Virus record (IMG/VR): IMGVR_UViG_3300025759_014178
Location: 1 to 56,647 of that record
Length of the DNA stretch: 56,647 nucleotides
Reading direction: 5' to 3' (one strand)
Source: a virus
Lineage: Duplodnaviria > Caudoviricetes
How positions within the stretch are numbered: position 1 is the first letter of the stretch; the number at the start of each line of letters is the position of its first letter. The position numbers were made by a program, and so were the translations under genes. Below are positions 1 through 56,647 of the stretch, in pieces. Below the pieces are notes generated by a model. The model did no database searches, was not told the origin of the DNA, and saw only the letters and a list, made by a program, of their open reading frames with translations.

Positions 1-148
1 GCCAAAGCGGCTGATGTCTTTAGGGAATCGATCAGCTACGATCTGGGCTGTTTGGTCGGTGTAGTATGACCGGTAGTCCTTGCGGTTGGTCTTGTTTGCG
101 TGCGGGAGATGTAGAGCCAGTCCCAAGCGGCCGGTGATCCTTTTCCAG
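1..148. repeat. Terminal direct repeat, left copy (circular overlap)
   Basis: 1-148 equals 56500-56647 except a22 vs g56521. Confidence 0.97.
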
Positions 149-570
149 GCCTCGTCAATCTCCTCGAACTTGAATATCTCGTCGACGATAACTCGGCCGG
201 CCCGGTCTTCTAGCATTCTCGACTGATCGCTCCACTCCATGTTCCCCTTGTTGGGCTGGACGACGTCGACCAACCACCTAGTGAAATCGGTGTCTTCCGG
301 CAGGTGCTGGGGGTTGGGTGGAAGCAGGCGCTGCTTCCGGTACTGGAACGAGCTGACGATCCTGTCCCAAGGGTTCCTGACGACGGCAAAAGACCAGAAG
401 TCTTTGAAGCACATCCCAGCATCGTTTATTGCGGCCCTAACCGTCAGGGCCGAGTCGTGGTCCTCGGCCAGCTTCGGCAACCTTTCCCATGGGCGCAGCG
501 CGACGGAGACCGACGTTCCGCCGGTCTTGTTCACATGAATGAAGATTATTTTGAGAGATTCGCTGATCAT
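1..570 (-). CDS. Sulfotransferase (Sulfotransfer_2-like), 196 aa, spans the circular join; absent from the ORF track
   Basis: ATG at 570 overlaps the TGA of the upstream gene (ATGA). Manual translation MISESLKIIFIHVNKTGGTS...FAVVRNPWDRIVSSF...YYTDQTAQIVADRFPKDISRFGYNFDPS* shows both PAPS-binding motifs (HVNKTGGTS; RNPWDRIVS). Continues 56499->56479. Confidence 0.9.
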   Translation of the reverse strand, partial: MISESLKIIFIHVNKTGGTSVSVALRPWERLPKLAEDHDSALTVRAAINDAGMCFKDFWSFAVVRNPWDRIVSSFQYRKQRLLPPNPQHLPEDTDFTRWLVDVVQPNKGNMEWSDQSRMLEDRAGRVIVDEIFKFEEIDEAWKRITGRLGLALHLPHANKTNRKDYRSYYTDQTAQIVADRFPKDISRFG

Positions 571-1307
571 TTGATTCCGATAATCTGTCCGTTGGGAGGA
601 GCGTCCTCTACCGGGAGAAGCTTGCCACTGCCTACAACTCGATGAGTCTTAAACCCGGCCCTGTCAAGGTGGTTCGCAACGAGCCGGGCTGGGGTCTTCG
701 CATCGTTGTGAGATTCTACGATAACCCAGCCGCCGGGAGTCATCGACTCCAGAACTTGTTTTGCGCCTTCGAGTACGTCCAGCTCGAACCCCTCGACATC
801 GATCTTGATCGCGTCGGGAACCTCGCGAACCAGATCGTCCAATGGGATCACGCTTACCTCCTGAAAGGGAAGGTTCTTTTCAACGGCCATCGTGCTCTCG
901 GCAATGGCGTTGGCGATGTATAGCTTGGCCGTCCCCAGCGTTCTGCCGATCGCGGCGGCGCAGATGCGATCTCGAGGGATACCGTTGAGGTCAAAGTTCA
1001 ATTCAAGCACCTCGCGAGCGCGGTCTTCAGGCTCGAACGCCAAAACATCGCATCCGCGAGATGCGGCCGCGAGGCTCATCAGCCCGATGTTCGCGCCGAC
1101 GTCGATCAGCAGCTGACCTGGTCCGAGCTTATTGATCCAGCCCATTACGGGCATCTCATAGAGGCCAAAAGGGCAAAGCGAGTATCCCAGATGCCCGTAA
1201 GGAACCCAGGCCTCGGCGTTGATGTTGTGGAGGTAGGTCTGGTAATAGGCCAAGCCCTCAGGCTGCTCTATTAAAACCTCTCGTGTTGTCTTCTCAAAAT
1301 GCTTCAT
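567..1307 (-). CDS. FkbM-family SAM-dependent methyltransferase
   Basis: LIDVGANIG, VLAFEP, IKIDVEGFELDVLEG motifs. Confidence 0.92.
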   Translation of the reverse strand: MKHFEKTTREVLIEQPEGLAYYQTYLHNINAEAWVPYGHLGYSLCPFGLYEMPVMGWINKLGPGQLLIDVGANIGLMSLAAASRGCDVLAFEPEDRAREVLELNFDLNGIPRDRICAAAIGRTLGTAKLYIANAIAESTMAVEKNLPFQEVSVIPLDDLVREVPDAIKIDVEGFELDVLEGAKQVLESMTPGGWVIVESHNDAKTPARLVANHLDRAGFKTHRVVGSGKLLPVEDAPPNGQIIGIK

Positions 1308-2191
1308 TTTCCGAGAATGTGCCGGGCTCTATCTAGGTGCTCCATCGCGTGATCGTAGAGGCCCCAGTTTGGGTAAGTAGGAGGCGTGTGCGTGTGAATG
1401 TGAACGCTGGCAGTGTTGCCGTCTGGCGGCTCTTTTCTCCAGATCCCGTGGTTGTGTTCGCGGCCGAAATAGTCGCAGTGGAACAGTCCCGGCAACCTTT
1501 CCATGCACTTCTGTTCGTAGAACCCGTCCATGCCCTCCTCATACATATATAACCAGGTGCCGGCCGTCAACTGGTGCCTAGTCATCAGGAAGCCAGCATT
1601 GAAGACCCCATGCCGGCCGATGACGCTGTGGCCCCAGTCAACCCAGTGGAACGGGCTGAGAACGACGTCGGCCGCGTAGGTCTCGATCAATGATCGGCAG
1701 AAAGTTATGTCGCAGTCTGCAATCAAGGCACCTTTCCCGTTGGCCACAGCGACGGCCTGCTGAAGGGCGTAGATTTTCCACCAGATGGGAACGATTTTCC
1801 AGTAGTCGGACTCGGTAGCTACCTTCTCCAAGCGCTTCTCGATCGTTCCCTGTGTCGCGGCGTTCATGTGAGGCATGACCTCAACGTATTCGAGCCGCCA
1901 CTCCTTCACCAAACTTCCAACGTAGCGAGATGTCTCAACGTCACAAATTACTAGGACCGGCGTGTTCCGATGGTAGGCGCAGAAGGTTAGCAACCAGGCC
2001 TCAAGATCGCCCATGACCGGCTCGTCGGCCACAACAGCGGCCGCTCCGAGGCCCATCCTAGCTGTCGAAGTAGAAGTATGCCTAGTCCCCTGCCGAAGTT
2101 TTTTTTTCCACTGGGAGACTAGGTCGTTGCACTCGCGCCGGTCCCTTGCGGCCGACGCGAGTTCGTGGTTCATATTCGCTCTTCTTCCCAT
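1304..2191 (-). CDS. GT-A fold glycosyltransferase (nucleotide-diphospho-sugar transferase-like)
   Basis: WWKIYAL, DxD motif LIADCDITF, FNAGFL, YEQ; translationally coupled to the FkbM gene. Confidence 0.7.
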   Translation of the reverse strand: MGRRANMNHELASAARDRRECNDLVSQWKKKLRQGTRHTSTSTARMGLGAAAVVADEPVMGDLEAWLLTFCAYHRNTPVLVICDVETSRYVGSLVKEWRLEYVEVMPHMNAATQGTIEKRLEKVATESDYWKIVPIWWKIYALQQAVAVANGKGALIADCDITFCRSLIETYAADVVLSPFHWVDWGHSVIGRHGVFNAGFLMTRHQLTAGTWLYMYEEGMDGFYEQKCMERLPGLFHCDYFGREHNHGIWRKEPPDGNTASVHIHTHTPPTYPNWGLYDHAMEHLDRARHILGK

Positions 2192-2201
2192 GGTCCTGAC
2201 T

Positions 2202-4430
2202 TTACGGTGCGATCGGGCTCCAAAGGAAATACATATCGAAGCCAGTAGCTCCTGCGCCGCTCGAAATCACAACGTCGATCTCTCCCTTATCGGGAACCAC
2301 CCGGCTGGGGAAGTTTCCGGTGCTGACTGACCTGCCTAGGTCGTCAACGACGTAGGCCGCCTCAACGCTCTGGTTGATCGCCCCACCAGAGAAGACGGCC
2401 GCGCCGTTGATGTTGATCGTATAACTGAAGTGGCCGGGCGATGAAAGCGAAGGGTCGGTCGTGCAGACTAGGATGTCACGCAGATAGCGCTTCTTTGGAA
2501 CGAAACCGGCCGGGTGAGTTGCGACGGTGATGGCCGTCGAGGGATCAATCACCTCGTAACGGGTAACCTCCTCGCCGATCTCTTGCCAGACGGCACTTCC
2601 GGTCGCGCTGCTATTGCAGATCCACAGGCGGAACGCCGACGGCCAATACCATTGGCTCCCAACTTCGTATCCCTGAGTGTTGTCGTTCCCAGACGCAGGA
2701 GCGGTTGTCGCGGAGAAGTTGTTCGTCGTGCCTCCAGAGCTTGCCCCGCCTCCTATAATGATCCACCTAGAGTAGAGAGCGCTCCAGATGGCTTGAACCG
2801 CTTTGTTGTTAGCGTCAAGCGTTACATCGGATCCACCCCAGCAATAAATGTCTCCAGCGTTATGCTTGATAACTACCGTTCTAGCATCGTTGGCCGCATA
2901 AAGGAAAACGACATCTCCATCAGCAGGGCTGCCGCCGAGCGTTTCTAGGTCATCGGTAGCGGCATCGCCTTGTGTGTCAATATAGTGATGGTTTCCGGTT
3001 ACCGCCACCGCACCAGCCGCAATGGTAAGTTCAGAAGCACCTCCTGCATCTGGGCCAGATCCTCCACCACTAGAAGCAAAAGAAGAAAAATTTGCTCGGC
3101 GCATTGCCCCAGCTCCCGTGTCATAAAATGGAATCCAATCACCGGTGACCGGAGAGGCCAGAGTATAACTCGGCACGTCCGCGTCGAGAACTTTGTTGGA
3201 AGCGCTAATAGTGGTCCCCGATACTCCCCATGTATTAAGCACCCGAGAAGCGAGTGCCTGATCGATCCCGTAAAGGTGCGCGGTGAGCTCGTCTTCGTTA
3301 GTGACCTCTGTTGGGTTGGTCGAAGGAGTGTAGTTGCTGGGATTCCAGTCTATGTCAATGGTGTCCCCATCAATTGGATCAGATCCGCTTCGACTATGGG
3401 AAGAAGCATGAGAGCTTGGGGATCGTGAATCTGTTAATCTCGCATCACTGTCGGTTACATATTTATTTGAACCGCTTGCAGAGCCATCGGTTCCATCAAG
3501 GGCTGCTTTTTCATCAGCAGTTGGAAATCTTGCATCTTGACCAGAAGCAGCTTTATCGGATGTCGTGCCAAGATTAACAAAAATACCCTGAGAATCTTCA
3601 CCCAAAGATCCTTGGCTGTTTGCCGAGAGGCCAACAGACTTACGCTGCACATCAAGCGAGATTGTATCCGCAGCGTCGTCAGGAGTGCAGTTGATTGAGT
3701 TAGTGTCCCCGCCGCTTAGCGCGGTTCCAATTGCATCACGGGCATTTTCATCAGTGTAGGATCCGCTAGATGTTAGTGAATTATCGATTCCTTTGAGGAT
3801 AGCCCCAAGGTGATCTGAATCGGTCACGTTTGGATCCGAAGTGTCAGCCGAAATAGTTGAAAAGCTGACGTCGATCTGGAGTTTGTCGGCATCAATGGAA
3901 TCAGTTCCGCCTTTGATATGAGACGAGGCATGGCTGGACGGAGACCTAGAGTCAGTAAGCCTAGAATCATTTCCTTTTACTATTTCGCCAGAAGCCGCAT
4001 CACCAGCGGCGGGAACATTGAGGGCCGCGGCTGTTCCAGCGTCACTTATTGTCGATAAAAGCTGGGTGCCGGTATGATTTGCTCGAGAAACAACTTCTGC
4101 AATTGTATTGCCGCCATCTTTTAAAAGTTTTCCCGTGGTGCCATCAAATGTAGCAATTCTGTTGTTTACTGAAGAACTAGGTCCGGCGACATCAGCGGTG
4201 AGCGCTACAAGTGCAGCCTGAACAAAAGCGGTTGAAGCTAGTTGGGCGGTATTGGTCCCAGATGTGGCGGTTGGTGCGGTGGGTGTTCCGGTGAAGGAAG
4301 GACTTACAGTGGAAGCCGCGGGATTTCCCGCAACGTTTACCGCATCGGCATTTACTTCTGCCCACGGTTTCGTTGAAGTTCCTATTTTGCCTTCGCTGGC
4401 TGCTCTTGGTACTACGTTTTTTGTTGCCAT
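2202..4430 (-). CDS. Tail fibre / receptor-binding protein
   Basis: Fibre repeat SPSFTGTPTAPTATSGTNTAQLASTAFVQAA, IATFDGTTGKLLKD, SRANHTGTQ, duplicated RLTDSRSPSSHASSH; Gly/Ser/Thr/Ala-rich. Confidence 0.85.
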   Translation of the reverse strand: MATKNVVPRAASEGKIGTSTKPWAEVNADAVNVAGNPAASTVSPSFTGTPTAPTATSGTNTAQLASTAFVQAALVALTADVAGPSSSVNNRIATFDGTTGKLLKDGGNTIAEVVSRANHTGTQLLSTISDAGTAAALNVPAAGDAASGEIVKGNDSRLTDSRSPSSHASSHIKGGTDSIDADKLQIDVSFSTISADTSDPNVTDSDHLGAILKGIDNSLTSSGSYTDENARDAIGTALSGGDTNSINCTPDDAADTISLDVQRKSVGLSANSQGSLGEDSQGIFVNLGTTSDKAASGQDARFPTADEKAALDGTDGSASGSNKYVTDSDARLTDSRSPSSHASSHSRSGSDPIDGDTIDIDWNPSNYTPSTNPTEVTNEDELTAHLYGIDQALASRVLNTWGVSGTTISASNKVLDADVPSYTLASPVTGDWIPFYDTGAGAMRRANFSSFASSGGGSGPDAGGASELTIAAGAVAVTGNHHYIDTQGDAATDDLETLGGSPADGDVVFLYAANDARTVVIKHNAGDIYCWGGSDVTLDANNKAVQAIWSALYSRWIIIGGGASSGGTTNNFSATTAPASGNDNTQGYEVGSQWYWPSAFRLWICNSSATGSAVWQEIGEEVTRYEVIDPSTAITVATHPAGFVPKKRYLRDILVCTTDPSLSSPGHFSYTININGAAVFSGGAINQSVEAAYVVDDLGRSVSTGNFPSRVVPDKGEIDVVISSGAGATGFDMYFLWSPIAP

Positions 4431-4432
4431 GT

Positions 4433-4696
4433 TTACAATTTTGGTTGGAGGTCCCCATTGCCGTCTAATTCCCAGAAATTATCACCCGTCAATGAAACTG
4501 AATTGGTTGGTTGGAGAAAATTTGATGAATCACTTTGCCATCCTTGGCCGACTGTTAAAGCCGCAGCCAAAGACGGTTGCAGGTTGCCTGATTCCTCCTC
4601 CCACGCCTGTTGCGGCGTGACAGTTTGTTCAAGGACTTCAGGAACTCTGGAGATCAATGTCATACTATTATATTGAGTCGTTTTTTGAATCAGCAA
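4433..4696 (-). CDS. Small putative virion protein
   Basis: Tightly packed in the structural operon; C-terminal WELDGNGDLQPK. Confidence 0.6.
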   Translation of the reverse strand: MLIQKTTQYNSMTLISRVPEVLEQTVTPQQAWEEESGNLQPSLAAALTVGQGWQSDSSNFLQPTNSVSLTGDNFWELDGNGDLQPKL

Positions 4697-4995
4697 GCAG
4701 AAGGTGATGTCTCTCCCGGTGGAGTAATCGGTTCGTCATTCTGAAACGGGATTGTAAAATTCAAAACAAGAGTTTTGTCGTCAAAAGATTCACTAATTCC
4801 AGGCTCCGATTCTCGAGTTGATGTCCGAGTTACAGTAGCTGGTTGCGTAGTTGTAGTTTCAGAAGATTCTTTCTCTGATGGTCCTCTCGTGCTTGTAGTG
4901 GTTGTAGTGTTTACCCTTGCTTCGGAAATTTGTTGAGTAACTCTGGCAGTTCCTCTTTTTGTATCCGTGATAGTTTCGTCAAGTTCTATTGGCAT
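4690..4995 (-). CDS. Thr/Ser-rich hypothetical protein
   Basis: ATG start, operon packing, TTTTTST/SETTTT tracts. Confidence 0.6.
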   Translation of the reverse strand: MPIELDETITDTKRGTARVTQQISEARVNTTTTTSTRGPSEKESSETTTTQPATVTRTSTRESEPGISESFDDKTLVLNFTIPFQNDEPITPPGETSPSAC

Positions 4996-5004
4996 GGTAT
5001 TATT

Positions 5005-5427
5005 CTATTTTTTACTTACTTCCCCATAGTGCCTTTTAACTTTAGTTTGGTCGCTACCGCTATCTCGTGTTTCTGAAATCGTGCTAGTAGGTCCATCATT
5101 AGTAGTTCTTTGTTGAATGGTTTCTTCGGTGCCATCACTTACTTTGCTTTGTGATGTTTGAACCCGCTCACCGCTTAACTCAGTAGAAGATTCAGTTGCA
5201 GTTCCAGATGTTTGAGACTGGGTCCTAGTAATTGCGTTGATTGCGCCGTCTTTTCCAAACTGAACTTGGAATTGAACTTCTTTAGGGAGAAGACAAAGCA
5301 AACCAGGCGCCGAACCGTCACCTGTGTTTTGGTCTTTACGAAGATACCAGCAAGCCGCGTTGATCTCCAGCATGGCGCTGATGATCGTATCGCGAAGTTC
5401 GTTTGTTTTGTCTGTAATTACCGGCAT
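5005..5427 (-). CDS. Thr/Ser-rich hypothetical protein
   Basis: ATG 1 nt after the upstream stop; Thr/Ser/Gln-rich C-terminal half. Confidence 0.65.
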   Translation of the reverse strand: MPVITDKTNELRDTIISAMLEINAACWYLRKDQNTGDGSAPGLLCLLPKEVQFQVQFGKDGAINAITRTQSQTSGTATESSTELSGERVQTSQSKVSDGTEETIQQRTTNDGPTSTISETRDSGSDQTKVKRHYGEVSKK

Positions 5428-5428
5428 T

Positions 5429-6322
5429 TTACCACCCTGCTTTAGTCCCTACTTTGTTTCTTGGTTTTGCAAAATCAGGCATCATTCTAGCCATTTCTAC
5501 TCTAGCTCTCTGAGCTTGTGTTCCGATTGATCGCTCGGCCTTATCGGACCCGTTCCACATGGAAGACCCGATGAGCCTTTCTTCGATCAATGGAATTAAA
5601 ATTAAATTGGCGTGACCATCAGCTACGGGAATATCCCGAGGTTCCGACATTTCAGAAAATTGCACCGGATCAGGATAATAATCAGCTTCGAACCGAATTA
5701 CATCTTGCTCTTGCGGAATTGGATCAAGCCTTAAAAGAGTCACGAGATCACTCCCTTGACTTTGTCCACCATACTCAACTCCATAACGGACAGGCGTTCC
5801 AAACCGGCGCCATCCACTTTTGTTCCAATGCCGGCGGTAGTCGCCATTGTATTGAACTCGATCATCTCGAGTTAAAACCCAGCCGTTGTTGTGAAGTCTC
5901 GGGTCGCTTACAATGCGTTTAATAACTTTGTTCTGAATCGCAATTGCGTCTGGGTAAACGACAGCTTGGACGTCTCCTGTTTCACCCGGATAAGTATCAA
6001 GAACCTGATCCGTTGCCACAACTTCATTCCACTCAGATGTATTTCCTCCAAATACGACTGTGCAGCCTCGTTCTGAAGGAAAAAATGGAACATTTCCAAC
6101 TGAATTTGAACCGTTTACTACTGAGGCTGTAAGGGTTCTGGCTTTTGGAATACGAAAGGAAAACGTAGTTCTGGACCAAACGTCAGGAACATTTTCATAA
6201 AATTCCATCAAGCCGGCTGTAATTTCACCTGCGAGTTCCTGTTTGGAACGAGCGGATAAATTGCCAATGTCGGAAACATCAAGATGCCGAGTTAGGCGGT
6301 GAGCAAGTTCAACGGTGTTCAT
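5429..6322 (-). CDS. Putative head-tail adaptor / tail protein
   Basis: Position after the capsid; GTPVRY...LRLDPIP pattern typical of podovirus adaptor-like proteins. Confidence 0.55.
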   Translation of the reverse strand: MNTVELAHRLTRHLDVSDIGNLSARSKQELAGEITAGLMEFYENVPDVWSRTTFSFRIPKARTLTASVVNGSNSVGNVPFFPSERGCTVVFGGNTSEWNEVVATDQVLDTYPGETGDVQAVVYPDAIAIQNKVIKRIVSDPRLHNNGWVLTRDDRVQYNGDYRRHWNKSGWRRFGTPVRYGVEYGGQSQGSDLVTLLRLDPIPQEQDVIRFEADYYPDPVQFSEMSEPRDIPVADGHANLILIPLIEERLIGSSMWNGSDKAERSIGTQAQRARVEMARMMPDFAKPRNKVGTKAGW

Positions 6323-7047
6323 GATTTTGGAATCATTGCTCCGGTTCGAGATTTTTTATCGACGCTGTAAATTTGCGGGTCAGAAACCCCAAGCGAAGTC
6401 AAGGCGGCTGCATAGCTTTCTTGGTAGCCCCTGAGGGCTTCTTGGCCCCTTCGAAATAGATGTGACTGAGTCATGTGGTATTGAGCCAATGGGAGCAATA
6501 TAGACTCGTGATATCGGTGAGGCGTTGGAAGTTTACTTCCGTCGCAAAAGCTATCTACAGTGAAAACTGGACACTCTCTAGCTAAATCCACCTCGAGGTT
6601 TTTTGTTGATGCCGGAGTAGGAGCTAACATCAAGTAAATTTCCACAACTTCATCTTGAGCGTCTCCGGTTTTTCGGCGCCGGTCGACCCAAAATACCTGA
6701 GGATCCGCGTTATCAGTGTCGTAATCGTTGCCACTATAAATGGCTCCGAACGACAAAAATTCCCCTTTAGAATCACAAGGGGCTATAGGTTTACCAGACG
6801 AAGAAAATCGCAAGGGTCCCAAGACCTCTTGGACGTCATCGTCAAGTTGGTATTCAGAAATTCCTGAAGCGGTTGCAAACTGGTGGATTTCTCTTGTAAG
6901 AAAATCAGCGTTTGGTGCGCTCCAAATATTCTGATAGGCGCGGTTCAGCGCGGTTACCGCATCCTGCTTCAAATAGCTGGGCGCGGTTCCAGGCTGCTCC
7001 ACTTGAACCACCCTGTAAAGGTGGTCTCTGAAGGTTTCGATGTCCAT
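6319..7047 (-). CDS. Putative head-tail adaptor protein
   Basis: ALNRAYQNIW, G..EYQL, LAPTP, PHRYHESIL adaptor-like pattern; position after the capsid. Confidence 0.6.
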   Translation of the reverse strand: MDIETFRDHLYRVVQVEQPGTAPSYLKQDAVTALNRAYQNIWSAPNADFLTREIHQFATASGISEYQLDDDVQEVLGPLRFSSSGKPIAPCDSKGEFLSFGAIYSGNDYDTDNADPQVFWVDRRRKTGDAQDEVVEIYLMLAPTPASTKNLEVDLARECPVFTVDSFCDGSKLPTPHRYHESILLPLAQYHMTQSHLFRRGQEALRGYQESYAAALTSLGVSDPQIYSVDKKSRTGAMIPKS

Positions 7048-7070
7048 GCCGAATGGCTGTGGTCACCGAA

Positions 7071-7493
7071 CTACTTTTTTGCTTTGGCGGTCTTCTTCTT
7101 GGCTGGTGCCTTTTTCTTACGCGGTGCCTTCTTAGTGTCGTCAGACTCTTCTTTGTCAGATTGCTGAATATCGCCCACAAGGACGCCTTCAGTTACTTCT
7201 TCAGAATCTTTAAGATCAGGCTTTGGCGCAACAGGCTTAGGCTGGACTACTTCTTTTTTCTTCTGTGCGTCCGGATTGATTTTTACTAGCTTCACGTAGG
7301 GTGGCGAAAAATAGCGCCGATCTGTCGTGAGAAACTTGCAATCTCGGTTGAAGTCTTCGATGTCGTCTGGTCCGTAAACTCGGCCTTTATAGGCCAGTTC
7401 ACCATGCTCAGGAATTTCTATGAAGTCCCCTACTCGACCTCGCTGGTTTGGCGACGATCGACGGTAGCAAATGATAGCTCGGAGTTCTTCCAT
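7071..7493 (-). CDS. Hypothetical protein with Lys/Ala-rich C-terminal tail
   Basis: ORF directly after the capsid gene; KKAPRKKKAPAKKKTAKAKK. Confidence 0.75.
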   Translation of the reverse strand: MEELRAIICYRRSSPNQRGRVGDFIEIPEHGELAYKGRVYGPDDIEDFNRDCKFLTTDRRYFSPPYVKLVKINPDAQKKKEVVQPKPVAPKPDLKDSEEVTEGVLVGDIQQSDKEESDDTKKAPRKKKAPAKKKTAKAKK

Positions 7494-7509
7494 GGTTTTT
7501 GTTAAAGTT

Positions 7510-7543
7510 GAGGGGATGCCGGAATCCTAACCGACACCCCCTC
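7510..7543 (-). terminator. Stem-loop after the major capsid gene (weak U-tract, likely partial terminator or mRNA stabiliser)
   Basis: Minus strand GAGGGGGTGTCGG-N8-CCGGCATCCCCTC followed by AACTTT. Confidence 0.6.
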
Positions 7544-7560
7544 TATCTTATAAACAAGGA

Positions 7561-9096
7561 TCAAGTGATCGTAGGAGTTGGGACCCCAGCGTAGTTGATA
7601 GCATGTGCGATCATTACGTAACCTGGGAATGCTCCCGAAGCATCCATTCGAGGCTGCTGCCCAAAATAGGTGCGGACAAATACATCAGTGATGTATCCGT
7701 CTTCGTGAGTTTCCTCTCCGCGCTTGTTGCGGTGTTTTCCGTATCCGCGGCGTGCTGCTTCAGCACCCATCATAAGACTCCAACCGTAGGTCTGTCCTTT
7801 CGAGTTGGCGAGCATGATGAGGGCGTCTTCGGCCCAGTCGTCGCAAATAAGACCGGCGAACGGTCCAGAAGCATTTGTTACGGATCCAACGGTCTGCTTG
7901 AACACTGTTCCCGAGAGAGTAGTGCTAAGAACCTCGGCCAACACAAGATTGTGTCCGTTGTTGGTCTCGACCTTGGCGAATCCGAACTTGTTTTTCTGGT
8001 TTGCGGCAACGCCAGTAGCGTCAGGCGGATTGTAAACGATGATGTAGAAGTCATCCGTTCCAGCAGCCGGTGCGCTCAGAACGTCCTGCTCGTTAAACTT
8101 GAACGCCATTTTGGGGAAATACTTGAAGTAGTCCCGGATACCCGCAGCAGCCGGAGTAGTGGCTCTGGAGCCTCCACCGTTGAGCGTGTATTTGGTGTTC
8201 GCGTTAGCGCCTCCAAAGAAGGCTGAACCGTCAAGAATAGCACCCGCACCATCAGTGTGGACATAAGCTTTCGGGTTCCACGGCGAAGCAATTGCACCGT
8301 CGCCATCGTGATCGATTGGATTCCACTTGTGGAAACTATGCCCACGGGCGTAAGAATAGCCTCCCTTGAAGAGGAAGTTTGTGTCGCCGCGCTCGCCACC
8401 GTCCCGAAGGATGGTTTTGTAGTTGTCGTCCAACTCGAGGGCATAAAGGCCATCAGTGGTCGAGCAAACATGCTTGCACTCAACAGTGTTGCCATTGACG
8501 GTCTTGGTTTCAGCCGGACGGCCGCCAAGACGCTCCAATCGGACACCTGCCTTGATGACTTCATCAAAGCTCAAAGTGTCTGCGCTGGTCAGATCATCTG
8601 CGCCGCCGCTGTCGCCAGCCCATACGGTGTTAGATGAGTCTCCCTTTTCGCGGAACATCATTGCCATGCGCTCCGATTTCGTACGTCCAAGCCATTTTCC
8701 GAGCTCAGCAGGAAGTCCGGAGACGATTTCGCCTCGCATTCCCATGTGCTCTTCCATTCGCTCGCTGTATCGAGTCGCGTGACGCAGAACATCGAGAACC
8801 AGGTCGTCCTCGTTGAAAGTGAGCTTTTCGAAATCTGTAGAAGATTCGAAGAGTTCTTCCGCGTGTTTTGCCTCATTGTAGAGACCCGCCATTGAAGTGA
8901 ACGTGATACGGTGACCGCGTCCCTTTGAAGTGTCAGTGATCGTCCGGATACCGGAAGATGGGCTGTTACCTTCGAACTGCTGGAAGAAATCCCGCGTTTG
9001 TTCGAAAATATCAACTCCACGTTTCCACATCTGATGTGGATCGATTTGAGCGGCGACAGAGCCGCCAGTGTTTGGTGAAGATAAATCCCAAGCCAT
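7561..9096 (-). CDS. Major capsid protein (DUF4043/N4-gp56-like)
   Basis: 511 aa directly after the scaffold; KGRGHRITF...GL, E.LTF..D.L pattern; downstream hairpin. Confidence 0.85.
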   Translation of the reverse strand: MAWDLSSPNTGGSVAAQIDPHQMWKRGVDIFEQTRDFFQQFEGNSPSSGIRTITDTSKGRGHRITFTSMAGLYNEAKHAEELFESSTDFEKLTFNEDDLVLDVLRHATRYSERMEEHMGMRGEIVSGLPAELGKWLGRTKSERMAMMFREKGDSSNTVWAGDSGGADDLTSADTLSFDEVIKAGVRLERLGGRPAETKTVNGNTVECKHVCSTTDGLYALELDDNYKTILRDGGERGDTNFLFKGGYSYARGHSFHKWNPIDHDGDGAIASPWNPKAYVHTDGAGAILDGSAFFGGANANTKYTLNGGGSRATTPAAAGIRDYFKYFPKMAFKFNEQDVLSAPAAGTDDFYIIVYNPPDATGVAANQKNKFGFAKVETNNGHNLVLAEVLSTTLSGTVFKQTVGSVTNASGPFAGLICDDWAEDALIMLANSKGQTYGWSLMMGAEAARRGYGKHRNKRGEETHEDGYITDVFVRTYFGQQPRMDASGAFPGYVMIAHAINYAGVPTPTIT

Positions 9097-9135
9097 AATT
9101 AATTGTTGTTGATGTTAAAAGGCCGATTCATGGAC

Positions 9136-10209
9136 TTAGCCTGCCGAAAGCTGCCCGTTTTTGAGCGCTTCCATGGCGTTGTAATAGTCCGATGGGTTTT
9201 CAACCCCTACAAGGGGATCGGCCGGTTGAGGTGGCGCAGTATCGGATCGAGCAGAGCCCGAGGCGATCGGCGCCTTAGTTTGAGGTTGGACTGCTGGTTT
9301 TGCTGGTTCAGATGGTTGGGAAGATTTGGCTTTTGGATCGACAGGGGCAACGCCTTTGCTCTTGGCTGCCATTTTGGCAAGCTGCCAGACGTAGTCCGGC
9401 TGAGAGACGCGGTCGTCACCTGTTTCAATCAGAACACTATGTATTCTGACCATTTCCTGATGGAGATCTGAATTTTCTTTTGCGGAATCAGGGTAGTAGG
9501 TCTCGGCCTTTTGACTGGCTTCACTGACCTGCTGCTGTTGTTGCTGTTGAGCGGTCTGAACCTCGCGCTGTTCGCGGTCGGTCAGAGGCTTCTCGAGCTT
9601 CCGTAATTCGTAAATTTGCTTTTCGATCCGACCTGCCTCGGCTACATCGTAGTCCTCGGTCTGGGCCTTGATCTTTGCCTCCATCAGTTCATCGAGGCGC
9701 ATTTCCAATTCTTCCAGAGTCTGTGGCGCATTTGGATCAACCGGCTCGTCAATCGCTTCACTTTCTTCCTTAGGGACCTCAATTTGAATGCCGGCAGATT
9801 CTGCCAACCTCATTTGAGCTTCCATTTGGAGTTCAGAAAAACTCTTGTCCGGATTTTCCTTTTGGAGCCTCAACACTTCGGCCAGCATTGGGTCGCTGGT
9901 CCTTACGCGCTGCCTATAAACTTCGTCAGACTCTCCGGGCTGCTGTTCGGGCGCCTCGGTGGACTCCTCGCTTGCAGGCTCTTGAGATTCTTCCTCAATC
10001 GGATCGGTCAATTCCTGCGGCGTCTCGCCAGCGGGTTCTTGTGCCGATGTTTCGGTTGGCTCTTGATATTGTAGCGCCGCATCCATCCACGCACTGGGGT
10101 CATCCCCCAACGTGTCAGGCGTTGCAGCATTCTGGTTTTCGGCCCCCAATTGGGTAGCCGCCGTCTCTGGTGGTTCCTGGGCTCTCGCCTCAGACGAATC
10201 CGTTTCCAT
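9136..10209 (-). CDS. Capsid scaffolding protein (start probably 10209 rather than 10218)
   Basis: Very acidic, Glu/Gln/Pro-rich, coiled-coil, immediately upstream of the capsid gene; start inferred from the conserved upstream motif. Confidence 0.8.
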   Translation of the reverse strand: METDSSEARAQEPPETAATQLGAENQNAATPDTLGDDPSAWMDAALQYQEPTETSAQEPAGETPQELTDPIEEESQEPASEESTEAPEQQPGESDEVYRQRVRTSDPMLAEVLRLQKENPDKSFSELQMEAQMRLAESAGIQIEVPKEESEAIDEPVDPNAPQTLEELEMRLDELMEAKIKAQTEDYDVAEAGRIEKQIYELRKLEKPLTDREQREVQTAQQQQQQQVSEASQKAETYYPDSAKENSDLHQEMVRIHSVLIETGDDRVSQPDYVWQLAKMAAKSKGVAPVDPKAKSSQPSEPAKPAVQPQTKAPIASGSARSDTAPPQPADPLVGVENPSDYYNAMEALKNGQLSAG

Positions 10210-10218
10210 ATTAAGCAT

Positions 10219-10243
10219 CTGAGTGGTAAAGTGACTGAGTCAA
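10219..10243 (-). promoter_or_regulatory. Putative phage-specific late promoter TTGAC-N14-ACTCAG (copy 1)
   Basis: TTGAC 10243-10239, ACTCAG 10224-10219, 9 nt to ATG 10209; same geometry at two other loci. Confidence 0.7.
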
Positions 10244-10257
10244 CAAAAAATTTAATT

Positions 10258-10986
10258 ATGCCAAATACAGCACCATCAGGAGGAGACCAATTTCTAGCAC
10301 CAGTTCCTGGTGCAGATTTCGATCCAGACAACGCCATCATGCAAGCAAGAGCGTTAAATGCTCTTCAAGACCAAATGAAATGGGTTGTTGATCTGCTTTT
10401 ACCTTTAGAAAGTGAAATACTAATCGATTCCAGAGGAAGGAAATTTGAAACTCTCGTCGACTTGCTGGGAACAGATCCTCAGTCTGCAAAAAAATGGAGA
10501 TTAACAGGAAGTCCTGAAGCTGCCTCAATTGAAAACCCAGGATTGATTCGGTCGGGAATGATGTTTAATACGTCGTTGCGAATAAAAGACATTGACGAAG
10601 AGTTTGATATCTCGACGATCAATGACCGCCTTTACCTCGAGGGTGAATTTATTGATGAAGAATGGAAAATAACTCTAAAAGGAGGTCAAGACTGGTCAGA
10701 CGCTTACCCAATTGATTACCAAGGCGGTAGCGATTTTAATTATCTCAAATTTTACTATCCGCTTGCTATTACGCATCAATTGGAAGCTTTGGAAAATGAC
10801 AACATTACACCTTCGCTATCTGACGCCGATGTAGGAGTTAGGTTAGTTGCCCCTGATTCTGATCTTACTTTAATAGATTCCTATTTTATTGATCAAGAAA
10901 AGGACGAAGGTCAATACATGATCTACCCAACACCGCCACCAGGAGATATTTATCTCCCTGCAAGCGCAGATGAAGATGCAGATTAA
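10258..10986 (+). CDS. Acidic hypothetical protein, antisense to the structural operon (ATG 10258)
   Basis: Long ORF; lower GC than the scaffold gene; start chosen to avoid overlapping the scaffold. Confidence 0.75.
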   Translation: MPNTAPSGGDQFLAPVPGADFDPDNAIMQARALNALQDQMKWVVDLLLPLESEILIDSRGRKFETLVDLLGTDPQSAKKWRLTGSPEAASIENPGLIRSGMMFNTSLRIKDIDEEFDISTINDRLYLEGEFIDEEWKITLKGGQDWSDAYPIDYQGGSDFNYLKFYYPLAITHQLEALENDNITPSLSDADVGVRLVAPDSDLTLIDSYFIDQEKDEGQYMIYPTPPPGDIYLPASADEDAD

Positions 10987-10994
10987 AACTCAGA

Positions 10995-12053
10995 ATGAGC
11001 AGACCAAAACCAACACCTTTTTGCGGACGCAACGCCTGGATGATTGACCGGCAAGGCATCAAAGTGTCCAATTTTTCTTTAGATCCATTTTGGGTAAGAC
11101 CTAAAGATTGGGTGGATTGGATGATAAACGTAAACCAAATCAATTATTTGATAGATGTCCAAGATGGCTTTGGCGGTTCTGTTTCGGGAGAGCTCGTTTC
11201 TGAATTAACAAGCGGTCCTCCGGTTGCAAACGAAGAACCAACAATTTACCGTAGAGAACAGCGGTGGATACCAAAGGGGGAAGGCGACAATCCGGATTAC
11301 TTGGACGCTTACAATTCTTTGAGGGTGTCTACCCTCTCATTTCCTGATAAAGCAAGGACTGCAAAACCCTACCCGCCATCCGACTACAACCGTGCGGATA
11401 TTGAACTGAATCCCATCAATGGGTCTTACGGAAACTACGGAGTTCAAGCTTGGAGGGAATGGCCTTTGTTTGACACAAATGACTTTTCTTATACCACGCC
11501 AGTTGTGTCGGTCTCGAATAATTCCCAAATTGCCACAAATCAATCGCTATGGAGGAAAGCTTGGGAACAAGAAGATATCGAAGAAGGAATACCAAACCCC
11601 GGATGGCGATACCAGATCCCATTTTTTTGCGAAATTGGTGTAGAACTTGGGCATTGTGGACCTGTGTTTGTAACAGAAAATTTTGACCCAAACACTGGCC
11701 CAGTTCCGATCGCGCCAATTTACGAAGATGTTTTTGAAGGAGGTCGAGTAGTCATTGGTGGAAACGCCTATTCGAATGAAAATGAAGATTCTGAGAACTT
11801 TGAAGAACCTGAAGACCCTTTTGAGATCCCTTCTGATTATCAAGAAATAGAAGTAGATTTCATTTTGACAGCGTTGTCAGGAGACGAATATACAATGCGA
11901 GCCAGAGTCCAATCTGGATTAGAAAGCGCAAGAACCCAAACGGACCCAAGCACTGAATACAATGATGGAACACCGTTCAATACAACGGGGGAAGGTGAAT
12001 ATGCGGCTTACAGCATGTCGGGCGAAGTCCGCATAAACCTGCAAAAAGTTTAG
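10995..12053 (+). CDS. Acidic, aromatic-rich hypothetical protein
   Basis: 352-aa ORF; its stop overlaps the stop of the convergent gene at 12050. Confidence 0.8.
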   Translation: MSRPKPTPFCGRNAWMIDRQGIKVSNFSLDPFWVRPKDWVDWMINVNQINYLIDVQDGFGGSVSGELVSELTSGPPVANEEPTIYRREQRWIPKGEGDNPDYLDAYNSLRVSTLSFPDKARTAKPYPPSDYNRADIELNPINGSYGNYGVQAWREWPLFDTNDFSYTTPVVSVSNNSQIATNQSLWRKAWEQEDIEEGIPNPGWRYQIPFFCEIGVELGHCGPVFVTENFDPNTGPVPIAPIYEDVFEGGRVVIGGNAYSNENEDSENFEEPEDPFEIPSDYQEIEVDFILTALSGDEYTMRARVQSGLESARTQTDPSTEYNDGTPFNTTGEGEYAAYSMSGEVRINLQKV

Positions 12054-12298
12054 CCGTCCGACTTCATTTGCTTTGAAAGATGCACTAGGTCGCGGTCCGG
12101 TTTTTCAATTACCTTACGGATAGCTTTTGCCTCGTTTCTTTTAGCCTCACGATCTTTGTCAGAAAGTTCTTCGTTTCGAAGAACGTCTTTTTCTAACACA
12201 AGCAAAGATTTTTCCAAATCTATCTTCAGATACTCATTCCAACCTGAACTGTTTAAAAGATTCCGGATTGCCAATATTCGATCTGTATTGTCCATCAA
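12050..12298 (-). CDS. Small portal-linked hypothetical protein
   Basis: ATGA-coupled to the portal stop; LLNSSGWNEYLK helical pattern typical of small post-portal genes. Confidence 0.7.
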   Translation of the reverse strand: MMDNTDRILAIRNLLNSSGWNEYLKIDLEKSLLVLEKDVLRNEELSDKDREAKRNEAKAIRKVIEKPDRDLVHLSKQMKSDG

Positions 12299-14496
12299 GT
12301 CAGTGGCCCCGTGTTGGCCGTAGGTTGTTGCCCTGCTGCATCCATAGCACCTTCAGGCCCACCAGGCAACTCTGACCCCCCTCCGATTTGTATGTTTGTA
12401 GGGATCAAATATCGTTCTGCATTCTGTATCTGGAACGACTTTAAAATATCCACGTAAAACTGCACTGTTTGTAGTTGGATTTGCGGCGGTAGACTGTAGA
12501 ACTCCCTGACAACACTGGCAGCCTGAAGGTTTTGCTGCAACTTTTGTTCCGCGTGATAGCGGGTCATCTCAAGTCTAATATTAAGATCGAGGTGATTGAT
12601 TTCTGCTGGAGACATGACGTCCATTACCGGAGATGCACCTTCAAAAAACTCAAAAACTTCATCTTCATCAAGGTTGGCCATTGTAACCAAGACGGCTTGA
12701 TGAACTAGATCTTCAATCCCGTCTTCAAGATCGGAAACGTAAACGCCAAAAAGCTCATGGCCGCTTAGGTCAATGTTTCGAATACCTGTAGCAAGCTTGG
12801 TGGAGTTTAGGCCGGCCATTTCAGAGTCATTGGCGCTGGCAACCCCACTCATGTTCATCGCCATTTGAAGATTAAACTCAATTAAGTTCTGAAGGTCATT
12901 GGATTTAATATCCTCAAGGTAAACCGTCTCAATTACATCTTGCGCTGTTTTGTCGGGCAACGGCGAATAAGTTCCACCCCAGTTCATCTCGAGGTTTGGA
13001 TTTGAATCACCCTCAATAGTGTTGTAAGGCCGGAAAAGGTCAATTCGGCCAGAGCTTGACTGACTGAAATTCCAACGGTTGAAAGATAAGTCTACAATCT
13101 TTTGGATTGGCTCAAAAATCTCCATGGATCCAATTCCATGCCATCTTCCCTCGACAGGGTTAATTCTAACACATCGGAAGGGGCGCTTTGAGTCTGGCGT
13201 TACATTGGCGACGTGATCATAAAAAAGCGGAATGTTGTTCTTACGATCGTAAACCAAGATCACATCTTCATATCGACCGTCTTCGTTTACATCAAAACGT
13301 AGATAGGTTTCTGCAATTTCGGTGGTTGGCTCCCTTGTCGTGGCTTCAGCCTCTCCCTCTGATGTCATGTCATCTCCCGACTCGTTGAGCTCAGGGCGAG
13401 GCTTGTTTGCGGCCGTGCTTGGCTGTCCGGACTCCGATGCTACTTCTCGAATTAGATTTAGGCCTCGAATGTAGGAATCTTCACTTCCTTGAAGTGAGTT
13501 GTTGTTGACGATCATATCAACTAGCGACATCACCGGCATATCATAAAGGTGACAGATCTGGTCAGCGTCTTGAATCGATTCGGCGTTTAACGGACACAAA
13601 AAATCGCGAAAGTAGACCGTTTTTGATTCTGGCCCCCTGTAATGGGTAACTGTTCTTTCGACTTTTCTAGCCTCGTAATTGCGATTCGCTTGCGTCGGAA
13701 CTGGTGTTACTTGGTCTCGACCCAATATAGACTGGGGAACAAAATCCATTGGGTTTTCACCTTCTGGGATAACTGGTTCAACCTCAATGATGTCATCATC
13801 CGAATAAATGTAGTCGCCATCGGCGGCAATAATTGGATTTCCATCTTCACCTATCATGACCACAGCTTCGGTCTCGTAGGTAACCGACTGGTCAAGATGG
13901 GTCGTTTTAACGACTGCCTCACCCCTTATGAATGCCCCATAAATTGCACGCTCAATCGTCTTTTTAAGCTTCGCTTTCCGAAGTTTAAAATTAGCGTAGC
14001 GGTTTACCTTGTCGGCTTTTTCTTTGTCAGATTCACCTATCGGTGATGCGGCCATGAAAGGCTCAGTTCCTACAAAGTATTTGATTGCTCGGCTGACTTG
14101 TTGCTGAACGATCCTGCGACTAATTGGAACAGTGTGGTTTGATTCTTCAAAAATGCCGCGTAGAATTGACTCTCGCCATTCAACTTGGTTGGCAAAAGTC
14201 ATCTCGTAAATGATTCGGCGCCCTAGAAATGTCTGGGCTGATTTCGCGGCTCTACCGGGATCGCTTGCATACCAATTTACGTCGTAAAGATTTTCACGAC
14301 CCATCTCTCCTTCCAAAGTTTTGTTTCTGGACTCTGCCCATTCGACCAGGCGGTCTTCTTGCTGTCGATTTAACCGTAGTGCTGATTTAATCATAACACG
14401 CGGCTCATCCCTGCGATCAACGGGGGGATATTGCGGGACGTTTTCGAGGACTTTGTCAATTTGAGGTTCTGCCATAAGTCTATCTGGTAGGGCCAA
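12295..14496 (-). CDS. Portal protein
   Basis: 733 aa; AFIRGEAVVK, RPF....NPVEGRWHGIG..E...PIQK..D...N, LATGI motifs of P22/T7-like portals. Confidence 0.88.
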   Translation of the reverse strand: MALPDRLMAEPQIDKVLENVPQYPPVDRRDEPRVMIKSALRLNRQQEDRLVEWAESRNKTLEGEMGRENLYDVNWYASDPGRAAKSAQTFLGRRIIYEMTFANQVEWRESILRGIFEESNHTVPISRRIVQQQVSRAIKYFVGTEPFMAASPIGESDKEKADKVNRYANFKLRKAKLKKTIERAIYGAFIRGEAVVKTTHLDQSVTYETEAVVMIGEDGNPIIAADGDYIYSDDDIIEVEPVIPEGENPMDFVPQSILGRDQVTPVPTQANRNYEARKVERTVTHYRGPESKTVYFRDFLCPLNAESIQDADQICHLYDMPVMSLVDMIVNNNSLQGSEDSYIRGLNLIREVASESGQPSTAANKPRPELNESGDDMTSEGEAEATTREPTTEIAETYLRFDVNEDGRYEDVILVYDRKNNIPLFYDHVANVTPDSKRPFRCVRINPVEGRWHGIGSMEIFEPIQKIVDLSFNRWNFSQSSSGRIDLFRPYNTIEGDSNPNLEMNWGGTYSPLPDKTAQDVIETVYLEDIKSNDLQNLIEFNLQMAMNMSGVASANDSEMAGLNSTKLATGIRNIDLSGHELFGVYVSDLEDGIEDLVHQAVLVTMANLDEDEVFEFFEGASPVMDVMSPAEINHLDLNIRLEMTRYHAEQKLQQNLQAASVVREFYSLPPQIQLQTVQFYVDILKSFQIQNAERYLIPTNIQIGGGSELPGGPEGAMDAAGQQPTANTGPLT

Positions 14497-17400
14497 TATA
14501 TCGGCCGTTTATAAAAAGTTGATCTTTGGCTTCCCTTCGAGCCTCGGAAAGCAACGCTTTGAAATCTTTCAGGTCATCTTCCGTTGGTCTGCTAATCTTT
14601 AACGGGTTAGCCCACTGATTGACTTTGACCGAGAATTTTTGTCCTGCAAGTTTTGAAAACGCATTGCGTTGTTCATCTGTCATATCTTCCCATTCGCCAA
14701 CGCTATTTTTAAATTTGTTTGTGGTAGATCCACCCCAGGATGTCGGGAATGTGCTAATTAGATCAGGGCGCTTTATAGAAAGCGAAGACAGAAACGCATC
14801 GCCTTTGTGAAGATCAGCGGCGGCGTATGGAGTCCGAACTAGCAACCTTGCTGGCCCGACAAGAGTCTTTTCAAGATCTCTTCCGTAAAGGTCGTGCTTA
14901 GGCAGACCAAATGCGCCAACATTTGTCAGACTGTAGAGGTATCCGGATCGATCTCGAGGAACTGGATCAAGCTGTCGAAGCGGCTGCCTAATTAGGTTTG
15001 GAACAAAGCCTCTCAAGAAATCCTTAATGCTTTTTGCAATCTGTTCTTCCGCTTTCTCCGGATTTCGGTTAATCATGTCGTTGCCCATACTGATTGTGTC
15101 AGCAACTGTTCGTATTCCTTGAAGAAAAGTTTTTTCTTGCGCTTGGTTTGCTAAAGATCCAGCAAAGTTTACAAGCCATGTCTGACCATCGGTGTTAGGG
15201 TTTTTCTTAAACTCTCGAATCATGTCAACTGTCGAAGCCAGCACGGTGGAAATAGGCTCGTATCGACCGTAATCAATGTGAATACCGTTTCTTCCGCCAA
15301 TCCGAATGATGGTGCTGCTTCCATATAGACGATCTGCAAGCTGGCGATCCGAGTGTCCACCAGGAGCATAAGGACGAGATCCCACGATAAGCAAGTTTTT
15401 GTCTTCGTCATCTTCGTCCCCTTCTGCGGCGCCAAAAAGAATTGTCATTACGACACTTGCTATGCCCTGCTCTGTAATATCCCGAATCAATTCCGACCGA
15501 CCCGCCTCACCGTAGTTGGCATTGAAAGACATTTTTCCTTCAGGTCCGTAAGTTGCAATTCCAGATTTGATAACTTTGTAGAAAAGATTTGCCGTCCCGG
15601 TTATGGGAGCTTTTCGAAGGCCAATCTCAAAGATTCTGTAGGGAGTTCGGATGAACGGAAACAAAAAGCTAAGTCCCATTTTAATCATCGATTGCTCGGC
15701 TTTTTGTATTTTTGCATTTCGGAATTTTTGAACCATCGACATCCACTGCTCTCTTTTCGAAGCTTCTGGGTCAGCTCGAAATTCTTTAGTAAAAGTCAAT
15801 TCTTTTGCTTTTCCGATTGCAAGAATCCAAGCCGGACTACCGTGTTCCATTAGTTCCTCAATCCGGCTTTCCATTTGATCTTGTCGCAAGTCGCCAACTT
15901 GAACTTGAGCGTTCGCTATTCGATAAGCCTGAACTGCCACTTCGCCCATGGCAATGGATGTCTTAAACAAAGTGTCCATTGCTTGAAGGGCATTTCCAGG
16001 CATTCTAATTATCCTGCCTTTTCGACCTTGAATGCTTGGCAAGTAGGCCGATTCAACTTTAGACGCATCAAATTGGGACACTGGTTCCTGCATAGCCCAA
16101 GACTCGAAAAAGTCGAGCCCGTCATTCTTGAATGAGGACACAGCGTTTCTCCATGCGGGGGCTATTCCTTTAGAAAAACCTTTCCAAAATCTTCGGATGT
16201 CTCCGTATTGAGCTCCTTGAGCTTTGTCGCCTGGAATGATTTGATTAAAAATCGACTCGAGGCCGGTTTGAATAGTTTTGTCCCAGCCAAGGTTTAAAGA
16301 GTTTGAGAAAACATTTATAGCCTGTGTTTGTGGCCCTGATAAAATTGAGTTTATCCAAAACTCATTGATAGCATTGTAAATGTTCCCGTTGAACACTGTA
16401 GCAAGAGTTCGCGCCGCCCAAACTGCGTGCTCCGGTTTTGCAATATCGAACTGGCCACTTTCTTCACCGTGAAATTGGTTTGCGTTCCGGACATCTTCCG
16501 GCACAAGCACAAACTCATCCGAAAGGCTTTGCTCATCCCGTTGCGCCATTTGCTGGGTCGCTTTTCCAAATTCTAGGCGAAGAGCCTTGCGGAAATCTTC
16601 CTCAAACTTTCTGATCTTCTCTTCGGTAATCCCTAGTTTCTTTTGTATCTTTTTGTTTGGCTGCCTATTGAGGATCATTTTGGCAGCGTCTTTGCCTACC
16701 TCAGATCTCATTCTATCTATTGCGGCTTTTACAGCCGGAGCCTGTCTGGAAGCCCTAATTCGATCGCCATTAAAAATATCGCGCAAAGTAACGCCGTAAG
16801 TTCCAAGAACATTCTTGGCGGTCTCCATGCGTTTTTGTTGAATCTCTGCGTCAACTTCGGCTGCTTTGATTTCCTCCCTGAGCGTCTTTAACTCATTTTT
16901 ATAGCGATTAGCTTCCTCAGGACTTTTGGCCTCTGAAATCAATTTGTGAACCTCTTTGATGCGATCTTGACGTTGTGGGTTCATGGCAAGATCTCTAATC
17001 CTGCGTTCTTCTGAGGCGGTATGTTCAGAAAAGCCCAAGAAAGACGCGATCATTTCCGCGTGACGTTCTGCCGGAGTTTTTGATGGGTCTCGGCCGGCCG
17101 CCAGTTCTCTAGCTACCTCAGTGCGCGTCCTTTGGTAAGCGTGAGAAAGAAGCCTCGCTCGTGAAATTGCTTGTGGGTCTTCTGAGGCTGTAGCGTCTCT
17201 CCAAGCTCGTGAAAGGACGATCTTGGCCGCGTAAACCATCTCAGCACTCCCAAGAGATGTGCGATTAGATCCCGCTTCCAGTATAGCGTTTTCAACTGCC
17301 GCAGGCGTTTGGTCGGCCATGCGGCGCCCTTCAGCCATCATGTCAGGCTCGCTTAGCTTTTCGCGCTCTCGATCGTATGCCCATTGAACTACTGAATGAG

Positions 17401-20400
17401 CGGCTCGAACATTTTCATCATCTGAAATATTGGCAAGTCGAGGAACCGCGGTCTGCACTTCTCCCTCCACTTCCTTTTTCCGTTCTTGCAGGTCGCTGAT
17501 AAAATCTGCAAGAGAGCCGACTTCCTCGGAAAGAACACGGGCTGCGTCGACTGCTTCGTCATCAATAGATCCTTCTTCATCTAGGTTTCCAATGTCGCGC
17601 TGGGCGGCCCCTTGGAATACTCTTTCTGCTATTTCAAGATCTCCAAGCCCTTTGACTTCAGCTACCTGAGAAGGCAAAAGCGCTACAGTTTTTGGTCTTC
17701 CACTTCCTTCTTCGTCAACCAGGATTGCGTCGTATCCCTGACTGCGGGACCAGTTTGCAACCAATGGCGTTTCAAGAAGGCCCCAGTGCGCTAGGTCAAC
17801 GCTTTGGTCAATCCATTCCGGAACTGTGTAAGGCCCAGTGATCACTTCAAAATCTTTATCGATGGCAAAGCCCTGCCGGTCCATTTCATCAGCAAGCTCG
17901 AGTTGAGTCTGACTTGGCTCTCCCACTTGGGGAATCCCGCGAAGCGCACGACGACGAATCCCCAGCACGTCAGCAAGGATGTCTCGGACTGACTCCACGT
18001 TATCTTGGAGATAACTCTTGAGGGCCGCTCCGGCTTCTCCGGTTGGGTCTAGCGGGTTTCGAATGTCAACCCATACCGGAACCGGATCGCCATAGTCTGA
18101 GGCGAGTTCAATAGGTCCGACAAAGACCAAGCCAGTGTCTGGACGGCCAGAGCCACTGATGCGGTCACCCCCATGAAAGTAAATTGATTGATCTACCGAC
18201 TCTGGGAAGGCGCTGTCTCGGGCGGCTGCGAATTGACTCAGTCTTCCGCCGCTAGGTCCGGATACTGAAGGAGGTATGCCTCCTCCAGACTGACCTCCCG
18301 GCCCCTCCGGATCTCCATCGCCTCGCGGGTCTCCTGAAGGCCCTCGATCTCCGCTGGGGTTAGGCCCATCTCCGCTTCCGTCATCCCACGCAAAGGAGGG
18401 AGTGAAGTTTGCTGTAAGGGCTGATCGGACATTACTAAAATCGGTTGATGATTTATTATTGTCCCATAATTCAGCGACTTCAGCAACCATTTTCGGACCC
18501 TTGCCAGCAAATATTTGACGGATCATTTCCCAAGTAATCGACTGCATCTGGCGGGGCTGAATACCGCGCTGTGCGGCAGCATCGCGAAGAGCCTCAAGGT
18601 GCGCCCAATAAAGTCCCGTGAGACCATTTCCTGCTGATCCAGAGGTGGAAGTTGTCGTTCCATCTGGAAGGTTGAATCCTGAACTGCTACCAAAATTGAC
18701 TCCTACTTGGTAATCCTTTTGAGCCAGTGGGAACATGAAAGCAGCGGCAACGTGATGGGTGTCGATAGTTCCGTCACCATACCCGTTATTCGGAGCAATG
18801 ATGTTATTGTAAAAATTTCTCACTTTGTGGTCATTGCTGATGGATGCACTAATATTCTCCAGAGATCCATCCTGAAGAACGCTAAACGCATTCCAGACCC
18901 CAGAAGCCGCTTGCCACCCCATGCCGGCAGGCTGTCCCGCTTTTGTCTGGGCTATGCCACCAACCCTACCCTCGGGATAGATCGTCTTGTAGTTCAGCCC
19001 GTGGACCTCACCGGTAAGGAATCGGAAAGCCCAATAGAAATCTGATTTAACCTTTTTGTCTTTCGTCGCCTCGGTTAGCAGGTCACGGAGTGTTTTTCCT
19101 TCCGCGTATGCCAGTTCTTCTGGCACGCTTTCATACAAGGCAAATGACTTAGGATCTTTGGCGTCCGCTTTTCGGATGGGGCGGTCCATGTGATTTTGCC
19201 AAACGTCCATAAGGTTGTGTCCCATCTGCACGTTCTGAAACCAATCTTTTCCTGGGCTTAGAGTGGCAAAAACGCCAGCGGCCTGTTCAGCAGTAACTCC
19301 ATAATCAGAAGCGGCATTGTCGGCCAGAATCCTCGCCCCGTCATACCAAAGCGAAGCCCTTTGCCTGAGTTTTTCTCCGTTGGGAATAGTGTCATAAAGG
19401 TCATGGAGGAAAAGTAGGTTTTCGACAAAGAAGTCATGAAGGCGCTTGGCTCTCGTTTCAGCAGTCAGTCGTTTGTCTGAAAAGTATCTCGGAAGTGGCA
19501 CCTCGATCCCCTTGATCTTTTTCGCGATGCGATCATATCGAGGCAACGTGAAGTGGGTCATCATCCCCATCTGTTTTTCAAGATGCTCAGGCGCGACCCT
19601 TTCTCTGGTCACGATATCTTCTTGGCTGGGTATTTTGTTCCCCTGTTTGGCTGTGCCAATACGGGAAGCATCGTGGATGGAACTTACGGAGTTAAACCCA
19701 CTGCTCCCAGAACTTCTCTGCGCGGGAAACTGACGCTGGGCGGCTTCTTGAAGCAAGTCGGATTTAGGGTTAAACCTCTGGCTGAGAGGGATCACGTTGC
19801 CGTCTGCATCGCGGGTTACGGGGTCGGCGGATTTGATGAATCCTCTCTCAAGATAAGTGGAGTAACGCTTTGCGGCATCTTTACTTACCATCCAATCAGA
19901 ATCCAAAGACCCTTGATGGTTCAAGGCAAAGTCTACCAATTTAGTTGATACCCCATCCCCCCTAAATTCAGGAGCGACATACATCGCAAAAATCTTAGGA
20001 GGTCTTCCGCTAGGGCGACTACCAGGATTATCTGATGAGACAATAATAAACCCACGAGCCTCACCTCCAACCTCCAGGCTATATCTGGTGAATAAGCTCG
20101 CCCCTGTCACGCTTGTATATGTGCTTATATTTCCATATCTACCTGTTGCCTCCTCCATCGACCCATCGAAGCTGATTGCTTGTGGGGCATTCCAGCGAGC
20201 GAATTGCTTCTCTGTTTTTTCGTCCAACTTCTCGGCGTTTTGCAAATTCTTGATTTGATTGGGAGTAATCCCAATTTTTTTAAACGCCCACTTAGCCATG
20301 TAGTCGTTGCGTCTCCAATACCCCGCAGCCATAGCCGCCTCATCGACCATACGCTGCGCCGTCTCCATGTCGCCGGACTCAACTGCTGCCAAGTAGTCTG

Positions 20401-23400
20401 CATCCTGCTTGGATGAGATACGGGATGCGATGTCCCGAGGGGCTGCCCCTTGCTCGCCTGTCGGAGAATCAAGAAACTCTGCGATCTGAGGTAGCTGGTC
20501 AGCCACTTCACGGGCAGCAACTGCCGAAGTGGTGGAGTTTCTGTCGTCAATCGGTGAGTCAAACTCAATCACCACAATAGAATTTTCACCTACCCCTCCG
20601 GCTGCTTTGATGGTGCCGGGTTGGTTATTATCGCTAGGGGAGGTGACCCTTTTCCCTACCAAGTCTTTTTGAATCCTGCGAAGGTCTTTTGCGGGTAGGG
20701 CATCCGGCCTGAATCCAAGCCAAAATTTAAACCCTTCATCCGACAGCGTTCCAGATGGGTATAGAGGCTCCTCGAGATTGGACTCAGCCGCTCGATACAT
20801 CGCGGTCGCTACCCCGCGACGTCGGAACTCGGGCTTGACGAAGGTCTTGTAGGACATCCTCCTGCCGCGCTCATCCCATCCCCTGGAATGCAGGGCTAGT
20901 TGGCCTGCAAGATTCCTCCCCACGTAAGCACGATAGACATCATCCCCCATATCCTTTACTTGGATTCCATTTTCTTCGTAAACGACCGGCCTAGAGGCTG
21001 CGCTTTGGTCACCAGCCCTACCGGTGGTGTGCTTGAACCACTGTTCTGCGGTAGGCTCTTTCAAAGCGATCAGGACCTCACCGTCTCTAATCACGTTACC
21101 TTTGCCGAACACGGTCTCGATGAGTCCGCGGTAGTAGTTGAGCGATTCACCGACCTGAAATTGATCGCGATCACCCACCTGACCCTTTTCAGGAGCTCTG
21201 TAGATCGTAACGTAGAACTTCCCTCCGGGCTTGAGGGCATTCTCAGCTTGAAGAATAAGTCGCCGCTGGTTTGTCTTCTCGGGGATGAGGTTCAGGACGT
21301 TGTTGGTCACCACCACATCAGACTTTCCGTCAATCGCTTCCGCAAGTGCCTTTTTGACGTCGTCGGATCTTTCTTCCCACTGTGGGTCATAAGAGTAAAA
21401 CTGAGCTCCCATTTCCTCCACCGCGCTGTCGGCGTAACGAAAGGGTCCTGTCCCAATGTCGAGAACTTTTTGACCTGGTTTTATCAGGCCTTTGTCGCTC
21501 AGGTATCTGTATCCGGCTGGGATTCCTCCGGCATTGCCTCGCGCCGTGTCTTTAGACGAGAATCTCTGTTTTGGCTTGCCCCATAGGTCAATGGATCTCC
21601 GAGCCGCTCCCTGAGCTCTGTTTTCAATTTGGCGATCTTCTTCCGCTTTTCTTCCTGCCTCGAGGCGTCGATCAAGATCTTTGAGGGTCCACTCGACTGG
21701 TTTTTTGCGGTTTGGCTTTCCTCCTGCGAGGAGCCAGATTTGGGAGTTTGTGAGAGTAGCGACTGGGGAGAGTGCATGCTTTGATAGTAATTCAGATACG
21801 GCTTCAATTCCACCAATTTCACCTTCGCGGTAATAATCATCAATATACGTGAGGGCTTCGCTTGTTGGCTGAAGAACCCATCCAGGCCCATTTTGTGGGC
21901 TATTTGGAGAAGCTATCGCAACAGATGCCACCACGGTCCCTCCCTGCTCTTGAATGTAAGAGCGCATTGAGTTGAATGTAGAGCCCGAAGTGGAAACGTC
22001 GTCAACTAAGACGTATTCTTTTGTAGGATCAATTTCACCGCCATATTGAGGAACTCTGAAAAGTCTTTCCCACGCATTGGCTTTGGTATGATTTGCCTGA
22101 CCTACCTCGTGGAGGCTTTCCTCCATTGGCATCCCCGTCGTGTGGGAGATCCAAGCGGCCATCGCTTCTGGAATTGCGTTGGTGAAATTATTTTCTCGAC
22201 TGTTAGGAGTCGCAAGCACGGCACCTGGATAGAGACTTGCAAGCTCCTGAGCCTTCTCTGGTTTCATTACTTCCGTAACGATTTCCATAGCAGCATCAAG
22301 GTCACCTTTTTTGGCTCTTTCGTGACGGGCTTCCTTCTCTGATCCCTTCTTGCCTTTGAGCGCGACTAAGGTCGAGTGAGACTGGACCATAGGAAAATTC
22401 ATGGGCCAAGTTTGCATCTCGCGCTGAGCTGCGTTTTGACGTTTCGGTCTCGTCCGGAATACTTTAGTAAAATCCAATTCCCCTTCTTGACCTGTCATCT
22501 GGTCTCGGGCTTGGAGTTTATAATTGTCCGTAGAAATAACTTCGAAAGAACGACCTCCATGGTCGATCGACCGGATTGTATCTCCGCGTTTAAGATCTTT
22601 GCTGACGGCCCAGATCGAAAGTGCTGCGGTGGCTTCTTTAGGATTGTCAAACATCCCGATCACTTGCCTCTCGGGGCGCCCTACCTCTACATGCCACATG
22701 GTGTCCGGGTGCTTGGATAGGTGGACAAGTGCGCCTGACTTCCTGATGGCGTGCATCTGGTATTCGCTTCGGGCAAGTTGATCAGCTTCAAATCGCTGGG
22801 CGCTTGCTTGTAGGCCTTTTGGTTGGGTCGCTGCGTGCTGGAGAATGTGCTCAATGACTGGCACGGCCCACGAGTTTCCGGCCCCTGCATATTTATTCCC
22901 GTTGGCAACATCGGGAACATCGCTCAAATATTCATCTGGCAATCCCATCAAGCGAGCCGTTTCGGCCATCGAAAACTTTCTGTATTGCCCTTGTTTGTCT
23001 ACAAGCAGGTTTTTTGGATAACCTTTGTCCATCGACTTGACTAGGGCCATAGCCTTCGGGCGCCTGACGTCGGAGTGATTGGAATTGTTCCAACGAATTG
23101 TTCCATTGGCCTTAGGTTTGCTCATGAAGGCGTCGACCTTCGCCCGATTCCACAGCAAATCTTTTGAGGCCCGTGGTTGGATTACATGCTTCAGTTCAAC
23201 CCCAATGTCCATTGGTTGAGTCACTGAGATATTGGTCCAATAAAGCCGATCCCTGTTTGCTCCCGTGAGAAGATTGCCATTTATCCGAATTGGGGCCACG
23301 CCCAAGGCGCGGGTGATGATCGCCTCGTCCTCAGGCTTCATCCTGACGTTCTCGAGGAGGAAAAAGCGTGGTGCAGTTTTCTTCCAGAGACGCACATAAT

Positions 23401-26400
23401 CCCAGAACAGCTTTGAACGAGGGTCTTCCATACCCTTGCGCTTCCCTGCGCGTGAAAACCCTTGGCAGGGCGACCCTCCCCACAACAAATCGATTTTGGG
23501 GATTTCATCGCCTGTGACTTTAGTCACATCACCTAGTTCTTGAATGTCTGGGTGGTTGTGTTTTGCAATTGCGATTGCCGATTTCTCAATTTCAGAACCG
23601 TAGTAGTTATCGACCGGAACCGCTAGGTTTTTAAGCGCCTGTCGACCGGCCGCAATTCCATCAAACAATGACAAAACGTTCCAGCCGCCGTTTGGTCCGG
23701 ATCCCTTCGGCCATTGAATGTCGCCCGATACTTCAATTAGACGTCCGGCCCTGTCGCGGGTGTTCCCGAAGGCATCAGGTCGTCGATTGATGGACTGTCG
23801 GCGTGCAGCCGCTTGAAGATCGGGTAAACTTTGTTGAGCAGACTGTGTCCGTTCGGTTGCCTCAGTATCGACCTCACTACCGACCTGAGATGATTCCTGG
23901 TCGACGCGTGAGCCAGGTGCGATATCCACATTGCTTCCAAGTCGGAAATTGGCGCCGTCTCGGCCTGTTGGGGTTCCTTGGATGAATACTGCGTAGTCAT
24001 GGGAGTCATTTTGGTCTTGTTGGGAATCTACCCGTTGGAGAAACTGTTGTAGATCGGTTTCTGTGAAAATTGTCTCGAGGTCATCCGCGAGTTCATCAAT
24101 AATATTTAAGTTCTCAAGAGCCATTCTTGAGACGTTTTCTGTCAATTGATAGGTATAGTTTTCGCTGGCATCTCCAAACCCGCCATTGTGGGTAATCTCG
24201 TGGAGCATTGTCGTGACAGAATCGGTGGCGAATTTCCTAACGATGGTCCCGTATTGATCAAGTCCCAGGCGTTTGCTGTTTTCGATGGATCGGTTTAAAA
24301 TGATTGAAGGGTCGAGAGAAATTGCATACTCTTTTTCCCCAATGACATTTAAGTCTTGTTCGCCTACGTGAACCTTAGTTTTGTAGTTCACTCCGATTGC
24401 ATCTTGACCGATGTTCCAAGCGACTAGGTCTCCTTTTTCGGCGGCGTCAAAACCGTTATCCATCAAAACCGTTTGAACTCGCTTGAATGTAGCGGCCATT
24501 TTGGCAAACAGTTGGTTTGACGGCTCGTGGTTGACAATCTCTTGCGCCAGTTCAGAATTGCTCCCTGAAACGTCTACGACCCGGATATTCCGGACGCTTG
24601 GAAGTGTCATTGTTGGCGATGCGTCCCAACGGGACTTGAGCGCCTTATTCTTGGACACCATGGCGTCCTGTTCGTAGTTCTTGTAGAACGATTCATTACG
24701 GCCTATTGCAACACCGTGAAAATTGTCTCTGCCGGCTGTGAAGGGGTAATCGTCATGTGTGGCATCGACATTAGGATGAACATCGATAACGAGTTTTTCG
24801 GGTAGTTGGACTTGCGCTGTAATGTCGGCAATTGTCGAAAACTGCCATATTCCTCGGTTGAGAACTTGTATAACAAGACGATTGCTGGAAACCAGATTTT
24901 CAGATCGGTAAATTTTGTAGTTTGCCTCTAGCGCGTTGACCTGCTTGATGAACTCAAGATCTTGTGAAGTGTTCTTGAGTCTTTTAATGGCTTTTCGCCC
25001 TTCAGGAGTTTTCTCAGTAAGATCATCTACAGAAAGACCGGCACCAGTTGTCCCTATTTCAAATTCGGTGCCTGTTGTGTCGTTTTCAGAAATCAATTCA
25101 AAAGTTTTCTCTGCCATAGAGAAATCAAATTGGACGCTGTCGTCGATCGTTGATCTAACCCGAGTGTAGGTAGTAGGTTTTCCGGTGACGTAGACGGAAT
25201 CCTCCATTTCAGATGAAAGATATTTTTTAAGCGCCTCTCCAAGCTTTATATCTTCTTCTGCTACACTGAATCCAAAGTTTGAAAAATATGCTTGTTCTGG
25301 CGATCTGCCGATGAAGCCTGCAAAATCGTCACCTTTGTTAAAATAGCCCTTTAGAACAACGCCGTTCCATTCTTCATCTACACTGACCGGTTCTTGATTC
25401 AACGGTCTCAAACCAGCCTCTGGAAATTTTTCAGCCCAGTGGTCGTAGATTTTCTTTTGCAGCGGCGGTGGAAGCTGGCCTATGAGGCCTTTAAAAGTCC
25501 TTGAAATATCGCTTAATCCAGACGCATTCGAATCCTTCGTAAACGCAGAAAACCTATCAATAAATTTTTGGTCTACATCTGCAAAAACGTCGATTTGGTT
25601 TTCAATGTAACTGCGATATTCTGCCACTGAACTTTTAAGAGCATCAGCGCTCCCATGATACCTATCATCACCAACCCAAGAACGGACCCAGTCATCAAGA
25701 TAGCCTGAAATTTGGCTTTCCTCATCATTGATAATTGAAGCTATTTCTTCAATGGATTCTTCATTTTGAAACACCTCTGGTAAATTTGGAATCAATTCAG
25801 GAGATACTTCTAGTCTGACTTGATAGCCGGCGTGCTTGAACCGTATGCCTTCAGGAAAGGCATTACCAGTTGGGAGATATTTGCCTGTGAGTTCGGCATT
25901 AGTTTGGTTAAACCACTCGCTTTCTATTTTGACTTCTTCGGGCTCGAGCGCCTCGCTTGGCTCAAAATTCCTTTCGGTCAAAATCCGAACGCCGTTTGGA
26001 TCTTCATTTATGGTGTTTTCCCAATTTTGGGCATCACCAGTCATGATAGTTTTTGACCAGGATCCATCCCGCTCTTGGTAAACGGTCTCGACTTCAAATT
26101 GCTTGGAGTTTCCAAAAATGACAGCTTTTGCAAGTCCGTAGCCGCCGGCGCCGTCAGTCTCTTTAAATGATTTGGTAATGTCGACCAAGGCGCTGGCCAC
26201 AACTTCGGGCGGCATACCGTGGCCAGTATCAGTTACTTCGATAACACGGTTTTCTGGGTCGAGAAATAACGTGACCTTTTGGTCTTGTGGGCGCTGACCT
26301 TTTGCGATTTGTGGTCGAATAGCGTCGAGAGAGTTCTGAAGGAGCTCTCTGACGATCACCGTCCCCATATCCTGACTGTAAATCTTTCCTCGAGCTACAT

Positions 26401-29400
26401 CTATGATGTCGGATTTCTTCGAAGTAATCAACGGTTTGACCTCTTCAAAGCCTGCCCGTTTTGCGGCCCACTGAAGCGGGTCACGGCGCTTTCTTGCGAC
26501 TCCCCCAAACATACCGTAGACGGGCTTAGCATCAAATACCATTGCGTGGACGGTGTCCATTTCGTTTACTTGGTCCATGCCAGGAAAGTAAGTCGTCGCA
26601 TCCATTATGATGCCGTCATACCCCATCCGGCGCAGCCCGAGCCCCAACAGGAATCCACCTACACCTGGACCTACCGGAATCATGCTGTCGGTGCGCGACC
26701 AAGATTCCGGCGTCATTGGATGCAACCCGAAGACTCTCTGGGCAATTTCGGTCATCGTCATTGAGCCATATTCGCTCAGTTGCAGCTTGGCCTGTTGAAT
26801 CCCATCCCTGAGCTCGGCTATTCCTATCTCGCCAAATTCAATCAAGGTCTCCTCGGCGGTGAAGGAGTCGCGGAGCTCATCTAAAATCCCATTAAAAAGT
26901 TCGGCAATCTCGCCTGATTCGCGAGGGTCATAGTTGGTCTCAAAAGCCATCTCCTGAGCAGCTTCATTGATCTCGTCTTCTTTTTCGCTTTTTACGTAAT
27001 TCTCGAAAGTTCCCAAGTCAGGATAAAGCTCTAAAGCGTCTTCGTATTCCTGCCGCAAATCGGCTTCGTTTTCGAGAATGAGTTTATTTAAAGCATCTTC
27101 TTTGTAAGCGTCTACCTCGTAGTCGATTTCAAAAGTCCACCGGGGCTGATCAACCTCGTATGGCATAATCTGGAACCATTTTTTCCCGTGAAGATAGACT
27201 GGCGTAATCCTTGGGGCATGTTCTACCTCCATGATTTCCTGCGCCTTTAGCATTGCTGTCTCTATATCGAGCCCCTCTTCCTCTGCAATTCTGTCTGCCA
27301 ACTGAACCTGTATTTCTTCGCCGGCCCCATCAGGGTGATTGTCGTAATCGGCATACGCGGAAGCGTCACCAACGTTATTTGTGAAGTAAACCCCAGGCCC
27401 AAGAAAACTACTTGGCCGGCTTGGTATGGAAAACAGGTCGTCGTCAAAGTGGCCGCGATAAAAAGCAACTGGAGTGCCGTCAGGGTTTTTAGTTAAAGGA
27501 TGAGAGTCAGACCAAATTTGAGTTAATTCTTCTGGGTCCTCGCGAAGGGCTGCGTTCTGGATAGGCACCTCGTCGTCGTCCCAGTATTCCTCGCTGTATT
27601 TGGGGAAGTAGTCGTCGATCAACTCATACTCGACCGCTTTCTGGTAGAACCCCTCGGCATCTGCGACGATGTCGGCAACTTCAATCTTCGCATCCCCTCC
27701 CAGTTCACTCCTGAGCCATGCCAGCATGTCCATCCCGGTTACACCGGTCCCGTAACGGAAGACGCCAGTGATGACCGCATCCACATCAGGATCATGATCC
27801 ATGCTGCGGATATTGGCAGGATCCTCAGTCCAGGTGAGATCGTTCTTATCGCCCTCACCCCACTTGGCGTGCTTGTATCCGGTTGGAATATACAGATCAG
27901 TGTCTAGGTCGTCCCCTGTCAGAATTGTGCGAGGATTCGGAAAATTTCGCGGTGCAGCCCCCTGATCTGGGCCAAAGCGATCGGTCGGAAACGGCTGATC
28001 GATTTTCCGAGAACTTCTTTCTACATCCCTTGCTGGTGCGCTTAAATCTTCGGTTCGCTGATTGCGACCCCTAATTTTCGCGGCTTTGTCGAGTTGTTGC
28101 TGAATCGTCTTTTCGGCTTCCTTAGCAATGTTTTCAACTGCTCTCAAATTGAGTCCAAGTTCTTTTCCTATCCGAGTGCTGGAAAACCCTTTGCCTTTTC
28201 GCTCCATTACTTGGCGCTGCTTAGTCGGGAGGGTCTTAACTATGTCGTCTTTAATAATTTCGCCATACCTCCATGCTTCGGCCTCAGACTGAGCGTTATA
28301 GGACAGGATCTTTTCTATTAAATTTGGTCGGATAGTTCCAGGCCGCCCTTCTGCGGGAACCTTTAATTTGTCCAAAAGGTTTTCAATTTCTTGCTGAGCA
28401 GCTTGAATGGCCTCTTCTGCAAAATTCTGACCGCCTTTCTGGGCTGCTTTTTTCAACCCGCGATCAGCGGCTGTGATAAGCTCTTGAACCGACACTCCTG
28501 TTTGGCGGTATTGGGCTGCTACCATCAACGAAATTCCTGATTCGCGAAGATACTCAATCCGATCCTTTGGCGTCTTAATAGTATCGGGGGCTTTTTCTTC
28601 CGCGAACAGGTTCAATGCACCAGACTCTATCTGATTCATTGCTTCAATCGTGTAATCCCGGATGTCCTCAATTTGACGCCTGATGTCTGGATCAAGGTTT
28701 GGATCCTGCAACGAAAAACCAATTGCTTCTGCAAGACTCTCAAGTAACTCGAGGAGCTTGTCCCACATATTTTTGGGCGGCAGCAGCGCCACTGACACTT
28801 GTCCGGTTCGAGCTTGCTCGATAACCATGTTAAGATACTCGTGTCCCATGTAGACCGGATCAAGCATACGCTCAGCCATCTCTCGGTATTGTTCAGGCCA
28901 TTCTTCAATCGGGACAGAGGTAAGGTCGATCCCGTCCTGACGCATCGCCTTGTCGTAAGTGTAACTAAAATACGCTTGGCCTACTGTGTCTTTTGTCTCT
29001 TGGCTAAGTGCCTCGTAAATTTCAGCTACTCTTTCGTCACCGCCTACACTGCGGAGTAACCATCTGACAATATTGTGTGTTGTTTCTTCCGCCATCACCC
29101 CGTCGACAAAGTCAATGGCTTCTTGGATAGATCCTCCTTCCGCGATTCCACTAAGGGCCGCTCGAATGATGTTGGCTGGGTCAACGCGAAGATTTCCAGT
29201 TTGAGTCACCGCCGCTGGTGAAGCCATTCCTTTCATGACTTCCACGTTTCTAAACGCCCCTTCCAGGGCTTTAGTTCGCTGGGCAAGTCGCTCCATTAGC
29301 ATGTAGGCAACGTTTGCAACTTCCTGCTCGGTCAAGTTTGGAAACGATCTTCCTAAAGAGCGCACAACATCCTCTACAATTTGAGGGCCGGCCTGCCTAA

Positions 29401-32400
29401 ACTTGGCCTCACCTGGACCTTGTTGGCCTTGACCAATTCGGAACATGCGAGGGTCATAATCTGGGATCTGACCGACTGTTTCGTCGACCGGAGTATCCTG
29501 TGCTTCTTGTTGCAGTCGCTCTTGTTCTGCAAAGCGATCGCTGGGCAATGGAATCGTTTCTTGTAGTTCGGGCGTTGGGAGTTCACCCATCCGGCCGTCT
29601 TCAATACGTTTGACGGTCTCATCTCTCGACATCTCCACAAGCGCGGCCTGTGCTGGAGCATTTTCAGTTGCCCATTCTATGATTTCTTTATTTACTACCG
29701 GCACCCCTTTGAAATCTTCAATAGCAGGACCAACTCCCAGTTCCTCGTTACCGTTTCGAACTAAGTCCCAGTCGGAATCAGAAAGATATTCGGATCGTCC
29801 TTGGGCAATCTTAGTAGCAATGTTTGCCTGTTGAATCCGAACCCGCTGTGCTCGAAGTTCATTGAGGGCTTTTTCGGCTTCAGCCGCAGCAACAAAACCG
29901 CCAGATTTCTCAGCTTCGAAGAATTGCTTTTCGGCGGTCGCAATGTCCTCATCGATTTGAGCAAGTTGTTCTGCGTTTTCTCTTGTGGCGATAACCTGTC
30001 GGCCCATGCGGCGACCGGCATCTTGCCCTTGCAGCGCCAGTGCGGCCGTCAAAGCCATTTCGGCTTCGCGAGTCTGTGGAGAATCCCAGCCATACGTTTC
30101 AGTGGCGCTTTCTAGCTCCTTTCGCATGACCGCGACAGACTTTCCTCCTGGTTTCGCGGCTTCGCGTGAACCACCGTAAGTAGCGTTGATTTCATCAACT
30201 TCTTCTTGCGTGGGTGGCGCCGACCCATCAGGCATGTTCTCGTAAATAGCTTCCGCAGCATCTTCTCCCTGCAAAGCCTCGAGTTTTGCTTCGGTGGCAC
30301 GAGTAGCTGCATCGATCAAAACGTCTTGACGCCTTTTGGCCTTTCTGAACTTACGACCCAGCATCAAGTTCTCAATGATAGTTGAGCCAAGGCCCATCAA
30401 ACCACCAATCGCGGTTTCTTCGACGATTTGAGTGCCATCTTCGGCAATTCTCTCATTAAACCTTTCTACAAATGAGCGCCCGAGATCTGGGCCGTAGTCG
30501 ACTCCTCCAGCTTCAACCCTTCCTGGGGTAGGAAGAGTAAGTTCGCTTACCGTTACGTTTCCAACGGCCACAAGCCCTTCTTGCCCCCCTTCCGCCAGTG
30601 TGTTTGCAAGAGCGCTGTTAAACTTGCGCCAAAACGTAGGCGGCACTTTGGTCATGTCGACCATTTTGAAAATTCTTTCGATCGGCAAGCCCTCGGTGTA
30701 GCCCAGCCCCATGTAGCCGATCATCGTAAGAATGGATTTTTGAATATTGACCTGTTCGTCAAAATCCAAGTCAGGGTCTGCCGCAGCTCTTTCGGCGGCC
30801 ATTTCAAGTTGCCGAAATCCCTCAGTTGAGTTCACCATTGCTCCCTGAAAGCCTATGAGGCCTAACGGGTGGCTGCCAGCAAAACTAGACTTAGGTCCAA
30901 AACGAAAAATCTTTTCTTCTGGAGACGCTCTTCGAATAAAATTTGATCCCCGCATCGCTCCGGACCTCAAAAGGGACGCCCTGCCAATTAAACCTCCAGC
31001 CCAAAATCCACCCATAGAGCCAAGTCCGGTCATTCCATGAGCAAAGTAGTTTCGATCGTTCAATGGGTTTGTGCCACTTTGCACACCTTCCTCAACCGCT
31101 TCCGCCCACCTTACAAGCGGGTTGTTTTCAATGTCTTCACCAATTACTGCTGAAATGTAATCAAGCTCTTTACCAATTTGCTTTTGAGCATCGGTCGAAA
31201 GTTTTTTGTAAGATTGGCTGTCTTGAAACACTTCCAAAGCTTTTCGATATTGAACAGCGTTGATTTTTTGGGGCGGCATCCACTCTCCGGTTTGCTGGTT
31301 TTTTCCGCCGCCTACCTCGGCTCGCCTAATCGTGTCCTCAGTCCAAATATTGTATTCTTTGCCATGCTCGACATATTTTTCTGAAGGCCGTCTTACCAAT
31401 TCGTTAATCGAGTCTCCTGGTCCCATCATGTGACCAAGAGTCAAAACTCCTTTGGCTGGAAACATATTGACGGCACCAGAAAGAATCCTGATCGGCGCGT
31501 CTGAAAACCCTTTTGGATTAAACCCTTCTCGGCGAGCCTCTTCTCGGACCATGTCCTGAAGTTTCTTCTCCTGCTCGAGGCTAAGTTCCAAATCTCGGCG
31601 CTCTACAAGTTGAATGTTCTCGCCATACATGCCAGCCATCTCGCCGACCACCACTTCACCAAAGAGCTTTTCCGCAAGGCGGTTTTTGAGTTGCTCCTCA
31701 TAAGACAACATCATCATGATCTTGTCTCGGTAGTCGAGAACTGTCATGGGATCTAACATGACTAAGCCGCCATTTTGCTTACGATATTCGTCCAGCGCTT
31801 CCATGTAATCGGTCGAGATGGGCGTATCTGATACGTTTTCTTTTACCCACTCGTCGATAAACGGTTCCAAAGCTTCTGGTTGTTCCAACGACATCCCAGC
31901 TTTCCGAGCTAAATCGATTACTTGAGAGAAGTCACCGCCGCCAGCAAACGCTGCATTTCTGAGGCCCAGGATCTGGTCTTGTAGTTCATTTCTCTCTCTG
32001 CCAAGTCCACCTGGTCCGTAGATTTCGTCGACTTTCTGTTTGTAAAGTCGTTCTCCCTCAACTTCATCAAGAGTCCCAGCAGCGACTTGATTGAATATGT
32101 CTTGAACTCCAGACTTTTTAAATAGCTCTTCGTTGCGCCGTTTGAACTTCTCTATCAAAGCAGACGTAGCTGCGATTTTTTCTGGAGTAATTTGCAACTC
32201 TTCGACGGCAAATTCTGAAGCTTGGCCTCCGCTCAAAACAGCCCTTGTGTCCTCAAGAAACGAAGTCACTATTTCGGGATCAACTCCCACTGGGGCTTTG
32301 TAATCTTCAAACGGGTCAAACGCTGAAGTTTTGAAAATGCCTTCCCCCATCTCCAATCGCAATCTAGGATCTTCGACAACTTTAATTTCTCTTCCGGCTG

Positions 32401-34273
32401 CTGATGGAAAAGCTGATTGCAGATTGTTGCGATAGACATTCCACACTTCGCCAGAATCTCCGTTTGGAAGAACCTTTTCTTCGACCCAGCCTACTTGCTT
32501 CCCATCAAACATGAGCTCAGCAACAGCATTTCCTTTGGCCACAAGCGCACGGCGCTGAGCTAAGTTTCGAGCAGCAGTTTTCTGCTCTCTAACATTTTTC
32601 TCAACTTCAAAAGCGTTATACGATGGATAAGAAGATCCTAAGTAAGGTTGTGGGTCGGGACCTTTTACCGCAGCCTCACTTTGTTGCAGCCAACTTTCTC
32701 GATCTTCAGGAAACGCTTTAACTTCAATGGCCGTTTCATTTACTGGCTTTCCTGATTGCCTATCTGCTTGCGCCAATTCCGCCACACGGTTTTGGGATTT
32801 GACTACTTCATTGTAAGTATCAATTTGACCTTGTTTCCTAGCGCTTAGGATCTCGGCATCAATTTCAAGCTGTTGAAGTTTCTGTTCTTCTGCCCTGATT
32901 TGGTCGTTGGTAATTTGCTGACCGGACAACGTTGTTCCGGCGCCCTGCCTCAATGAATTGACCAAGTTACTCTGCTCTTCGACTGAAGCCATACGGCCCT
33001 GCAACTCTGCATCAGTCGATTCAACTCCGGACCAGATTTCTCGATTTTTAACGCTTAGTTTTGCAGCTTCGACTTGCCTTTTAAAATAAGGAAGTTCCGA
33101 AATTTCATTTGCCGAAACCTCTTCCTTTTTTTCTTTTATGCTTTGATTGGCTGGACCGACTCCTTGATATTCGTCGTGATCGCTTTCAATCCATTTTTCA
33201 AACTCTTCGTCCCGGATGCTTTCCTCGCTTGGGATGTTTCCTTTCCACTGCTCTGTCAGTTTGTTTATCCGAGCACGCTTAGCTTCGGCTTCTGAACGGA
33301 TTGCGCGGTTTTCTTGCTCTCTCCTAAGCTCATCATCGATTAGTGGATTATCTTGATTTTCCGACAGGACCTTGTCAACATAGCTGGGGTCAACCCGCAT
33401 ATTGTAAAGACGCTCTCTTCGAGCCTCGAGCTCAGCGACGTCCTGTTTTGCTTTTTTCTCCTTTGCTCCAAATTTGAAGAACCCGATGTTTTTGTTTGCC
33501 TCTTCAAGTTTGTTAGAAATTTCTTGCTCTTCGTTTTGCAGAATGTTATTAGCGACTGCAATTCGACGTTCGTTATAATCAGTATCCGTCAGTTCTGTTT
33601 TCGCAGCGTCAAATTGAGCTTTATAACCGCTCATGTAGCCTTTAGCCCGATTTTCAAGTTCGGTTCGGCGCTCTTTAATTTTTTCTGCGGTCTCCTCGGC
33701 TTTTTTGGCTTGAAGCTCTGCTTTCCACTCTTCGCCTGAAAGAACAGGCCGCGGAAATCCAGGTCGATCAGGGTCTTCAACATACTCCCGTCCTGTGCGA
33801 GCTTTCTCGAGGTCAGCTATGTTCCATTCCCGTTCTTTTTGGGCCGCCAATTCACTTTTTTGCTCACTTTCAAGCTGAGACTGAATTTCTTTATTTTGTC
33901 TTTCCGCTTCGCGTCGACGGGCTACTTGCTCTTTTTGTCGAGCCGCATCTTCCCGAGCTTGGATTTCAATTTCGTCGCGAAACAAACTCCTAGCGTAAGG
34001 GCTTCGCAGGGCGGTATAGTTGAACCTGTTTGGATCGTAAAATGGCTGAAAAGCCTCAGGGGTCCCAGGAGTGGGTTCTTTTTGCCGCAATTGATTACGC
34101 AAACGCTGGTTTGTAACTTCAGGATCGGGATCTGCTAAAGCGGGGTCAGTCGGGCTTACGACCGGCCGATCTCTAAGTATTTTTGGTCGCAGCCTTTGCC
34201 CCTGAGACGAAGCACTCCCTTGTGGAAGCGCCGGTGTAGGGTTCAGGGCGTCTTCAAGATTTTCGTTACCCAT
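14480..34273 (-). CDS. Giant polyvalent (DarB-like) internal virion/ejection protein, 6,597 aa
   Basis: Uninterrupted ORF adjoining the portal; helical N- and C-terminal regions flank many enzyme motifs (annotated below). Confidence 0.93.
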   Translation of the reverse strand: MGNENLEDALNPTPALPQGSASSQGQRLRPKILRDRPVVSPTDPALADPDPEVTNQRLRNQLRQKEPTPGTPEAFQPFYDPNRFNYTALRSPYARSLFRDEIEIQAREDAARQKEQVARRREAERQNKEIQSQLESEQKSELAAQKEREWNIADLEKARTGREYVEDPDRPGFPRPVLSGEEWKAELQAKKAEETAEKIKERRTELENRAKGYMSGYKAQFDAAKTELTDTDYNERRIAVANNILQNEEQEISNKLEEANKNIGFFKFGAKEKKAKQDVAELEARRERLYNMRVDPSYVDKVLSENQDNPLIDDELRREQENRAIRSEAEAKRARINKLTEQWKGNIPSEESIRDEEFEKWIESDHDEYQGVGPANQSIKEKKEEVSANEISELPYFKRQVEAAKLSVKNREIWSGVESTDAELQGRMASVEEQSNLVNSLRQGAGTTLSGQQITNDQIRAEEQKLQQLEIDAEILSARKQGQIDTYNEVVKSQNRVAELAQADRQSGKPVNETAIEVKAFPEDRESWLQQSEAAVKGPDPQPYLGSSYPSYNAFEVEKNVREQKTAARNLAQRRALVAKGNAVAELMFDGKQVGWVEEKVLPNGDSGEVWNVYRNNLQSAFPSAAGREIKVVEDPRLRLEMGEGIFKTSAFDPFEDYKAPVGVDPEIVTSFLEDTRAVLSGGQASEFAVEELQITPEKIAATSALIEKFKRRNEELFKKSGVQDIFNQVAAGTLDEVEGERLYKQKVDEIYGPGGLGRERNELQDQILGLRNAAFAGGGDFSQVIDLARKAGMSLEQPEALEPFIDEWVKENVSDTPISTDYMEALDEYRKQNGGLVMLDPMTVLDYRDKIMMMLSYEEQLKNRLAEKLFGEVVVGEMAGMYGENIQLVERRDLELSLEQEKKLQDMVREEARREGFNPKGFSDAPIRILSGAVNMFPAKGVLTLGHMMGPGDSINELVRRPSEKYVEHGKEYNIWTEDTIRRAEVGGGKNQQTGEWMPPQKINAVQYRKALEVFQDSQSYKKLSTDAQKQIGKELDYISAVIGEDIENNPLVRWAEAVEEGVQSGTNPLNDRNYFAHGMTGLGSMGGFWAGGLIGRASLLRSGAMRGSNFIRRASPEEKIFRFGPKSSFAGSHPLGLIGFQGAMVNSTEGFRQLEMAAERAAADPDLDFDEQVNIQKSILTMIGYMGLGYTEGLPIERIFKMVDMTKVPPTFWRKFNSALANTLAEGGQEGLVAVGNVTVSELTLPTPGRVEAGGVDYGPDLGRSFVERFNERIAEDGTQIVEETAIGGLMGLGSTIIENLMLGRKFRKAKRRQDVLIDAATRATEAKLEALQGEDAAEAIYENMPDGSAPPTQEEVDEINATYGGSREAAKPGGKSVAVMRKELESATETYGWDSPQTREAEMALTAALALQGQDAGRRMGRQVIATRENAEQLAQIDEDIATAEKQFFEAEKSGGFVAAAEAEKALNELRAQRVRIQQANIATKIAQGRSEYLSDSDWDLVRNGNEELGVGPAIEDFKGVPVVNKEIIEWATENAPAQAALVEMSRDETVKRIEDGRMGELPTPELQETIPLPSDRFAEQERLQQEAQDTPVDETVGQIPDYDPRMFRIGQGQQGPGEAKFRQAGPQIVEDVVRSLGRSFPNLTEQEVANVAYMLMERLAQRTKALEGAFRNVEVMKGMASPAAVTQTGNLRVDPANIIRAALSGIAEGGSIQEAIDFVDGVMAEETTHNIVRWLLRSVGGDERVAEIYEALSQETKDTVGQAYFSYTYDKAMRQDGIDLTSVPIEEWPEQYREMAERMLDPVYMGHEYLNMVIEQARTGQVSVALLPPKNMWDKLLELLESLAEAIGFSLQDPNLDPDIRRQIEDIRDYTIEAMNQIESGALNLFAEEKAPDTIKTPKDRIEYLRESGISLMVAAQYRQTGVSVQELITAADRGLKKAAQKGGQNFAEEAIQAAQQEIENLLDKLKVPAEGRPGTIRPNLIEKILSYNAQSEAEAWRYGEIIKDDIVKTLPTKQRQVMERKGKGFSSTRIGKELGLNLRAVENIAKEAEKTIQQQLDKAAKIRGRNQRTEDLSAPARDVERSSRKIDQPFPTDRFGPDQGAAPRNFPNPRTILTGDDLDTDLYIPTGYKHAKWGEGDKNDLTWTEDPANIRSMDHDPDVDAVITGVFRYGTGVTGMDMLAWLRSELGGDAKIEVADIVADAEGFYQKAVEYELIDDYFPKYSEEYWDDDEVPIQNAALREDPEELTQIWSDSHPLTKNPDGTPVAFYRGHFDDDLFSIPSRPSSFLGPGVYFTNNVGDASAYADYDNHPDGAGEEIQVQLADRIAEEEGLDIETAMLKAQEIMEVEHAPRITPVYLHGKKWFQIMPYEVDQPRWTFEIDYEVDAYKEDALNKLILENEADLRQEYEDALELYPDLGTFENYVKSEKEDEINEAAQEMAFETNYDPRESGEIAELFNGILDELRDSFTAEETLIEFGEIGIAELRDGIQQAKLQLSEYGSMTMTEIAQRVFGLHPMTPESWSRTDSMIPVGPGVGGFLLGLGLRRMGYDGIIMDATTYFPGMDQVNEMDTVHAMVFDAKPVYGMFGGVARKRRDPLQWAAKRAGFEEVKPLITSKKSDIIDVARGKIYSQDMGTVIVRELLQNSLDAIRPQIAKGQRPQDQKVTLFLDPENRVIEVTDTGHGMPPEVVASALVDITKSFKETDGAGGYGLAKAVIFGNSKQFEVETVYQERDGSWSKTIMTGDAQNWENTINEDPNGVRILTERNFEPSEALEPEEVKIESEWFNQTNAELTGKYLPTGNAFPEGIRFKHAGYQVRLEVSPELIPNLPEVFQNEESIEEIASIINDEESQISGYLDDWVRSWVGDDRYHGSADALKSSVAEYRSYIENQIDVFADVDQKFIDRFSAFTKDSNASGLSDISRTFKGLIGQLPPPLQKKIYDHWAEKFPEAGLRPLNQEPVSVDEEWNGVVLKGYFNKGDDFAGFIGRSPEQAYFSNFGFSVAEEDIKLGEALKKYLSSEMEDSVYVTGKPTTYTRVRSTIDDSVQFDFSMAEKTFELISENDTTGTEFEIGTTGAGLSVDDLTEKTPEGRKAIKRLKNTSQDLEFIKQVNALEANYKIYRSENLVSSNRLVIQVLNRGIWQFSTIADITAQVQLPEKLVIDVHPNVDATHDDYPFTAGRDNFHGVAIGRNESFYKNYEQDAMVSKNKALKSRWDASPTMTLPSVRNIRVVDVSGSNSELAQEIVNHEPSNQLFAKMAATFKRVQTVLMDNGFDAAEKGDLVAWNIGQDAIGVNYKTKVHVGEQDLNVIGEKEYAISLDPSIILNRSIENSKRLGLDQYGTIVRKFATDSVTTMLHEITHNGGFGDASENYTYQLTENVSRMALENLNIIDELADDLETIFTETDLQQFLQRVDSQQDQNDSHDYAVFIQGTPTGRDGANFRLGSNVDIAPGSRVDQESSQVGSEVDTEATERTQSAQQSLPDLQAAARRQSINRRPDAFGNTRDRAGRLIEVSGDIQWPKGSGPNGGWNVLSLFDGIAAGRQALKNLAVPVDNYYGSEIEKSAIAIAKHNHPDIQELGDVTKVTGDEIPKIDLLWGGSPCQGFSRAGKRKGMEDPRSKLFWDYVRLWKKTAPRFFLLENVRMKPEDEAIITRALGVAPIRINGNLLTGANRDRLYWTNISVTQPMDIGVELKHVIQPRASKDLLWNRAKVDAFMSKPKANGTIRWNNSNHSDVRRPKAMALVKSMDKGYPKNLLVDKQGQYRKFSMAETARLMGLPDEYLSDVPDVANGNKYAGAGNSWAVPVIEHILQHAATQPKGLQASAQRFEADQLARSEYQMHAIRKSGALVHLSKHPDTMWHVEVGRPERQVIGMFDNPKEATAALSIWAVSKDLKRGDTIRSIDHGGRSFEVISTDNYKLQARDQMTGQEGELDFTKVFRTRPKRQNAAQREMQTWPMNFPMVQSHSTLVALKGKKGSEKEARHERAKKGDLDAAMEIVTEVMKPEKAQELASLYPGAVLATPNSRENNFTNAIPEAMAAWISHTTGMPMEESLHEVGQANHTKANAWERLFRVPQYGGEIDPTKEYVLVDDVSTSGSTFNSMRSYIQEQGGTVVASVAIASPNSPQNGPGWVLQPTSEALTYIDDYYREGEIGGIEAVSELLSKHALSPVATLTNSQIWLLAGGKPNRKKPVEWTLKDLDRRLEAGRKAEEDRQIENRAQGAARRSIDLWGKPKQRFSSKDTARGNAGGIPAGYRYLSDKGLIKPGQKVLDIGTGPFRYADSAVEEMGAQFYSYDPQWEERSDDVKKALAEAIDGKSDVVVTNNVLNLIPEKTNQRRLILQAENALKPGGKFYVTIYRAPEKGQVGDRDQFQVGESLNYYRGLIETVFGKGNVIRDGEVLIALKEPTAEQWFKHTTGRAGDQSAASRPVVYEENGIQVKDMGDDVYRAYVGRNLAGQLALHSRGWDERGRRMSYKTFVKPEFRRRGVATAMYRAAESNLEEPLYPSGTLSDEGFKFWLGFRPDALPAKDLRRIQKDLVGKRVTSPSDNNQPGTIKAAGGVGENSIVVIEFDSPIDDRNSTTSAVAAREVADQLPQIAEFLDSPTGEQGAAPRDIASRISSKQDADYLAAVESGDMETAQRMVDEAAMAAGYWRRNDYMAKWAFKKIGITPNQIKNLQNAEKLDEKTEKQFARWNAPQAISFDGSMEEATGRYGNISTYTSVTGASLFTRYSLEVGGEARGFIIVSSDNPGSRPSGRPPKIFAMYVAPEFRGDGVSTKLVDFALNHQGSLDSDWMVSKDAAKRYSTYLERGFIKSADPVTRDADGNVIPLSQRFNPKSDLLQEAAQRQFPAQRSSGSSGFNSVSSIHDASRIGTAKQGNKIPSQEDIVTRERVAPEHLEKQMGMMTHFTLPRYDRIAKKIKGIEVPLPRYFSDKRLTAETRAKRLHDFFVENLLFLHDLYDTIPNGEKLRQRASLWYDGARILADNAASDYGVTAEQAAGVFATLSPGKDWFQNVQMGHNLMDVWQNHMDRPIRKADAKDPKSFALYESVPEELAYAEGKTLRDLLTEATKDKKVKSDFYWAFRFLTGEVHGLNYKTIYPEGRVGGIAQTKAGQPAGMGWQAASGVWNAFSVLQDGSLENISASISNDHKVRNFYNNIIAPNNGYGDGTIDTHHVAAAFMFPLAQKDYQVGVNFGSSSGFNLPDGTTTSTSGSAGNGLTGLYWAHLEALRDAAAQRGIQPRQMQSITWEMIRQIFAGKGPKMVAEVAELWDNNKSSTDFSNVRSALTANFTPSFAWDDGSGDGPNPSGDRGPSGDPRGDGDPEGPGGQSGGGIPPSVSGPSGGRLSQFAAARDSAFPESVDQSIYFHGGDRISGSGRPDTGLVFVGPIELASDYGDPVPVWVDIRNPLDPTGEAGAALKSYLQDNVESVRDILADVLGIRRRALRGIPQVGEPSQTQLELADEMDRQGFAIDKDFEVITGPYTVPEWIDQSVDLAHWGLLETPLVANWSRSQGYDAILVDEEGSGRPKTVALLPSQVAEVKGLGDLEIAERVFQGAAQRDIGNLDEEGSIDDEAVDAARVLSEEVGSLADFISDLQERKKEVEGEVQTAVPRLANISDDENVRAAHSVVQWAYDREREKLSEPDMMAEGRRMADQTPAAVENAILEAGSNRTSLGSAEMVYAAKIVLSRAWRDATASEDPQAISRARLLSHAYQRTRTEVARELAAGRDPSKTPAERHAEMIASFLGFSEHTASEERRIRDLAMNPQRQDRIKEVHKLISEAKSPEEANRYKNELKTLREEIKAAEVDAEIQQKRMETAKNVLGTYGVTLRDIFNGDRIRASRQAPAVKAAIDRMRSEVGKDAAKMILNRQPNKKIQKKLGITEEKIRKFEEDFRKALRLEFGKATQQMAQRDEQSLSDEFVLVPEDVRNANQFHGEESGQFDIAKPEHAVWAARTLATVFNGNIYNAINEFWINSILSGPQTQAINVFSNSLNLGWDKTIQTGLESIFNQIIPGDKAQGAQYGDIRRFWKGFSKGIAPAWRNAVSSFKNDGLDFFESWAMQEPVSQFDASKVESAYLPSIQGRKGRIIRMPGNALQAMDTLFKTSIAMGEVAVQAYRIANAQVQVGDLRQDQMESRIEELMEHGSPAWILAIGKAKELTFTKEFRADPEASKREQWMSMVQKFRNAKIQKAEQSMIKMGLSFLFPFIRTPYRIFEIGLRKAPITGTANLFYKVIKSGIATYGPEGKMSFNANYGEAGRSELIRDITEQGIASVVMTILFGAAEGDEDDEDKNLLIVGSRPYAPGGHSDRQLADRLYGSSTIIRIGGRNGIHIDYGRYEPISTVLASTVDMIREFKKNPNTDGQTWLVNFAGSLANQAQEKTFLQGIRTVADTISMGNDMINRNPEKAEEQIAKSIKDFLRGFVPNLIRQPLRQLDPVPRDRSGYLYSLTNVGAFGLPKHDLYGRDLEKTLVGPARLLVRTPYAAADLHKGDAFLSSLSIKRPDLISTFPTSWGGSTTNKFKNSVGEWEDMTDEQRNAFSKLAGQKFSVKVNQWANPLKISRPTEDDLKDFKALLSEARREAKDQLFINGRYIGPTR
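17615..18235 (-). other. Module of the giant protein: second ADP-ribosyltransferase-like domain (aa ~5347-5553)
   Basis: YFHGG...GLVFVGPIELASDYG..VPVWVDIRNPLD...GYDAILVDEE. Confidence 0.55.
18236..19750 (-). other. Module: alpha-helical DNA glycosylase-like domain (aa ~4842-5346)
   Basis: ASLWYDGA, AAGVFATLSP..DW.QNV, HKVRNFYNNI, TIDTHH, QMQSITW. Confidence 0.55.
19751..20452 (-). other. Module: GNAT acetyltransferase in a conserved frame (aa ~4608-4841)
   Basis: YVAPEFRGDGVSTKLV acetyl-CoA motif. Confidence 0.7.
20453..21007 (-). other. Module: GNAT acetyltransferase (aa ~4423-4607)
   Basis: FVKPEFRRRGVATAMY...LSDEGFKFW. Confidence 0.8.
21008..21613 (-). other. Module: class I SAM-dependent methyltransferase (aa ~4221-4422)
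   Basis: KVLDIGTG, YSYDP, DVVVTNNVLNLI, LKPGG. Confidence 0.8.
21614..22438 (-). other. Module: type I phosphoribosyltransferase-like domain (aa ~3946-4220)
   Basis: PRPP-binding loop YVLVDDVSTSGSTF. Confidence 0.8.
22811..23815 (-). other. Module: C5-cytosine DNA methyltransferase (aa ~3487-3821)
   Basis: Motif I VLSLFDGI, IV GGSPCQ, VI LLENV, VIII RDRLYW, IX ARLMGLP, X AGNSWAV. Confidence 0.92.
23816..26473 (-). other. Module: GHKL (Hsp90/MORC-like) ATPase with C-terminal HExxH (aa ~2601-3486)
   Basis: RELLQNSLDA, DTGHGM, GGYGLAK; MLHEITH at 24188-24202. Confidence 0.8.
26474..27559 (-). other. Module: ADP-ribosyltransferase (polyvalent-protein type) (aa ~2239-2600)
   Basis: NPDGTPVAFYRG, LGPGVYFTNNVGDASAYA, ITPVYL, GYDGII, AMVFD. 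Confidence 0.75.
28085..28560 (-). other. Domain: sigma-70-like regions 2 and 4 (aa ~1905-2062)
   Basis: VAAQYRQTGVSVQELITAADRGLKKAAQK..NFAEEA resembles region 2; TLPTKQRQVM..GFSSTRIGKELGLNLRAVENI resembles the region 4 HTH. Confidence 0.6.
28640..29300 (-). other. Domain: zincin/MPTase-like metallopeptidase with variant motif
   Basis: LRVDP strand, VMAEETTH (HExxH variant) and downstream HEYL helix. Confidence 0.45.
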
Positions 34274-34287
34274 AACGGTGCTGTCGC

Positions 34288-35634
34288 TTACCGGCGAACG
34301 CTGTTCTGATCGCGAAACATTTTTCGATCGATCTGATTAGACTTAGCTTGGGAGACCCTTCGCGCATCAGAGGCGGCTCTTGACCCCGCATCCAAAAGCT
34401 CTTTTGCCATTCCTTTGGCGCCCCGTCCCTGTAGACCTGTTTCGTAAATGCCTTCATATCCAGGAACCTTGTCAGTGGAAAAAGCTTCTTTACTAGTCAT
34501 TGGCACGCCAGACCTAGTCTCAAACATCTCGTAGGCGCTGGGTTTATAGGGTTCGATTCCTCGGCTTGCTTGCGCGTATCCACCTCCATACTGAGCAGGG
34601 ATCTCCATAGTTCTAATTTCAGGGCCAGTCCTTTGGGTGGCCCTACCCATTGCAGAATTTTCCATGAAATTCCCAGCGGCTATTTTGCGCTCTTCCATCG
34701 GGAGCGACTTATCGTATGCGTCTCTTGCGGCCGCGTTTGCTTTGCCGGCGTATTCTCGAGCTTCTTTGTTGTAAAGCCGCGTAATACCCTTTTTATCGGT
34801 CGCAGAGCCATATTCCTCAATGTCCTTTTGAGTCTGCATACGATCGGCTACTTGAGCCAGCTTCTTTTCTCTTACCGCTACGGCGCCTTGCGCGGCGGCC
34901 TTGTTAGCATCCTGTCGGTCAAAAAAGCGGTAATGGTCTTCTCTTTCACGACGCTCGGCTTCTTTTCGAAGTTGAAAATTGTCAGTCCCAAGAGAACTAG
35001 ATGGTTTGAATCCGGATGCGGTGGTGGAAAAATCTCTGTAGGGGTTCACTCGGTTTGGATCTAAGTCTTGGGGTTGGCCGTATTTCGAATAACCAAATTT
35101 TGGTCGAATAGGGTTACCGCTTTCATCGACCCTGGAAATGCCAGTGTTTGCGGCGGCCATGTCCGGCTCACGATTTACCTTCTGATCCTGAACTGACTGG
35201 AAAGCTTCAGGCATAGTCATCCCTTTGAATGGACCTTTTTTATATGTCATATTTCCAGCCGGACCACTTGTGTAACCAGATTGATTAAATTGTCTATCAG
35301 CTAGTTGTTCGGGACTGCCTTCGTAAGGGTCCGGCGCTGGCACAGGTTGACGCCTAACGCTTTGCGGGGCATTCGAGCCGTTGTCGCCATCGGTCGGCGT
35401 TCGAGACTGCAAATTGCTGTCGCTGTAATCGGCCTTGCCCATTTGGGCATTTTTCTTGGCACCATAACCCGCTACGGGTTGAGCAGTTCTTCCTACTCCC
35501 CGCAAAGCTCTTTGAGTTTTTTGAGTTTGCGGACTGTTGAAACCATTAATGAACCTACTGTATGGATCATCCGCTTCATTTAAAAATCCTTGTGCGGATT
35601 GGTTAAAGCCGGGCATGTTGTATTGCATCGCCAT
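34288..35634 (-). CDS. Putative ejection / internal virion protein (start probably 35634)
   Basis: Low-complexity Gly/Ala/Gln/Met-rich ORF directly upstream of the giant gene; start inferred from the conserved motif. Confidence 0.7.
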   Translation of the reverse strand: MAMQYNMPGFNQSAQGFLNEADDPYSRFINGFNSPQTQKTQRALRGVGRTAQPVAGYGAKKNAQMGKADYSDSNLQSRTPTDGDNGSNAPQSVRRQPVPAPDPYEGSPEQLADRQFNQSGYTSGPAGNMTYKKGPFKGMTMPEAFQSVQDQKVNREPDMAAANTGISRVDESGNPIRPKFGYSKYGQPQDLDPNRVNPYRDFSTTASGFKPSSSLGTDNFQLRKEAERREREDHYRFFDRQDANKAAAQGAVAVREKKLAQVADRMQTQKDIEEYGSATDKKGITRLYNKEAREYAGKANAAARDAYDKSLPMEERKIAAGNFMENSAMGRATQRTGPEIRTMEIPAQYGGGYAQASRGIEPYKPSAYEMFETRSGVPMTSKEAFSTDKVPGYEGIYETGLQGRGAKGMAKELLDAGSRAASDARRVSQAKSNQIDRKMFRDQNSVRR

Positions 35635-35643
35635 ACCCTCTTT

Positions 35644-35668
35644 CTGAGTGGTGATGGCCAAATGTCAA
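35644..35668 (-). promoter_or_regulatory. Putative late promoter TTGAC-N14-ACTCAG (copy 2)
   Basis: TTGAC 35668-35664, ACTCAG 35649-35644, 9 nt to ATG 35634. Confidence 0.7.
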
Positions 35669-35713
35669 CTGCGTTATTTCACAACAGGCTATAGCAGGAC
35701 AATATTTTGAAAC

Positions 35714-36067
35714 TCACGAGATGCCGTTGCGGTCACGCGACCAAATTTTAAGGCTATGTTTTTCAGCCTCTTTTCGCATTGAAGCAGTTCCAGCGCCACC
35801 AGGAAAAACAATTAACGCATCAGATTCTTTGGCCATCTTTCGATTTCTAATTGGTCCCGCAGCCCTGCCATGCTTTTTCCATTCGGCGGGATACAGTTCA
35901 ACCGGGATTCCGTTTTGATTTGCCCAAGCTTCGCCGAAACGGTCTGCTCCGCTTGCACCGCCAGACAATATAGTTGTGATGTTGTGCTTTTCGTTTAGTC
36001 GATCAAGCCAATCTGAATCCTCGGGCTTGTGTTGAAAGTTCCGCCCTCCTGCAATGACCACTCTCAT
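35714..36067 (-). CDS. DUF2493 / YspA-like SLOG-family protein
   Basis: MRVVIAGGRNF, SGGASGAD, AEWKKHGRAAGPIRN, FPGGAGTASM. Confidence 0.9.
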   Translation of the reverse strand: MRVVIAGGRNFQHKPEDSDWLDRLNEKHNITTILSGGASGADRFGEAWANQNGIPVELYPAEWKKHGRAAGPIRNRKMAKESDALIVFPGGAGTASMRKEAEKHSLKIWSRDRNGIS

Positions 36068-36279
36068 GCGGCGTCCTCCTCCATTTCATCATGCCAAGTT
36101 TTAGGCTCTCGGCTCATAAGCTTAGCTGCGTGCGCCGCCACTCCCTCATGACTAAACCGGTAAGCGTGACAGTGTGGACAAATAGCAACGTGGCGAGTTA
36201 CGATTGAACTGCACCCATGGCAAATTTTGTAAGCGCTGCTGTTATTGATGATTTTTAAACCTTGTTCTTGTCGATTCAT
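36064..36279 (-). CDS. Small zinc-ribbon protein
   Basis: CHGC...CPHC; ATGA-coupled to the SLOG gene. Confidence 0.7.
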   Translation of the reverse strand: MNRQEQGLKIINNSSAYKICHGCSSIVTRHVAICPHCHAYRFSHEGVAAHAAKLMSREPKTWHDEMEEDAA

Positions 36280-36374
36280 TTCTAAAGAAGAAAGCTTAAT
36301 TCCACGGTTTTGTGAATCAAGTCAAAACCCAAATTTCTTGTCTGCCCCCCCCCAAAGAAAAAAGAGGGTAACGT

Positions 36375-36530
36375 ATTGTTCTGTCCTGTTCTGTCCTGTC
36401 CCGTCTTGTACTGTTATGTAGGTGGAGACAAATCTATCGGGCTCGGAGTCCACTCGGAGTCGGCTCGGATTTCGGGAAGGTAACGGTTCGCAAACCAGTC
36501 CGCAGGTACGTCCGCAAATCGTCCGCTTAA
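36375..36530. repeat. Intergenic origin-like repeat cluster
   Basis: (tgttc/tgtcc)n tract; ctcgga at 36442, 36453, 36464 (11-bp period); gtccgc at 36498, 36510, 36521. Confidence 0.65.
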
Positions 36531-36615
36531 ATAGAAACTTCTTAAATACAACCCCTGAATAACGACCGGATAGTCATGCTACATGCAATTTCCGACAGTG
36601 CATCTCAACCTGAGC

Positions 36616-37365
36616 TCACTTGAGGTAGCCGGCAATCGAGCCCGTGATTTTTGCGTTCGAGTGCTCAATTGCACACCGCAAAATCATGATCGATCCCTCA
36701 CTCATTCCAGGTAGGGCTGAAATTGGAATGATGGCTGAAGATTGTTTGCCATGCACGTCGAATGTTTCATACCAAATTCCTGTAGCAGGATTGTATTGGT
36801 AAAATTGGAAATTCAAATTTTGTGTGGCGTCGTCGTTAAAAATCGTAAGCTGGTCGCAAACAAAAGATTTCCCAGCAGGCACTGCAACAGCGCAAAACGC
36901 GCTGACGTTTGTGCCTAGCTCAATATTGATCAAGGGCGCCGCCGGAACTCCAGCAGTAAAGGTGCCTGTCCCGGACCAAATAGATCCAACATTGGAACCT
37001 CCTGTGCCAACTTCAATTACCTCCAATTTGGTCACGATGTAAAAAGTCCCAGATGTGGCAACGGCTGTTTGACCATTCAGGTTTACATTTTCAATCAAGA
37101 CCTCGAGGTTCTCGTCTAGCCCAGTGACTTGGACAACCCAGGCCCCTGTTCCGCTTGTCAAAACATCATCTCCACTTGTAGAAGCAATTTTGACCTGAGC
37201 TGGTGTTGCAATTAAAGATTGAATGTTCGCAGTGATGTCGGCGACATCTGTGCCTGAAAACAAGGGCCGTAAATCTGTGGTGACGCTGTGCGTGTTACCA
37301 ATCGCAACAATTTTCCCAATTCTGTCAGAGACAGTTGGGATCCTGCGAATAAAAGTGCTCATCAA
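36616..37365 (-). CDS. Putative virion structural protein
   Basis: IASTSGDD...GTGAWVVQVTGLD...ENVNLNGQTAV.T pattern I recognise from phage structural proteins; beta-rich. Confidence 0.65.
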   Translation of the reverse strand: MMSTFIRRIPTVSDRIGKIVAIGNTHSVTTDLRPLFSGTDVADITANIQSLIATPAQVKIASTSGDDVLTSGTGAWVVQVTGLDENLEVLIENVNLNGQTAVATSGTFYIVTKLEVIEVGTGGSNVGSIWSGTGTFTAGVPAAPLINIELGTNVSAFCAVAVPAGKSFVCDQLTIFNDDATQNLNFQFYQYNPATGIWYETFDVHGKQSSAIIPISALPGMSEGSIMILRCAIEHSNAKITGSIAGYLK

Positions 37366-37637
37366 ACGCGCTTGCTTGCGCCAGTGTTAAAACCAGCTCC
37401 GCGTTGTTCTCGGACCCCAAAAGTAAACTCGAGGGTAGTTGGCACGGTGCAGTCGTAATCAAACTGAATCTGATCTCCAATATCAACAGCGGTGAATGTA
37501 ATTGATTCGCCGGACGCTAGAGATTTACCAGCAACTGTTCCGGCACTGGCGCCAGTGTTCTCAACCAATACGGTGACGCCTCCACGCCAGGTTCCCGATT
37601 CATTGGTCTTAGTCTCAGTTTTGTGAACTTGCCTCAT
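37362..37637 (-). CDS. Small putative virion protein
   Basis: Beta-rich ORF coupled to the next gene, preceded by the late-promoter motif. Confidence 0.65.
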   Translation of the reverse strand: MRQVHKTETKTNESGTWRGGVTVLVENTGASAGTVAGKSLASGESITFTAVDIGDQIQFDYDCTVPTTLEFTFGVREQRGAGFNTGASKRV

Positions 37638-37646
37638 AGGGCATTC

Positions 37647-37671
37647 CTGAGTCGATCTTGATGCTTGTCAA
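37647..37671 (-). promoter_or_regulatory. Putative late promoter TTGAC-N14-ACTCAG (copy 3)
   Basis: TTGAC 37671-37667, ACTCAG 37652-37647, 9 nt to ATG 37637. Confidence 0.7.
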
Positions 37672-37692
37672 GTCTGATCAAGTGAGTGTATC

Positions 37693-38367
37693 GTGATGTT
37701 GATGAAGAATCACAACACTCAACTTTGGAAAAAAGTCCAGACGGCGATAATCGATTCCGGTTTTCCGCTTCCCAAATACGGGGCCGATGGAGAACCTGGG
37801 GAAGAAACAGCAAACGCCATGCTGTTGCTTATTCGGGCGTATTTGGATCGAATCAATTCCGATTCGCCATTAGACGATGCAGCAATGTCATCAAAAATTG
37901 ATGCCAGAACTTCTCTGAACATCGGAACGCTATTGCCAAAAGTTCAGCCTACGTTTTTGCAACTTGCTCTTTTGGGTAAAAAAATTGCAGCGGCGCAAAA
38001 TCTTGATTACCGCATGATTTCTGGGACTAGGTCCTACGAGGAACAGAACAAGCTATACGCCAAGGGTCGCACAACAGCCGGCCCAAAAGTCACAAATGCT
38101 CGAGGTGGATACAGTCGGCACAACTTCGGGATCGCGGGTGACTTCGGGGTGTTCGACAAAGAGGGCCAATACCTGGATTCGGGCAATCCGTCGCTCGCTT
38201 CCCAGATCCACCAAGCGGTGGCCGAAGAGGTGAAGGCCCGAAAGATAAACATCGACTGGGGCGGTGACTGGAAGTCATTTGTTGATGAGCCGCATTTCGA
38301 GTATCGAACCGGCCTTTCAACAAGACAACTTCGAGAGCGAGTTCAAGCAGGAAAGGATATCGTATGA
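37693..38367 (+). CDS. Endolysin, M15 (L-Ala-D-Glu) peptidase with N-terminal peptidoglycan-binding-like segment
   Basis: GTRSYEEQNKLYAKGRT, VTNARGGYSRHNFGIAGD, WGGDW...DEPHFE; DGEPGEET. Confidence 0.92.
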   Translation: MMLMKNHNTQLWKKVQTAIIDSGFPLPKYGADGEPGEETANAMLLLIRAYLDRINSDSPLDDAAMSSKIDARTSLNIGTLLPKVQPTFLQLALLGKKIAAAQNLDYRMISGTRSYEEQNKLYAKGRTTAGPKVTNARGGYSRHNFGIAGDFGVFDKEGQYLDSGNPSLASQIHQAVAEEVKARKINIDWGGDWKSFVDEPHFEYRTGLSTRQLRERVQAGKDIV

Positions 38368-38840
38368 AAGTTCTTTTATTCAGAGGACGCGGTTTTATGT
38401 CTGCGGCGATCCGGTGGCAGTCTCGATCGATATACAGCCACGCTGCGATTCAACTTAGGGATGGATCGATCATTGAGTCATGGCAGGGCGACGGCGTCCG
38501 GCAAAAAATACTAACTGACTGGAAAGGGATCGATGCGTTTGACATCGTGAACGCCCCTGATATCGGGATCGAACTTGACGAAGATGGATGCGAAGAGTTT
38601 TTACGCGCCCAAATCGGGAAAGACTACGACTACTCTTCCGTTTTAAGGTTTGTCTCTCGGCGAAAAGGAGGAAACCCGAACCGGTGGTTTTGTTCTGAAT
38701 TGGTTTTCTCTGCTCTAGGTTACGCTGGCGTTGACTTGTTTGAGCGGTGCGAGCCATGGCGAGTGTCACCCGGCATGTTGGTCTACTCACCGTTTCTTTC
38801 TCGCGCCCAGAGATATGCTGTGTTGCGTCCGCGCTTTTAG
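38364..38840 (+). CDS. Permuted papain-like amidase (YiiX/YebB, peptidase C92)
   Basis: YSHAAI before AQIGKDYD and WFCSELV. Confidence 0.85.
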   Translation: MKVLLFRGRGFMSAAIRWQSRSIYSHAAIQLRDGSIIESWQGDGVRQKILTDWKGIDAFDIVNAPDIGIELDEDGCEEFLRAQIGKDYDYSSVLRFVSRRKGGNPNRWFCSELVFSALGYAGVDLFERCEPWRVSPGMLVYSPFLSRAQRYAVLRPRF

Positions 38841-38870
38841 TAGCTGAATTTTTCAGTGCAGGGATTTAAC

Positions 38871-38903
38871 AAAAAAAAGGGCCTCCTCCGAAGAGAAGAC
38901 CCT
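38871..38903 (-). terminator. Rho-independent terminator
   Basis: Minus strand AGGGTCTTCTC-TTCG-GAGGAGGCCCT followed by a T run; lies between convergent genes. Confidence 0.85.
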
Positions 38904-38948
38904 CAAAATGCCGTAGTAGGCTTTTACTGTTATTTTTGATCGCGGCGG

Positions 38949-39164
38949 TTAATCGTATTCTTTGAAATTCATCGCCTCCTCGTTTTCATCATAGCCGGCA
39001 TAGTAGGCTTCGATTTCCTCTGCGGTCATATCATCCGCATCGACTTTGGGGGAGGTCATTGACCCAACCTCATAGTAATGGGGACTACCATTACGGCCAT
39101 AGTAGGAATCAGCTGCGCCTCTGTCATAAGGGCCGCCGTGTCTTTTGTCGTATTTTTTGCTCAT
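38949..39164 (-). CDS. Small acidic phage protein (start probably 39164)
   Basis: MSKKYDKRHGGPYDRGAADSYYGR...AYYAGY. Confidence 0.7.
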   Translation of the reverse strand: MSKKYDKRHGGPYDRGAADSYYGRNGSPHYYEVGSMTSPKVDADDMTAEEIEAYYAGYDENEEAMNFKEYD

Positions 39165-39196
39165 AGTTATTTCTTGACAAAGCCTTCTTGGGAGAC

Positions 39197-39787
39197 CTAT
39201 CGGTTGATACATTCTTCGGATTCGACGTAGGAGCCCATTTCGGCGAGGACTTGGGCAAACTTGATCGGGCCGCAACTATTGGCCACCTGATCGTTAAAAG
39301 ACTCAACAACACGGCCGTGGCGCTCTTCTAGTCTGGCGCGGTTTTCGGGAGTCCATTTGATCTTGAAAACGTGCCAGCCACCATTGTCGTATTCATGGCC
39401 GTCAAAACGAACCCAAGACTTTCCGGCGACTTGTCGCTTGTCCTTTTGGCGCCTTAGGGTCAACTCAGCCAATTCCGCGAGGAACCAGTACATGTCGGGA
39501 TTAAGGTCGAAGCCGCTTTTGGTGTGAGCGGTCGGAGCAGACGCAATAGCTTTTTGAAGATCGTCAAGAGCCTTAACTGCCTTTGGGTCCTCAACCCCGT
39601 AGGGGGCATCGTCGGTGGCCTTGGTCCTGACCGGACGCCAGTCGACCGGATCGCCATGCCCCCGATTGGAGAGTTCAGCGACAGGTTTGTTGTCGATGTA
39701 GAGTCGGCCCGTAAAAGCCAACGTTTCCTCTGAAAGAGAAAGGGCTGGCTTGAAGGACTTGATTTCGATGGTTGGGTTGTATTTCAT
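39197..39787 (-). CDS. Hypothetical early protein
   Basis: LSEETLAFTGRLYIDNKPVAELSNRGHG; AACCTACT leader. Confidence 0.75.
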   Translation of the reverse strand: MKYNPTIEIKSFKPALSLSEETLAFTGRLYIDNKPVAELSNRGHGDPVDWRPVRTKATDDAPYGVEDPKAVKALDDLQKAIASAPTAHTKSGFDLNPDMYWFLAELAELTLRRQKDKRQVAGKSWVRFDGHEYDNGGWHVFKIKWTPENRARLEERHGRVVESFNDQVANSCGPIKFAQVLAEMGSYVESEECINR

Positions 39788-39830
39788 AATGATAAGTAGG
39801 TTGGGTTTGGAAATATTGGTAAAAGTGGTT

Positions 39831-39857
39831 GGGGCGCCCCCGTGGATGAGGCGCCCC
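39831..39857. other. GC-rich intergenic hairpin
   Basis: ggggcgcc...ggcgcccc inverted repeat without a U-tract. Confidence 0.5.
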
Positions 39858-39865
39858 TTGTGCGG

Positions 39866-40168
39866 TTAGGCGGTCAGGCCGTTTTCCCCGATCACGATTG
39901 GCTCCTCAATCGAGCGTTTGCGAACCACGACGCGGTCATGCGCGGGACGAACGTGGGCGGGAACCGAGACTTCGTCACGATGATCGACCACGACTTCCCT
40001 GCCTTCGGACGGGAGAGTTACAATTCCGCCGGAACCAAGCAGCCCCTTGAGGGTTGCCTGTTGGCGCTTGATCTTGGACTCAAGCTCGCGCTGGGCAGCT
40101 TTGAGTTCAAGTAGACGACGCGCACGAGCGCGGATGGACTGAATTTCTGAACGACTGAGGTTTGACAT
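39866..40168 (-). CDS. Hypothetical early protein
   Basis: Coiled-coil N-terminus; AACCTACT leader; first gene after a sigma70-like promoter. Confidence 0.7.
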   Translation of the reverse strand: MSNLSRSEIQSIRARARRLLELKAAQRELESKIKRQQATLKGLLGSGGIVTLPSEGREVVVDHRDEVSVPAHVRPAHDRVVVRKRSIEEPIVIGENGLTA

Positions 40169-40213
40169 ATTAGGTAGTAGGTTTGGGTTAAAGCAATGTT
40201 TGCTTTGCGGTGT

Positions 40214-40242
40214 ATTAAAACACGACTGCGTGTAATCGTCAA
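40214..40242 (-). promoter_or_regulatory. Sigma70-like (early) promoter
   Basis: TTGACG-N17-TTTAAT upstream of ATG 40168. Confidence 0.6.
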
Positions 40243-40290
40243 CATCAAATGATGATTTTTTTCATTTTTAGTCCACACTGCTTTGTGCTT

Positions 40291-40626
40291 ATGCTCTTGC
40301 CAGATCCATTTTCGGATTTAATCGGATCCTCCGATGTCGCAGAGTTGTGCGAAATTATGATTGTGGAACACGTTGAGCAGTTGTATGGCCGAATGATAAC
40401 CAGGTCTGAGTTTTGGGAAGGTTTCGATTGGAAACTCGACAAGGAATACAATGATGTTCATCGGCCTCGACGCGGCAGGGCTTGGTTTTTTTGGAAAAGT
40501 GAACCAATTGTAAGATTGGAGTATGAGCTTGAGCCAGCCATTGGAAGTGAAGGGTTTGAGTTTTCGGCTTGCCGGCCTTCGGCAAACAGAACAAAATATC
40601 ATGCCAGCAAAAAAAACACCATCTAG
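40291..40626 (+). CDS. Hypothetical protein
   Basis: Best ORF filling the gap; ATG 40291; 26-nt overlap with the next gene. Confidence 0.4.
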   Translation: MLLPDPFSDLIGSSDVAELCEIMIVEHVEQLYGRMITRSEFWEGFDWKLDKEYNDVHRPRRGRAWFFWKSEPIVRLEYELEPAIGSEGFEFSACRPSANRTKYHASKKNTI

Positions 40627-40999
40627 CAAGAACACATCAGTTGCAAAAGCGAAACTTGAAGCTAACAAGGCACAGGCCCTCGCCAGAATGTCTATGCTGG
40701 AGCTTTTAGAGAGCGCCGTCGATAACCGAGGCATTCCTCTTAACGACAAAGTGGTAACCGTCCTGGTTGATGCAATGGAAGCGGAAAAGGAAGACGGGCA
40801 GCCCGATCACGCAATCCGTCTGCGAAGCGCTGAACAATTCATGAACCGCACTTTGGGTTTGCCGGTTAAGAGAGAAGAAAAGATCCACCGCACGGTTACA
40901 ACTGATGACGATGTGCAAGAATTACTCAATACGTCGGAAGCATTTCGCGAAACCGTGGAAAAAATGCTTGATAAGGCGAAAACTGTTGCTGATGTTTAG
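40601..40999 (+). CDS. Putative terminase small subunit-like protein
   Basis: Helical; PDHAIRLRSAEQFMNRTLGLPVKREE resembles TerS-like C-termini; ATG 40601. Confidence 0.5.
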   Translation: MPAKKTPSSKNTSVAKAKLEANKAQALARMSMLELLESAVDNRGIPLNDKVVTVLVDAMEAEKEDGQPDHAIRLRSAEQFMNRTLGLPVKREEKIHRTVTTDDDVQELLNTSEAFRETVEKMLDKAKTVADV

Positions 41000-41040
41000 T
41001 CGGCTAGGGACGCCGCTGGATTAAAGCAACCATATTAGGC

Positions 41041-41061
41041 GTGACAGCCGGAGAGACGGCA
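41041..41061 (+). promoter_or_regulatory. GTGACA-GCCG-GAGAGA-CGGC-A hairpin element (copy 1)
   Basis: 20/21 identical to 43134-43154. Confidence 0.7.
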
Positions 41062-41078
41062 TAAACCTACTCACCAAT

Positions 41079-42401
41079 ATGTCATGGCACTACAACAAGA
41101 ATCTCCTCGAGAGCTCGCTCTCTTCGCAGGAGCAGGAGGGGGGCTCCTCGCCTCAGAACTCTACCTTAACTGGCGAACCGTCTGCGCGGTCGAATACGAG
41201 CCTTACCGGATCGAACGACTCCTCCAAAGGCAAGAAGAACAGCACCTCTGCCCGTTCCCGATCTGGGACGACGTCACGACATTCGACGGGAGACCATGGC
41301 GTGGACAAGTGGATATTATTTCTGGTGGATTCCCGTGTCAAGACGTCAGCATCAGTGGCACCGGTGATGGACTCCGAGGATCCCGATCGGGTCTCTGGGA
41401 TCACATGGCAAGGATTATCGATGAAGTTCGACCCGGAAACGTTTGGATTGAAAACTCACCACAGCTTATTCGAAGAGGCCTTGGACGAATACTCTGTGAT
41501 CTTGCCGCCGTGGGGTATGATGCTACGTGGGGAGTTGTTTCAGCGCGAGACGCCGGAGCCCCACACCTTCGCAAAAGAGCATGGGTCCTTGGGTGGCTGG
41601 GCGACCCCGAAGAAAAGAGACTGGAAGGATACAGCCGGAACCTCAAAGACCGGTGTGAATCCTGATGGCTCGGTAAGAGACCGTATGGATAGACTCGCCA
41701 TGCAGGTATTTCATGGCGACCCGTGGCCCATCCCCACAAAGGCCGAAGGGGAGAAAATCCCGAACCGGCCCAACTTCGGCAAGGTCGGGCTCTCGAATAA
41801 CCCTCGCATTGTGGGGGAGCCTGACCGACCCAAAGGCCGGAAGGGGCAGTCGCTCGACTCGATCAAGAATATTCCGACTCCAACCAAGGGAGACGCGAAA
41901 TCCTCGGGGAGTCGCAACACCCCTGACTCGAAAGCCAACGCGGGAGTGAGTTTGACCGATTTTATCAAAGGCGATGGTGGGACCGGCCGCAGTGAACGTT
42001 ACGAGGCTGAATTTGTCGGTGAATTTTTCCCGACCCCGACCAAGGACGCCGCCAACGAGCGGAACGCCCCCTACAAGCAGGGAGGAACCTCGCTGTCGAC
42101 GGCGGTCAAACCCAAGGATGAATCCGTTGACAAACCAGGTCAGTTGAATCCCGATTGGGTTGAGTGGCTTATGGGATGGCCGGTCGGGTGGACCTCACGC
42201 GACCCCCTCGCGGACATGACCCCGCTTCCATGGGGTAAGGATCCCGGCGACACCGGTGAGGTCCCGAGGACCGCCCGTGACATCAGGGACAGGGTGAAGA
42301 GAATTGAGGCCATCGGTGATGGTCAAGTACCAGCGGCCGTCGCTCTCGCGGTTAGCTTGCTCAACAAAGCTAGAGAGAATATTGAAAAAATTCAGCAATG
42401 A
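41079..42401 (+). CDS. C5 DNA methyltransferase, C-terminal part (PTP-type repeats, motifs IX-X)
   Basis: WATPKKRDWKD, IPTPTKGD, FPTPTKD repeats; LNPDWVEWLMGWPVGWT; RIEAIGDGQVP. Confidence 0.8.
   Translation: MSWHYNKNLLESSLSSQEQEGGSSPQNSTLTGEPSARSNTSLTGSNDSSKGKKNSTSARSRSGTTSRHSTGDHGVDKWILFLVDSRVKTSASVAPVMDSEDPDRVSGITWQGLSMKFDPETFGLKTHHSLFEEALDEYSVILPPWGMMLRGELFQRETPEPHTFAKEHGSLGGWATPKKRDWKDTAGTSKTGVNPDGSVRDRMDRLAMQVFHGDPWPIPTKAEGEKIPNRPNFGKVGLSNNPRIVGEPDRPKGRKGQSLDSIKNIPTPTKGDAKSSGSRNTPDSKANAGVSLTDFIKGDGGTGRSERYEAEFVGEFFPTPTKDAANERNAPYKQGGTSLSTAVKPKDESVDKPGQLNPDWVEWLMGWPVGWTSRDPLADMTPLPWGKDPGDTGEVPRTARDIRDRVKRIEAIGDGQVPAAVALAVSLLNKARENIEKIQQ
41084..41665 (+). CDS. C5 DNA methyltransferase, N-terminal catalytic part (motifs I-VIII), nested in another frame of 41079-42401
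   Basis: ELALFAGAGG, GGFPCQD, WIENS, GAPHLRKR. Confidence 0.88.
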   Translation: MALQQESPRELALFAGAGGGLLASELYLNWRTVCAVEYEPYRIERLLQRQEEQHLCPFPIWDDVTTFDGRPWRGQVDIISGGFPCQDVSISGTGDGLRGSRSGLWDHMARIIDEVRPGNVWIENSPQLIRRGLGRILCDLAAVGYDATWGVVSARDAGAPHLRKRAWVLGWLGDPEEKRLEGYSRNLKDRCES

Positions 42402-42952
42402 ACAAAGAACAAAAACTCGACGATCAAAAGGTGTCTGAAAAAACCAAATGCCTTATGGAGTTGGTGTCTCTAAACAAAGATATCAACAAGGCGCTTAACG
42501 CCGTTCGCTCCATGAGCAAATCAGAATACATCAAGGCGGAAAAACAAGCTGTTGATCGATATGGCCCAGACCTGCTCCACGCAGTAATTAAAAGCGAAAA
42601 CGAGAAAATTTTGGTTTTCAGCGTTGCAGACAAACACGATTGGCCAAGGCCGCCTCGTAAACTTGCAGGTCGTGATCCATGGGATATTTGTAAAACGGAA
42701 GAAGTTCAAAAAGATAAAAAGACTTGGTTGACCGATTGGGAAGAATCTCGAACGGAGCAGATCAATTGTGAAGAGCCGCCGAGCGGACAGGATACATCTT
42801 CGGCAATCAAAAAACCTAGCGAATCCATTTCCGATTCATTACAAAAGCTGGAGGAGCGCACTCAGAAATTGACGGACGCCCTGGAAGAAAAATCTGACGC
42901 AATAGTCGATGTAATTGAAGACGTTCTTCAGTTCTTAAACAAAAAATCTTGA
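42398..42952 (+). CDS. Hypothetical protein
   Basis: ATGA coupling; Lys/Glu-rich ORF. Confidence 0.7.
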   Translation: MNKEQKLDDQKVSEKTKCLMELVSLNKDINKALNAVRSMSKSEYIKAEKQAVDRYGPDLLHAVIKSENEKILVFSVADKHDWPRPPRKLAGRDPWDICKTEEVQKDKKTWLTDWEESRTEQINCEEPPSGQDTSSAIKKPSESISDSLQKLEERTQKLTDALEEKSDAIVDVIEDVLQFLNKKS

Positions 42953-43137
42953 ACATTAGACCCGAGCATTTGCCAGTCGTTAGGGCGGCCGACCAAGATG
43001 GCTACGATGGAGGTTACGTTGCCCTTCACCGCCAATGGTCTGCGTATGGGAGCACTCGTGATGAAGCTCGCCGCCGACTGTCCCGCAAGCTCAAGAAAAT
43101 TGCATTAAATGATCAGACGACAGGAAAAGACCTGTGA
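42949..43137 (+). CDS. Small hypothetical protein (weak HicB-like pattern)
   Basis: TTG start overlapping the upstream stop; GGYVA...AYGSTRDEA. Confidence 0.4.
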   Translation: MNIRPEHLPVVRAADQDGYDGGYVALHRQWSAYGSTRDEARRRLSRKLKKIALNDQTTGKDL

Positions 43138-43154
43138 CAGCCGGAAAGACGGCA
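43134..43154 (+). promoter_or_regulatory. GTGACA-GCCG-GAAAGA-CGGC-A hairpin element (copy 2)
   Basis: Repeat of 41041-41061, upstream of ssb. Confidence 0.7.
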
Positions 43155-43177
43155 CGTAATCCAAAAATGAAATCAAC

Positions 43178-43633
43178 ATGCCAAATCTAAACAAAGTAAT
43201 GTTAATAGGAAATTTGACTCGAGACCCTGAAGTGCGATATACGCCCAAGGGAACCGGCGTCACCGACATCAGTCTAGCGGTAAACCGAACCTGGTCTTCC
43301 GAAGACGGCCAGAAACAAGAAGAAACAACGTTCGTTGATATTACATTTTTCGGCAAGACCGCAGAGATTATTGACCGATACTGCTCAAAAGGAAAACCTG
43401 TCTACGTAGAGGGGCGCCTCAAACTCGACACCTGGGAAGACAAAAACACCGGCCAAAACCGATCCAAGATGAAAGTGGTGGGTGAGCAGATCCAATTTTT
43501 GAGTTCTCGGTCAGCCGATGATGCTACGTCAAGCCGTGCAGACAACACAAATTACGATCGAGCTCAGGCACAAGCTAATCAAGGAGGCCAAGGAAAACCG
43601 TTACCGTCAAACGGCGATGACCTTCCTATGTAA
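43178..43633 (+). CDS. ssb: Single-stranded DNA-binding protein
   Basis: LNKVMLIGNLTRDPEVRYT...KGKPVYVEGRL; acidic tail DDLPM. Confidence 0.96.
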   Translation: MPNLNKVMLIGNLTRDPEVRYTPKGTGVTDISLAVNRTWSSEDGQKQEETTFVDITFFGKTAEIIDRYCSKGKPVYVEGRLKLDTWEDKNTGQNRSKMKVVGEQIQFLSSRSADDATSSRADNTNYDRAQAQANQGGQGKPLPSNGDDLPM

Positions 43634-43655
43634 TAAACACGTAAAAAATTATCGA

Positions 43656-43874
43656 ATGACAGAAGAATCCATTCAAAATCAAATCTGCGACCTTTGGAAA
43701 CAGATTGATGAAGCTCGTCAAGAGCAGAATTTAACCCAAGGGCAATTGTCAAAAAAGGCGGGGATTTACCAGACCATCTACAGCGACATTAAGATGGGAG
43801 TTAGGCCGCTTAACCTGAAAAGGGCTATTGCCTTAGCTGATGCTTTAGGGCTCAAAATCCAAATTGCAAAGTAG
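43656..43874 (+). CDS. XRE/Cro-like HTH regulator
   Basis: ARQEQNLTQGQLSKKAGIYQTIYSDIKMG...LADALG; ATG 43656. Confidence 0.85.
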   Translation: MTEESIQNQICDLWKQIDEARQEQNLTQGQLSKKAGIYQTIYSDIKMGVRPLNLKRAIALADALGLKIQIAK

Positions 43875-43896
43875 AAAAAAATTCAAAGAAATCTTT

Positions 43897-43946
43897 CGAA
43901 GCTTGGGTTCGATTTCGCAGTGTGCGAAGTCGGATTTCAAGCTTCG
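43897..43946 (+). other. Long intergenic RNA hairpin
   Basis: cgaagcttg-ggttcga-tttcgca-gtg-tgcgaag-tcggatt-t-caagcttcg, including G-U pairs. Confidence 0.6.
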
Positions 43947-44086
43947 TTCATTTATACTCGTTTTGTTTTGCCGCGCTTGCAGATAAACTTGAGTTGCCAA
44001 AACCCTACTAAATTAGTCAAGAATTGCTAAAAAAGTCACATCTTGTGAAGATCGAAGACATCTGTTAGGTTACGCAAAAGTCGATC

Positions 44087-44320
44087 ATGAAAAAACAGGA
44101 CATCACAAAACTTGCTAAAAATTCTAAGCGAGAAATGATTAAGAAAATTGCTTTAGGGCTTAAACAAGGGGAAGGCATAGCAATATCGGACGTAGCATCC
44201 GAAATCAAAACCTCTACAACCACCATCAATAGGCACGCAAAGATTCTTGGCGCAATTGCAATATTCTATCCCGGAGCAGTCAAAACCGCCTATTTGGTAA
44301 ACCCAAAATACAATAAATGA
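44087..44320 (+). CDS. Small HTH-like protein
   Basis: ISDVASEIKTSTTTINRHA. Confidence 0.6.
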   Translation: MKKQDITKLAKNSKREMIKKIALGLKQGEGIAISDVASEIKTSTTTINRHAKILGAIAIFYPGAVKTAYLVNPKYNK

Positions 44321-45324
44321 AAGCTACCAAAACTTCGGGGCTTCCTGAACAAGAACCTTCTGCGGATCAAAAAAGAATTGTTAAGCTTTTGGAAGACAAC
44401 AAGAAGTTGCGTGGTGAACTGACTTTAAAAAATCGCCAATGCGAGGAATTAGAAAAAACCCTTTTCAACGCTCGAAAGGCAAAGAGAGGAACGATACCTA
44501 AAACGTCTACGAGAAAACGAAAAAAAGACGATTGGGTGCGTGTTATTATCACCGACACGCACGGGAGCAAAGTCGATCCAGCAGCTTTTGCGGCCGTAAT
44601 GGGCGACATCAAAAAGCTGGATCCGGATGAAATCATTCACTTAGGTGACTCAATTGATTGCGGAGGATTTCTGGCCGAACACCACACGCTCGGTTTTGTC
44701 GCCGAGACGGAATACACTTACGAAGACGACGTGCTAAAAGCTAACGAGCAGTTTGACGAAATTCAACGTATCGCACCTCGAGCTAAGTTTCATTTAATTG
44801 AGGGAAACCACGAGCGGCGAGTTGAATCATATTGCGTTACAAAAGCGTTGCGAAATGGCACAGACGCTGAATACCTTCGTCGCCTCATTAGCCCCCACAC
44901 TCTTTTGCAGATCAAAGAAAGAGGCATCAATTATTATCGCGAGGGAGAAATGCACCGAGGCGCGACCATACCAGGTTGGCTACGCCTTGGAAAGTGCTGG
45001 TTTGTGCATGGTATCAGCACGGCTAAGCACGCGGCGGCAGTTCATTTAGCAAAAGCCGGAGGCAATATTGTTTACGGCCACACGCACCGCATTGATTCCG
45101 CTCACGATGAACTTACGAATGTAGGAACAGTAGCCGCTTGGAATCCTGGGTGCCTTTGCACCAAACAGCCGCTCTGGAGACACAGCAGTCCTACCGGCTG
45201 GGGAACAGGTTACGCCGTGCAGATTGTTGCCAAGTCCGGCGAATTTTTGCATTTAAATGTCCCAATTATTGACGGCAAAAGTCTGCTGATGCCCCTTTTT
45301 CATACAGCTAGTTCTGGCAAATAA
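44317..45324 (+). CDS. Calcineurin-like metallophosphoesterase with N-terminal coiled coil
   Basis: DTH, LGDSID, GNHE, HG, GHTHR. Confidence 0.9.
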   Translation: MKATKTSGLPEQEPSADQKRIVKLLEDNKKLRGELTLKNRQCEELEKTLFNARKAKRGTIPKTSTRKRKKDDWVRVIITDTHGSKVDPAAFAAVMGDIKKLDPDEIIHLGDSIDCGGFLAEHHTLGFVAETEYTYEDDVLKANEQFDEIQRIAPRAKFHLIEGNHERRVESYCVTKALRNGTDAEYLRRLISPHTLLQIKERGINYYREGEMHRGATIPGWLRLGKCWFVHGISTAKHAAAVHLAKAGGNIVYGHTHRIDSAHDELTNVGTVAAWNPGCLCTKQPLWRHSSPTGWGTGYAVQIVAKSGEFLHLNVPIIDGKSLLMPLFHTASSGK

Positions 45325-45364
45325 CTTGCGTGACAAGCGTTTGAAAAGTGCATACGATCTCGCG

Positions 45365-45829
45365 ATGACGAGATCAATTGCCCTGATTTTTTGTTTTTTT
45401 GCAGAGAGTGCTTTTTCGGAAAACCAACCATCATTTTTTTCTTTTTTCGCAACCAGAGATTTATCAGCGAAGATGGTGCAACAAGCCAAGCTGTGGAACA
45501 ACCGGCACTATCGTAAAGGCGCATCATGCCAGTGCGCCAATTTTATTGGCGAGGTAGTCACTTCTTCTGGTGGAAGTAAACCAAAAGCTTCATCTCTGGC
45601 TCGTAGCTGGCTCGAGTGGGGGAATCGAGTTTCAATTGCAAAAAATGCAATAAAACCAGGTGACGTCATCGTAACATGGCGGGGCTCCAAAAATGGCAAC
45701 AGCGGTCATATCTTGATTTACATCGGTGACGGGCAATGTATTCACCGCCCGACAAGATCAAAACCCGTGCAAGTAACAGAATTGTCAATTTACCGATCGA
45801 AAATACTTGGAGTCAGAAGAGGATCCTGA
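45365..45829 (+). CDS. Secreted NlpC/P60/CHAP-like peptidase (start probably 45365)
   Basis: Signal-peptide-like MTRSIALIFCFFAESAFS; QCANF, ARSWLEWG, PGDVIV, GHILIY. Confidence 0.8.
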   Translation: MTRSIALIFCFFAESAFSENQPSFFSFFATRDLSAKMVQQAKLWNNRHYRKGASCQCANFIGEVVTSSGGSKPKASSLARSWLEWGNRVSIAKNAIKPGDVIVTWRGSKNGNSGHILIYIGDGQCIHRPTRSKPVQVTELSIYRSKILGVRRGS

Positions 45830-45844
45830 GATTTTGATTCCTAT

Positions 45845-46147
45845 TTAATTGATCTCGTTTACCCACTCCGCAACGAGAATCAAACTCTGGTAACGGCCAC
45901 CTGGTCGTTTTCGAAGAATGCCCTTCAGGCGTCCACAAATTACTACGCGCTGGCCTTTTTGCCAGTCGGAGCAAAGCTCTCCAATAGTGTCCCAGCAATC
46001 GACTGAAACGTAAGTAGCGTGTTCCTCCTCATCTCGGTTCACAGCCACCTTGAGTTCAGTAACCGATCGCCCAGAAGGCGTAGTTTTGAAAATAGCATTT
46101 TCGGTCAGATAACCAGTTATCGTAACGTCATTTCGGTCGTGGGCCAT
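45845..46147 (-). CDS. Second, short SSB-like OB-fold protein lacking an acidic tail
   Basis: NDVTITGYL, VAVNR, CW, KGQRVVICGRL. Confidence 0.8.
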   Translation of the reverse strand: MAHDRNDVTITGYLTENAIFKTTPSGRSVTELKVAVNRDEEEHATYVSVDCWDTIGELCSDWQKGQRVVICGRLKGILRKRPGGRYQSLILVAEWVNEIN

Positions 46148-46514
46148 TGGCTATTTTTATTAAGATGTCAGCATGAGATGGCTGGTTGTCGCGGTCGAAA
46201 CAAGCGAGATCCACACCCCTGAGCTCCTGCCAAACCAATTTTGGAGTAATCTCAAGCTCTCCAGCAAGCAAAGCTTTTTCGAACTTTTCTACGGCTTCTA
46301 ATTTTGTTTTGCACCGAAACGAGCGAACCCTGACACCAAGGCGAGCAGCAAGCTCAATCGTGGTCCAGGGTATCGCTCGATAGTTTTGAATGAAAAAAGG
46401 GTTAGACCACCTTGAGGGTCGGTCTACGCACACAACATCACGGTCAAGGGTTTTCATCCCCCTTTTGCCTCGGTAAATCCGTTGCGGCTTGTTTGGCATT
46501 GCAGAATTTTTCAA
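46128..46514 (-). CDS. DUF4326-family protein
   Basis: VDRPSRWSNPF, ELRGVDLACF, HADIL. Confidence 0.8.
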   Translation of the reverse strand: MKNSAMPNKPQRIYRGKRGMKTLDRDVVCVDRPSRWSNPFFIQNYRAIPWTTIELAARLGVRVRSFRCKTKLEAVEKFEKALLAGELEITPKLVWQELRGVDLACFDRDNQPSHADILIKIANGPRPK

Positions 46515-46782
46515 ATGAGGTGGTTGGCCGTAGCATCAGCAGACGACCGGATGGTCCTCTTTTGATTTCCACTTCGGGACAATTCGATGCTTTCAACTTC
46601 CTTGCAAGGGTTGATGAACTTATTCCTATTTTTTTGCAAAACAATTGAGGAGATATCCATTCTTCTAATTCATGAATACCATACCCTTTCACAGAAAGCC
46701 AAGTTTTGATTTTACTCATCATTTCCGCGTCGGTGGTAGCTACCAATTGAATTAGTGATCTCGGTTTCTGTAAATCAGGCAT
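46444..46782 (-). CDS. AlpA/excisionase-like HTH protein
   Basis: WISPQLFCKKIGISSSTLARKLK...P. Confidence 0.55.
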   Translation of the reverse strand: MPDLQKPRSLIQLVATTDAEMMSKIKTWLSVKGYGIHELEEWISPQLFCKKIGISSSTLARKLKASNCPEVEIKRGPSGRLLMLRPTTSFEKFCNAKQAATDLPRQKGDENP

Positions 46783-47746
46783 CTTGGGCCTCCTTCCATT
46801 CGTCGTATTCTTTTTTCATGTGCCGCCATGCTTCATCCTTACGAGTCAACAACGCAGGGTTGGAGTAGTCAAGAAAAGCCTCAAAATCATCAGGCATAAG
46901 CCTTTCCTTTTTGTCTTTTTTGACAACACCGCCAGTGGCAGTGTTTGCCCTTCTGGAGGCGCGGTCAGATTCACTAATCCAATTATTGAGCAAGGTGAAT
47001 AAATCCCGGCGCCGGAAGTCTTCGTTTGTTGGAATCGTGGCACGGTAGTAAGTCCTGACTGACCTGTATTCGTCAGGATCAATTGGAAGAATATCCAGCA
47101 GGGCCTTGGCTTCTGCAACGGTCCACTTAGTTGACTCCATTCTGTTAAAAAGCGAGCCAAGCTCGACCATCAGGGGAGTGTTTTTCTTTACCCGAGCTTT
47201 TTTGGCTTTTTCTTGGGACATGGACCTCCAACCGGCCGGCATGACTGACTCGACTTCTTTAGAAGTCGGATCCTGTTCTGTCTCGTCCTGTTCTGTCTCG
47301 TCCTGTTCTGTTCTGTTATGTTCTGTAGGAACACTTGTGTCGACTCGACTCGGAGTGGCCTCGGAGTCAAAACCTGGAAGGCTCTGATCTTGCTCTTCAG
47401 GTATAATTTCAGCCTCGATCCAACCGATCTCATCAGAAGAAAGGACTTGAATTGCGGTCTTTAGCTTAGCCTCTTTGACTCGCAATTTTACTGACAAACT
47501 TCGGGCATCGTGAGGAATCTCTCTGGAACCGCGAGTAAGTTCACCTCGAGTTCTTGATTGGCTGGCCTCAAGCGCAAGCACGCAAAAGATTCCGTAAATT
47601 TCTGGGCCATCTGGTCTCTCCATTAAAGCGCAGAAACCATAGGAGGATGGGTTGTAAGGCAGTGCGATCCATTTCATGACCTCGCACCGCTTGCTTTGGC
47701 TGACCTCAAAGGTCTCTTCCCAATTGCTGATTCGGTATTTTATCAT
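46775..47746 (-). CDS. Replication initiator (lambda O-like) with internal origin-like repeats
   Basis: N-terminal wHTH-like region, central TEQDETEQDETEQD linker encoded by repeats, next to recE/recT. Confidence 0.7.
   Translation of the reverse strand: MIKYRISNWEETFEVSQSKRCEVMKWIALPYNPSSYGFCALMERPDGPEIYGIFCVLALEASQSRTRGELTRGSREIPHDARSLSVKLRVKEAKLKTAIQVLSSDEIGWIEAEIIPEEQDQSLPGFDSEATPSRVDTSVPTEHNRTEQDETEQDETEQDPTSKEVESVMPAGWRSMSQEKAKKARVKKNTPLMVELGSLFNRMESTKWTVAEAKALLDILPIDPDEYRSVRTYYRATIPTNEDFRRRDLFTLLNNWISESDRASRRANTATGGVVKKDKKERLMPDDFEAFLDYSNPALLTRKDEAWRHMKKEYDEWKEAQDA
47270..47370. repeat. Putative origin: 15-bp tandem repeats and ctcggagt iterons
   Basis: tcctgttctgtctcg x2 plus a partial copy; ctcggagt at 47349 and 47360. 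Confidence 0.6.
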
Positions 47747-47764
47747 AAGTAAGTAGGTTTAATT

Positions 47765-48712
47765 TTAAACTTGCTCCAACATCTTTTCGACCCAGACCGG
47801 CGGCATGATTTCAGCAACACCTATTCTTGGCCATTCATCCACTTGGAACGCATGGGCTATCTTGTAAAGGTCTGCTCGGTATTCGCGCCGACCTAGTTCA
47901 AGCCAGTCTGATGGCATCCAATGCAGAGCGCACTCATACGGCCATTCCTTCTCGATCGCCAATATTCCTGCTCGGGATTTGTCGAGACCAGCTAATCGGC
48001 AAACATCGACGTAGAAAGCCAATTGCTTGTGATATCCATATTTCTGAATGCTGGCGGCAAATGGTTCCGCAGCGGCGTTCACGGTTGTTTTAAGGTCGAT
48101 TACGGAGTCACCATTGAGATCAAGCATGTCGAGGCGAGCTTTTAGCTGCATCAGCCACCTGTCTTCCTCCCTGCCTCCGGCGTAACACCCAAACACGGTC
48201 ACTTCAGTCTGGCTGCCCTCAATGGCTTCCCAAACCTCATCATAATCCCTGATGGATTGACACATTTCAGACATTCCGATGAACCAATCAGCGTCTACAA
48301 TCTCCATGCCGCTTTTGGTGGATTCTTCCAACCAAGCTTTATAACCAGGAAAGCGTCGATTGAAGTCAGTCGGCATCTTGAGTGACCTCGATGGAGGTCG
48401 ATCCTCGTTTTCTTTCTCGACCCTGGCTTTTTCTTGCGCTAAAAACTCAGCTTTTTTCGAATCATCTAGCACGGCATAACGGCTGTAAAAAAGATCCGGC
48501 TCAAGAAGAAGCGTATGGAACTGACGACCCTGCAAAAGAGCCTCAGTGTCTAGCCTATCCCTAGTTGGGTTCTCAAGAATTTGTTTAAAGCGCCACAAAG
48601 ACCTTTGTGCAGCTTTCATTCGCGTGTTGTTAAGACCTTGAGACATTGCGTATGCCTCAAACGACAAGTCGTTACAGACCTGATTGACTGGATTTTTAGG
48701 ATTAAATATCAT
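47765..48712 (-). CDS. recE: RecE/exonuclease VIII-like PD-(D/E)xK nuclease (DUF3799)
   Basis: GRQFHTLLLEP, LKARLD, IDLKTT, YGYHKQLAFY, AIEKEWPY. Confidence 0.88.
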   Translation of the reverse strand: MIFNPKNPVNQVCNDLSFEAYAMSQGLNNTRMKAAQRSLWRFKQILENPTRDRLDTEALLQGRQFHTLLLEPDLFYSRYAVLDDSKKAEFLAQEKARVEKENEDRPPSRSLKMPTDFNRRFPGYKAWLEESTKSGMEIVDADWFIGMSEMCQSIRDYDEVWEAIEGSQTEVTVFGCYAGGREEDRWLMQLKARLDMLDLNGDSVIDLKTTVNAAAEPFAASIQKYGYHKQLAFYVDVCRLAGLDKSRAGILAIEKEWPYECALHWMPSDWLELGRREYRADLYKIAHAFQVDEWPRIGVAEIMPPVWVEKMLEQV

Positions 48713-48960
48713 TAGTTTAATAGAGAATGGTGAAGTGAAACTCGCTCTTCGAGCGAACCAGAAGGTTGTTCGAAAATCGAAATAAGGGCAAGCCGGTTCC
48801 CAGAAATATCGACCACCGAAGCGGTCATTGGGTCGTCCGGATCATTTAGCAAACCTCCAAGCTCAACCCCGACAATGTCAAAAAAACCGCCAGCATTGGC
48901 AATCCACATGGCATCTATCACGGGTTGGCGAAGAGGTTCGGGCATGGAATCTATTACCAT
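48712..48960 (-). CDS. Hypothetical protein
   Basis: Fills the gap between recT and recE with overlapping stop/start. Confidence 0.6.
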   Translation of the reverse strand: MVIDSMPEPLRQPVIDAMWIANAGGFFDIVGVELGGLLNDPDDPMTASVVDISGNRLALISIFEQPSGSLEERVSLHHSLLN

Positions 48961-49946
48961 GTCACAGCGGTAAGTTCATCAAAGCGGTCAATGACCGAAG
49001 ACAATGTTGGGCCGGCTAAAGACCTCCAAGTCTGGTCAGGCTTTGTAAGTTTGTGATTCCGAAGAACCTCATCAAGATCTCCATCAGTAAGTTCAGCATT
49101 TTTCAGCTTAGTCTCAATTTCGTCGATTAAGTCTTGATTAAGATCGACAACTGCAACAGTTGCTTCCTCAACAGGAATTTCAGCAGAAAGTTTCTCCTGC
49201 TCTTCATCCGGCTCAATGGGATTGTGAACATTGTCGAGGTCGATTAATCGAGTGAACTCATCAGTGCGAGGAAGCCACTTCATCATGTTCTTCAAACACG
49301 TCCTTTTTCTCATGTCATCGGGATCAGTCTGGTTTGGGTTGAATTTACCGTTGAAGTCTTTCGATCTCCTCCGCTTCGATTCCACCTCCTCAATGTCCAT
49401 CGCATGGATCTGCATAGGGTGTCCTTTAAACTTAACGCGAGTATAAACTGCAATCGGAGTCTTCGACGTTCTAGGAAAAGTTGGTCGATGAACTAATCGA
49501 TCACTTCCATCCTCGTTTCCACCCCGCTGGTAATCAAATTCGTCATCCTCATAGACCACTGCCCCGTCTACAATTTCAGCACCACAATAGTCGTGCAGAA
49601 TTGTGACAAAGCCTTTGTAGTCCACTATAAGGGTGCATTCCAATTTCCATTGGCCATCAGGTTGTTTAATGTTTCGAGGAATCAGGTGAGCGTCTCTGGA
49701 GTTCGGCATCAAACCAAACTCCGCAAGCTCAAGAACGCATGTCGCAATTGAGTGCTTGGTGCATTCCTTCAATTTCGGATTTTTTTCCAAGGCGGTTACA
49801 AATGTCCGCTCCAGTCTTTGAACCCAACCAATCCGGTTTTCTTCTCCTACAATAAGACCCGGTAGGGCCTTGGCGATCTCTTCATGGGCGGCGTCCGAAC
49901 GGACCCAATCCACAAGAGCCTTGACTTTGGTGTTTTGTTTGCTCAT
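48954..49946 (-). CDS. recT: RecT-family single-strand annealing protein
   Basis: NPKLKECT..SI, GLMPN..AHLIP, IVDYKG, VVYEDDEF, MRKRT. Confidence 0.92.
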   Translation of the reverse strand: MSKQNTKVKALVDWVRSDAAHEEIAKALPGLIVGEENRIGWVQRLERTFVTALEKNPKLKECTKHSIATCVLELAEFGLMPNSRDAHLIPRNIKQPDGQWKLECTLIVDYKGFVTILHDYCGAEIVDGAVVYEDDEFDYQRGGNEDGSDRLVHRPTFPRTSKTPIAVYTRVKFKGHPMQIHAMDIEEVESKRRRSKDFNGKFNPNQTDPDDMRKRTCLKNMMKWLPRTDEFTRLIDLDNVHNPIEPDEEQEKLSAEIPVEEATVAVVDLNQDLIDEIETKLKNAELTDGDLDEVLRNHKLTKPDQTWRSLAGPTLSSVIDRFDELTAVTW

Positions 49947-49974
49947 TTGTTATTACGGTAAGTAGGTTTACCAA

Positions 49975-50003
49975 GAAGGGCGGTATCCACCGGATCCGCC
50001 CTT
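49975..50003. other. Intergenic hairpin upstream of recT
   Basis: gaagggcgg...ccgcccttc inverted repeat. Confidence 0.55.
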
Positions 50004-50014
50004 CGCTTTTCCTA

Positions 50015-50536
50015 CTAATCTTCATAGTTTAGTTTGTGGCTTCTCAGCCGTTTCAGATAACGCCATCCCCTCTGAGAGCCGTGAATGTAAAAGTAGCCTT
50101 CGGAGTCTCGGTGCGAAAATCTTCCGAGAACCGTCGCGTCCTCGATCTGGAAATCATCCCAGTGAGCCACCACCACCAGTTCCCAGAACCTAGGAAGCGG
50201 AAGCGTGATAGCTTGGGGATTCCCATCCCCTTCGACCCAGACAATCTGTTGTCGCCCAGACGGCGCTGTCCGGCGCTGTCCGGAGTCCTTGATAAGCCCT
50301 TTCCGGCGCAACGGCGCGAGACGAGGGGTTAGCGATTCGTTCGGGATCTGAGTCAGGGCCTGAATCTCATAGCAAGCCAACCCTTCGGGATGTTTGATAA
50401 CGGCGCGGACAACCTGCATCTCAAGTTCGCTCGCCTTTTGTCCGCGAATTGAACTGGCGGCGGCATGAGCAGTCTGGGGATCTTCCTCGCGAGCCCATGC
50501 GGCCCCGTTTTCTGCTTCTTCGAATAAATCAATCAT
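50015..50536 (-). CDS. Winged-helix protein
   Basis: AREEDPQTAHAAA, SLTPRLAPLRRKGLIKDSG..R...SGRQQIVW. Confidence 0.7.
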   Translation of the reverse strand: MIDLFEEAENGAAWAREEDPQTAHAAASSIRGQKASELEMQVVRAVIKHPEGLACYEIQALTQIPNESLTPRLAPLRRKGLIKDSGQRRTAPSGRQQIVWVEGDGNPQAITLPLPRFWELVVVAHWDDFQIEDATVLGRFSHRDSEGYFYIHGSQRGWRYLKRLRSHKLNYED

Positions 50537-50765
50537 GACGGGCCTCCTCCCTGTAATGGGCCGCTATGGCCTTCAAAACATTGTTCTTCGTTTCCGAATT
50601 ATGAATTGAAATTTGCTTATCAAGGCGGTCGGCCGCGAGATTCAAAGCTTCAGAATAGTAGACTTGTTTCCACCCCGCAACATCGCGTGCGGCGTAGACA
50701 AGCTGCGCCGCTTCTTCTTGAATTGGGTTTGGATACTTTTCAAAAGTTATAGAGTTGTTCATCAT
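50529..50765 (-). CDS. Hypothetical protein
   Basis: Overlapping start/stop operon packing. Confidence 0.6.
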   Translation of the reverse strand: MMNNSITFEKYPNPIQEEAAQLVYAARDVAGWKQVYYSEALNLAADRLDKQISIHNSETKNNVLKAIAAHYREEARHD

Positions 50766-51136
50766 TTGGTGGGTGTTTTTAATTGAATGACAGTTTTTTG
50801 GTCAGCCTTTTTCGCGACCTTATATTGCTTGCACTCTAGTGACTTCACGACTGAGGGGTCATCTTCTAACAGAACGCCAGAATGCCGAAGGGCATCTAGC
50901 GGAATCTTGGAAGCGGCAAACAGGTTGTCTAGGTCAAGCGGGTGAGTCGCGTAGTGGCGAAAAATAACGACTTCGCACTCTTCAATCTGTTTGAAACCGC
51001 GCTCAAGATTTGCCTGTGTTCGAATCAAAAGCGTCCACTTGTCCTTAATCTTACGGTAATTTGCCCAGTGCATCCTCATAAGGCCCTTAGAACCGTTAAG
51101 ACTTGGAGCCAGCATAGGAATCGAAAACTCAATCAT
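50762..51136 (-). CDS. RusA-like Holliday junction resolvase
   Basis: PSLN, LDLDNL...KIPLDAL...GVLLEDD. Confidence 0.8.
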   Translation of the reverse strand: MIEFSIPMLAPSLNGSKGLMRMHWANYRKIKDKWTLLIRTQANLERGFKQIEECEVVIFRHYATHPLDLDNLFAASKIPLDALRHSGVLLEDDPSVVKSLECKQYKVAKKADQKTVIQLKTPTK

Positions 51137-51404
51137 TGTTCACCTCCTCAGGTTTGATGTCGATTGTCTCAAGCAAATTTGTAATCGGCTCTAACCTCAA
51201 CTCGGCAAATTTTTTCACTCTATCCTCAACAGTGTCTCGGATTTCGTTCTCAACGATAGAAATAATCTTTTTTGCGGCCCATTCACTAATTTCTAAATTG
51301 GTGATTTGAACTGTTTCGATTCCAGATTCTACTTCGATTGAAGAACGGATGGAGGGGCGATCATAAATGTCGCGGGTCGTAATGAATATTTGTTTTATGT
51401 GCAT
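51129..51404 (-). CDS. Hypothetical protein (start probably 51404)
   Basis: AACCTACT leader before ATG 51404; first gene of the replication operon. Confidence 0.6.
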   Translation of the reverse strand: MHIKQIFITTRDIYDRPSIRSSIEVESGIETVQITNLEISEWAAKKIISIVENEIRDTVEDRVKKFAELRLEPITNLLETIDIKPEEVNND

Positions 51405-51516
51405 AATAAGTAGGTTGTTTTCAAGTTGCATTCAACTTGGCTTGATAAGTTGACGGCAACATCTAAAAAGTCAAGATTTATTGCCTTACGGCCAAGATTG
51501 CTCTAGGGTTTTGGAA

Positions 51517-53310
51517 ATGACACCCCTTGATCTAATCAATGCCGTGCGGCAAAACGGAGGCGCGTGGTTTGAGTCTTTTGGGCGGATCAAAATGAAGTCC
51601 GGAGCAATCGGCCGGCCTTCGATGAACGCTTACCAAAGAGACATCAATGAGGTCCACCAGTTCTGTCGTGAGAACGAACTCCCTTGCCGAGTCATAGGCC
51701 TCAAGCCTCGTCAAAAGGGGTCATCGACTTTTTTCACCAACCTTATGTATTCCGATGTGCGGCGACCGAAGGTCGGGGAAGCTGAAGTGTCGGCTTGTGT
51801 AATGGGAGGGCAATACAGCCAGGTGGACAACCTGTGGCAGATCCTGAACCGTTACGAGGCTCACGATTCTTTCGAATGGGGGAATCAGATGAAAATCAAC
51901 AACCTTGAGGCGACCTGTTCGAACGGTGGCCGGATAGTGAAAGAAACCGCGGGTGATTTCGACGCTGCCCGTTCGGGAACTTTTCAGTGGCTTCTCACAA
52001 CAGAGACAGCACGCTGGCGAGACGAGGGTGTCGCGAATGCCCACAAGGTCCTTCAGGGGGCGATGGCTTGTGTTCCGGACCTTCCTGGGACTGTAGTGGT
52101 ATTGGAGTCAACAGCCAACGGATCCAGCGGGGCTTATTTTGATTTCTGGCAGGGAGCAGTGACCCTTGAGGATTTCAAAGCAGGCAAAAGAGGAAATGGT
52201 TTTGTAAAAGTTTTTCGAGCGTGGTATGAATTTCCTGATTCTCACCTTCCTTTGACCGAAACCCAAACTCAAGAAGTCGAGGGGAGTCTCACTCCGGATG
52301 AAAAAGAGCTAATCGAAGATTTTAATTGCGAAATTTCTCAAATTGCTTGGAGAAGAAACAAGATTGCTGGTGAATGCGGTGGTGACGCAGATCTGTTTGA
52401 GCAAGAATATCCCCGCTCATCTAGCACTGCTTTTCTGCTTTCTGGGCGGAAACGGTTTAACCGAATTGGAATCGAATGGCAGAAAAAAATTCGCGCTCAA
52501 CACCCTGTGGAACAAGGCTCAATCGAGCTTGTAAATGATGGAAGCGTCGACAAAACGTCTTGGAGGCCAACAACTGATCCCGGAGAAGCTGAGTTCGACA
52601 GATGGGAAGCGCCTCAACCTGGTCGTAAATATGTTATTGCGGTCGATACCATGACTGGGGCCAGTCAGGCGATGGGGTTGGATCCTGATTGCCACTCAGT
52701 GCTGTGTTTCCGGAGGGGTTACTACGATGGCAGGGGTTGGCACCCCACAAGGCTCGTGGCGAGATTATTCAGTCCATGCCGCTGGGACATCGATGTTCTG
52801 GAACACGCGGTCTACCGGCTCGCCCATTACTACGGGAAGTGCATGATCGTCCCAGAGATCAACAACGATCGGGGACTGATCGAACTCCTGAAACTGCGGA
52901 GATCGGCCAAGATTTATCGACGTCGAACGACCAACAAAAAGACCGGCAAGGTGACAGATGCCTACGGCTGGCAGACCAACGTCCAGACTCGGAAGAATAT
53001 CGAAGACGCAGTCGCGAAGGCGATTAGGGAATGGGATGTTGAAGGAGAAGGCGTAGAAATATATTGTCCCAATGTGATCCGAGAACTCGAGACTTTTATT
53101 GTGAACGATAAAGGAAAGGGCGAGGCCGCAGATGGCTCTCACGATGACGACGTTATTGCTCTTGGAATAGCGTTATGCACTATTGACTCAGCGACTAATT
53201 ACGCTGAACCTGTTGATGAAGAGTTTCTCGCCCCGGATGTTAAAAAAGATTTCAAACGCCGAGGTCGAGTAAACCGAAACCAAAAATCTCAAAAAGCCCA
53301 TTACAGATGA
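51517..53310 (+). CDS. terL: Terminase large subunit
   Basis: Walker A LKPRQKGSST, TETARW, LESTANG, FEQEYP, IAVD, PEINN, HDDDVIAL. Confidence 0.95.
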   Translation: MTPLDLINAVRQNGGAWFESFGRIKMKSGAIGRPSMNAYQRDINEVHQFCRENELPCRVIGLKPRQKGSSTFFTNLMYSDVRRPKVGEAEVSACVMGGQYSQVDNLWQILNRYEAHDSFEWGNQMKINNLEATCSNGGRIVKETAGDFDAARSGTFQWLLTTETARWRDEGVANAHKVLQGAMACVPDLPGTVVVLESTANGSSGAYFDFWQGAVTLEDFKAGKRGNGFVKVFRAWYEFPDSHLPLTETQTQEVEGSLTPDEKELIEDFNCEISQIAWRRNKIAGECGGDADLFEQEYPRSSSTAFLLSGRKRFNRIGIEWQKKIRAQHPVEQGSIELVNDGSVDKTSWRPTTDPGEAEFDRWEAPQPGRKYVIAVDTMTGASQAMGLDPDCHSVLCFRRGYYDGRGWHPTRLVARLFSPCRWDIDVLEHAVYRLAHYYGKCMIVPEINNDRGLIELLKLRRSAKIYRRRTTNKKTGKVTDAYGWQTNVQTRKNIEDAVAKAIREWDVEGEGVEIYCPNVIRELETFIVNDKGKGEAADGSHDDDVIALGIALCTIDSATNYAEPVDEEFLAPDVKKDFKRRGRVNRNQKSQKAHYR

Positions 53311-53696
53311 TCAACCTTAGAGACCTCATTCCCGTCACGGGACGCCGCTATCGCAAGTCTTTGGAAATTTTGCACTCTATGCACAAAGCAATAGAGGATG
53401 CTAAAGGAGAGCGACAATTGGCTCAGCGTAGCCTTCACCATGCTATGGGAGATCTTGCCAAAAAAATCTCAACTTGGAAAGCTACCGAAAAAGACGAAAG
53501 CGTAGAGATTGTTTTGAGAGTTAGCAAATCTATGTCAAGGGCCGCCCTCAAAGCTTCGCCAGAAGAGTTCAAGAAATTTTTGGCTCAAGAACTAGCTGCA
53601 AGAGCCGTGGGTGCTTTGGACGACCTTGTTAAAGACATTGAGATGCAAGAAGAAGAATTGGCTTCCCACAAGCCTTCTAGGATAATTCGGCCGTGA
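53307..53696 (+). CDS. Hypothetical protein
   Basis: ATGA-coupled to terL. Confidence 0.7.
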   Translation: MINLRDLIPVTGRRYRKSLEILHSMHKAIEDAKGERQLAQRSLHHAMGDLAKKISTWKATEKDESVEIVLRVSKSMSRAALKASPEEFKKFLAQELAARAVGALDDLVKDIEMQEEELASHKPSRIIRP

Positions 53697-54048
53697 CGTT
53701 AAAGTTTCGATTTCTCGCTAAGTCATTCCAACGATCGAAAAGTGGGACAAATAACCTCCATCCCATTTCGGGATGTGATTCCGCGATGTCTTTGAAGGCG
53801 TTCTGAGCGTGAACAGGTCCCTGATGACATCCCGCACAAAGAGAAACTCCGTTAGAAAGATCTAACGCCCTTGTTGGATAAAGCGATTTTGGTCGGATGT
53901 GATGGGCTTGAAGGCGCCAAATCGCAAATGTTCCACCGCAGAGGACACACCTGCCTCGGCGGTCTCTAGCGTCCCTGATTCGGACTAACTTAGACCACTT
54001 GGAATGGTTCACGCGATTGAAAGAGCAAAGGTAATAGCGTTGTTCCAC
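53677..54048 (-). CDS. HNH endonuclease
   Basis: RDRRGRCVLCG, LQAHHIRP, NGVSLCAGCH. Confidence 0.85.
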   Translation of the reverse strand: MEQRYYLCSFNRVNHSKWSKLVRIRDARDRRGRCVLCGGTFAIWRLQAHHIRPKSLYPTRALDLSNGVSLCAGCHQGPVHAQNAFKDIAESHPEMGWRLFVPLFDRWNDLARNRNFNVTAELS

Positions 54049-54737
54049 CGGTTTACAAGTTCAGCCCATACGTTGCTGTTTGCATCGTTTGATTCTTTTG
54101 ATAACCCAGGAACAGGATTTGACGTTTTTGCGTAGCGTTCACACGCTTTACGAAATGCTGCAATAAATTCGGCGACGTTTTCACGACTTTCCTGAACAAC
54201 GGCCAAAGTGTCTCGAGTTTCTGGACCCCATTGTCCATCAACCTTGACTTCGAGGCCGAGATCTTCAAGCGCCCATTGGGCAATCACAGTGACTCCGGTA
54301 GGACCAAGGTTGAAGCATCCATTCATCATTAAAAACTCAACTCCAGCATTAAACCACGGCCCTTTTATAAATTGCCGGAAATAACCGTCAATGTATGCGG
54401 CAGCCATGATCTCTCTTCGGCGCGGTGGAGCGCTTTCGAGTTGGCGATACATTTCAGGATGATCCCGCTGATTCATCCCGGCATATTCGTAACGGCCACC
54501 ACCATTGCCAGGTGTGAGCCCAAGACCGTATCGCTTCAGATACCCGTTTTTGTCCCTGCGTGTTCGATCGCGTGGATGGGACTCCTGTTCGACTACTTTT
54601 AAAGCAAGCCAATACTGAGCTCTGTAGGGCCTTTCGTCGTCTACCTCTTCAATCGAAGGTGAAGCCTTAGACGCCCATTGTCTTCGCTTGGTAAAGATGC
54701 GAAGCCGTCTGAGGCAAGGTATTTTTGAAACGTCCAT
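54009..54737 (-). CDS. Putative GH108-like muramidase with peptidoglycan-binding segment
   Basis: VVEQE...YAGMNQRDHP, CFNLGP.G, AQWAL..VKVDGQWGPET. Confidence 0.6.
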   Translation of the reverse strand: MDVSKIPCLRRLRIFTKRRQWASKASPSIEEVDDERPYRAQYWLALKVVEQESHPRDRTRRDKNGYLKRYGLGLTPGNGGGRYEYAGMNQRDHPEMYRQLESAPPRRREIMAAAYIDGYFRQFIKGPWFNAGVEFLMMNGCFNLGPTGVTVIAQWALEDLGLEVKVDGQWGPETRDTLAVVQESRENVAEFIAAFRKACERYAKTSNPVPGLSKESNDANSNVWAELVNRWNNAITFALSIA

Positions 54738-55032
54738 GTTCTCTGTGAATTGGTGCGTTGTCCCAACGAAATCGTTTTTTCCAATACTTTCCTTTTGGAT
54801 TTCCGTATTCTCTTCTCAACCGGCGAGCCAAAGGTTCTTTCTTTGGGTTGAGTCCAGCGGCTCTTGCTGCCCTCCACGGGGCATTTACGTCGCACACATG
54901 ATTTGGATTGAGGTGGTTGGATTCTGCAATAACCTCACCCGTTTTTTTCTGCATAGCAGCTTTGTTTTGCCTGTTGCTAAGACGCTGAGCTTGAGTTTTT
55001 TTAGTTTTGTTAAGTTTGGCGATTCGTTTCAT
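54667..55032 (-). CDS. Basic hypothetical protein
   Basis: ATG 55032 just downstream of the tRNA; Lys/Arg-rich. Confidence 0.45.
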   Translation of the reverse strand: MKRIAKLNKTKKTQAQRLSNRQNKAAMQKKTGEVIAESNHLNPNHVCDVNAPWRAARAAGLNPKKEPLARRLRREYGNPKGKYWKKRFRWDNAPIHREHGRFKNTLPQTASHLYQAKTMGV

Positions 55033-55043
55033 GAGATAAATAG

Positions 55044-55113
55044 TTGCAGAGGAAGGAATCGAACCTTCAAGCAATGGGTTATGAACCCACGCTAGGCACC
55101 AGCCCTCCCTGCT
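55044..55113 (-). tRNA. tRNA-Met(CAT), initiator-like, short D-arm
   Basis: AGCAGGG/CTCTGCA acceptor with A1:A72 mismatch; GTGGG-TTCATAA-CCCAT anticodon arm; GAAGG-TTCGATT-CCTTC T-arm; no encoded CCA. Confidence 0.85.
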
Positions 55114-55118
55114 TGAAA

Positions 55119-55331
55119 TTACGCCGCTTTATATTGAGAACTAAACCGGCGAAAGACGCCCCAGATTACCGCAACAGCAGAAACAATTTGAAGACCGCTC
55201 GCTTCAGATCCAACAGCATTTTGGAACGTTGGGGCAACAGCGTCAAGATTGCTCAAGAGGTCGTTAGTAAGAACGCCGACCAAGCCAAGGCCGGTCAACT
55301 TACCTTTCAGAATAGTTTTAAGAAACTTCAT
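55119..55331 (-). CDS. Putative holin / small membrane protein
   Basis: 70 aa from ATG 55331, two hydrophobic segments, basic C-terminus, upstream of a lysin-like gene. Confidence 0.5.
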   Translation of the reverse strand: MKFLKTILKGKLTGLGLVGVLTNDLLSNLDAVAPTFQNAVGSEASGLQIVSAVAVIWGVFRRFSSQYKAA

Positions 55332-55417
55332 TTTATTTAGTTGGTTTTCGAAATAGCGAGAATTTACTCGCAGTAGAATCACCTTGTCACTGTCATATCG
55401 GGTTTGTCTAGAACAAA

Positions 55418-55762
55418 TTAGTTCTTCTCTAAAAATTTGCGCTTCCACATATCTCGATCCTGCCGCAATCTGCTATCAACATCACCTCTGCCGACTGCGT
55501 GCAAAAGCTCCTTGGTTTCCTCCCATTGGTTTTCTAGCCACTCCGCTCTATCCGCTAGTATCCTCATGGCGCCATTAGTGAAGTTCTCTCCACCTTTCAG
55601 ATATGGAAGCAACTCTTGACCGAGCTCCAACCATTCTTGGTCATGGATTGAATGCCTTGCCAGTTTCGCAGCGATCCCCCAAGGAGAACAAGGCAGCGCA
55701 CTCGAATCTTGCTCTCGTTGGGGTTGTTCGGTCGGTTTGTCACTTAATAGGGTATTGCCCAT
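55418..55762 (-). CDS. Hypothetical protein, start lying within an attC-like hairpin
   Basis: 114-aa ORF with coiled-coil C-terminus. Confidence 0.6.
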   Translation of the reverse strand: MGNTLLSDKPTEQPQREQDSSALPCSPWGIAAKLARHSIHDQEWLELGQELLPYLKGGENFTNGAMRILADRAEWLENQWEETKELLHAVGRGDVDSRLRQDRDMWKRKFLEKN

Positions 55763-55876
55763 AATATAACAGAGTTAGATTTGTCAGCGCAGGATCGGTG
55801 GCCTTGGTCGTGCAGCAGCAGCAGCAGCGTTATTGAGTCATCCTTTCGAGCTGATCAATTCAATTTTCTACTACTC

Positions 55877-56482
55877 TCAATCAATTTTATCTACCTGCTT
55901 TTTTAACGAATTTAAATCGTCCTCGAGCGATTTGATTTCTTCGTTTTGCTTGAGCGGATGATCAGCTTTGTCTCGGTAATTATCAATTTCATGTTGGGTC
56001 CAATGGAGTTTTTCTTGAATGCGCCCCCAATCAGTTAAAAACTGATCTCGCCATGTCCTAATATATGCCAATTCCTTTTCATTCTCGACCATCTCTTCCT
56101 TGTTTGATTCGACGATGAGAGAAACTTTATCATCCCCAGAAGATTGAGCCCAAAGAATGACGCCAGCGGCCGTTCCAGTAACTGTTAAGCCAAGGCCGGC
56201 AAGAGAAACCATGAGGCCAACTCCCCAAGTAACATAGTTGGCTGGAATCATGCCCTTAGTCGCTGTTGCACTGCTGTAATTTTCAGACCACCGATCCATT
56301 TTTGAAAACAGGGTCGACATATCATTGCGAAGATCTTCGATTATGGCTGCTGACCCAGCAACTGTCGTTTTTACTTCGCCGATTTCGCTTCTCATCGACT
56401 CAACTTCAGTGTCGAGCCGATTTACTCTCGAACCAAGCTGGTTGATGGTCACGTCCTGGTGAATGCCTGTTTCTTCACTCAT
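55877..56482 (-). CDS. Coiled-coil membrane protein
   Basis: Heptad repeats flanking the hydrophobic stretch YVTWGVGLMVSLAGLGLTVTGTAAGVILW; ATGA-coupled to the sulfotransferase stop. Confidence 0.75.
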   Translation of the reverse strand: MSEETGIHQDVTINQLGSRVNRLDTEVESMRSEIGEVKTTVAGSAAIIEDLRNDMSTLFSKMDRWSENYSSATATKGMIPANYVTWGVGLMVSLAGLGLTVTGTAAGVILWAQSSGDDKVSLIVESNKEEMVENEKELAYIRTWRDQFLTDWGRIQEKLHWTQHEIDNYRDKADHPLKQNEEIKSLEDDLNSLKKQVDKID

Positions 56483-56647
56483 GATGGGTCGAAGTTGTAG
56501 CCAAAGCGGCTGATGTCTTTGGGGAATCGATCAGCTACGATCTGGGCTGTTTGGTCGGTGTAGTATGACCGGTAGTCCTTGCGGTTGGTCTTGTTTGCGT
56601 GCGGGAGATGTAGAGCCAGTCCCAAGCGGCCGGTGATCCTTTTCCAG
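56479..56647 (-). CDS. 3' end of the join-spanning sulfotransferase
   Basis: ...DRFPKDISRFGYNFDPS* with TGA at 56481-56479. Confidence 0.85.
   Translation of the reverse strand, partial: WKRITGRLGLALHLPHANKTNRKDYRSYYTDQTAQIVADRFPKDISRFGYNFDPS
56500..56647. repeat. Terminal direct repeat, right copy
   Basis: Matches 1-148 with one mismatch. Confidence 0.97.

Follow-up and report, generated by a model that had tools for sequence, protein, structure and literature searches.

We conclude that the 19.8-kb gene in the window (the whole stretch of 56,647 nt analysed here, from an uncultured phage) probably encodes a polyvalent cargo and ejection protein of a short-tailed-type phage, its cleavage code included, and put the probability of this statement as a whole at about 60%. 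That the protein is polyvalent and packaged in the virion is highly probable, and cutting at the junction motif, taken by itself, stands at even odds. The repeated junction peptide and the exchange of cassettes at it are new here; the polyvalent class itself is known. The features are listed in Table 1.

The giant open reading frame and its genome

The gene is read end to end as a single frame from an ATG start with zero internal stops and occupies 35.0% of the unique genome length (56,499 bp without the terminal repeat), in agreement with the original prediction of a 6,597-aa ORF taking 35% of the genome. The IMG/VR record is classed as linear with a CheckV completeness of 66%. The two ends of the contig share 148 nt, which points to a probably complete, closed genome of ~56.5 kb. 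Among 50,697 phage records, neither megablast with the giant gene nor tblastn with the portal identified a named relative.

The DNA is of metagenomic origin, and a frame of this length might be an assembly chimera or several genes fused in error; frameshifts are present within the giant gene in the assemblies of two relatives, and the assembly graph breaks at one cassette. However, the gene was covered in 30 of 30 bins by contigs of all four independent runs (four studies), which tile it mostly at ≥99% identity with that cassette as the sole break, and the identical 6,597-aa protein was recorded from two contigs. The diverged relatives P0002 and P0003 (6,956 and 7,117 aa, on contigs of 56,263 and 59,354 nt) are each encoded by one open frame, so that frames of ~7,000 codons are kept at 83% and 76% identity over the C-terminal query, and at least 2,500 codons were open and still unbounded in 45 of 80 related loci. 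Thus the check for a chimera called for with the original prediction revealed none, and we regard such an error as negligible in probability. The size itself, which had been taken as singular, is not: 50 of 159 retrieved family proteins have at least 5,000 aa, and five are longer than 6,597 aa.

The portal gene lies directly downstream of the giant ORF with a 17-nt overlap, and the major head protein, terminase and tail fibre are encoded in the same window, which is the portal–terminase context of the phage polyvalent class. Of the 80 IMG/VR loci with the C-terminal domain described below, 78 had an ORF that stayed open up to the edge of the locus, and 60 had a portal homologue downstream on the same strand, within 200 nt in 35 of those. 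The predicted portal neighbour was thus found, whereas the "putative ejection gene" placed upstream is unsupported because the 457-aa ORF there matched nothing in Pfam, PHROGs or NCBIfam.

Table 1 Coordinates of the giant gene, its modules and its neighbours in the window
Feature	Residues (aa)	Nucleotide positions	Strand	Remarks
Terminal overlap		1..148 = 56500-56647		99% identity
Portal gene		12295..14496	minus	SU10_portal (Pfam) 71.4 bits, PHROG 1216
Giant ORF	6,597 aa	14480..34273	minus	~0.73 MDa by rough estimate
Upstream ORF	457 aa	34288..35661	minus	Without family match
N-terminal segment	1-2103	27965..34273	minus	Charged helix-like start, Gly-rich middle
Sigma-70/ECF-like stretch	~1929-2061	28091..28489	minus	Below threshold
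Junction peptide 1, QGAAPR	2104	27947..27964	minus	
Junction peptide 2, QNAALR	2239	27542..27559	minus	
ART-PolyVal-like module	2245-2600	26474..27541	minus	PF18760 21.7 bits, below cut-off 31.2
Junction peptide 3, QWAAKR	2601	26456..26473	minus	
GHKL (Bergerat) ATPase domain	~2640-2750	26024..26356	minus	Pfam
HExxH motif HEITH	3358-3362	24188..24202	minus	Shares 886-aa module with GHKL domain
Junction peptide 4, QAAARR	3487	23798..23815	minus	
C5 cytosine DNA methyltransferase	3532-3811	22841..23680	minus	PF00145 145.7 bits
Junction peptide 5, QASAQR	3822	22793..22810	minus	
Junction peptide 6, QNAAQR	3946	22421..22438	minus	
PRTase-like module	~3979-4122	21908..22339	minus	PRPP loop VLVDDVSTSGST; phrog_22413 99.7 bits
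Junction peptide 7, QGAARR	4221	21596..21613	minus	
Class I SAM methyltransferase	4257-4361	21191..21505	minus	Methyltransf_23 30.2 bits, cut-off 27
Junction peptide 8, QSAASR	4423	20990..21007	minus	Left edge of swapped region
GNAT acetyltransferase 1	4446-4501	20771..20938	minus	Acetyltransf_10 28.3 bits, cut-off 23.6
Junction peptide 9, QGAAPR	4608	20435..20452	minus	
GNAT acetyltransferase 2	4731-4786	19916..20083	minus	Acetyltransf_1 37.7 bits
Junction peptide 10, QEAAQR	4842	19733..19750	minus	
DUF7178 domain	~4971-5108	18950..19363	minus	PF23802 74.5 bits; phrog_3842
Junction peptide 11, QFAAAR	5347	18218..18235	minus	
200-aa module	5353-5553	17615..18217	minus	No family match
Junction peptide 12, QGAAQR	5554	17597..17614	minus	Right edge of swapped region
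Conserved C-terminal part	5560-6597	14483..17596	minus	
C-terminal core, "internal virion protein"-like	~5941-6591	14483-16453	minus	Family-defining

A C-terminal domain related to internal virion proteins

By sequence comparison, the last ~650 aa are homologous to "internal virion protein" families. Of 23 aligned members, 19 matched PHROG 6651 of that name (best E 2.7e-17), as did the 6,597-aa protein (E 1.1e-5), and tblastn with the C-terminal domain detected "internal virion protein D" of marine Autographiviridae (E 5e-7 to 1e-3). Only five phage records, all weakly matching, were found in the tblastn search, and no Stx phage was among them. An AF2 model of the domain (pLDDT 78.5) matched 53 BFVD models at E ≤ 1e-3, some of them named ART-PolyVal, LPD and MuF-C. 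Those named "internal virion protein", from Pelagibacter phage EXVC018P and Synechococcus phages S-CBP2, S-CBP3 and S-RIP1, gave TM scores of 0.49–0.59 normalised to the query. The likeness of fold rests on such predicted viral models: Foldseek at E ≤ 1e-3 found no solved structure like the C-terminal model, the T7 core proteins included, and a VIA-wide search returned short helical pieces only (best Z 5.8). An assignment to Pfam LPD38 was also considered, for which Atlas gave a score of 0.95, yet there was no Pfam match in the 6,597-aa protein or the 23 aligned homologues.

The C-terminal domain retrieved at least 1,734 cluster representatives at E ≤ 1e-3 (313 at ≤1e-30), in most cases at the very end of proteins of 2,000–7,117 aa. 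Giant ORFs terminate in this domain in 1,734 protein clusters and in 80 IMG/VR loci, so the large size is a family trait. Relatives with this domain carry LPD1, LPD3, LPD5, ddrB-ParB, InPase, MutS_I, Zeta_toxin and SNF2, and the first five of these scored above cut-off. The only class-specific candidate in the 6,597-aa protein itself is the ART-PolyVal-like module, which scored below the Pfam cut-off here (Table 1).

Enzyme and binding modules

Five enzymes, a PRPP-loop module and DUF7178 were found in one chain, which is the combination of unrelated activities typical of a polyvalent protein; together with the portal neighbour, it bears out the original reading of a polyvalent protein among virion genes. 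The predicted C5 methylase and GHKL ATPase, two GNATs and a SAM methyltransferase all scored above Pfam cut-offs. The C5 methylase also matched TIGR00675 (141.9 bits) and DNMT3/M.HaeIII chains (E 1e-20), and its FDGIAAG, SPCQ and ENV motifs are present on reading. The GHKL domain was just above cut-off (HATPase_c, 29.4 bits against 26.4; HATPase_c_3, 28.3 against 25), with intact N-box, G1 and G2 motifs on reading and weak matches to HSP90/TRAP1. Among shorter proteins its module had one homologue, P0160, which corresponds to the GHKL part only. The HEITH motif of the same module is kept in P0002 and P0003 and is aligned with the HExxH of the distant homologue P0162; a fold model of aa 2607–3492 from a 5-row alignment was unusable (mean pLDDT 38.7).

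For the PRTase-like module, the NCBIfam adenine and orotate PRTase models were below threshold. This module had been described as an addition to the polyvalent repertoire, but the PRTases of phage polyvalent proteins already have a section of their own in Iyer et al. (PMC5512222). No SNF2, Helicase_C or N6-methylase was detected in the 6,597-aa protein by Pfam at E ≤ 0.01, as predicted for the helicase, although SNF2 does occur in relatives. A single-subunit RNA polymerase module was likewise absent from Pfam, PHROGs, NCBIfam and PDB sequence searches of the protein. For the 200-aa module, a faint resemblance to the C-terminal domain of RNA polymerase alpha (best E 0.017) is a lead only. A relationship between the ART-like module and the module at aa 5353–5559 was not significant (BLASTP, best E 0.085).

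The N-terminal 2,100 aa matched no family in Pfam, PHROGs or NCBIfam, and Atlas returned unnamed clusters only (best 0.92). This part is conserved in the close clade only, as phmmer against 158 family proteins matched just P0002 and P0003. A Gly-rich hydrophobic stretch had been noted at aa 1080–1310; Gly richness was observed (12% Gly at aa 901–1200), so this was borne out in part. No 19-residue window across the whole protein reached a mean Kyte-Doolittle value of 1.3, so there is no classical transmembrane helix by hydropathy. The predicted sigma-like domain remained below threshold: Sigma70_r4_2 gave 22.0 bits against a cut-off of 25.7, TIGR02937 gave 21.2 against 42.9 over model positions 32–165 of 165, and RpoS in the PDB was matched at E 0.67 only. 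In the precomputed Pfam column, Sigma70_r2 was assigned to 4 of 15 family proteins among the matches listed, and it exceeded its cut-off of 24 in relatives P0004 (28.6 bits) and P0006 (36.0 bits). These two proteins showed no similarity to the sigma-like stretch detectable by phmmer among the family proteins.

A repeated peptide at the module junctions

Twelve copies of the peptide [L/Q]-x-[A/S]-A-x-R were counted in the 6,597-aa protein against 0.32 expected, and at most 3 copies were obtained in 2,000 shuffles. About 12 enzyme or binding cassettes precede the C-terminal domain, and the peptide copies separate them from aa 2104 to 5554. All eight Pfam/PHROG domain matches are located wholly between successive copies, so that the peptides are always interdomain, as expected of a polyprotein with one short motif at its unit junctions. 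The 12 copies delimit 13 segments, which agrees with the about 13 domains distinguished previously. In the other real ORFs of the window the strict pattern was not found, and a looser pattern was found three times in 11,050 aa. An unbiased ranking of three-residue patterns in P0001, P0002 and P0003 placed "Q..A.R" first and "AA.R" second. This peptide and the conserved C-terminal domain, the most informative features of the protein, were both overlooked by the earlier reader.

The copies differ in codons, with six Arg codons in use and a mean nucleotide identity of 0.60. This variation indicates that selection acts at the peptide rather than the DNA level, and rules out DNA microhomology as the origin of the repeat. 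The same peptide is present in non-homologous cassettes of P0002 and P0003. At collinear sites the flanks are 70% conserved, as well as the motif, and conservation of the motif there is thus not discriminating. The pattern is absent from most family members (0.19 per 1,000 aa). The distant P0023 and P0062 contain nine and six copies against 1.57 and 0.99 expected, and HExxH is entirely absent from both. A short, strict motif confined to junctions is the signature of cleavage sites in viral polyproteins and of those for phage head proteases.

Cassette exchange between strains

The differences between strains involve whole cassettes, with swaps that start and end at junction peptides. Residues 4423–5554 are replaced in both P0002 and P0003, and P0003 contains an additional module of ~185 aa between two junction peptides. 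Residues 4399–4847 are replaced in contig L002/L006 and in L003. The cassette of the second GNAT (aa ~4627–4834) was present at 2–3 times the contig depth, with loose ends in three runs. Since swaps must fall at domain junctions anyway, their position at the motif marks the junction and not cutting.

Proposed delivery and processing

From homology and gene order, we infer that the 6,597-aa protein is delivered by the virion. The C-terminal domain would direct the protein to a place next to the portal inside the head, and at infection the protein would exit with the DNA through the portal and tail, like T7-type internal proteins. The cargo could be active at once after entry. The C5 methylase may mark the DNA that enters as protected from restriction. 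Host proteins or nucleotides may be the targets of the GNATs, the ART-like and PRTase-like modules and the GHKL ATPase, and a possible role of the sigma-like part is to redirect host RNA polymerase. We take the junction peptide as most likely a cleavage code. Cleavage of the polyprotein there, either within the head or inside the cell, would release up to 13 products. The embedded HExxH module and a separate phage or host enzyme are candidates for the cutting enzyme. The occurrence of the motif without HExxH in P0023 and P0062 weakens the embedded zincin as its reader and makes a separate phage or host protease at least as likely.

The protein might also not be a virion component but a late intracellular polyprotein of host-takeover enzymes, adjacent to the portal by chance. 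Packaging is a prediction here, and the cargo enzymes could act inside the infected cell. However, the family-defining domain matches internal virion protein families, a giant gene followed by the portal recurs in 60 of the 80 loci, and enzymes made late would come too late for anti-restriction. A member of the class, phi24B gp47, was found in virions, according to the available part of the preprint (bioRxiv 10.64898/2026.04.10.717836). A purely intracellular role is thus very improbable. Another explanation, which we consider unlikely but of more weight, is that one uncut giant chain is packaged and injected and the peptide has a structural or recognition role in the linkers, such as that of a docking, unfolding or portal-threading signal. 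A giant protein need not be cut: according to Iyer et al. (PMC5512222, available part), the N4 virion RNA polymerase enters the head without processing. A search of the window's unassigned ORFs for a protease was empty (Pfam E ≤ 0.01, PHROGs E ≤ 0.1), relatives have the motif without HExxH, and protein-level selection on the peptide suits any reader, protease or other. On the other hand, thirteen unrelated activities on one 0.7-MDa chain would be poorly placed for their different targets, which accords with the processing argument in the available part of Iyer et al. The strict confinement of the motif to junctions is likewise as expected of protease sites, and we thus favour an injected polyprotein with a cleavage code.

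It is conceivable, at somewhat less than even odds, that a large uncultured aquatic phage group devotes about one-third of the genome to a single head-stored, injected product cut at a clade-private code into at least a dozen effectors, and that this code ([L/Q]-x-[A/S]-A-x-R here; L-x-S/T-Q-P-Q and N-x-G-G in other branches) also marks the points of cassette exchange between strains. If so, the gene would serve these phages as a plug-and-play arsenal with a sigma-like factor, a GHKL ATPase and a C5 methylase among its possible contents, which would turn over within populations. The candidate code, with twelve precisely placed sites, bears on how polyvalent proteins are handled after synthesis, and the metagenomes directly show cassette exchange at these sites between co-occurring strains. 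With the C-terminal domain as a handle, no fewer than 1,734 protein clusters can be retrieved, most of them of giant cargo proteins, and giant size is the norm in this phage group. These proteins represent a large, almost uncharacterised store of effectors that are likely to act against restriction and on host transcription in the first seconds of infection.

Comparison with known systems

Among head-protease codes, that of T4 is L/I-x-Glu and that of phiKZ/SPN3US is S/A/G-x-Glu. As in these phages and in viral polyproteins, a short motif is repeated here at protein or domain borders of a presumed head-internal protein; the motif is different, no head protease was recognised in this genome, and cutting is predicted only.

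The polyvalent class was defined by computation by Iyer, Burroughs, Anand, de Souza and Aravind (2017; PMC5512222), who proposed processing into units. As far as the available part of that paper goes, the present protein resembles the class in having many unrelated enzyme domains on one large chain, encoded near virion genes of a portal–terminase phage, and in the themes of GNAT, ART, PRTase, methylase and HExxH. It differs in that a C5 enzyme without helicase takes the place of the pair of N6-adenine methylase and SNF2. The terms "GHKL" and "sigma" are absent from the main text, with the supplementary domain lists outside this comparison, and a repeated junction peptide or cassette exchange at one was not found in the available part. 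In the literature on polyvalent proteins, as far as found, neither a junction motif nor a virion sigma factor is reported.

P1 DarB, as described in the same part of PMC5512222, likewise travels in the virion, counters restriction and contains a DNA methylase. Its methylase is of the N6-adenine type and is joined to an SNF2 helicase, and neither of these was found here. The N4 virion RNA polymerase described there is also giant, stored in a podovirus head and injected, and has an MPTase domain; unlike the predicted fate of the present protein, it is packaged uncut, and its polymerase module has no counterpart here. The large podovirus polyvalent protein gp47 of Stx phage phi24B (2,811 aa; LPD5, LPD1, LPD38 and MuF-C) was, in the available part of the preprint cited above, detected in virions by mass spectrometry, was not visible in the capsid map and is proposed to be an ejection protein. 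It has less than half the size of the 6,597-aa protein, and its domains are different.

Internal virion protein D of T7-like marine phages (PHROG 6651) is distantly similar to the C-terminal ~650 aa in sequence and predicted fold, with a presumed head-stored, ejected role in common. It has ~1,200 aa without enzyme cargo, and its gene follows the tail tube genes rather than preceding the portal. In Pelagibacter phage HTVC025P, the gene for this protein (gp39, 1,246 aa) lies between those for tail tubular protein B and the tail fibre.

The giant frame and its assembly

The giant ORF consists of 6,597 codons from an ATG start without an internal stop, and an identical 6,597-aa protein is recorded from two contigs, the longer of which is 56,675 nt. 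Its close relatives of 6,956 and 7,117 aa (P0002 and P0003) are encoded on contigs of 56,263 and 59,354 nt. A 10-kb piece of the gene was present in at least 20 metagenome runs; these come from 12 studies and cover freshwater, mollusc, marine, and estuary samples, three of the 20 being possible sources. A chimeric assembly had been considered as an explanation of the frame. Contigs of four runs from four studies left none of the gene's 30 bins uncovered, with identities mostly of at least 99%, and the sole break in the tiling was at one cassette. Thus, the frame is not an assembly chimera. Assemblies of two close relatives show frameshifts inside the gene: a 2-nt deletion at ~3040-3056 of locus L006 (~aa 1194) and a 1-nt insertion at ~3213 of locus L003, with the first stop at ~aa 4861, a point at which locus L002 is unbroken. 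Either the assemblies are wrong at these points or split forms of the gene are tolerated.

The window spans an entire IMG/VR virus record, which is classed as linear with a CheckV completeness of 66%. Its first 148 bases (1-148) are found again at 56500-56647, 99% identical, which indicates that the assembly is closed into a unique sequence of 56,499 bp; the giant gene occupies 35.0% of this length. The genome is probably closed at ~56.5 kb, and the sulfotransferase-like ORF at one end would then run on across the closure point.

Domain content

Positions of domains and neighboring genes are listed in the table. The C5 methylase and the GHKL domain of the original prediction were both recovered, as were two GNATs and a SAM methyltransferase, and a Pfam search of the 6,597 aa agreed that no SNF2 helicase is present. 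The C5 methylase shows FDGIAAG, SPCQ, and ENV motifs, and the GHKL region carries ELLQNSLDA, DTGHG, and GAGGYG. The PRTase assignment holds in part: the phrog_22413 match and the PRPP loop support it, but PRTase models matched only below threshold, and the accessible part of Iyer et al. 2017 (PMC5512222) already has a section on PRTases in this class of proteins. The predicted ART and sigma-like domains were likewise seen only below threshold. The first 2,100 aa gave no family match in Pfam, PHROGs, NCBIfam, or Atlas. This N-terminal part is charged at its start and Gly-rich around aa 900-1300; the segments described as Gly-rich and hydrophobic are indeed Gly-rich, but their hydropathy is weak, and no 19-residue window in the protein reaches 1.3. 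Residues 49-119 of the module at aa 5353-5559 weakly resemble the RNA polymerase alpha C-terminal domain (best E 0.017), and further alpha chains match the module at E 0.17-0.29.

Features of the giant protein (aa positions) and of the window (nt positions)
Feature	Position	Strand	Evidence or remark
Giant ORF	nt 14480..34273	-	
Sigma-like stretch	aa 1929-2061		below threshold: Sigma70_r4_2 22.0 vs 25.7 bits; TIGR02937 21.2 vs 42.9; RpoS E 0.67
ART-PolyVal-like	aa ~2265-2379		below threshold, 21.7 vs 31.2 bits
GHKL ATPase	aa ~2640-2750		28-29 bits vs cut-offs 25-26.4
HExxH motif (HEITHNGGFGD)	aa 3358		kept in close relatives; aligned to HExxH of a distant homologue
C5 DNA methylase	aa 3532-3811		145.7 bits; DNMT3 and M.HaeIII chains at E ~1e-20
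PRTase-like module	aa ~3979-4122		phrog_22413 99.7 bits; PRPP loop VLVDDVSTSGST; PRTase models below threshold only
SAM methyltransferase	aa 4257-4361		exceeds Pfam cut-off
GNAT1, GNAT2	aa 4446-4501, 4731-4786		both exceed Pfam cut-off
DUF7178	aa ~4971-5108		exceeds Pfam cut-off
Unassigned module	aa 5353-5559 (nt 17597-18217)		weak resemblance to RNA polymerase alpha C-terminal domain
Sulfotransferase-like gene	nt 1-570		
Tail fibre	nt 2202..4430	-	
Major head protein	nt 7561..9096	-	
ORFs without assignment	nt 10150-10986, 10995-12053	+	between portal and head genes
Portal gene	nt 12295..14496	-	SU10_portal 71.4 bits; PHROG 1216
YAcAr/SLOG-family gene	nt 35714-36067		two genes upstream of giant gene
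Enoyl-CoA hydratase-like gene	nt 38364-38840		
tRNA-Met	nt 55043-55113		one in the window

A repeated peptide separates the domains

The peptide Q-x-[AS]-A-x-R occurs 12 times in the giant protein (0.32 expected; maximum of 3 in 2,000 shuffles), at aa 2104, 2239, 2601, 3487, 3822, 3946, 4221, 4423, 4608, 4842, 5347, and 5554. It is absent from all other real ORFs of the window, whose 11,050 aa contain three copies of the looser [LQ]-x-[AS]-A-x-R. An unbiased count of every pattern of three fixed residues placed 'Q..A.R' first and 'AA.R' second in the giant protein (P0001) as well as in P0002 and P0003. All eight domain matches fall between successive copies, so that the chain is divided into 13 segments. 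The codons differ among the 12 copies, with Arg specified by six codons and a mean nucleotide identity of 0.60, which indicates that the peptide is kept rather than the DNA.

At the seven collinear sites, 13 of 14 comparisons show the motif in register, with exchanges of Q and L; the flanks there are also 70% identical. Among 163 fetched proteins, it is enriched only in P0001-P0003 (11-14 copies) and in two more distant proteins, P0023 (9 copies, 1.57 expected) and P0062 (6 copies, 0.99 expected); among 80 IMG/VR loci, it is enriched only in the close clade (L007 and L010), the background being 0.19 per 1,000 aa. Since HExxH is absent throughout P0023 and P0062, presence of the motif is not tied to that of the embedded HExxH module. 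Repeated peptides of other kinds occur in other branches of the family defined by the C-terminal domain: P0008 has about seven copies of L-x-[ST]-Q-P-Q, and P0005 has 11 of N-x-G-G, where 1.75 would be expected.

Cassette swaps coincide with peptide copies

P0002 and P0003 are collinear with the giant protein over aa 1-4423 and from aa 5554 to the end. Between these parts they hold unalignable modules that replace GNAT1, GNAT2, DUF7178, and the next module, and P0003 has an additional module of ~185 aa flanked by two peptide copies. The foreign modules are themselves bordered by the junction peptide, often with Leu for Gln. In a 94-97% identical relative (the L002/L006 contig) and in L003, aa 4399-4847 with both GNATs are swapped for a different 3-kb insert, which starts with another GNAT. 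In three of four runs (X5, X6, and X15), contig depth over the GNAT2 cassette (aa ~4627-4834; window 19772-20395) is two to three times that of the flanking DNA, and loose ends occur on both sides, indicating that the cassette also occurs in other contexts in those samples. One X15 contig omits 496 nt at this cassette. The GC content inside the gene varies from 0.44 to 0.52 (2-kb steps over 14001-34000; minimum at 24001-26000), consistent with a gene pieced together from cassettes of different sources.

All breakpoints seen lie within ~25 residues of a peptide copy, and the copies with that margin make up ~9% of the protein. This proves that the peptide is a selected junction. It is no proof of cutting, because swaps must respect domain borders anyway.

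A large family shares the C-terminal domain

A search with aa 5554-6597 returned 15 proteins of 3,845-7,117 aa, including the giant protein, mostly on contigs of 56-67 kb. When 1.84 billion cluster representatives were searched exhaustively, 1,734 matched at E ≤ 1e-3, 783 at ≤ 1e-10, and 313 at ≤ 1e-30; in nearly all of the best 150 of the 1,734, the protein ends with the conserved part (aa ~5941-6591 of the giant protein). The fetched family proteins are long (113 of 159 at least 3,000 aa and 50 at least 5,000 aa; longest 7,117 aa). Family-wide sharing is limited to the C-terminal part, and the rest of the giant protein is shared with P0002 and P0003, except for scattered cassettes: GNATs shared with 12-16 proteins, DUF7178 with 4-5, and the PRTase-like module with one. 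The relatives carry the class-specific polyvalent domains LPD1, LPD3, LPD5, ddrB-ParB, and InPase, and also SNF2, Zeta_toxin, MutS_I, and Sigma70_r2.

PHROG 6651 'internal virion protein' is matched by 19 of 23 aligned members, including the giant protein. Five weak tblastn matches were found in marine T7-like phages, four of them annotated 'internal virion protein D'. In HTVC025P this gene is flanked by the tail tube genes and the tail fibre, the position that gene 16 has in T7. The AF2 model of the domain (pLDDT 78.5, pTM 0.70) is mostly helical. At E ≤ 1e-3 it is similar to 53 predicted viral structures, which bear names of internal virion proteins (from cyanophages and one pelagiphage) or of ART-PolyVal, LPD, and MuF-C proteins; no solved structure was matched by Foldseek at E ≤ 1e-3 or by VIA. 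In 78 of the 80 IMG/VR loci with the domain, the fetched DNA ends before the ORF does, and in 45 the open part is by then at least 2,500 aa long. In 60 loci, the same strand carries a portal homologue downstream, at most 200 nt away in 35 of those.

Relation to polyvalent proteins and possible processing

The C-terminal domain is probably the head-internal, ejection part of the protein, and the centre would be exchangeable cargo. The junction peptide would be read by something, most likely a protease. If divided between the two Ala residues, its L/Q-x-A|A shape would resemble the Ala-Ser sites of assemblin-type head proteases. Pfam and PHROG searches of the unassigned ORFs of the window found no protease for the peptide, which speaks for a giant protein that stays one uncut chain; we nevertheless regard an uncut chain as rather unlikely and favor reading of the peptide by a protease.

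The giant protein is a member of the polyvalent proteins, which, in the accessible part of Iyer et al. 2017 (PMC5512222), have 2-15 domains and up to 12,242 aa and are proposed to be cut into units by embedded metallopeptidases. The class is known, and the size of the giant protein is normal for this phage group. The nearest experimental precedent, going by the accessible part of the report, is phi24B gp47, a polyvalent protein of 2,811 aa; mass spectrometry detected it in virions, and an ejection role was proposed for it (bioRxiv 10.64898/2026.04.10.717836). As far as our literature search shows, the supplementary tables of Iyer et al. excepted, the following appear, with some uncertainty, not to be in print: the junction peptide, the swapping of cassettes at this peptide in natural populations, how far the family with the C-terminal domain extends, and the GHKL and C5-methylase cargo.

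Gene surroundings

The start of the portal gene overlaps the end of the giant frame by 17 nt, and terminase, RecT, exonuclease, SSB, and endolysin genes lie elsewhere in the window. No family match was found for the 457-aa ORF upstream of the giant gene, and its earlier label as an ejection gene is therefore without basis. No named phage relative of the giant gene or the portal was found among 50,697 phage records; judged by sequence, no cultured phage is close to this one. From the pair of opposite-strand ORFs, the one of 352 aa is kept in relatives L002-L004. Overlapping repeats with a period of ~10 nt (GTCCTGTTCT-like) form two clusters 10.9 kb apart, at 36373-36419 and 47265-47336, one intergenic and the other inside ORF 46775..47746; they could be iterons or regulator sites.

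Follow-up and report, generated by a model that had tools for sequence, protein, structure and literature searches.

Enzymes that travel inside the phage head are known from phage T4, where they comprise internal proteins and Alt, and from the inner body of phiKZ-type phages such as SPN3US. These proteins are trimmed at a short consensus site by the prohead protease, packed in the head and injected with the DNA, but they are separate gene products with targeting propeptides, and the dedicated protease also cuts capsid and scaffold. In eukaryotic RNA viruses, a polyprotein is translated in one piece, contains its own protease and has short sites co-evolving with that enzyme, e.g. the Q|G sites of 3C-type enzymes. 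Polyvalent proteins of phages and conjugative elements unite many unrelated effector domains in one polypeptide and are predicted to be delivered with the DNA and to be processed by embedded zincin-like peptidases (Iyer, Burroughs, Anand, de Souza and Aravind, 2017, PMC5512222). Section 34 of that article draws the polyprotein analogy, and N4 vRNAP, ArdC and TraC1 are reported there to contain peptidase domains, yet to be transferred uncut. Neither a boundary motif nor a cleavage motif is named in its main text ("linker" and "boundaries" are absent and the three mentions of "cleavage" are unrelated); the term "internal virion" is also absent, and neither a C-terminal anchor nor an N-terminal region of ~2,100 aa is discussed under those names. 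A further relevant design is that of the MARTX toxins of Vibrio, in which a very large carrier holds a central string of exchangeable effector domains and a built-in protease cuts short Leu-based sites (small-Leu-small) in unstructured inter-effector segments after delivery (PMC2900308).

The window, i.e. the whole analysed stretch of 56,647 nt, encodes a giant protein of ~730 kDa that is a phage polyvalent protein in the sense of Iyer et al. (2017) and is probably carried inside the phage head. The following features define its setting:

14480..34273, minus strand: giant gene (polyvalent / internal virion protein), an ORF of 6,597 aa and 35% of the 56.6-kb contig
14483..16453, minus strand: C-terminal helical module, aa 5941-6597, common to all relatives and resembling predicted podovirus internal virion structures
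12295..14496, minus strand: portal gene, its start overlapping the giant-gene stop
9136..10218, minus strand: acidic low-complexity protein of 360 aa in the portal-capsid interval, scaffold-like, without protease signature
7561..9096, minus strand: major capsid protein

The giant gene is thus part of the structural block, with the portal gene directly downstream. The C-terminal module has 51 BFVD matches at E<=1e-3, which include the "internal virion protein" of cyanopodoviruses and of a Pelagibacter podophage as well as ART-PolyVal and LPD proteins; its likeness is to predicted structures of podovirus internal virion or ejection proteins (T7 gp14-16 type), while solved structures gave no match. 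A large polyvalent protein, the 2,811-aa LPD/MuF-C protein gp47 of phi24B, was detected by proteomics in podovirus virions and is a proposed ejection protein (bioRxiv 10.64898/2026.04.10.717836).

A hexapeptide tag, Q.[AS]A.R, occurs 12 times in this ORF, always within the central 3,450 aa. A regular-expression search returned exactly the sites listed by a sequence-only reading of the window, the first at aa 2104 and the last at aa 5554; that reading had seen no exact match in the first 2,100 or last 1,000 aa. A degenerate copy that it had claimed further downstream is likewise present.

27947..27964, minus strand: tag 1, QGAAPR, aa 2104
27542..27559, minus strand: tag 2, QNAALR, aa 2239
26456..26473, minus strand: tag 3, QWAAKR, aa 2601
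23798..23815, minus strand: tag 4, QAAARR, aa 3487
22793..22810, minus strand: tag 5, QASAQR, aa 3822
22421..22438, minus strand: tag 6, QNAAQR, aa 3946
21596..21613, minus strand: tag 7, QGAARR, aa 4221
20990..21007, minus strand: tag 8, QSAASR, aa 4423
20435..20452, minus strand: tag 9, QGAAPR, aa 4608, left edge of a cassette swapped in relative L001
19715..19750, minus strand: tag 10, QEAAQR, aa 4842, followed immediately by degenerate QFPAQR, aa 4848; the same cassette has its right edge here
18218..18235, minus strand: tag 11, QFAAAR, aa 5347
17597..17614, minus strand: tag 12, QGAAQR, aa 5554, where the family-conserved C-terminal region begins
16538..16555, minus strand: degenerate tag QQMAQR, aa 5907, ~35 aa ahead of the conserved core

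In 2,000 composition-preserving shuffles, a null that ignores internal duplications, the pattern occurred 0.30 times on average (SD 0.55, maximum 3), and the narrower Q.AA.R was observed 11 times against 0.196 expected. Selection on the tag acts at the peptide level, as had been proposed from the free codon variation: Gln is encoded by CAA (8) or CAG (4), the second Ala by GCC (7), GCA (3) or GCT (2) and Arg by six different codons across the 12 sites, with a mean pairwise identity of 60% among the 18-nt sites. No other called gene of the contig contains Q.[AS]A.R, the sole other copy lying in a frame antisense to a gene, and a looser form starting with [QL] is found once in each of three other contig ORFs.

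The tags are located at module boundaries. The earlier statement that they fall between domains and never inside them holds for every Pfam best stretch of the giant protein, but a PHROG alignment (phrog_116, aa 3513-3849) extends 27 residues beyond the site at aa 3822. In four relatives (P0005, P0026, P0008 and P0021) 14/14 Pfam rows lie between sites, and sigma modules (sigma-70 r2-r4) of P0026 and P0008 are bracketed by two tags. The giant protein itself has one weak match of this kind just ahead of tag 1:

28109..28243, minus strand: sigma-70 region 4 match, aa 2011-2055, E 0.00099, below cut-off

Among the module labels first assigned, GHKL ATPase, C5-MTase and SAM-MTase are upheld by Pfam matches above or near the cut-off, as is a DUF7178 match, and ART-PolyVal, PRTase and two GNATs appear weakly, below cut-off. 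The labels "GNAT-like", "glycosylase-like" and "ART-like" are unconfirmed, since Pfam gave no match for the pieces 2104-2238, 3822-3945 and 5347-5553.

We read the tags as predicted sites at which a co-evolving protease, itself part of the giant protein, would cut to free the cargo enzymes after packaging or injection, and assign this reading a probability of roughly 0.5. Part of this reading is a three-part layout of N-terminal ~2,100 aa with a zincin-like domain, 11 cargo modules in the centre (methyltransferases, acetyltransferase-like, ADP-ribosyltransferase-like and PRTase-like enzymes, a GHKL ATPase and unknowns) and a C-terminal helical module of ~650-1,000 aa. The C-terminal module would most likely bring the whole chain into the capsid beside the portal, and the tag, generalized as [Q/L]-x-[A/S]-A-x-R, would most likely be the recognition site of the protease, for which the best candidate is the [E/H]-E-x-x-H domain of the giant protein itself. 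The chain may then be cut into separate enzymes either within the head or once it has been ejected into the host.

Comparison with 83 giant relatives, which have the C-terminal module in common and carry polyvalent-protein Pfam domains (signature domains ART-PolyVal, LPD1/3/5, ddrB-ParB, MuF_C, InPase, RadC and Zeta toxin), demonstrates that, lineage by lineage, the tags change together. Among 50,697 phage records, the family had one weak match only. Close relatives exchange Q and L at homologous sites, as in QNAAQR/LNAAKR (tag 6, P0002), QGAAQR/LGAAER (tag 12, P0002) and QGAAPR/LGAAPR. The top de novo 4-of-6 pattern exceeded the best of 83 shuffles in 26/83 relatives, 19 of these 26 having the same shape as the tag, and no pattern rose above this null in the other 57. 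Recurrent tags of distant relatives include L.AR.N (8 copies), L.SSP (10), L.MG.P (6), L.AG.R (7), L..QPQ (6) and others, and tags of this shape (L-x-A-R-x-N, L-x-S-S-P, L-x-M-G-A-P and others) are also present at homologous positions. Lineage-specific equivalents in homologous giants, for which the sequence-only reading had suggested a search, are seen behind one homologous anchor (IPLSxRFN + 6 aa), where the next hexamer is QEAAQR, LYAGSR, LQARRN, LYSAPA, LFSSPT, LRMGAT or LRASAP depending on the lineage. The pattern given by positions 1, 3, 4 and 6 of that hexamer recurs within its own protein at 0.55 per 1,000 aa, versus 0.038 in the other 82, with at least two further copies for 13/21 anchors.

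Such concerted change needs a common partner only, not a protease, and the tag could instead stay uncut as a docking, packing or translocation element whose common partner is the ejection channel, the portal, the C-terminal module or the inside of the capsid, or as a hinge for module-by-module tail passage of the unfolded chain; we regard this as rather unlikely. Where an ART-PolyVal-type module precedes it, the tag extends a conserved segment, IPLSxRFN-xxxx-I-[R/L]-[Y/F]-S (124 anchors, 103/120 proteins), and might therefore be the end of a folded adaptor, and related peptidase-domain proteins are, as cited above, transferred uncut (PMC5512222). However, the tag is likewise found after unrelated modules (C5-MTase, PRTase-like, SAM-MTase, sigma) that have no other common flank, and its flanks are linker-like, being more polar than random positions (hydropathy -0.84 vs -0.55) and richer in disorder-prone residues (fraction 0.64 vs 0.55). 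Moreover, eleven enzymes tethered in one 730-kDa chain would be hindered on separate targets.

For processing by a built-in protease, two regions of the giant protein come into consideration:

28589..29332, minus strand: zincin-like domain, aa 1648-1895, candidate processing protease, with A-E-E-T-T-H (E1730, H1733), Y1768 and E1812
24188..24202, minus strand: HEITH, aa 3358-3362, another HExxH, located within the GHKL module and retained by the nearest clade, P0001-P0004, alone

The first, already suspected at aa ~1650-1880, is a family-wide domain, detected in 62-67/83 relatives across HMM iterations; the last iteration misses 16/83, three of which are picked out by a regular expression for the motif pair. 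E1730, H1733 and E1812 are invariant in 64/64 aligned members, while the first zinc-binding His position holds Glu in 52, His in 10 and Gln in two of the 64; since it is mostly Glu, the motif is not a canonical HExxH and the domain could be non-proteolytic. The AF2 model (pLDDT 87.2) contains a helix, three strands, an ExxH-bearing helix and a later Glu-bearing helix, in agreement with the zincin core described in section 8 of PMC5512222. Among 48,161 chains, the aa 1640-1900 model was structurally closest to the C-terminal metalloprotease domain of ArdC from plasmid R388 (6sna; PMC7213743), with Z 6.5, below the tool's safe level of Z 8 for a fold match, rmsd 4.3, 142 aligned residues and 7% identity. 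Minigluzincins, IRAP, SPRTN, HtpX and PprI recur at Z 3-5, Foldseek returned nothing at E<=1e-3, and neither a Pfam family nor a PDB sequence matched. The domain thus models as a zincin-like fold with a moderate structural score and differs from the peptidases described for polyvalent proteins in PMC5512222 in its lack of a Pfam family match and its predominant EExxH. Like the giant protein, ArdC comes from an element that delivers proteins to a new host, although ArdC is small, two-domain and, as noted, transferred uncut.

Unlikely, in our estimate, is cutting in trans, whether by an unrecognised head-maturation protease, by HEITH or by a host protease after injection. The L-x-small-x shape of the tags does recall the sites cut by phage prohead proteases and by herpesvirus assemblin (V/L/I-x-A|S), and HEITH is conserved within its clade. 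Some polyvalent proteins possess C-terminal assemblin-like peptidases (PMC5512222), but the C-terminal module here is all-helical and without a protease-like match. Cutting by a head-maturation protease, in line with the release during head maturation that the sequence-only reading gave as one option, is not supported: a scan of 30 window ORFs (the giant gene being one, and about a dozen small ORFs lying outside the scan) turned up no maturation protease family, the gene between portal and capsid is that of the scaffold-like protein, and neither this protein nor the capsid and portal proteins contain the tag, which together point to a built-in protease. In contrast to the T4 and phiKZ-type enzymes, the giant protein is one chain, with neither such a protease gene nor capsid-protein sites in evidence. 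HEITH is disfavoured because HExxH of any kind occurs in only 32/83 relatives and in none of six strong-tag lineages (P0014, P0015, P0042, P0021, P0058 and P0026), and the difference in tags between related phages would be left unexplained by a host protease. The giant protein showed no cysteine protease domain.

The tags also bound exchanged cassettes, so that the module swapping at the motif envisaged earlier does occur. Using site patterns hand-picked from the de novo lists, BLAST HSP ends were enriched <=25 aa from sites in 21/21 lineages tested, and HSPs spanning a site were rarer than at random positions in 19/21. In L001, which has 97.5% nt identity downstream, 2.4 kb flanked by QGAAQR and LFAAQR replace window aa ~4593-4847, and homology restarts one base before the first base of the tag. 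P0002 and P0003 diverge from P0001 between about the tags at 4423 and 5554, collinearity stopping at aa 4405, and P0003 has an insertion of ~170 aa between two tags in the tag 1 region. P0002 and L001 retain the degenerate QQMAQR, which is QQMAER in P0003, and P0005 has a full tag, LRAGPR, at 3953 in the equivalent zone, with its core from ~4000. These swaps, starting and stopping at tags and once exact to the base, and the tandem QEAAQR-QFPAQR, which resembles a junction scar, could indicate that the tag acts chiefly in demarcation or recombination, allowing cassettes to be exchanged, and has no processing role, much as the VENN motif bounds exchangeable CdiA toxin tips. We hold this to be very unlikely: with varying codons and 60% identity, the 18-nt sites are too dissimilar for homologous recombination, breakpoints at the tags would also result from selection that keeps linkers intact, and the concerted change of all tags in one protein between lineages is left unexplained. 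An origin by chance or composition in an Ala/Arg/Gln-rich protein, of which Ala is the most frequent residue (9.3%), is rejected by the shuffles and by the coincidence of tag positions with module boundaries and relatives' tags.

If the tags are cut by a built-in protease, the likeness to MARTX toxins is an analogy of design and not homology, as the MARTX protease is an InsP6-activated cysteine protease acting in eukaryotic target cells (PMC2900308), whereas here the candidate is zincin-like, a phage capsid serves as the vehicle, and the sites are longer and differ by lineage. The arrangement had been put forward as a candidate for an undescribed system; polyvalent proteins and their predicted processing by zincin-like proteases are in fact in print (PMC5512222), and what is new here is the boundary tag with its lineage-specific co-variation, neither of which was found in the literature searched. 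Compared with this locus, the polyproteins of RNA viruses have different proteases and no domains in common. A dsDNA phage needs no polyprotein for gene expression, and the point here would be co-packaging.

The giant gene (14480-34273, minus strand), a single ORF encoding 6,597 aa, takes up 35% of the genome. The sequence-only reading had listed twelve Q-x-[A/S]-A-x-R hexamers in its product, and all twelve are present, at exactly the coordinates listed and confined to aa 2104-5554. Shuffling the protein 2,000 times gave 0.30 ± 0.55 copies and never more than 3, and no other called gene of the contig carries the Q form of this tag. The codons of the fixed residues differ and the 18-nt sites are on average only 60% identical to one another, so the repeat lies in the peptide and not in the DNA, in line with the earlier proposal that selection acts on the peptide. 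The tag flanks are also more polar than random positions of the same region (hydropathy -0.84 vs -0.55) and richer in disorder-prone residues (fraction 0.64 vs 0.55). The claim that each copy falls between domains held for Pfam, whose matches all lie between consecutive sites, but one PHROG alignment overruns the site at aa 3822 by 27 residues; similarly, several of the module labels first given were matched in Pfam, some of them weakly, whereas three pieces had no match and three labels were not confirmed. The observation itself is real, and stronger than the sequence-only reading knew.

Comparison with related proteins places the tags at the edges of exchangeable modules. A search with aa 5900-6597 returned 83 proteins of 3,631 to 7,117 aa, including the giant protein itself (P0001). 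Ends of BLAST HSPs lie within 25 aa of tags more often than of random positions in all 21 lineages compared, and in 19 of the 21 fewer HSPs cross a tag site than a random one; the tag patterns used here were picked by the analyst from the de novo lists described below. In four of the relatives (P0005, P0026, P0008 and P0021) 14 of 14 Pfam rows fall between tag sites, as exemplified by a sigma-70 r2-r4 module of P0026 (2797-2959, between sites 2754 and 2973). As had been anticipated, homologous giants swap modules at the motif. The giant protein and its relative P0002 are collinear to aa 4405, close to the tag at 4423, and again from aa 5555, next to the tag at 5554, and at the place of the first tag (aa 2104) the relative P0003 has about 170 additional residues between two tags. 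In L001, a close relative with 97.5% DNA identity downstream, the GNAT cassette (window aa ~4593-4847) is replaced by 2.4 kb. The left break of this swap lies 31 nt before QGAAQR, and at the right edge homology returns a single base ahead of the start of LFAAQR; the 790-aa cassette of L001 matches no Pfam family. At the corresponding position the window carries the tandem hexamers QEAAQR-QFPAQR (19715-19750, aa 4842-4853) and L001 a single LFAAQR at the second position; the tandem looks like the scar of a cassette insertion. The scan of viral contigs yielded only three close loci. In the close relative L003 (L003:1-3200), the giant gene has its longest open frame only from nt 3196 onward and therefore seems interrupted or misassembled upstream.

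The spelling of the tag is specific to each lineage. Q-type sites number 7, 7 and 6 in P0002, P0003 and P0004, and 0 to 3 in each of the other 79 relatives. Homologous sites in P0002 and P0003 have L in place of Q (QNAAQR/LNAAKR, QGAAQR/LGAAER and QGAAPR/LGAAPR), and the private modules of these two proteins are flanked by L-x-A-A-x-R. A de novo enumeration of every pattern with four fixed positions in six residues was performed across the 83 proteins, and in 26 of them the top pattern is stronger than in any of 83 shuffled controls (p < 2e-7); an enumeration with three fixed positions (L.ab) had too little power. The same shape recurs in 19 of the 26, as L.AR.N (8 and 7 copies), L.SSP (10 and 7), L.MG.P (6), AK.MP after L-x (6), L..QPQ (6), L.AG.R (7), L.SR.A (6), L.S.PA (6; L.SAP also 6), LSAP (6) and ISSQ (5), and the remaining seven top patterns are repeats of other kinds. 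A definition independent of other copies is provided by a conserved module end, '...IPLSQRFN-xxxx-[SD]-[IL]', behind which the next hexamer differs between proteins: QEAAQR in the window phage, and QEAAFR, LYAGSR, LQARRN, LKARPN, LYSAPA, LFSSPT, LRMGAT or LRASAP in others. When positions 1, 3, 4 and 6 of this single hexamer are fixed, the resulting pattern occurs 0.55 times per 1,000 aa elsewhere in its own protein and 0.038 times in the other 82, with at least two further copies for 13 of 21 anchors. Because the pattern recurs in its own protein far more often than in others, the tags of one protein change together, as would be expected if a single co-evolving partner recognised them. An equivalent, lineage-specific motif, for which the sequence-only reading had suggested looking, is thus found in homologous giants, where L.AR.N, L.SSP, L.MG.P and others stand in place of Q.[AS]A.R.

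The same module end extends to a wider set of 120 polyvalent proteins (P0213-P0332, 411-2,000 aa), in which IPLSxRFN-xxxx-I-[R/L]-[Y/F]-S was detected at 124 anchors in 103 proteins. The anchor is followed by I in 116 of the 124, then by R (76) or L (20), Y/F (86) and S (64), making '...DIRYS...' a frequent ending. The tag of the giant family seems to be a dialect of a more widespread boundary motif. Multi-module proteins of this set repeat variants of their own (RASRQG, NYSIGI, TNPVV, RNPRT, AAMAPR and others), for which recent duplication is a possible source; the within-protein anchor identity of 0.67 vs 0.21 is no evidence here, all 22 pairs having passed the duplicate filter. In the window, two short segments of high conservation, …DADYLAAVE…MV.EAA… and …DPVTRD..GNVIPLSQRFN…, flank the GNAT-like module at 19751-20452 (aa 4608-4841). 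The same segments enclose ART-PolyVal domains in hundreds of other proteins (60-90% identity over 10-20% of the query) and may constitute a conserved adaptor that holds different enzymes.

The window is one entire contig of 56,647 bp, on which the giant gene stands among virion genes. The final 126 nt (56522-56647) are an exact copy of nt 23-148, and tolerating up to 5 mismatches extends the repeat to nt 1; this terminal direct repeat of ~148 nt suggests a probably complete genome of about 56.5 kb. The stop of the giant gene and the start of the portal gene (SU10_portal match, E 7e-20) overlap; next come a gene for an acidic scaffold-like protein and the genes for the major capsid protein and tail fibres, and a terminase-like gene is also present on the contig. 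Two ORFs of this neighbourhood match no family: one of 352 aa that separates the portal gene from the scaffold-like gene and runs in the other direction (10995-12053, plus strand; no Pfam or PHROG match), and one of 457 aa directly upstream of the giant gene (34288-35661, minus strand), whose Gln/Gly/Arg-rich product may be another internal virion protein. Elsewhere, RecT (E 3e-30) stands beside a PD-(D/E)XK nuclease (DUF3799) in a recombination module (47765-49946, minus strand) that could favour cassette exchange. Further features of the contig are the following:

567-1307, minus strand: FkbM-type methyltransferase
37693-38367, plus strand: M15/VanY-type cell-wall peptidase, likely the endolysin
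41079-42401, plus strand: separate DNA methyltransferase
55043-55113, minus strand: one tRNA-Met

With respect to its domains, the giant protein matches a GHKL ATPase, a C5-MTase, a SAM-MTase and DUF7178 at or above the Pfam cut-off and, weakly, two GNATs, a PRTase and ART-PolyVal. It thereby falls within the range of 2 to at least 15 unrelated domains per polypeptide that characterizes polyvalent proteins, and it shares their phage origin and linkage to virion genes through the portal overlap and the structural genes on the contig. Among polyvalent signature domains it has only ART-PolyVal (E 3.7e-4; 21.7 bits, below the 31.2 cut-off), whereas signature domains are clear in the homologous giants. 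Precomputed Pfam annotations of the 83 proteins include ART-PolyVal, LPD1/3/5, ddrB-ParB, MuF_C, InPase and Kinase-PolyVal, together with Zeta toxin, RadC, SNF2 helicases and sigma-70, which is the domain set described for Aravind's polyvalent proteins (Iyer et al. 2017, PMC5512222). An exhaustive HMMER search with aa 5555-6597 retrieved 1,735 representative clusters at E<=1e-3, and among the matches listed, in proteins of 385 to 7,117 aa, the match to the C-terminal module lies at the C terminus. The AF2 model of this module (aa 5941-6597; pLDDT 74.8) is almost entirely helical. Foldseek against the PDB found no solved relative at E<=1e-3, and VIA-align of the 657-aa model returned only helical-bundle noise (best Z 6.2). 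Among predicted viral structures, 51 BFVD matches were obtained at E<=1e-3, including the 'internal virion protein' of Synechococcus podophages and of a Pelagibacter podophage (TMq 0.42-0.59), all of them predicted structures annotated by similarity, as well as ART-PolyVal and LPD proteins. The giant protein is accordingly read, on predicted structure, as a putative polyvalent internal virion protein that would be packaged by way of a conserved C-terminal anchor and carry its central region as cargo; in phage phi24B, a comparable 2,811-aa LPD protein was detected in virions (bioRxiv 10.64898/2026.04.10.717836). Cultured phages seem almost to lack the family of the C-terminal module: in a phage collection, blastn with 4 kb found no match, and tblastn of the module gave a single weak one, to Roseobacter phage CRP-361 (24% identity, 41% of the query). 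Three of the giants (P0063, P0066 and P0017) are encoded in Luteolibacter genomes, on contigs of 1.17 Mb and 370 kb, and in a Verrucomicrobiae MAG, so at least part of the family consists of prophages of Verrucomicrobiota.

If the tags are cleaved, a protease is needed. Scans with Pfam and/or PHROGs covered 30 ORFs of the window, the giant gene being one and about a dozen small ORFs lying outside this set, and gave no match to a maturation (prohead) protease family, although divergent proteases can escape such HMMs; the only peptidase match was the M15 cell-wall enzyme. The common site expected of a prohead protease is likewise missing, as [QL].[AS]A.R does not occur in the capsid, scaffold-like and portal ORFs. 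A general Pfam scan across the giant protein detected no MARTX-type InsP6-activated cysteine protease domain at E<=0.01. The best candidate is a zincin-like domain at aa 1648-1895 of the giant protein. It lacks the canonical HExxH on a helix and has A-E-E-T-T-H (E1730, H1733) instead; any HExxH occurs in 32 of the 83 relatives, and several strong-tag lineages are without it. An iterated HMM built from aa 1640-1900 detects the domain in 62-67 of the 83, and 64 aligned members share [E52/H10/Q2]-E-x-x-H ... Y ... G-H-E-[F/Y]-x-R-M, in which the second Glu, the His and the later Glu are invariant and the canonical form is confined to a minority. This later Glu, a third-ligand candidate, is E1812 (64 of 64), located on a helix of the model (167-184). 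The AF2 model (pLDDT 87.2, pTM 0.82) runs from an N-terminal helix through three strands to a helix with ExxH and a helix with Glu, the element order of the zincin core described in section 8 of PMC5512222. Its best structural match among 48,161 chains is the ArdC metalloprotease domain (6sna_A; Z 6.5, below the tool's safe level; rmsd 4.3 over 142 aligned residues), and SPRTN, jannalysin, selecase, abylysin, HtpX, IRAP and PprI recur at Z 3-5. Foldseek against the PDB gave nothing for this model at E<=1e-3, a Pfam scan of 19 members of the domain alignment (A2) revealed no common family, and profile searches of alignments A1 and A2 against PDB sequences yielded nothing meaningful; an Atlas search provided only a weak lead, LPD23 in 18% of one cluster. 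Complex prediction of the domain (A2) with 41 aa around tag 12 (score 0.01, mark 0.32) is neither support nor counter-evidence. The fold scores lie below the safe level, and Glu replaces the first His of the motif in the window phage; this domain as the protease acting on the tags is a reasoned candidate and not a finding.

Taken together, the best available reading of the giant protein, at a probability of about 0.5, is that of a cleavable effector polyprotein. The C-terminal module would bring the chain into the procapsid beside the portal, and the zincin-like domain would cut at the tags after assembly or after ejection, releasing the N- and C-terminal parts along with 11 cargo enzymes; cuts at the tags would leave pieces of 2103, 135, 362, 886, 335, 124, 275, 202, 185, 234, 505, 207 and 1044 aa. 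As to the position of the cut, recognition by zincins is often on the primed side, where P1' is Leu and P3' a small residue, and this would place the cut before L/Q; the natural end of P0213, '...D-I-R-Y', hints at a cut after the second tag residue. More tentatively, and somewhat doubtful as a whole, the tag would form a lineage-private 'address code' of phage polyvalent proteins: [Q/L/R]-x-small-x-x-x would mark every boundary, and a zincin-like protease (mostly EExxH, of an unnamed family) that is part of the chain and co-evolves with the tag would recognise it, with tagged enzymes co-packaged through the C-terminal internal-virion anchor and freed as effectors in the next host, the '...D-I-R-Y-S...' ART-PolyVal ending being the tag's general form.

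The closest design analogue is the MARTX toxin, whose own cysteine protease domain cleaves after Leu in the unstructured stretches that separate the effectors (PMC2900308). For polyvalent proteins, processing by embedded zincin-like peptidases has already been predicted in print (PMC5512222). Other transferred proteins, namely N4 vRNAP, ArdC and TraC1, are described in that paper as entering uncut. Phage phi24B has a decoration protein, gp84, that is cut between its domains and whose linkers, as its authors note, share only 'SSP' motifs (SISSP), and a polyvalent virion protein with a peptidase domain is also present (bioRxiv 10.64898/2026.04.10.717836); the SISSP linker resembles the L-x-S-S-P tags of the relatives P0081 and P0057. 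Full-text literature searches and the main text of PMC5512222, whose supplements may hold alignments showing one, gave no cleavage or boundary motif of polyvalent proteins with lineage-specific spelling. The suggestion of an undescribed system is overstated: the kind of system is known, and what is new is the combination of the tag and its co-variation with an EExxH zincin-like family and an internal-virion anchor.

Polyvalent proteins are thought to be a major means, for phages and plasmids alike, of delivering counter-defence enzymes ready-made to a new cell, and how their domains are released has been no more than a prediction since 2017; a short tag legible in the gene sequence would open that prediction to direct test. 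A boundary tag would also account for cassette exchange that leaves the carrier intact. Moreover, since the family is large (1,735 representative clusters with the C-terminal module), such a tag would offer an objective way to split thousands of unannotated giants into modules, many of them of unknown function.
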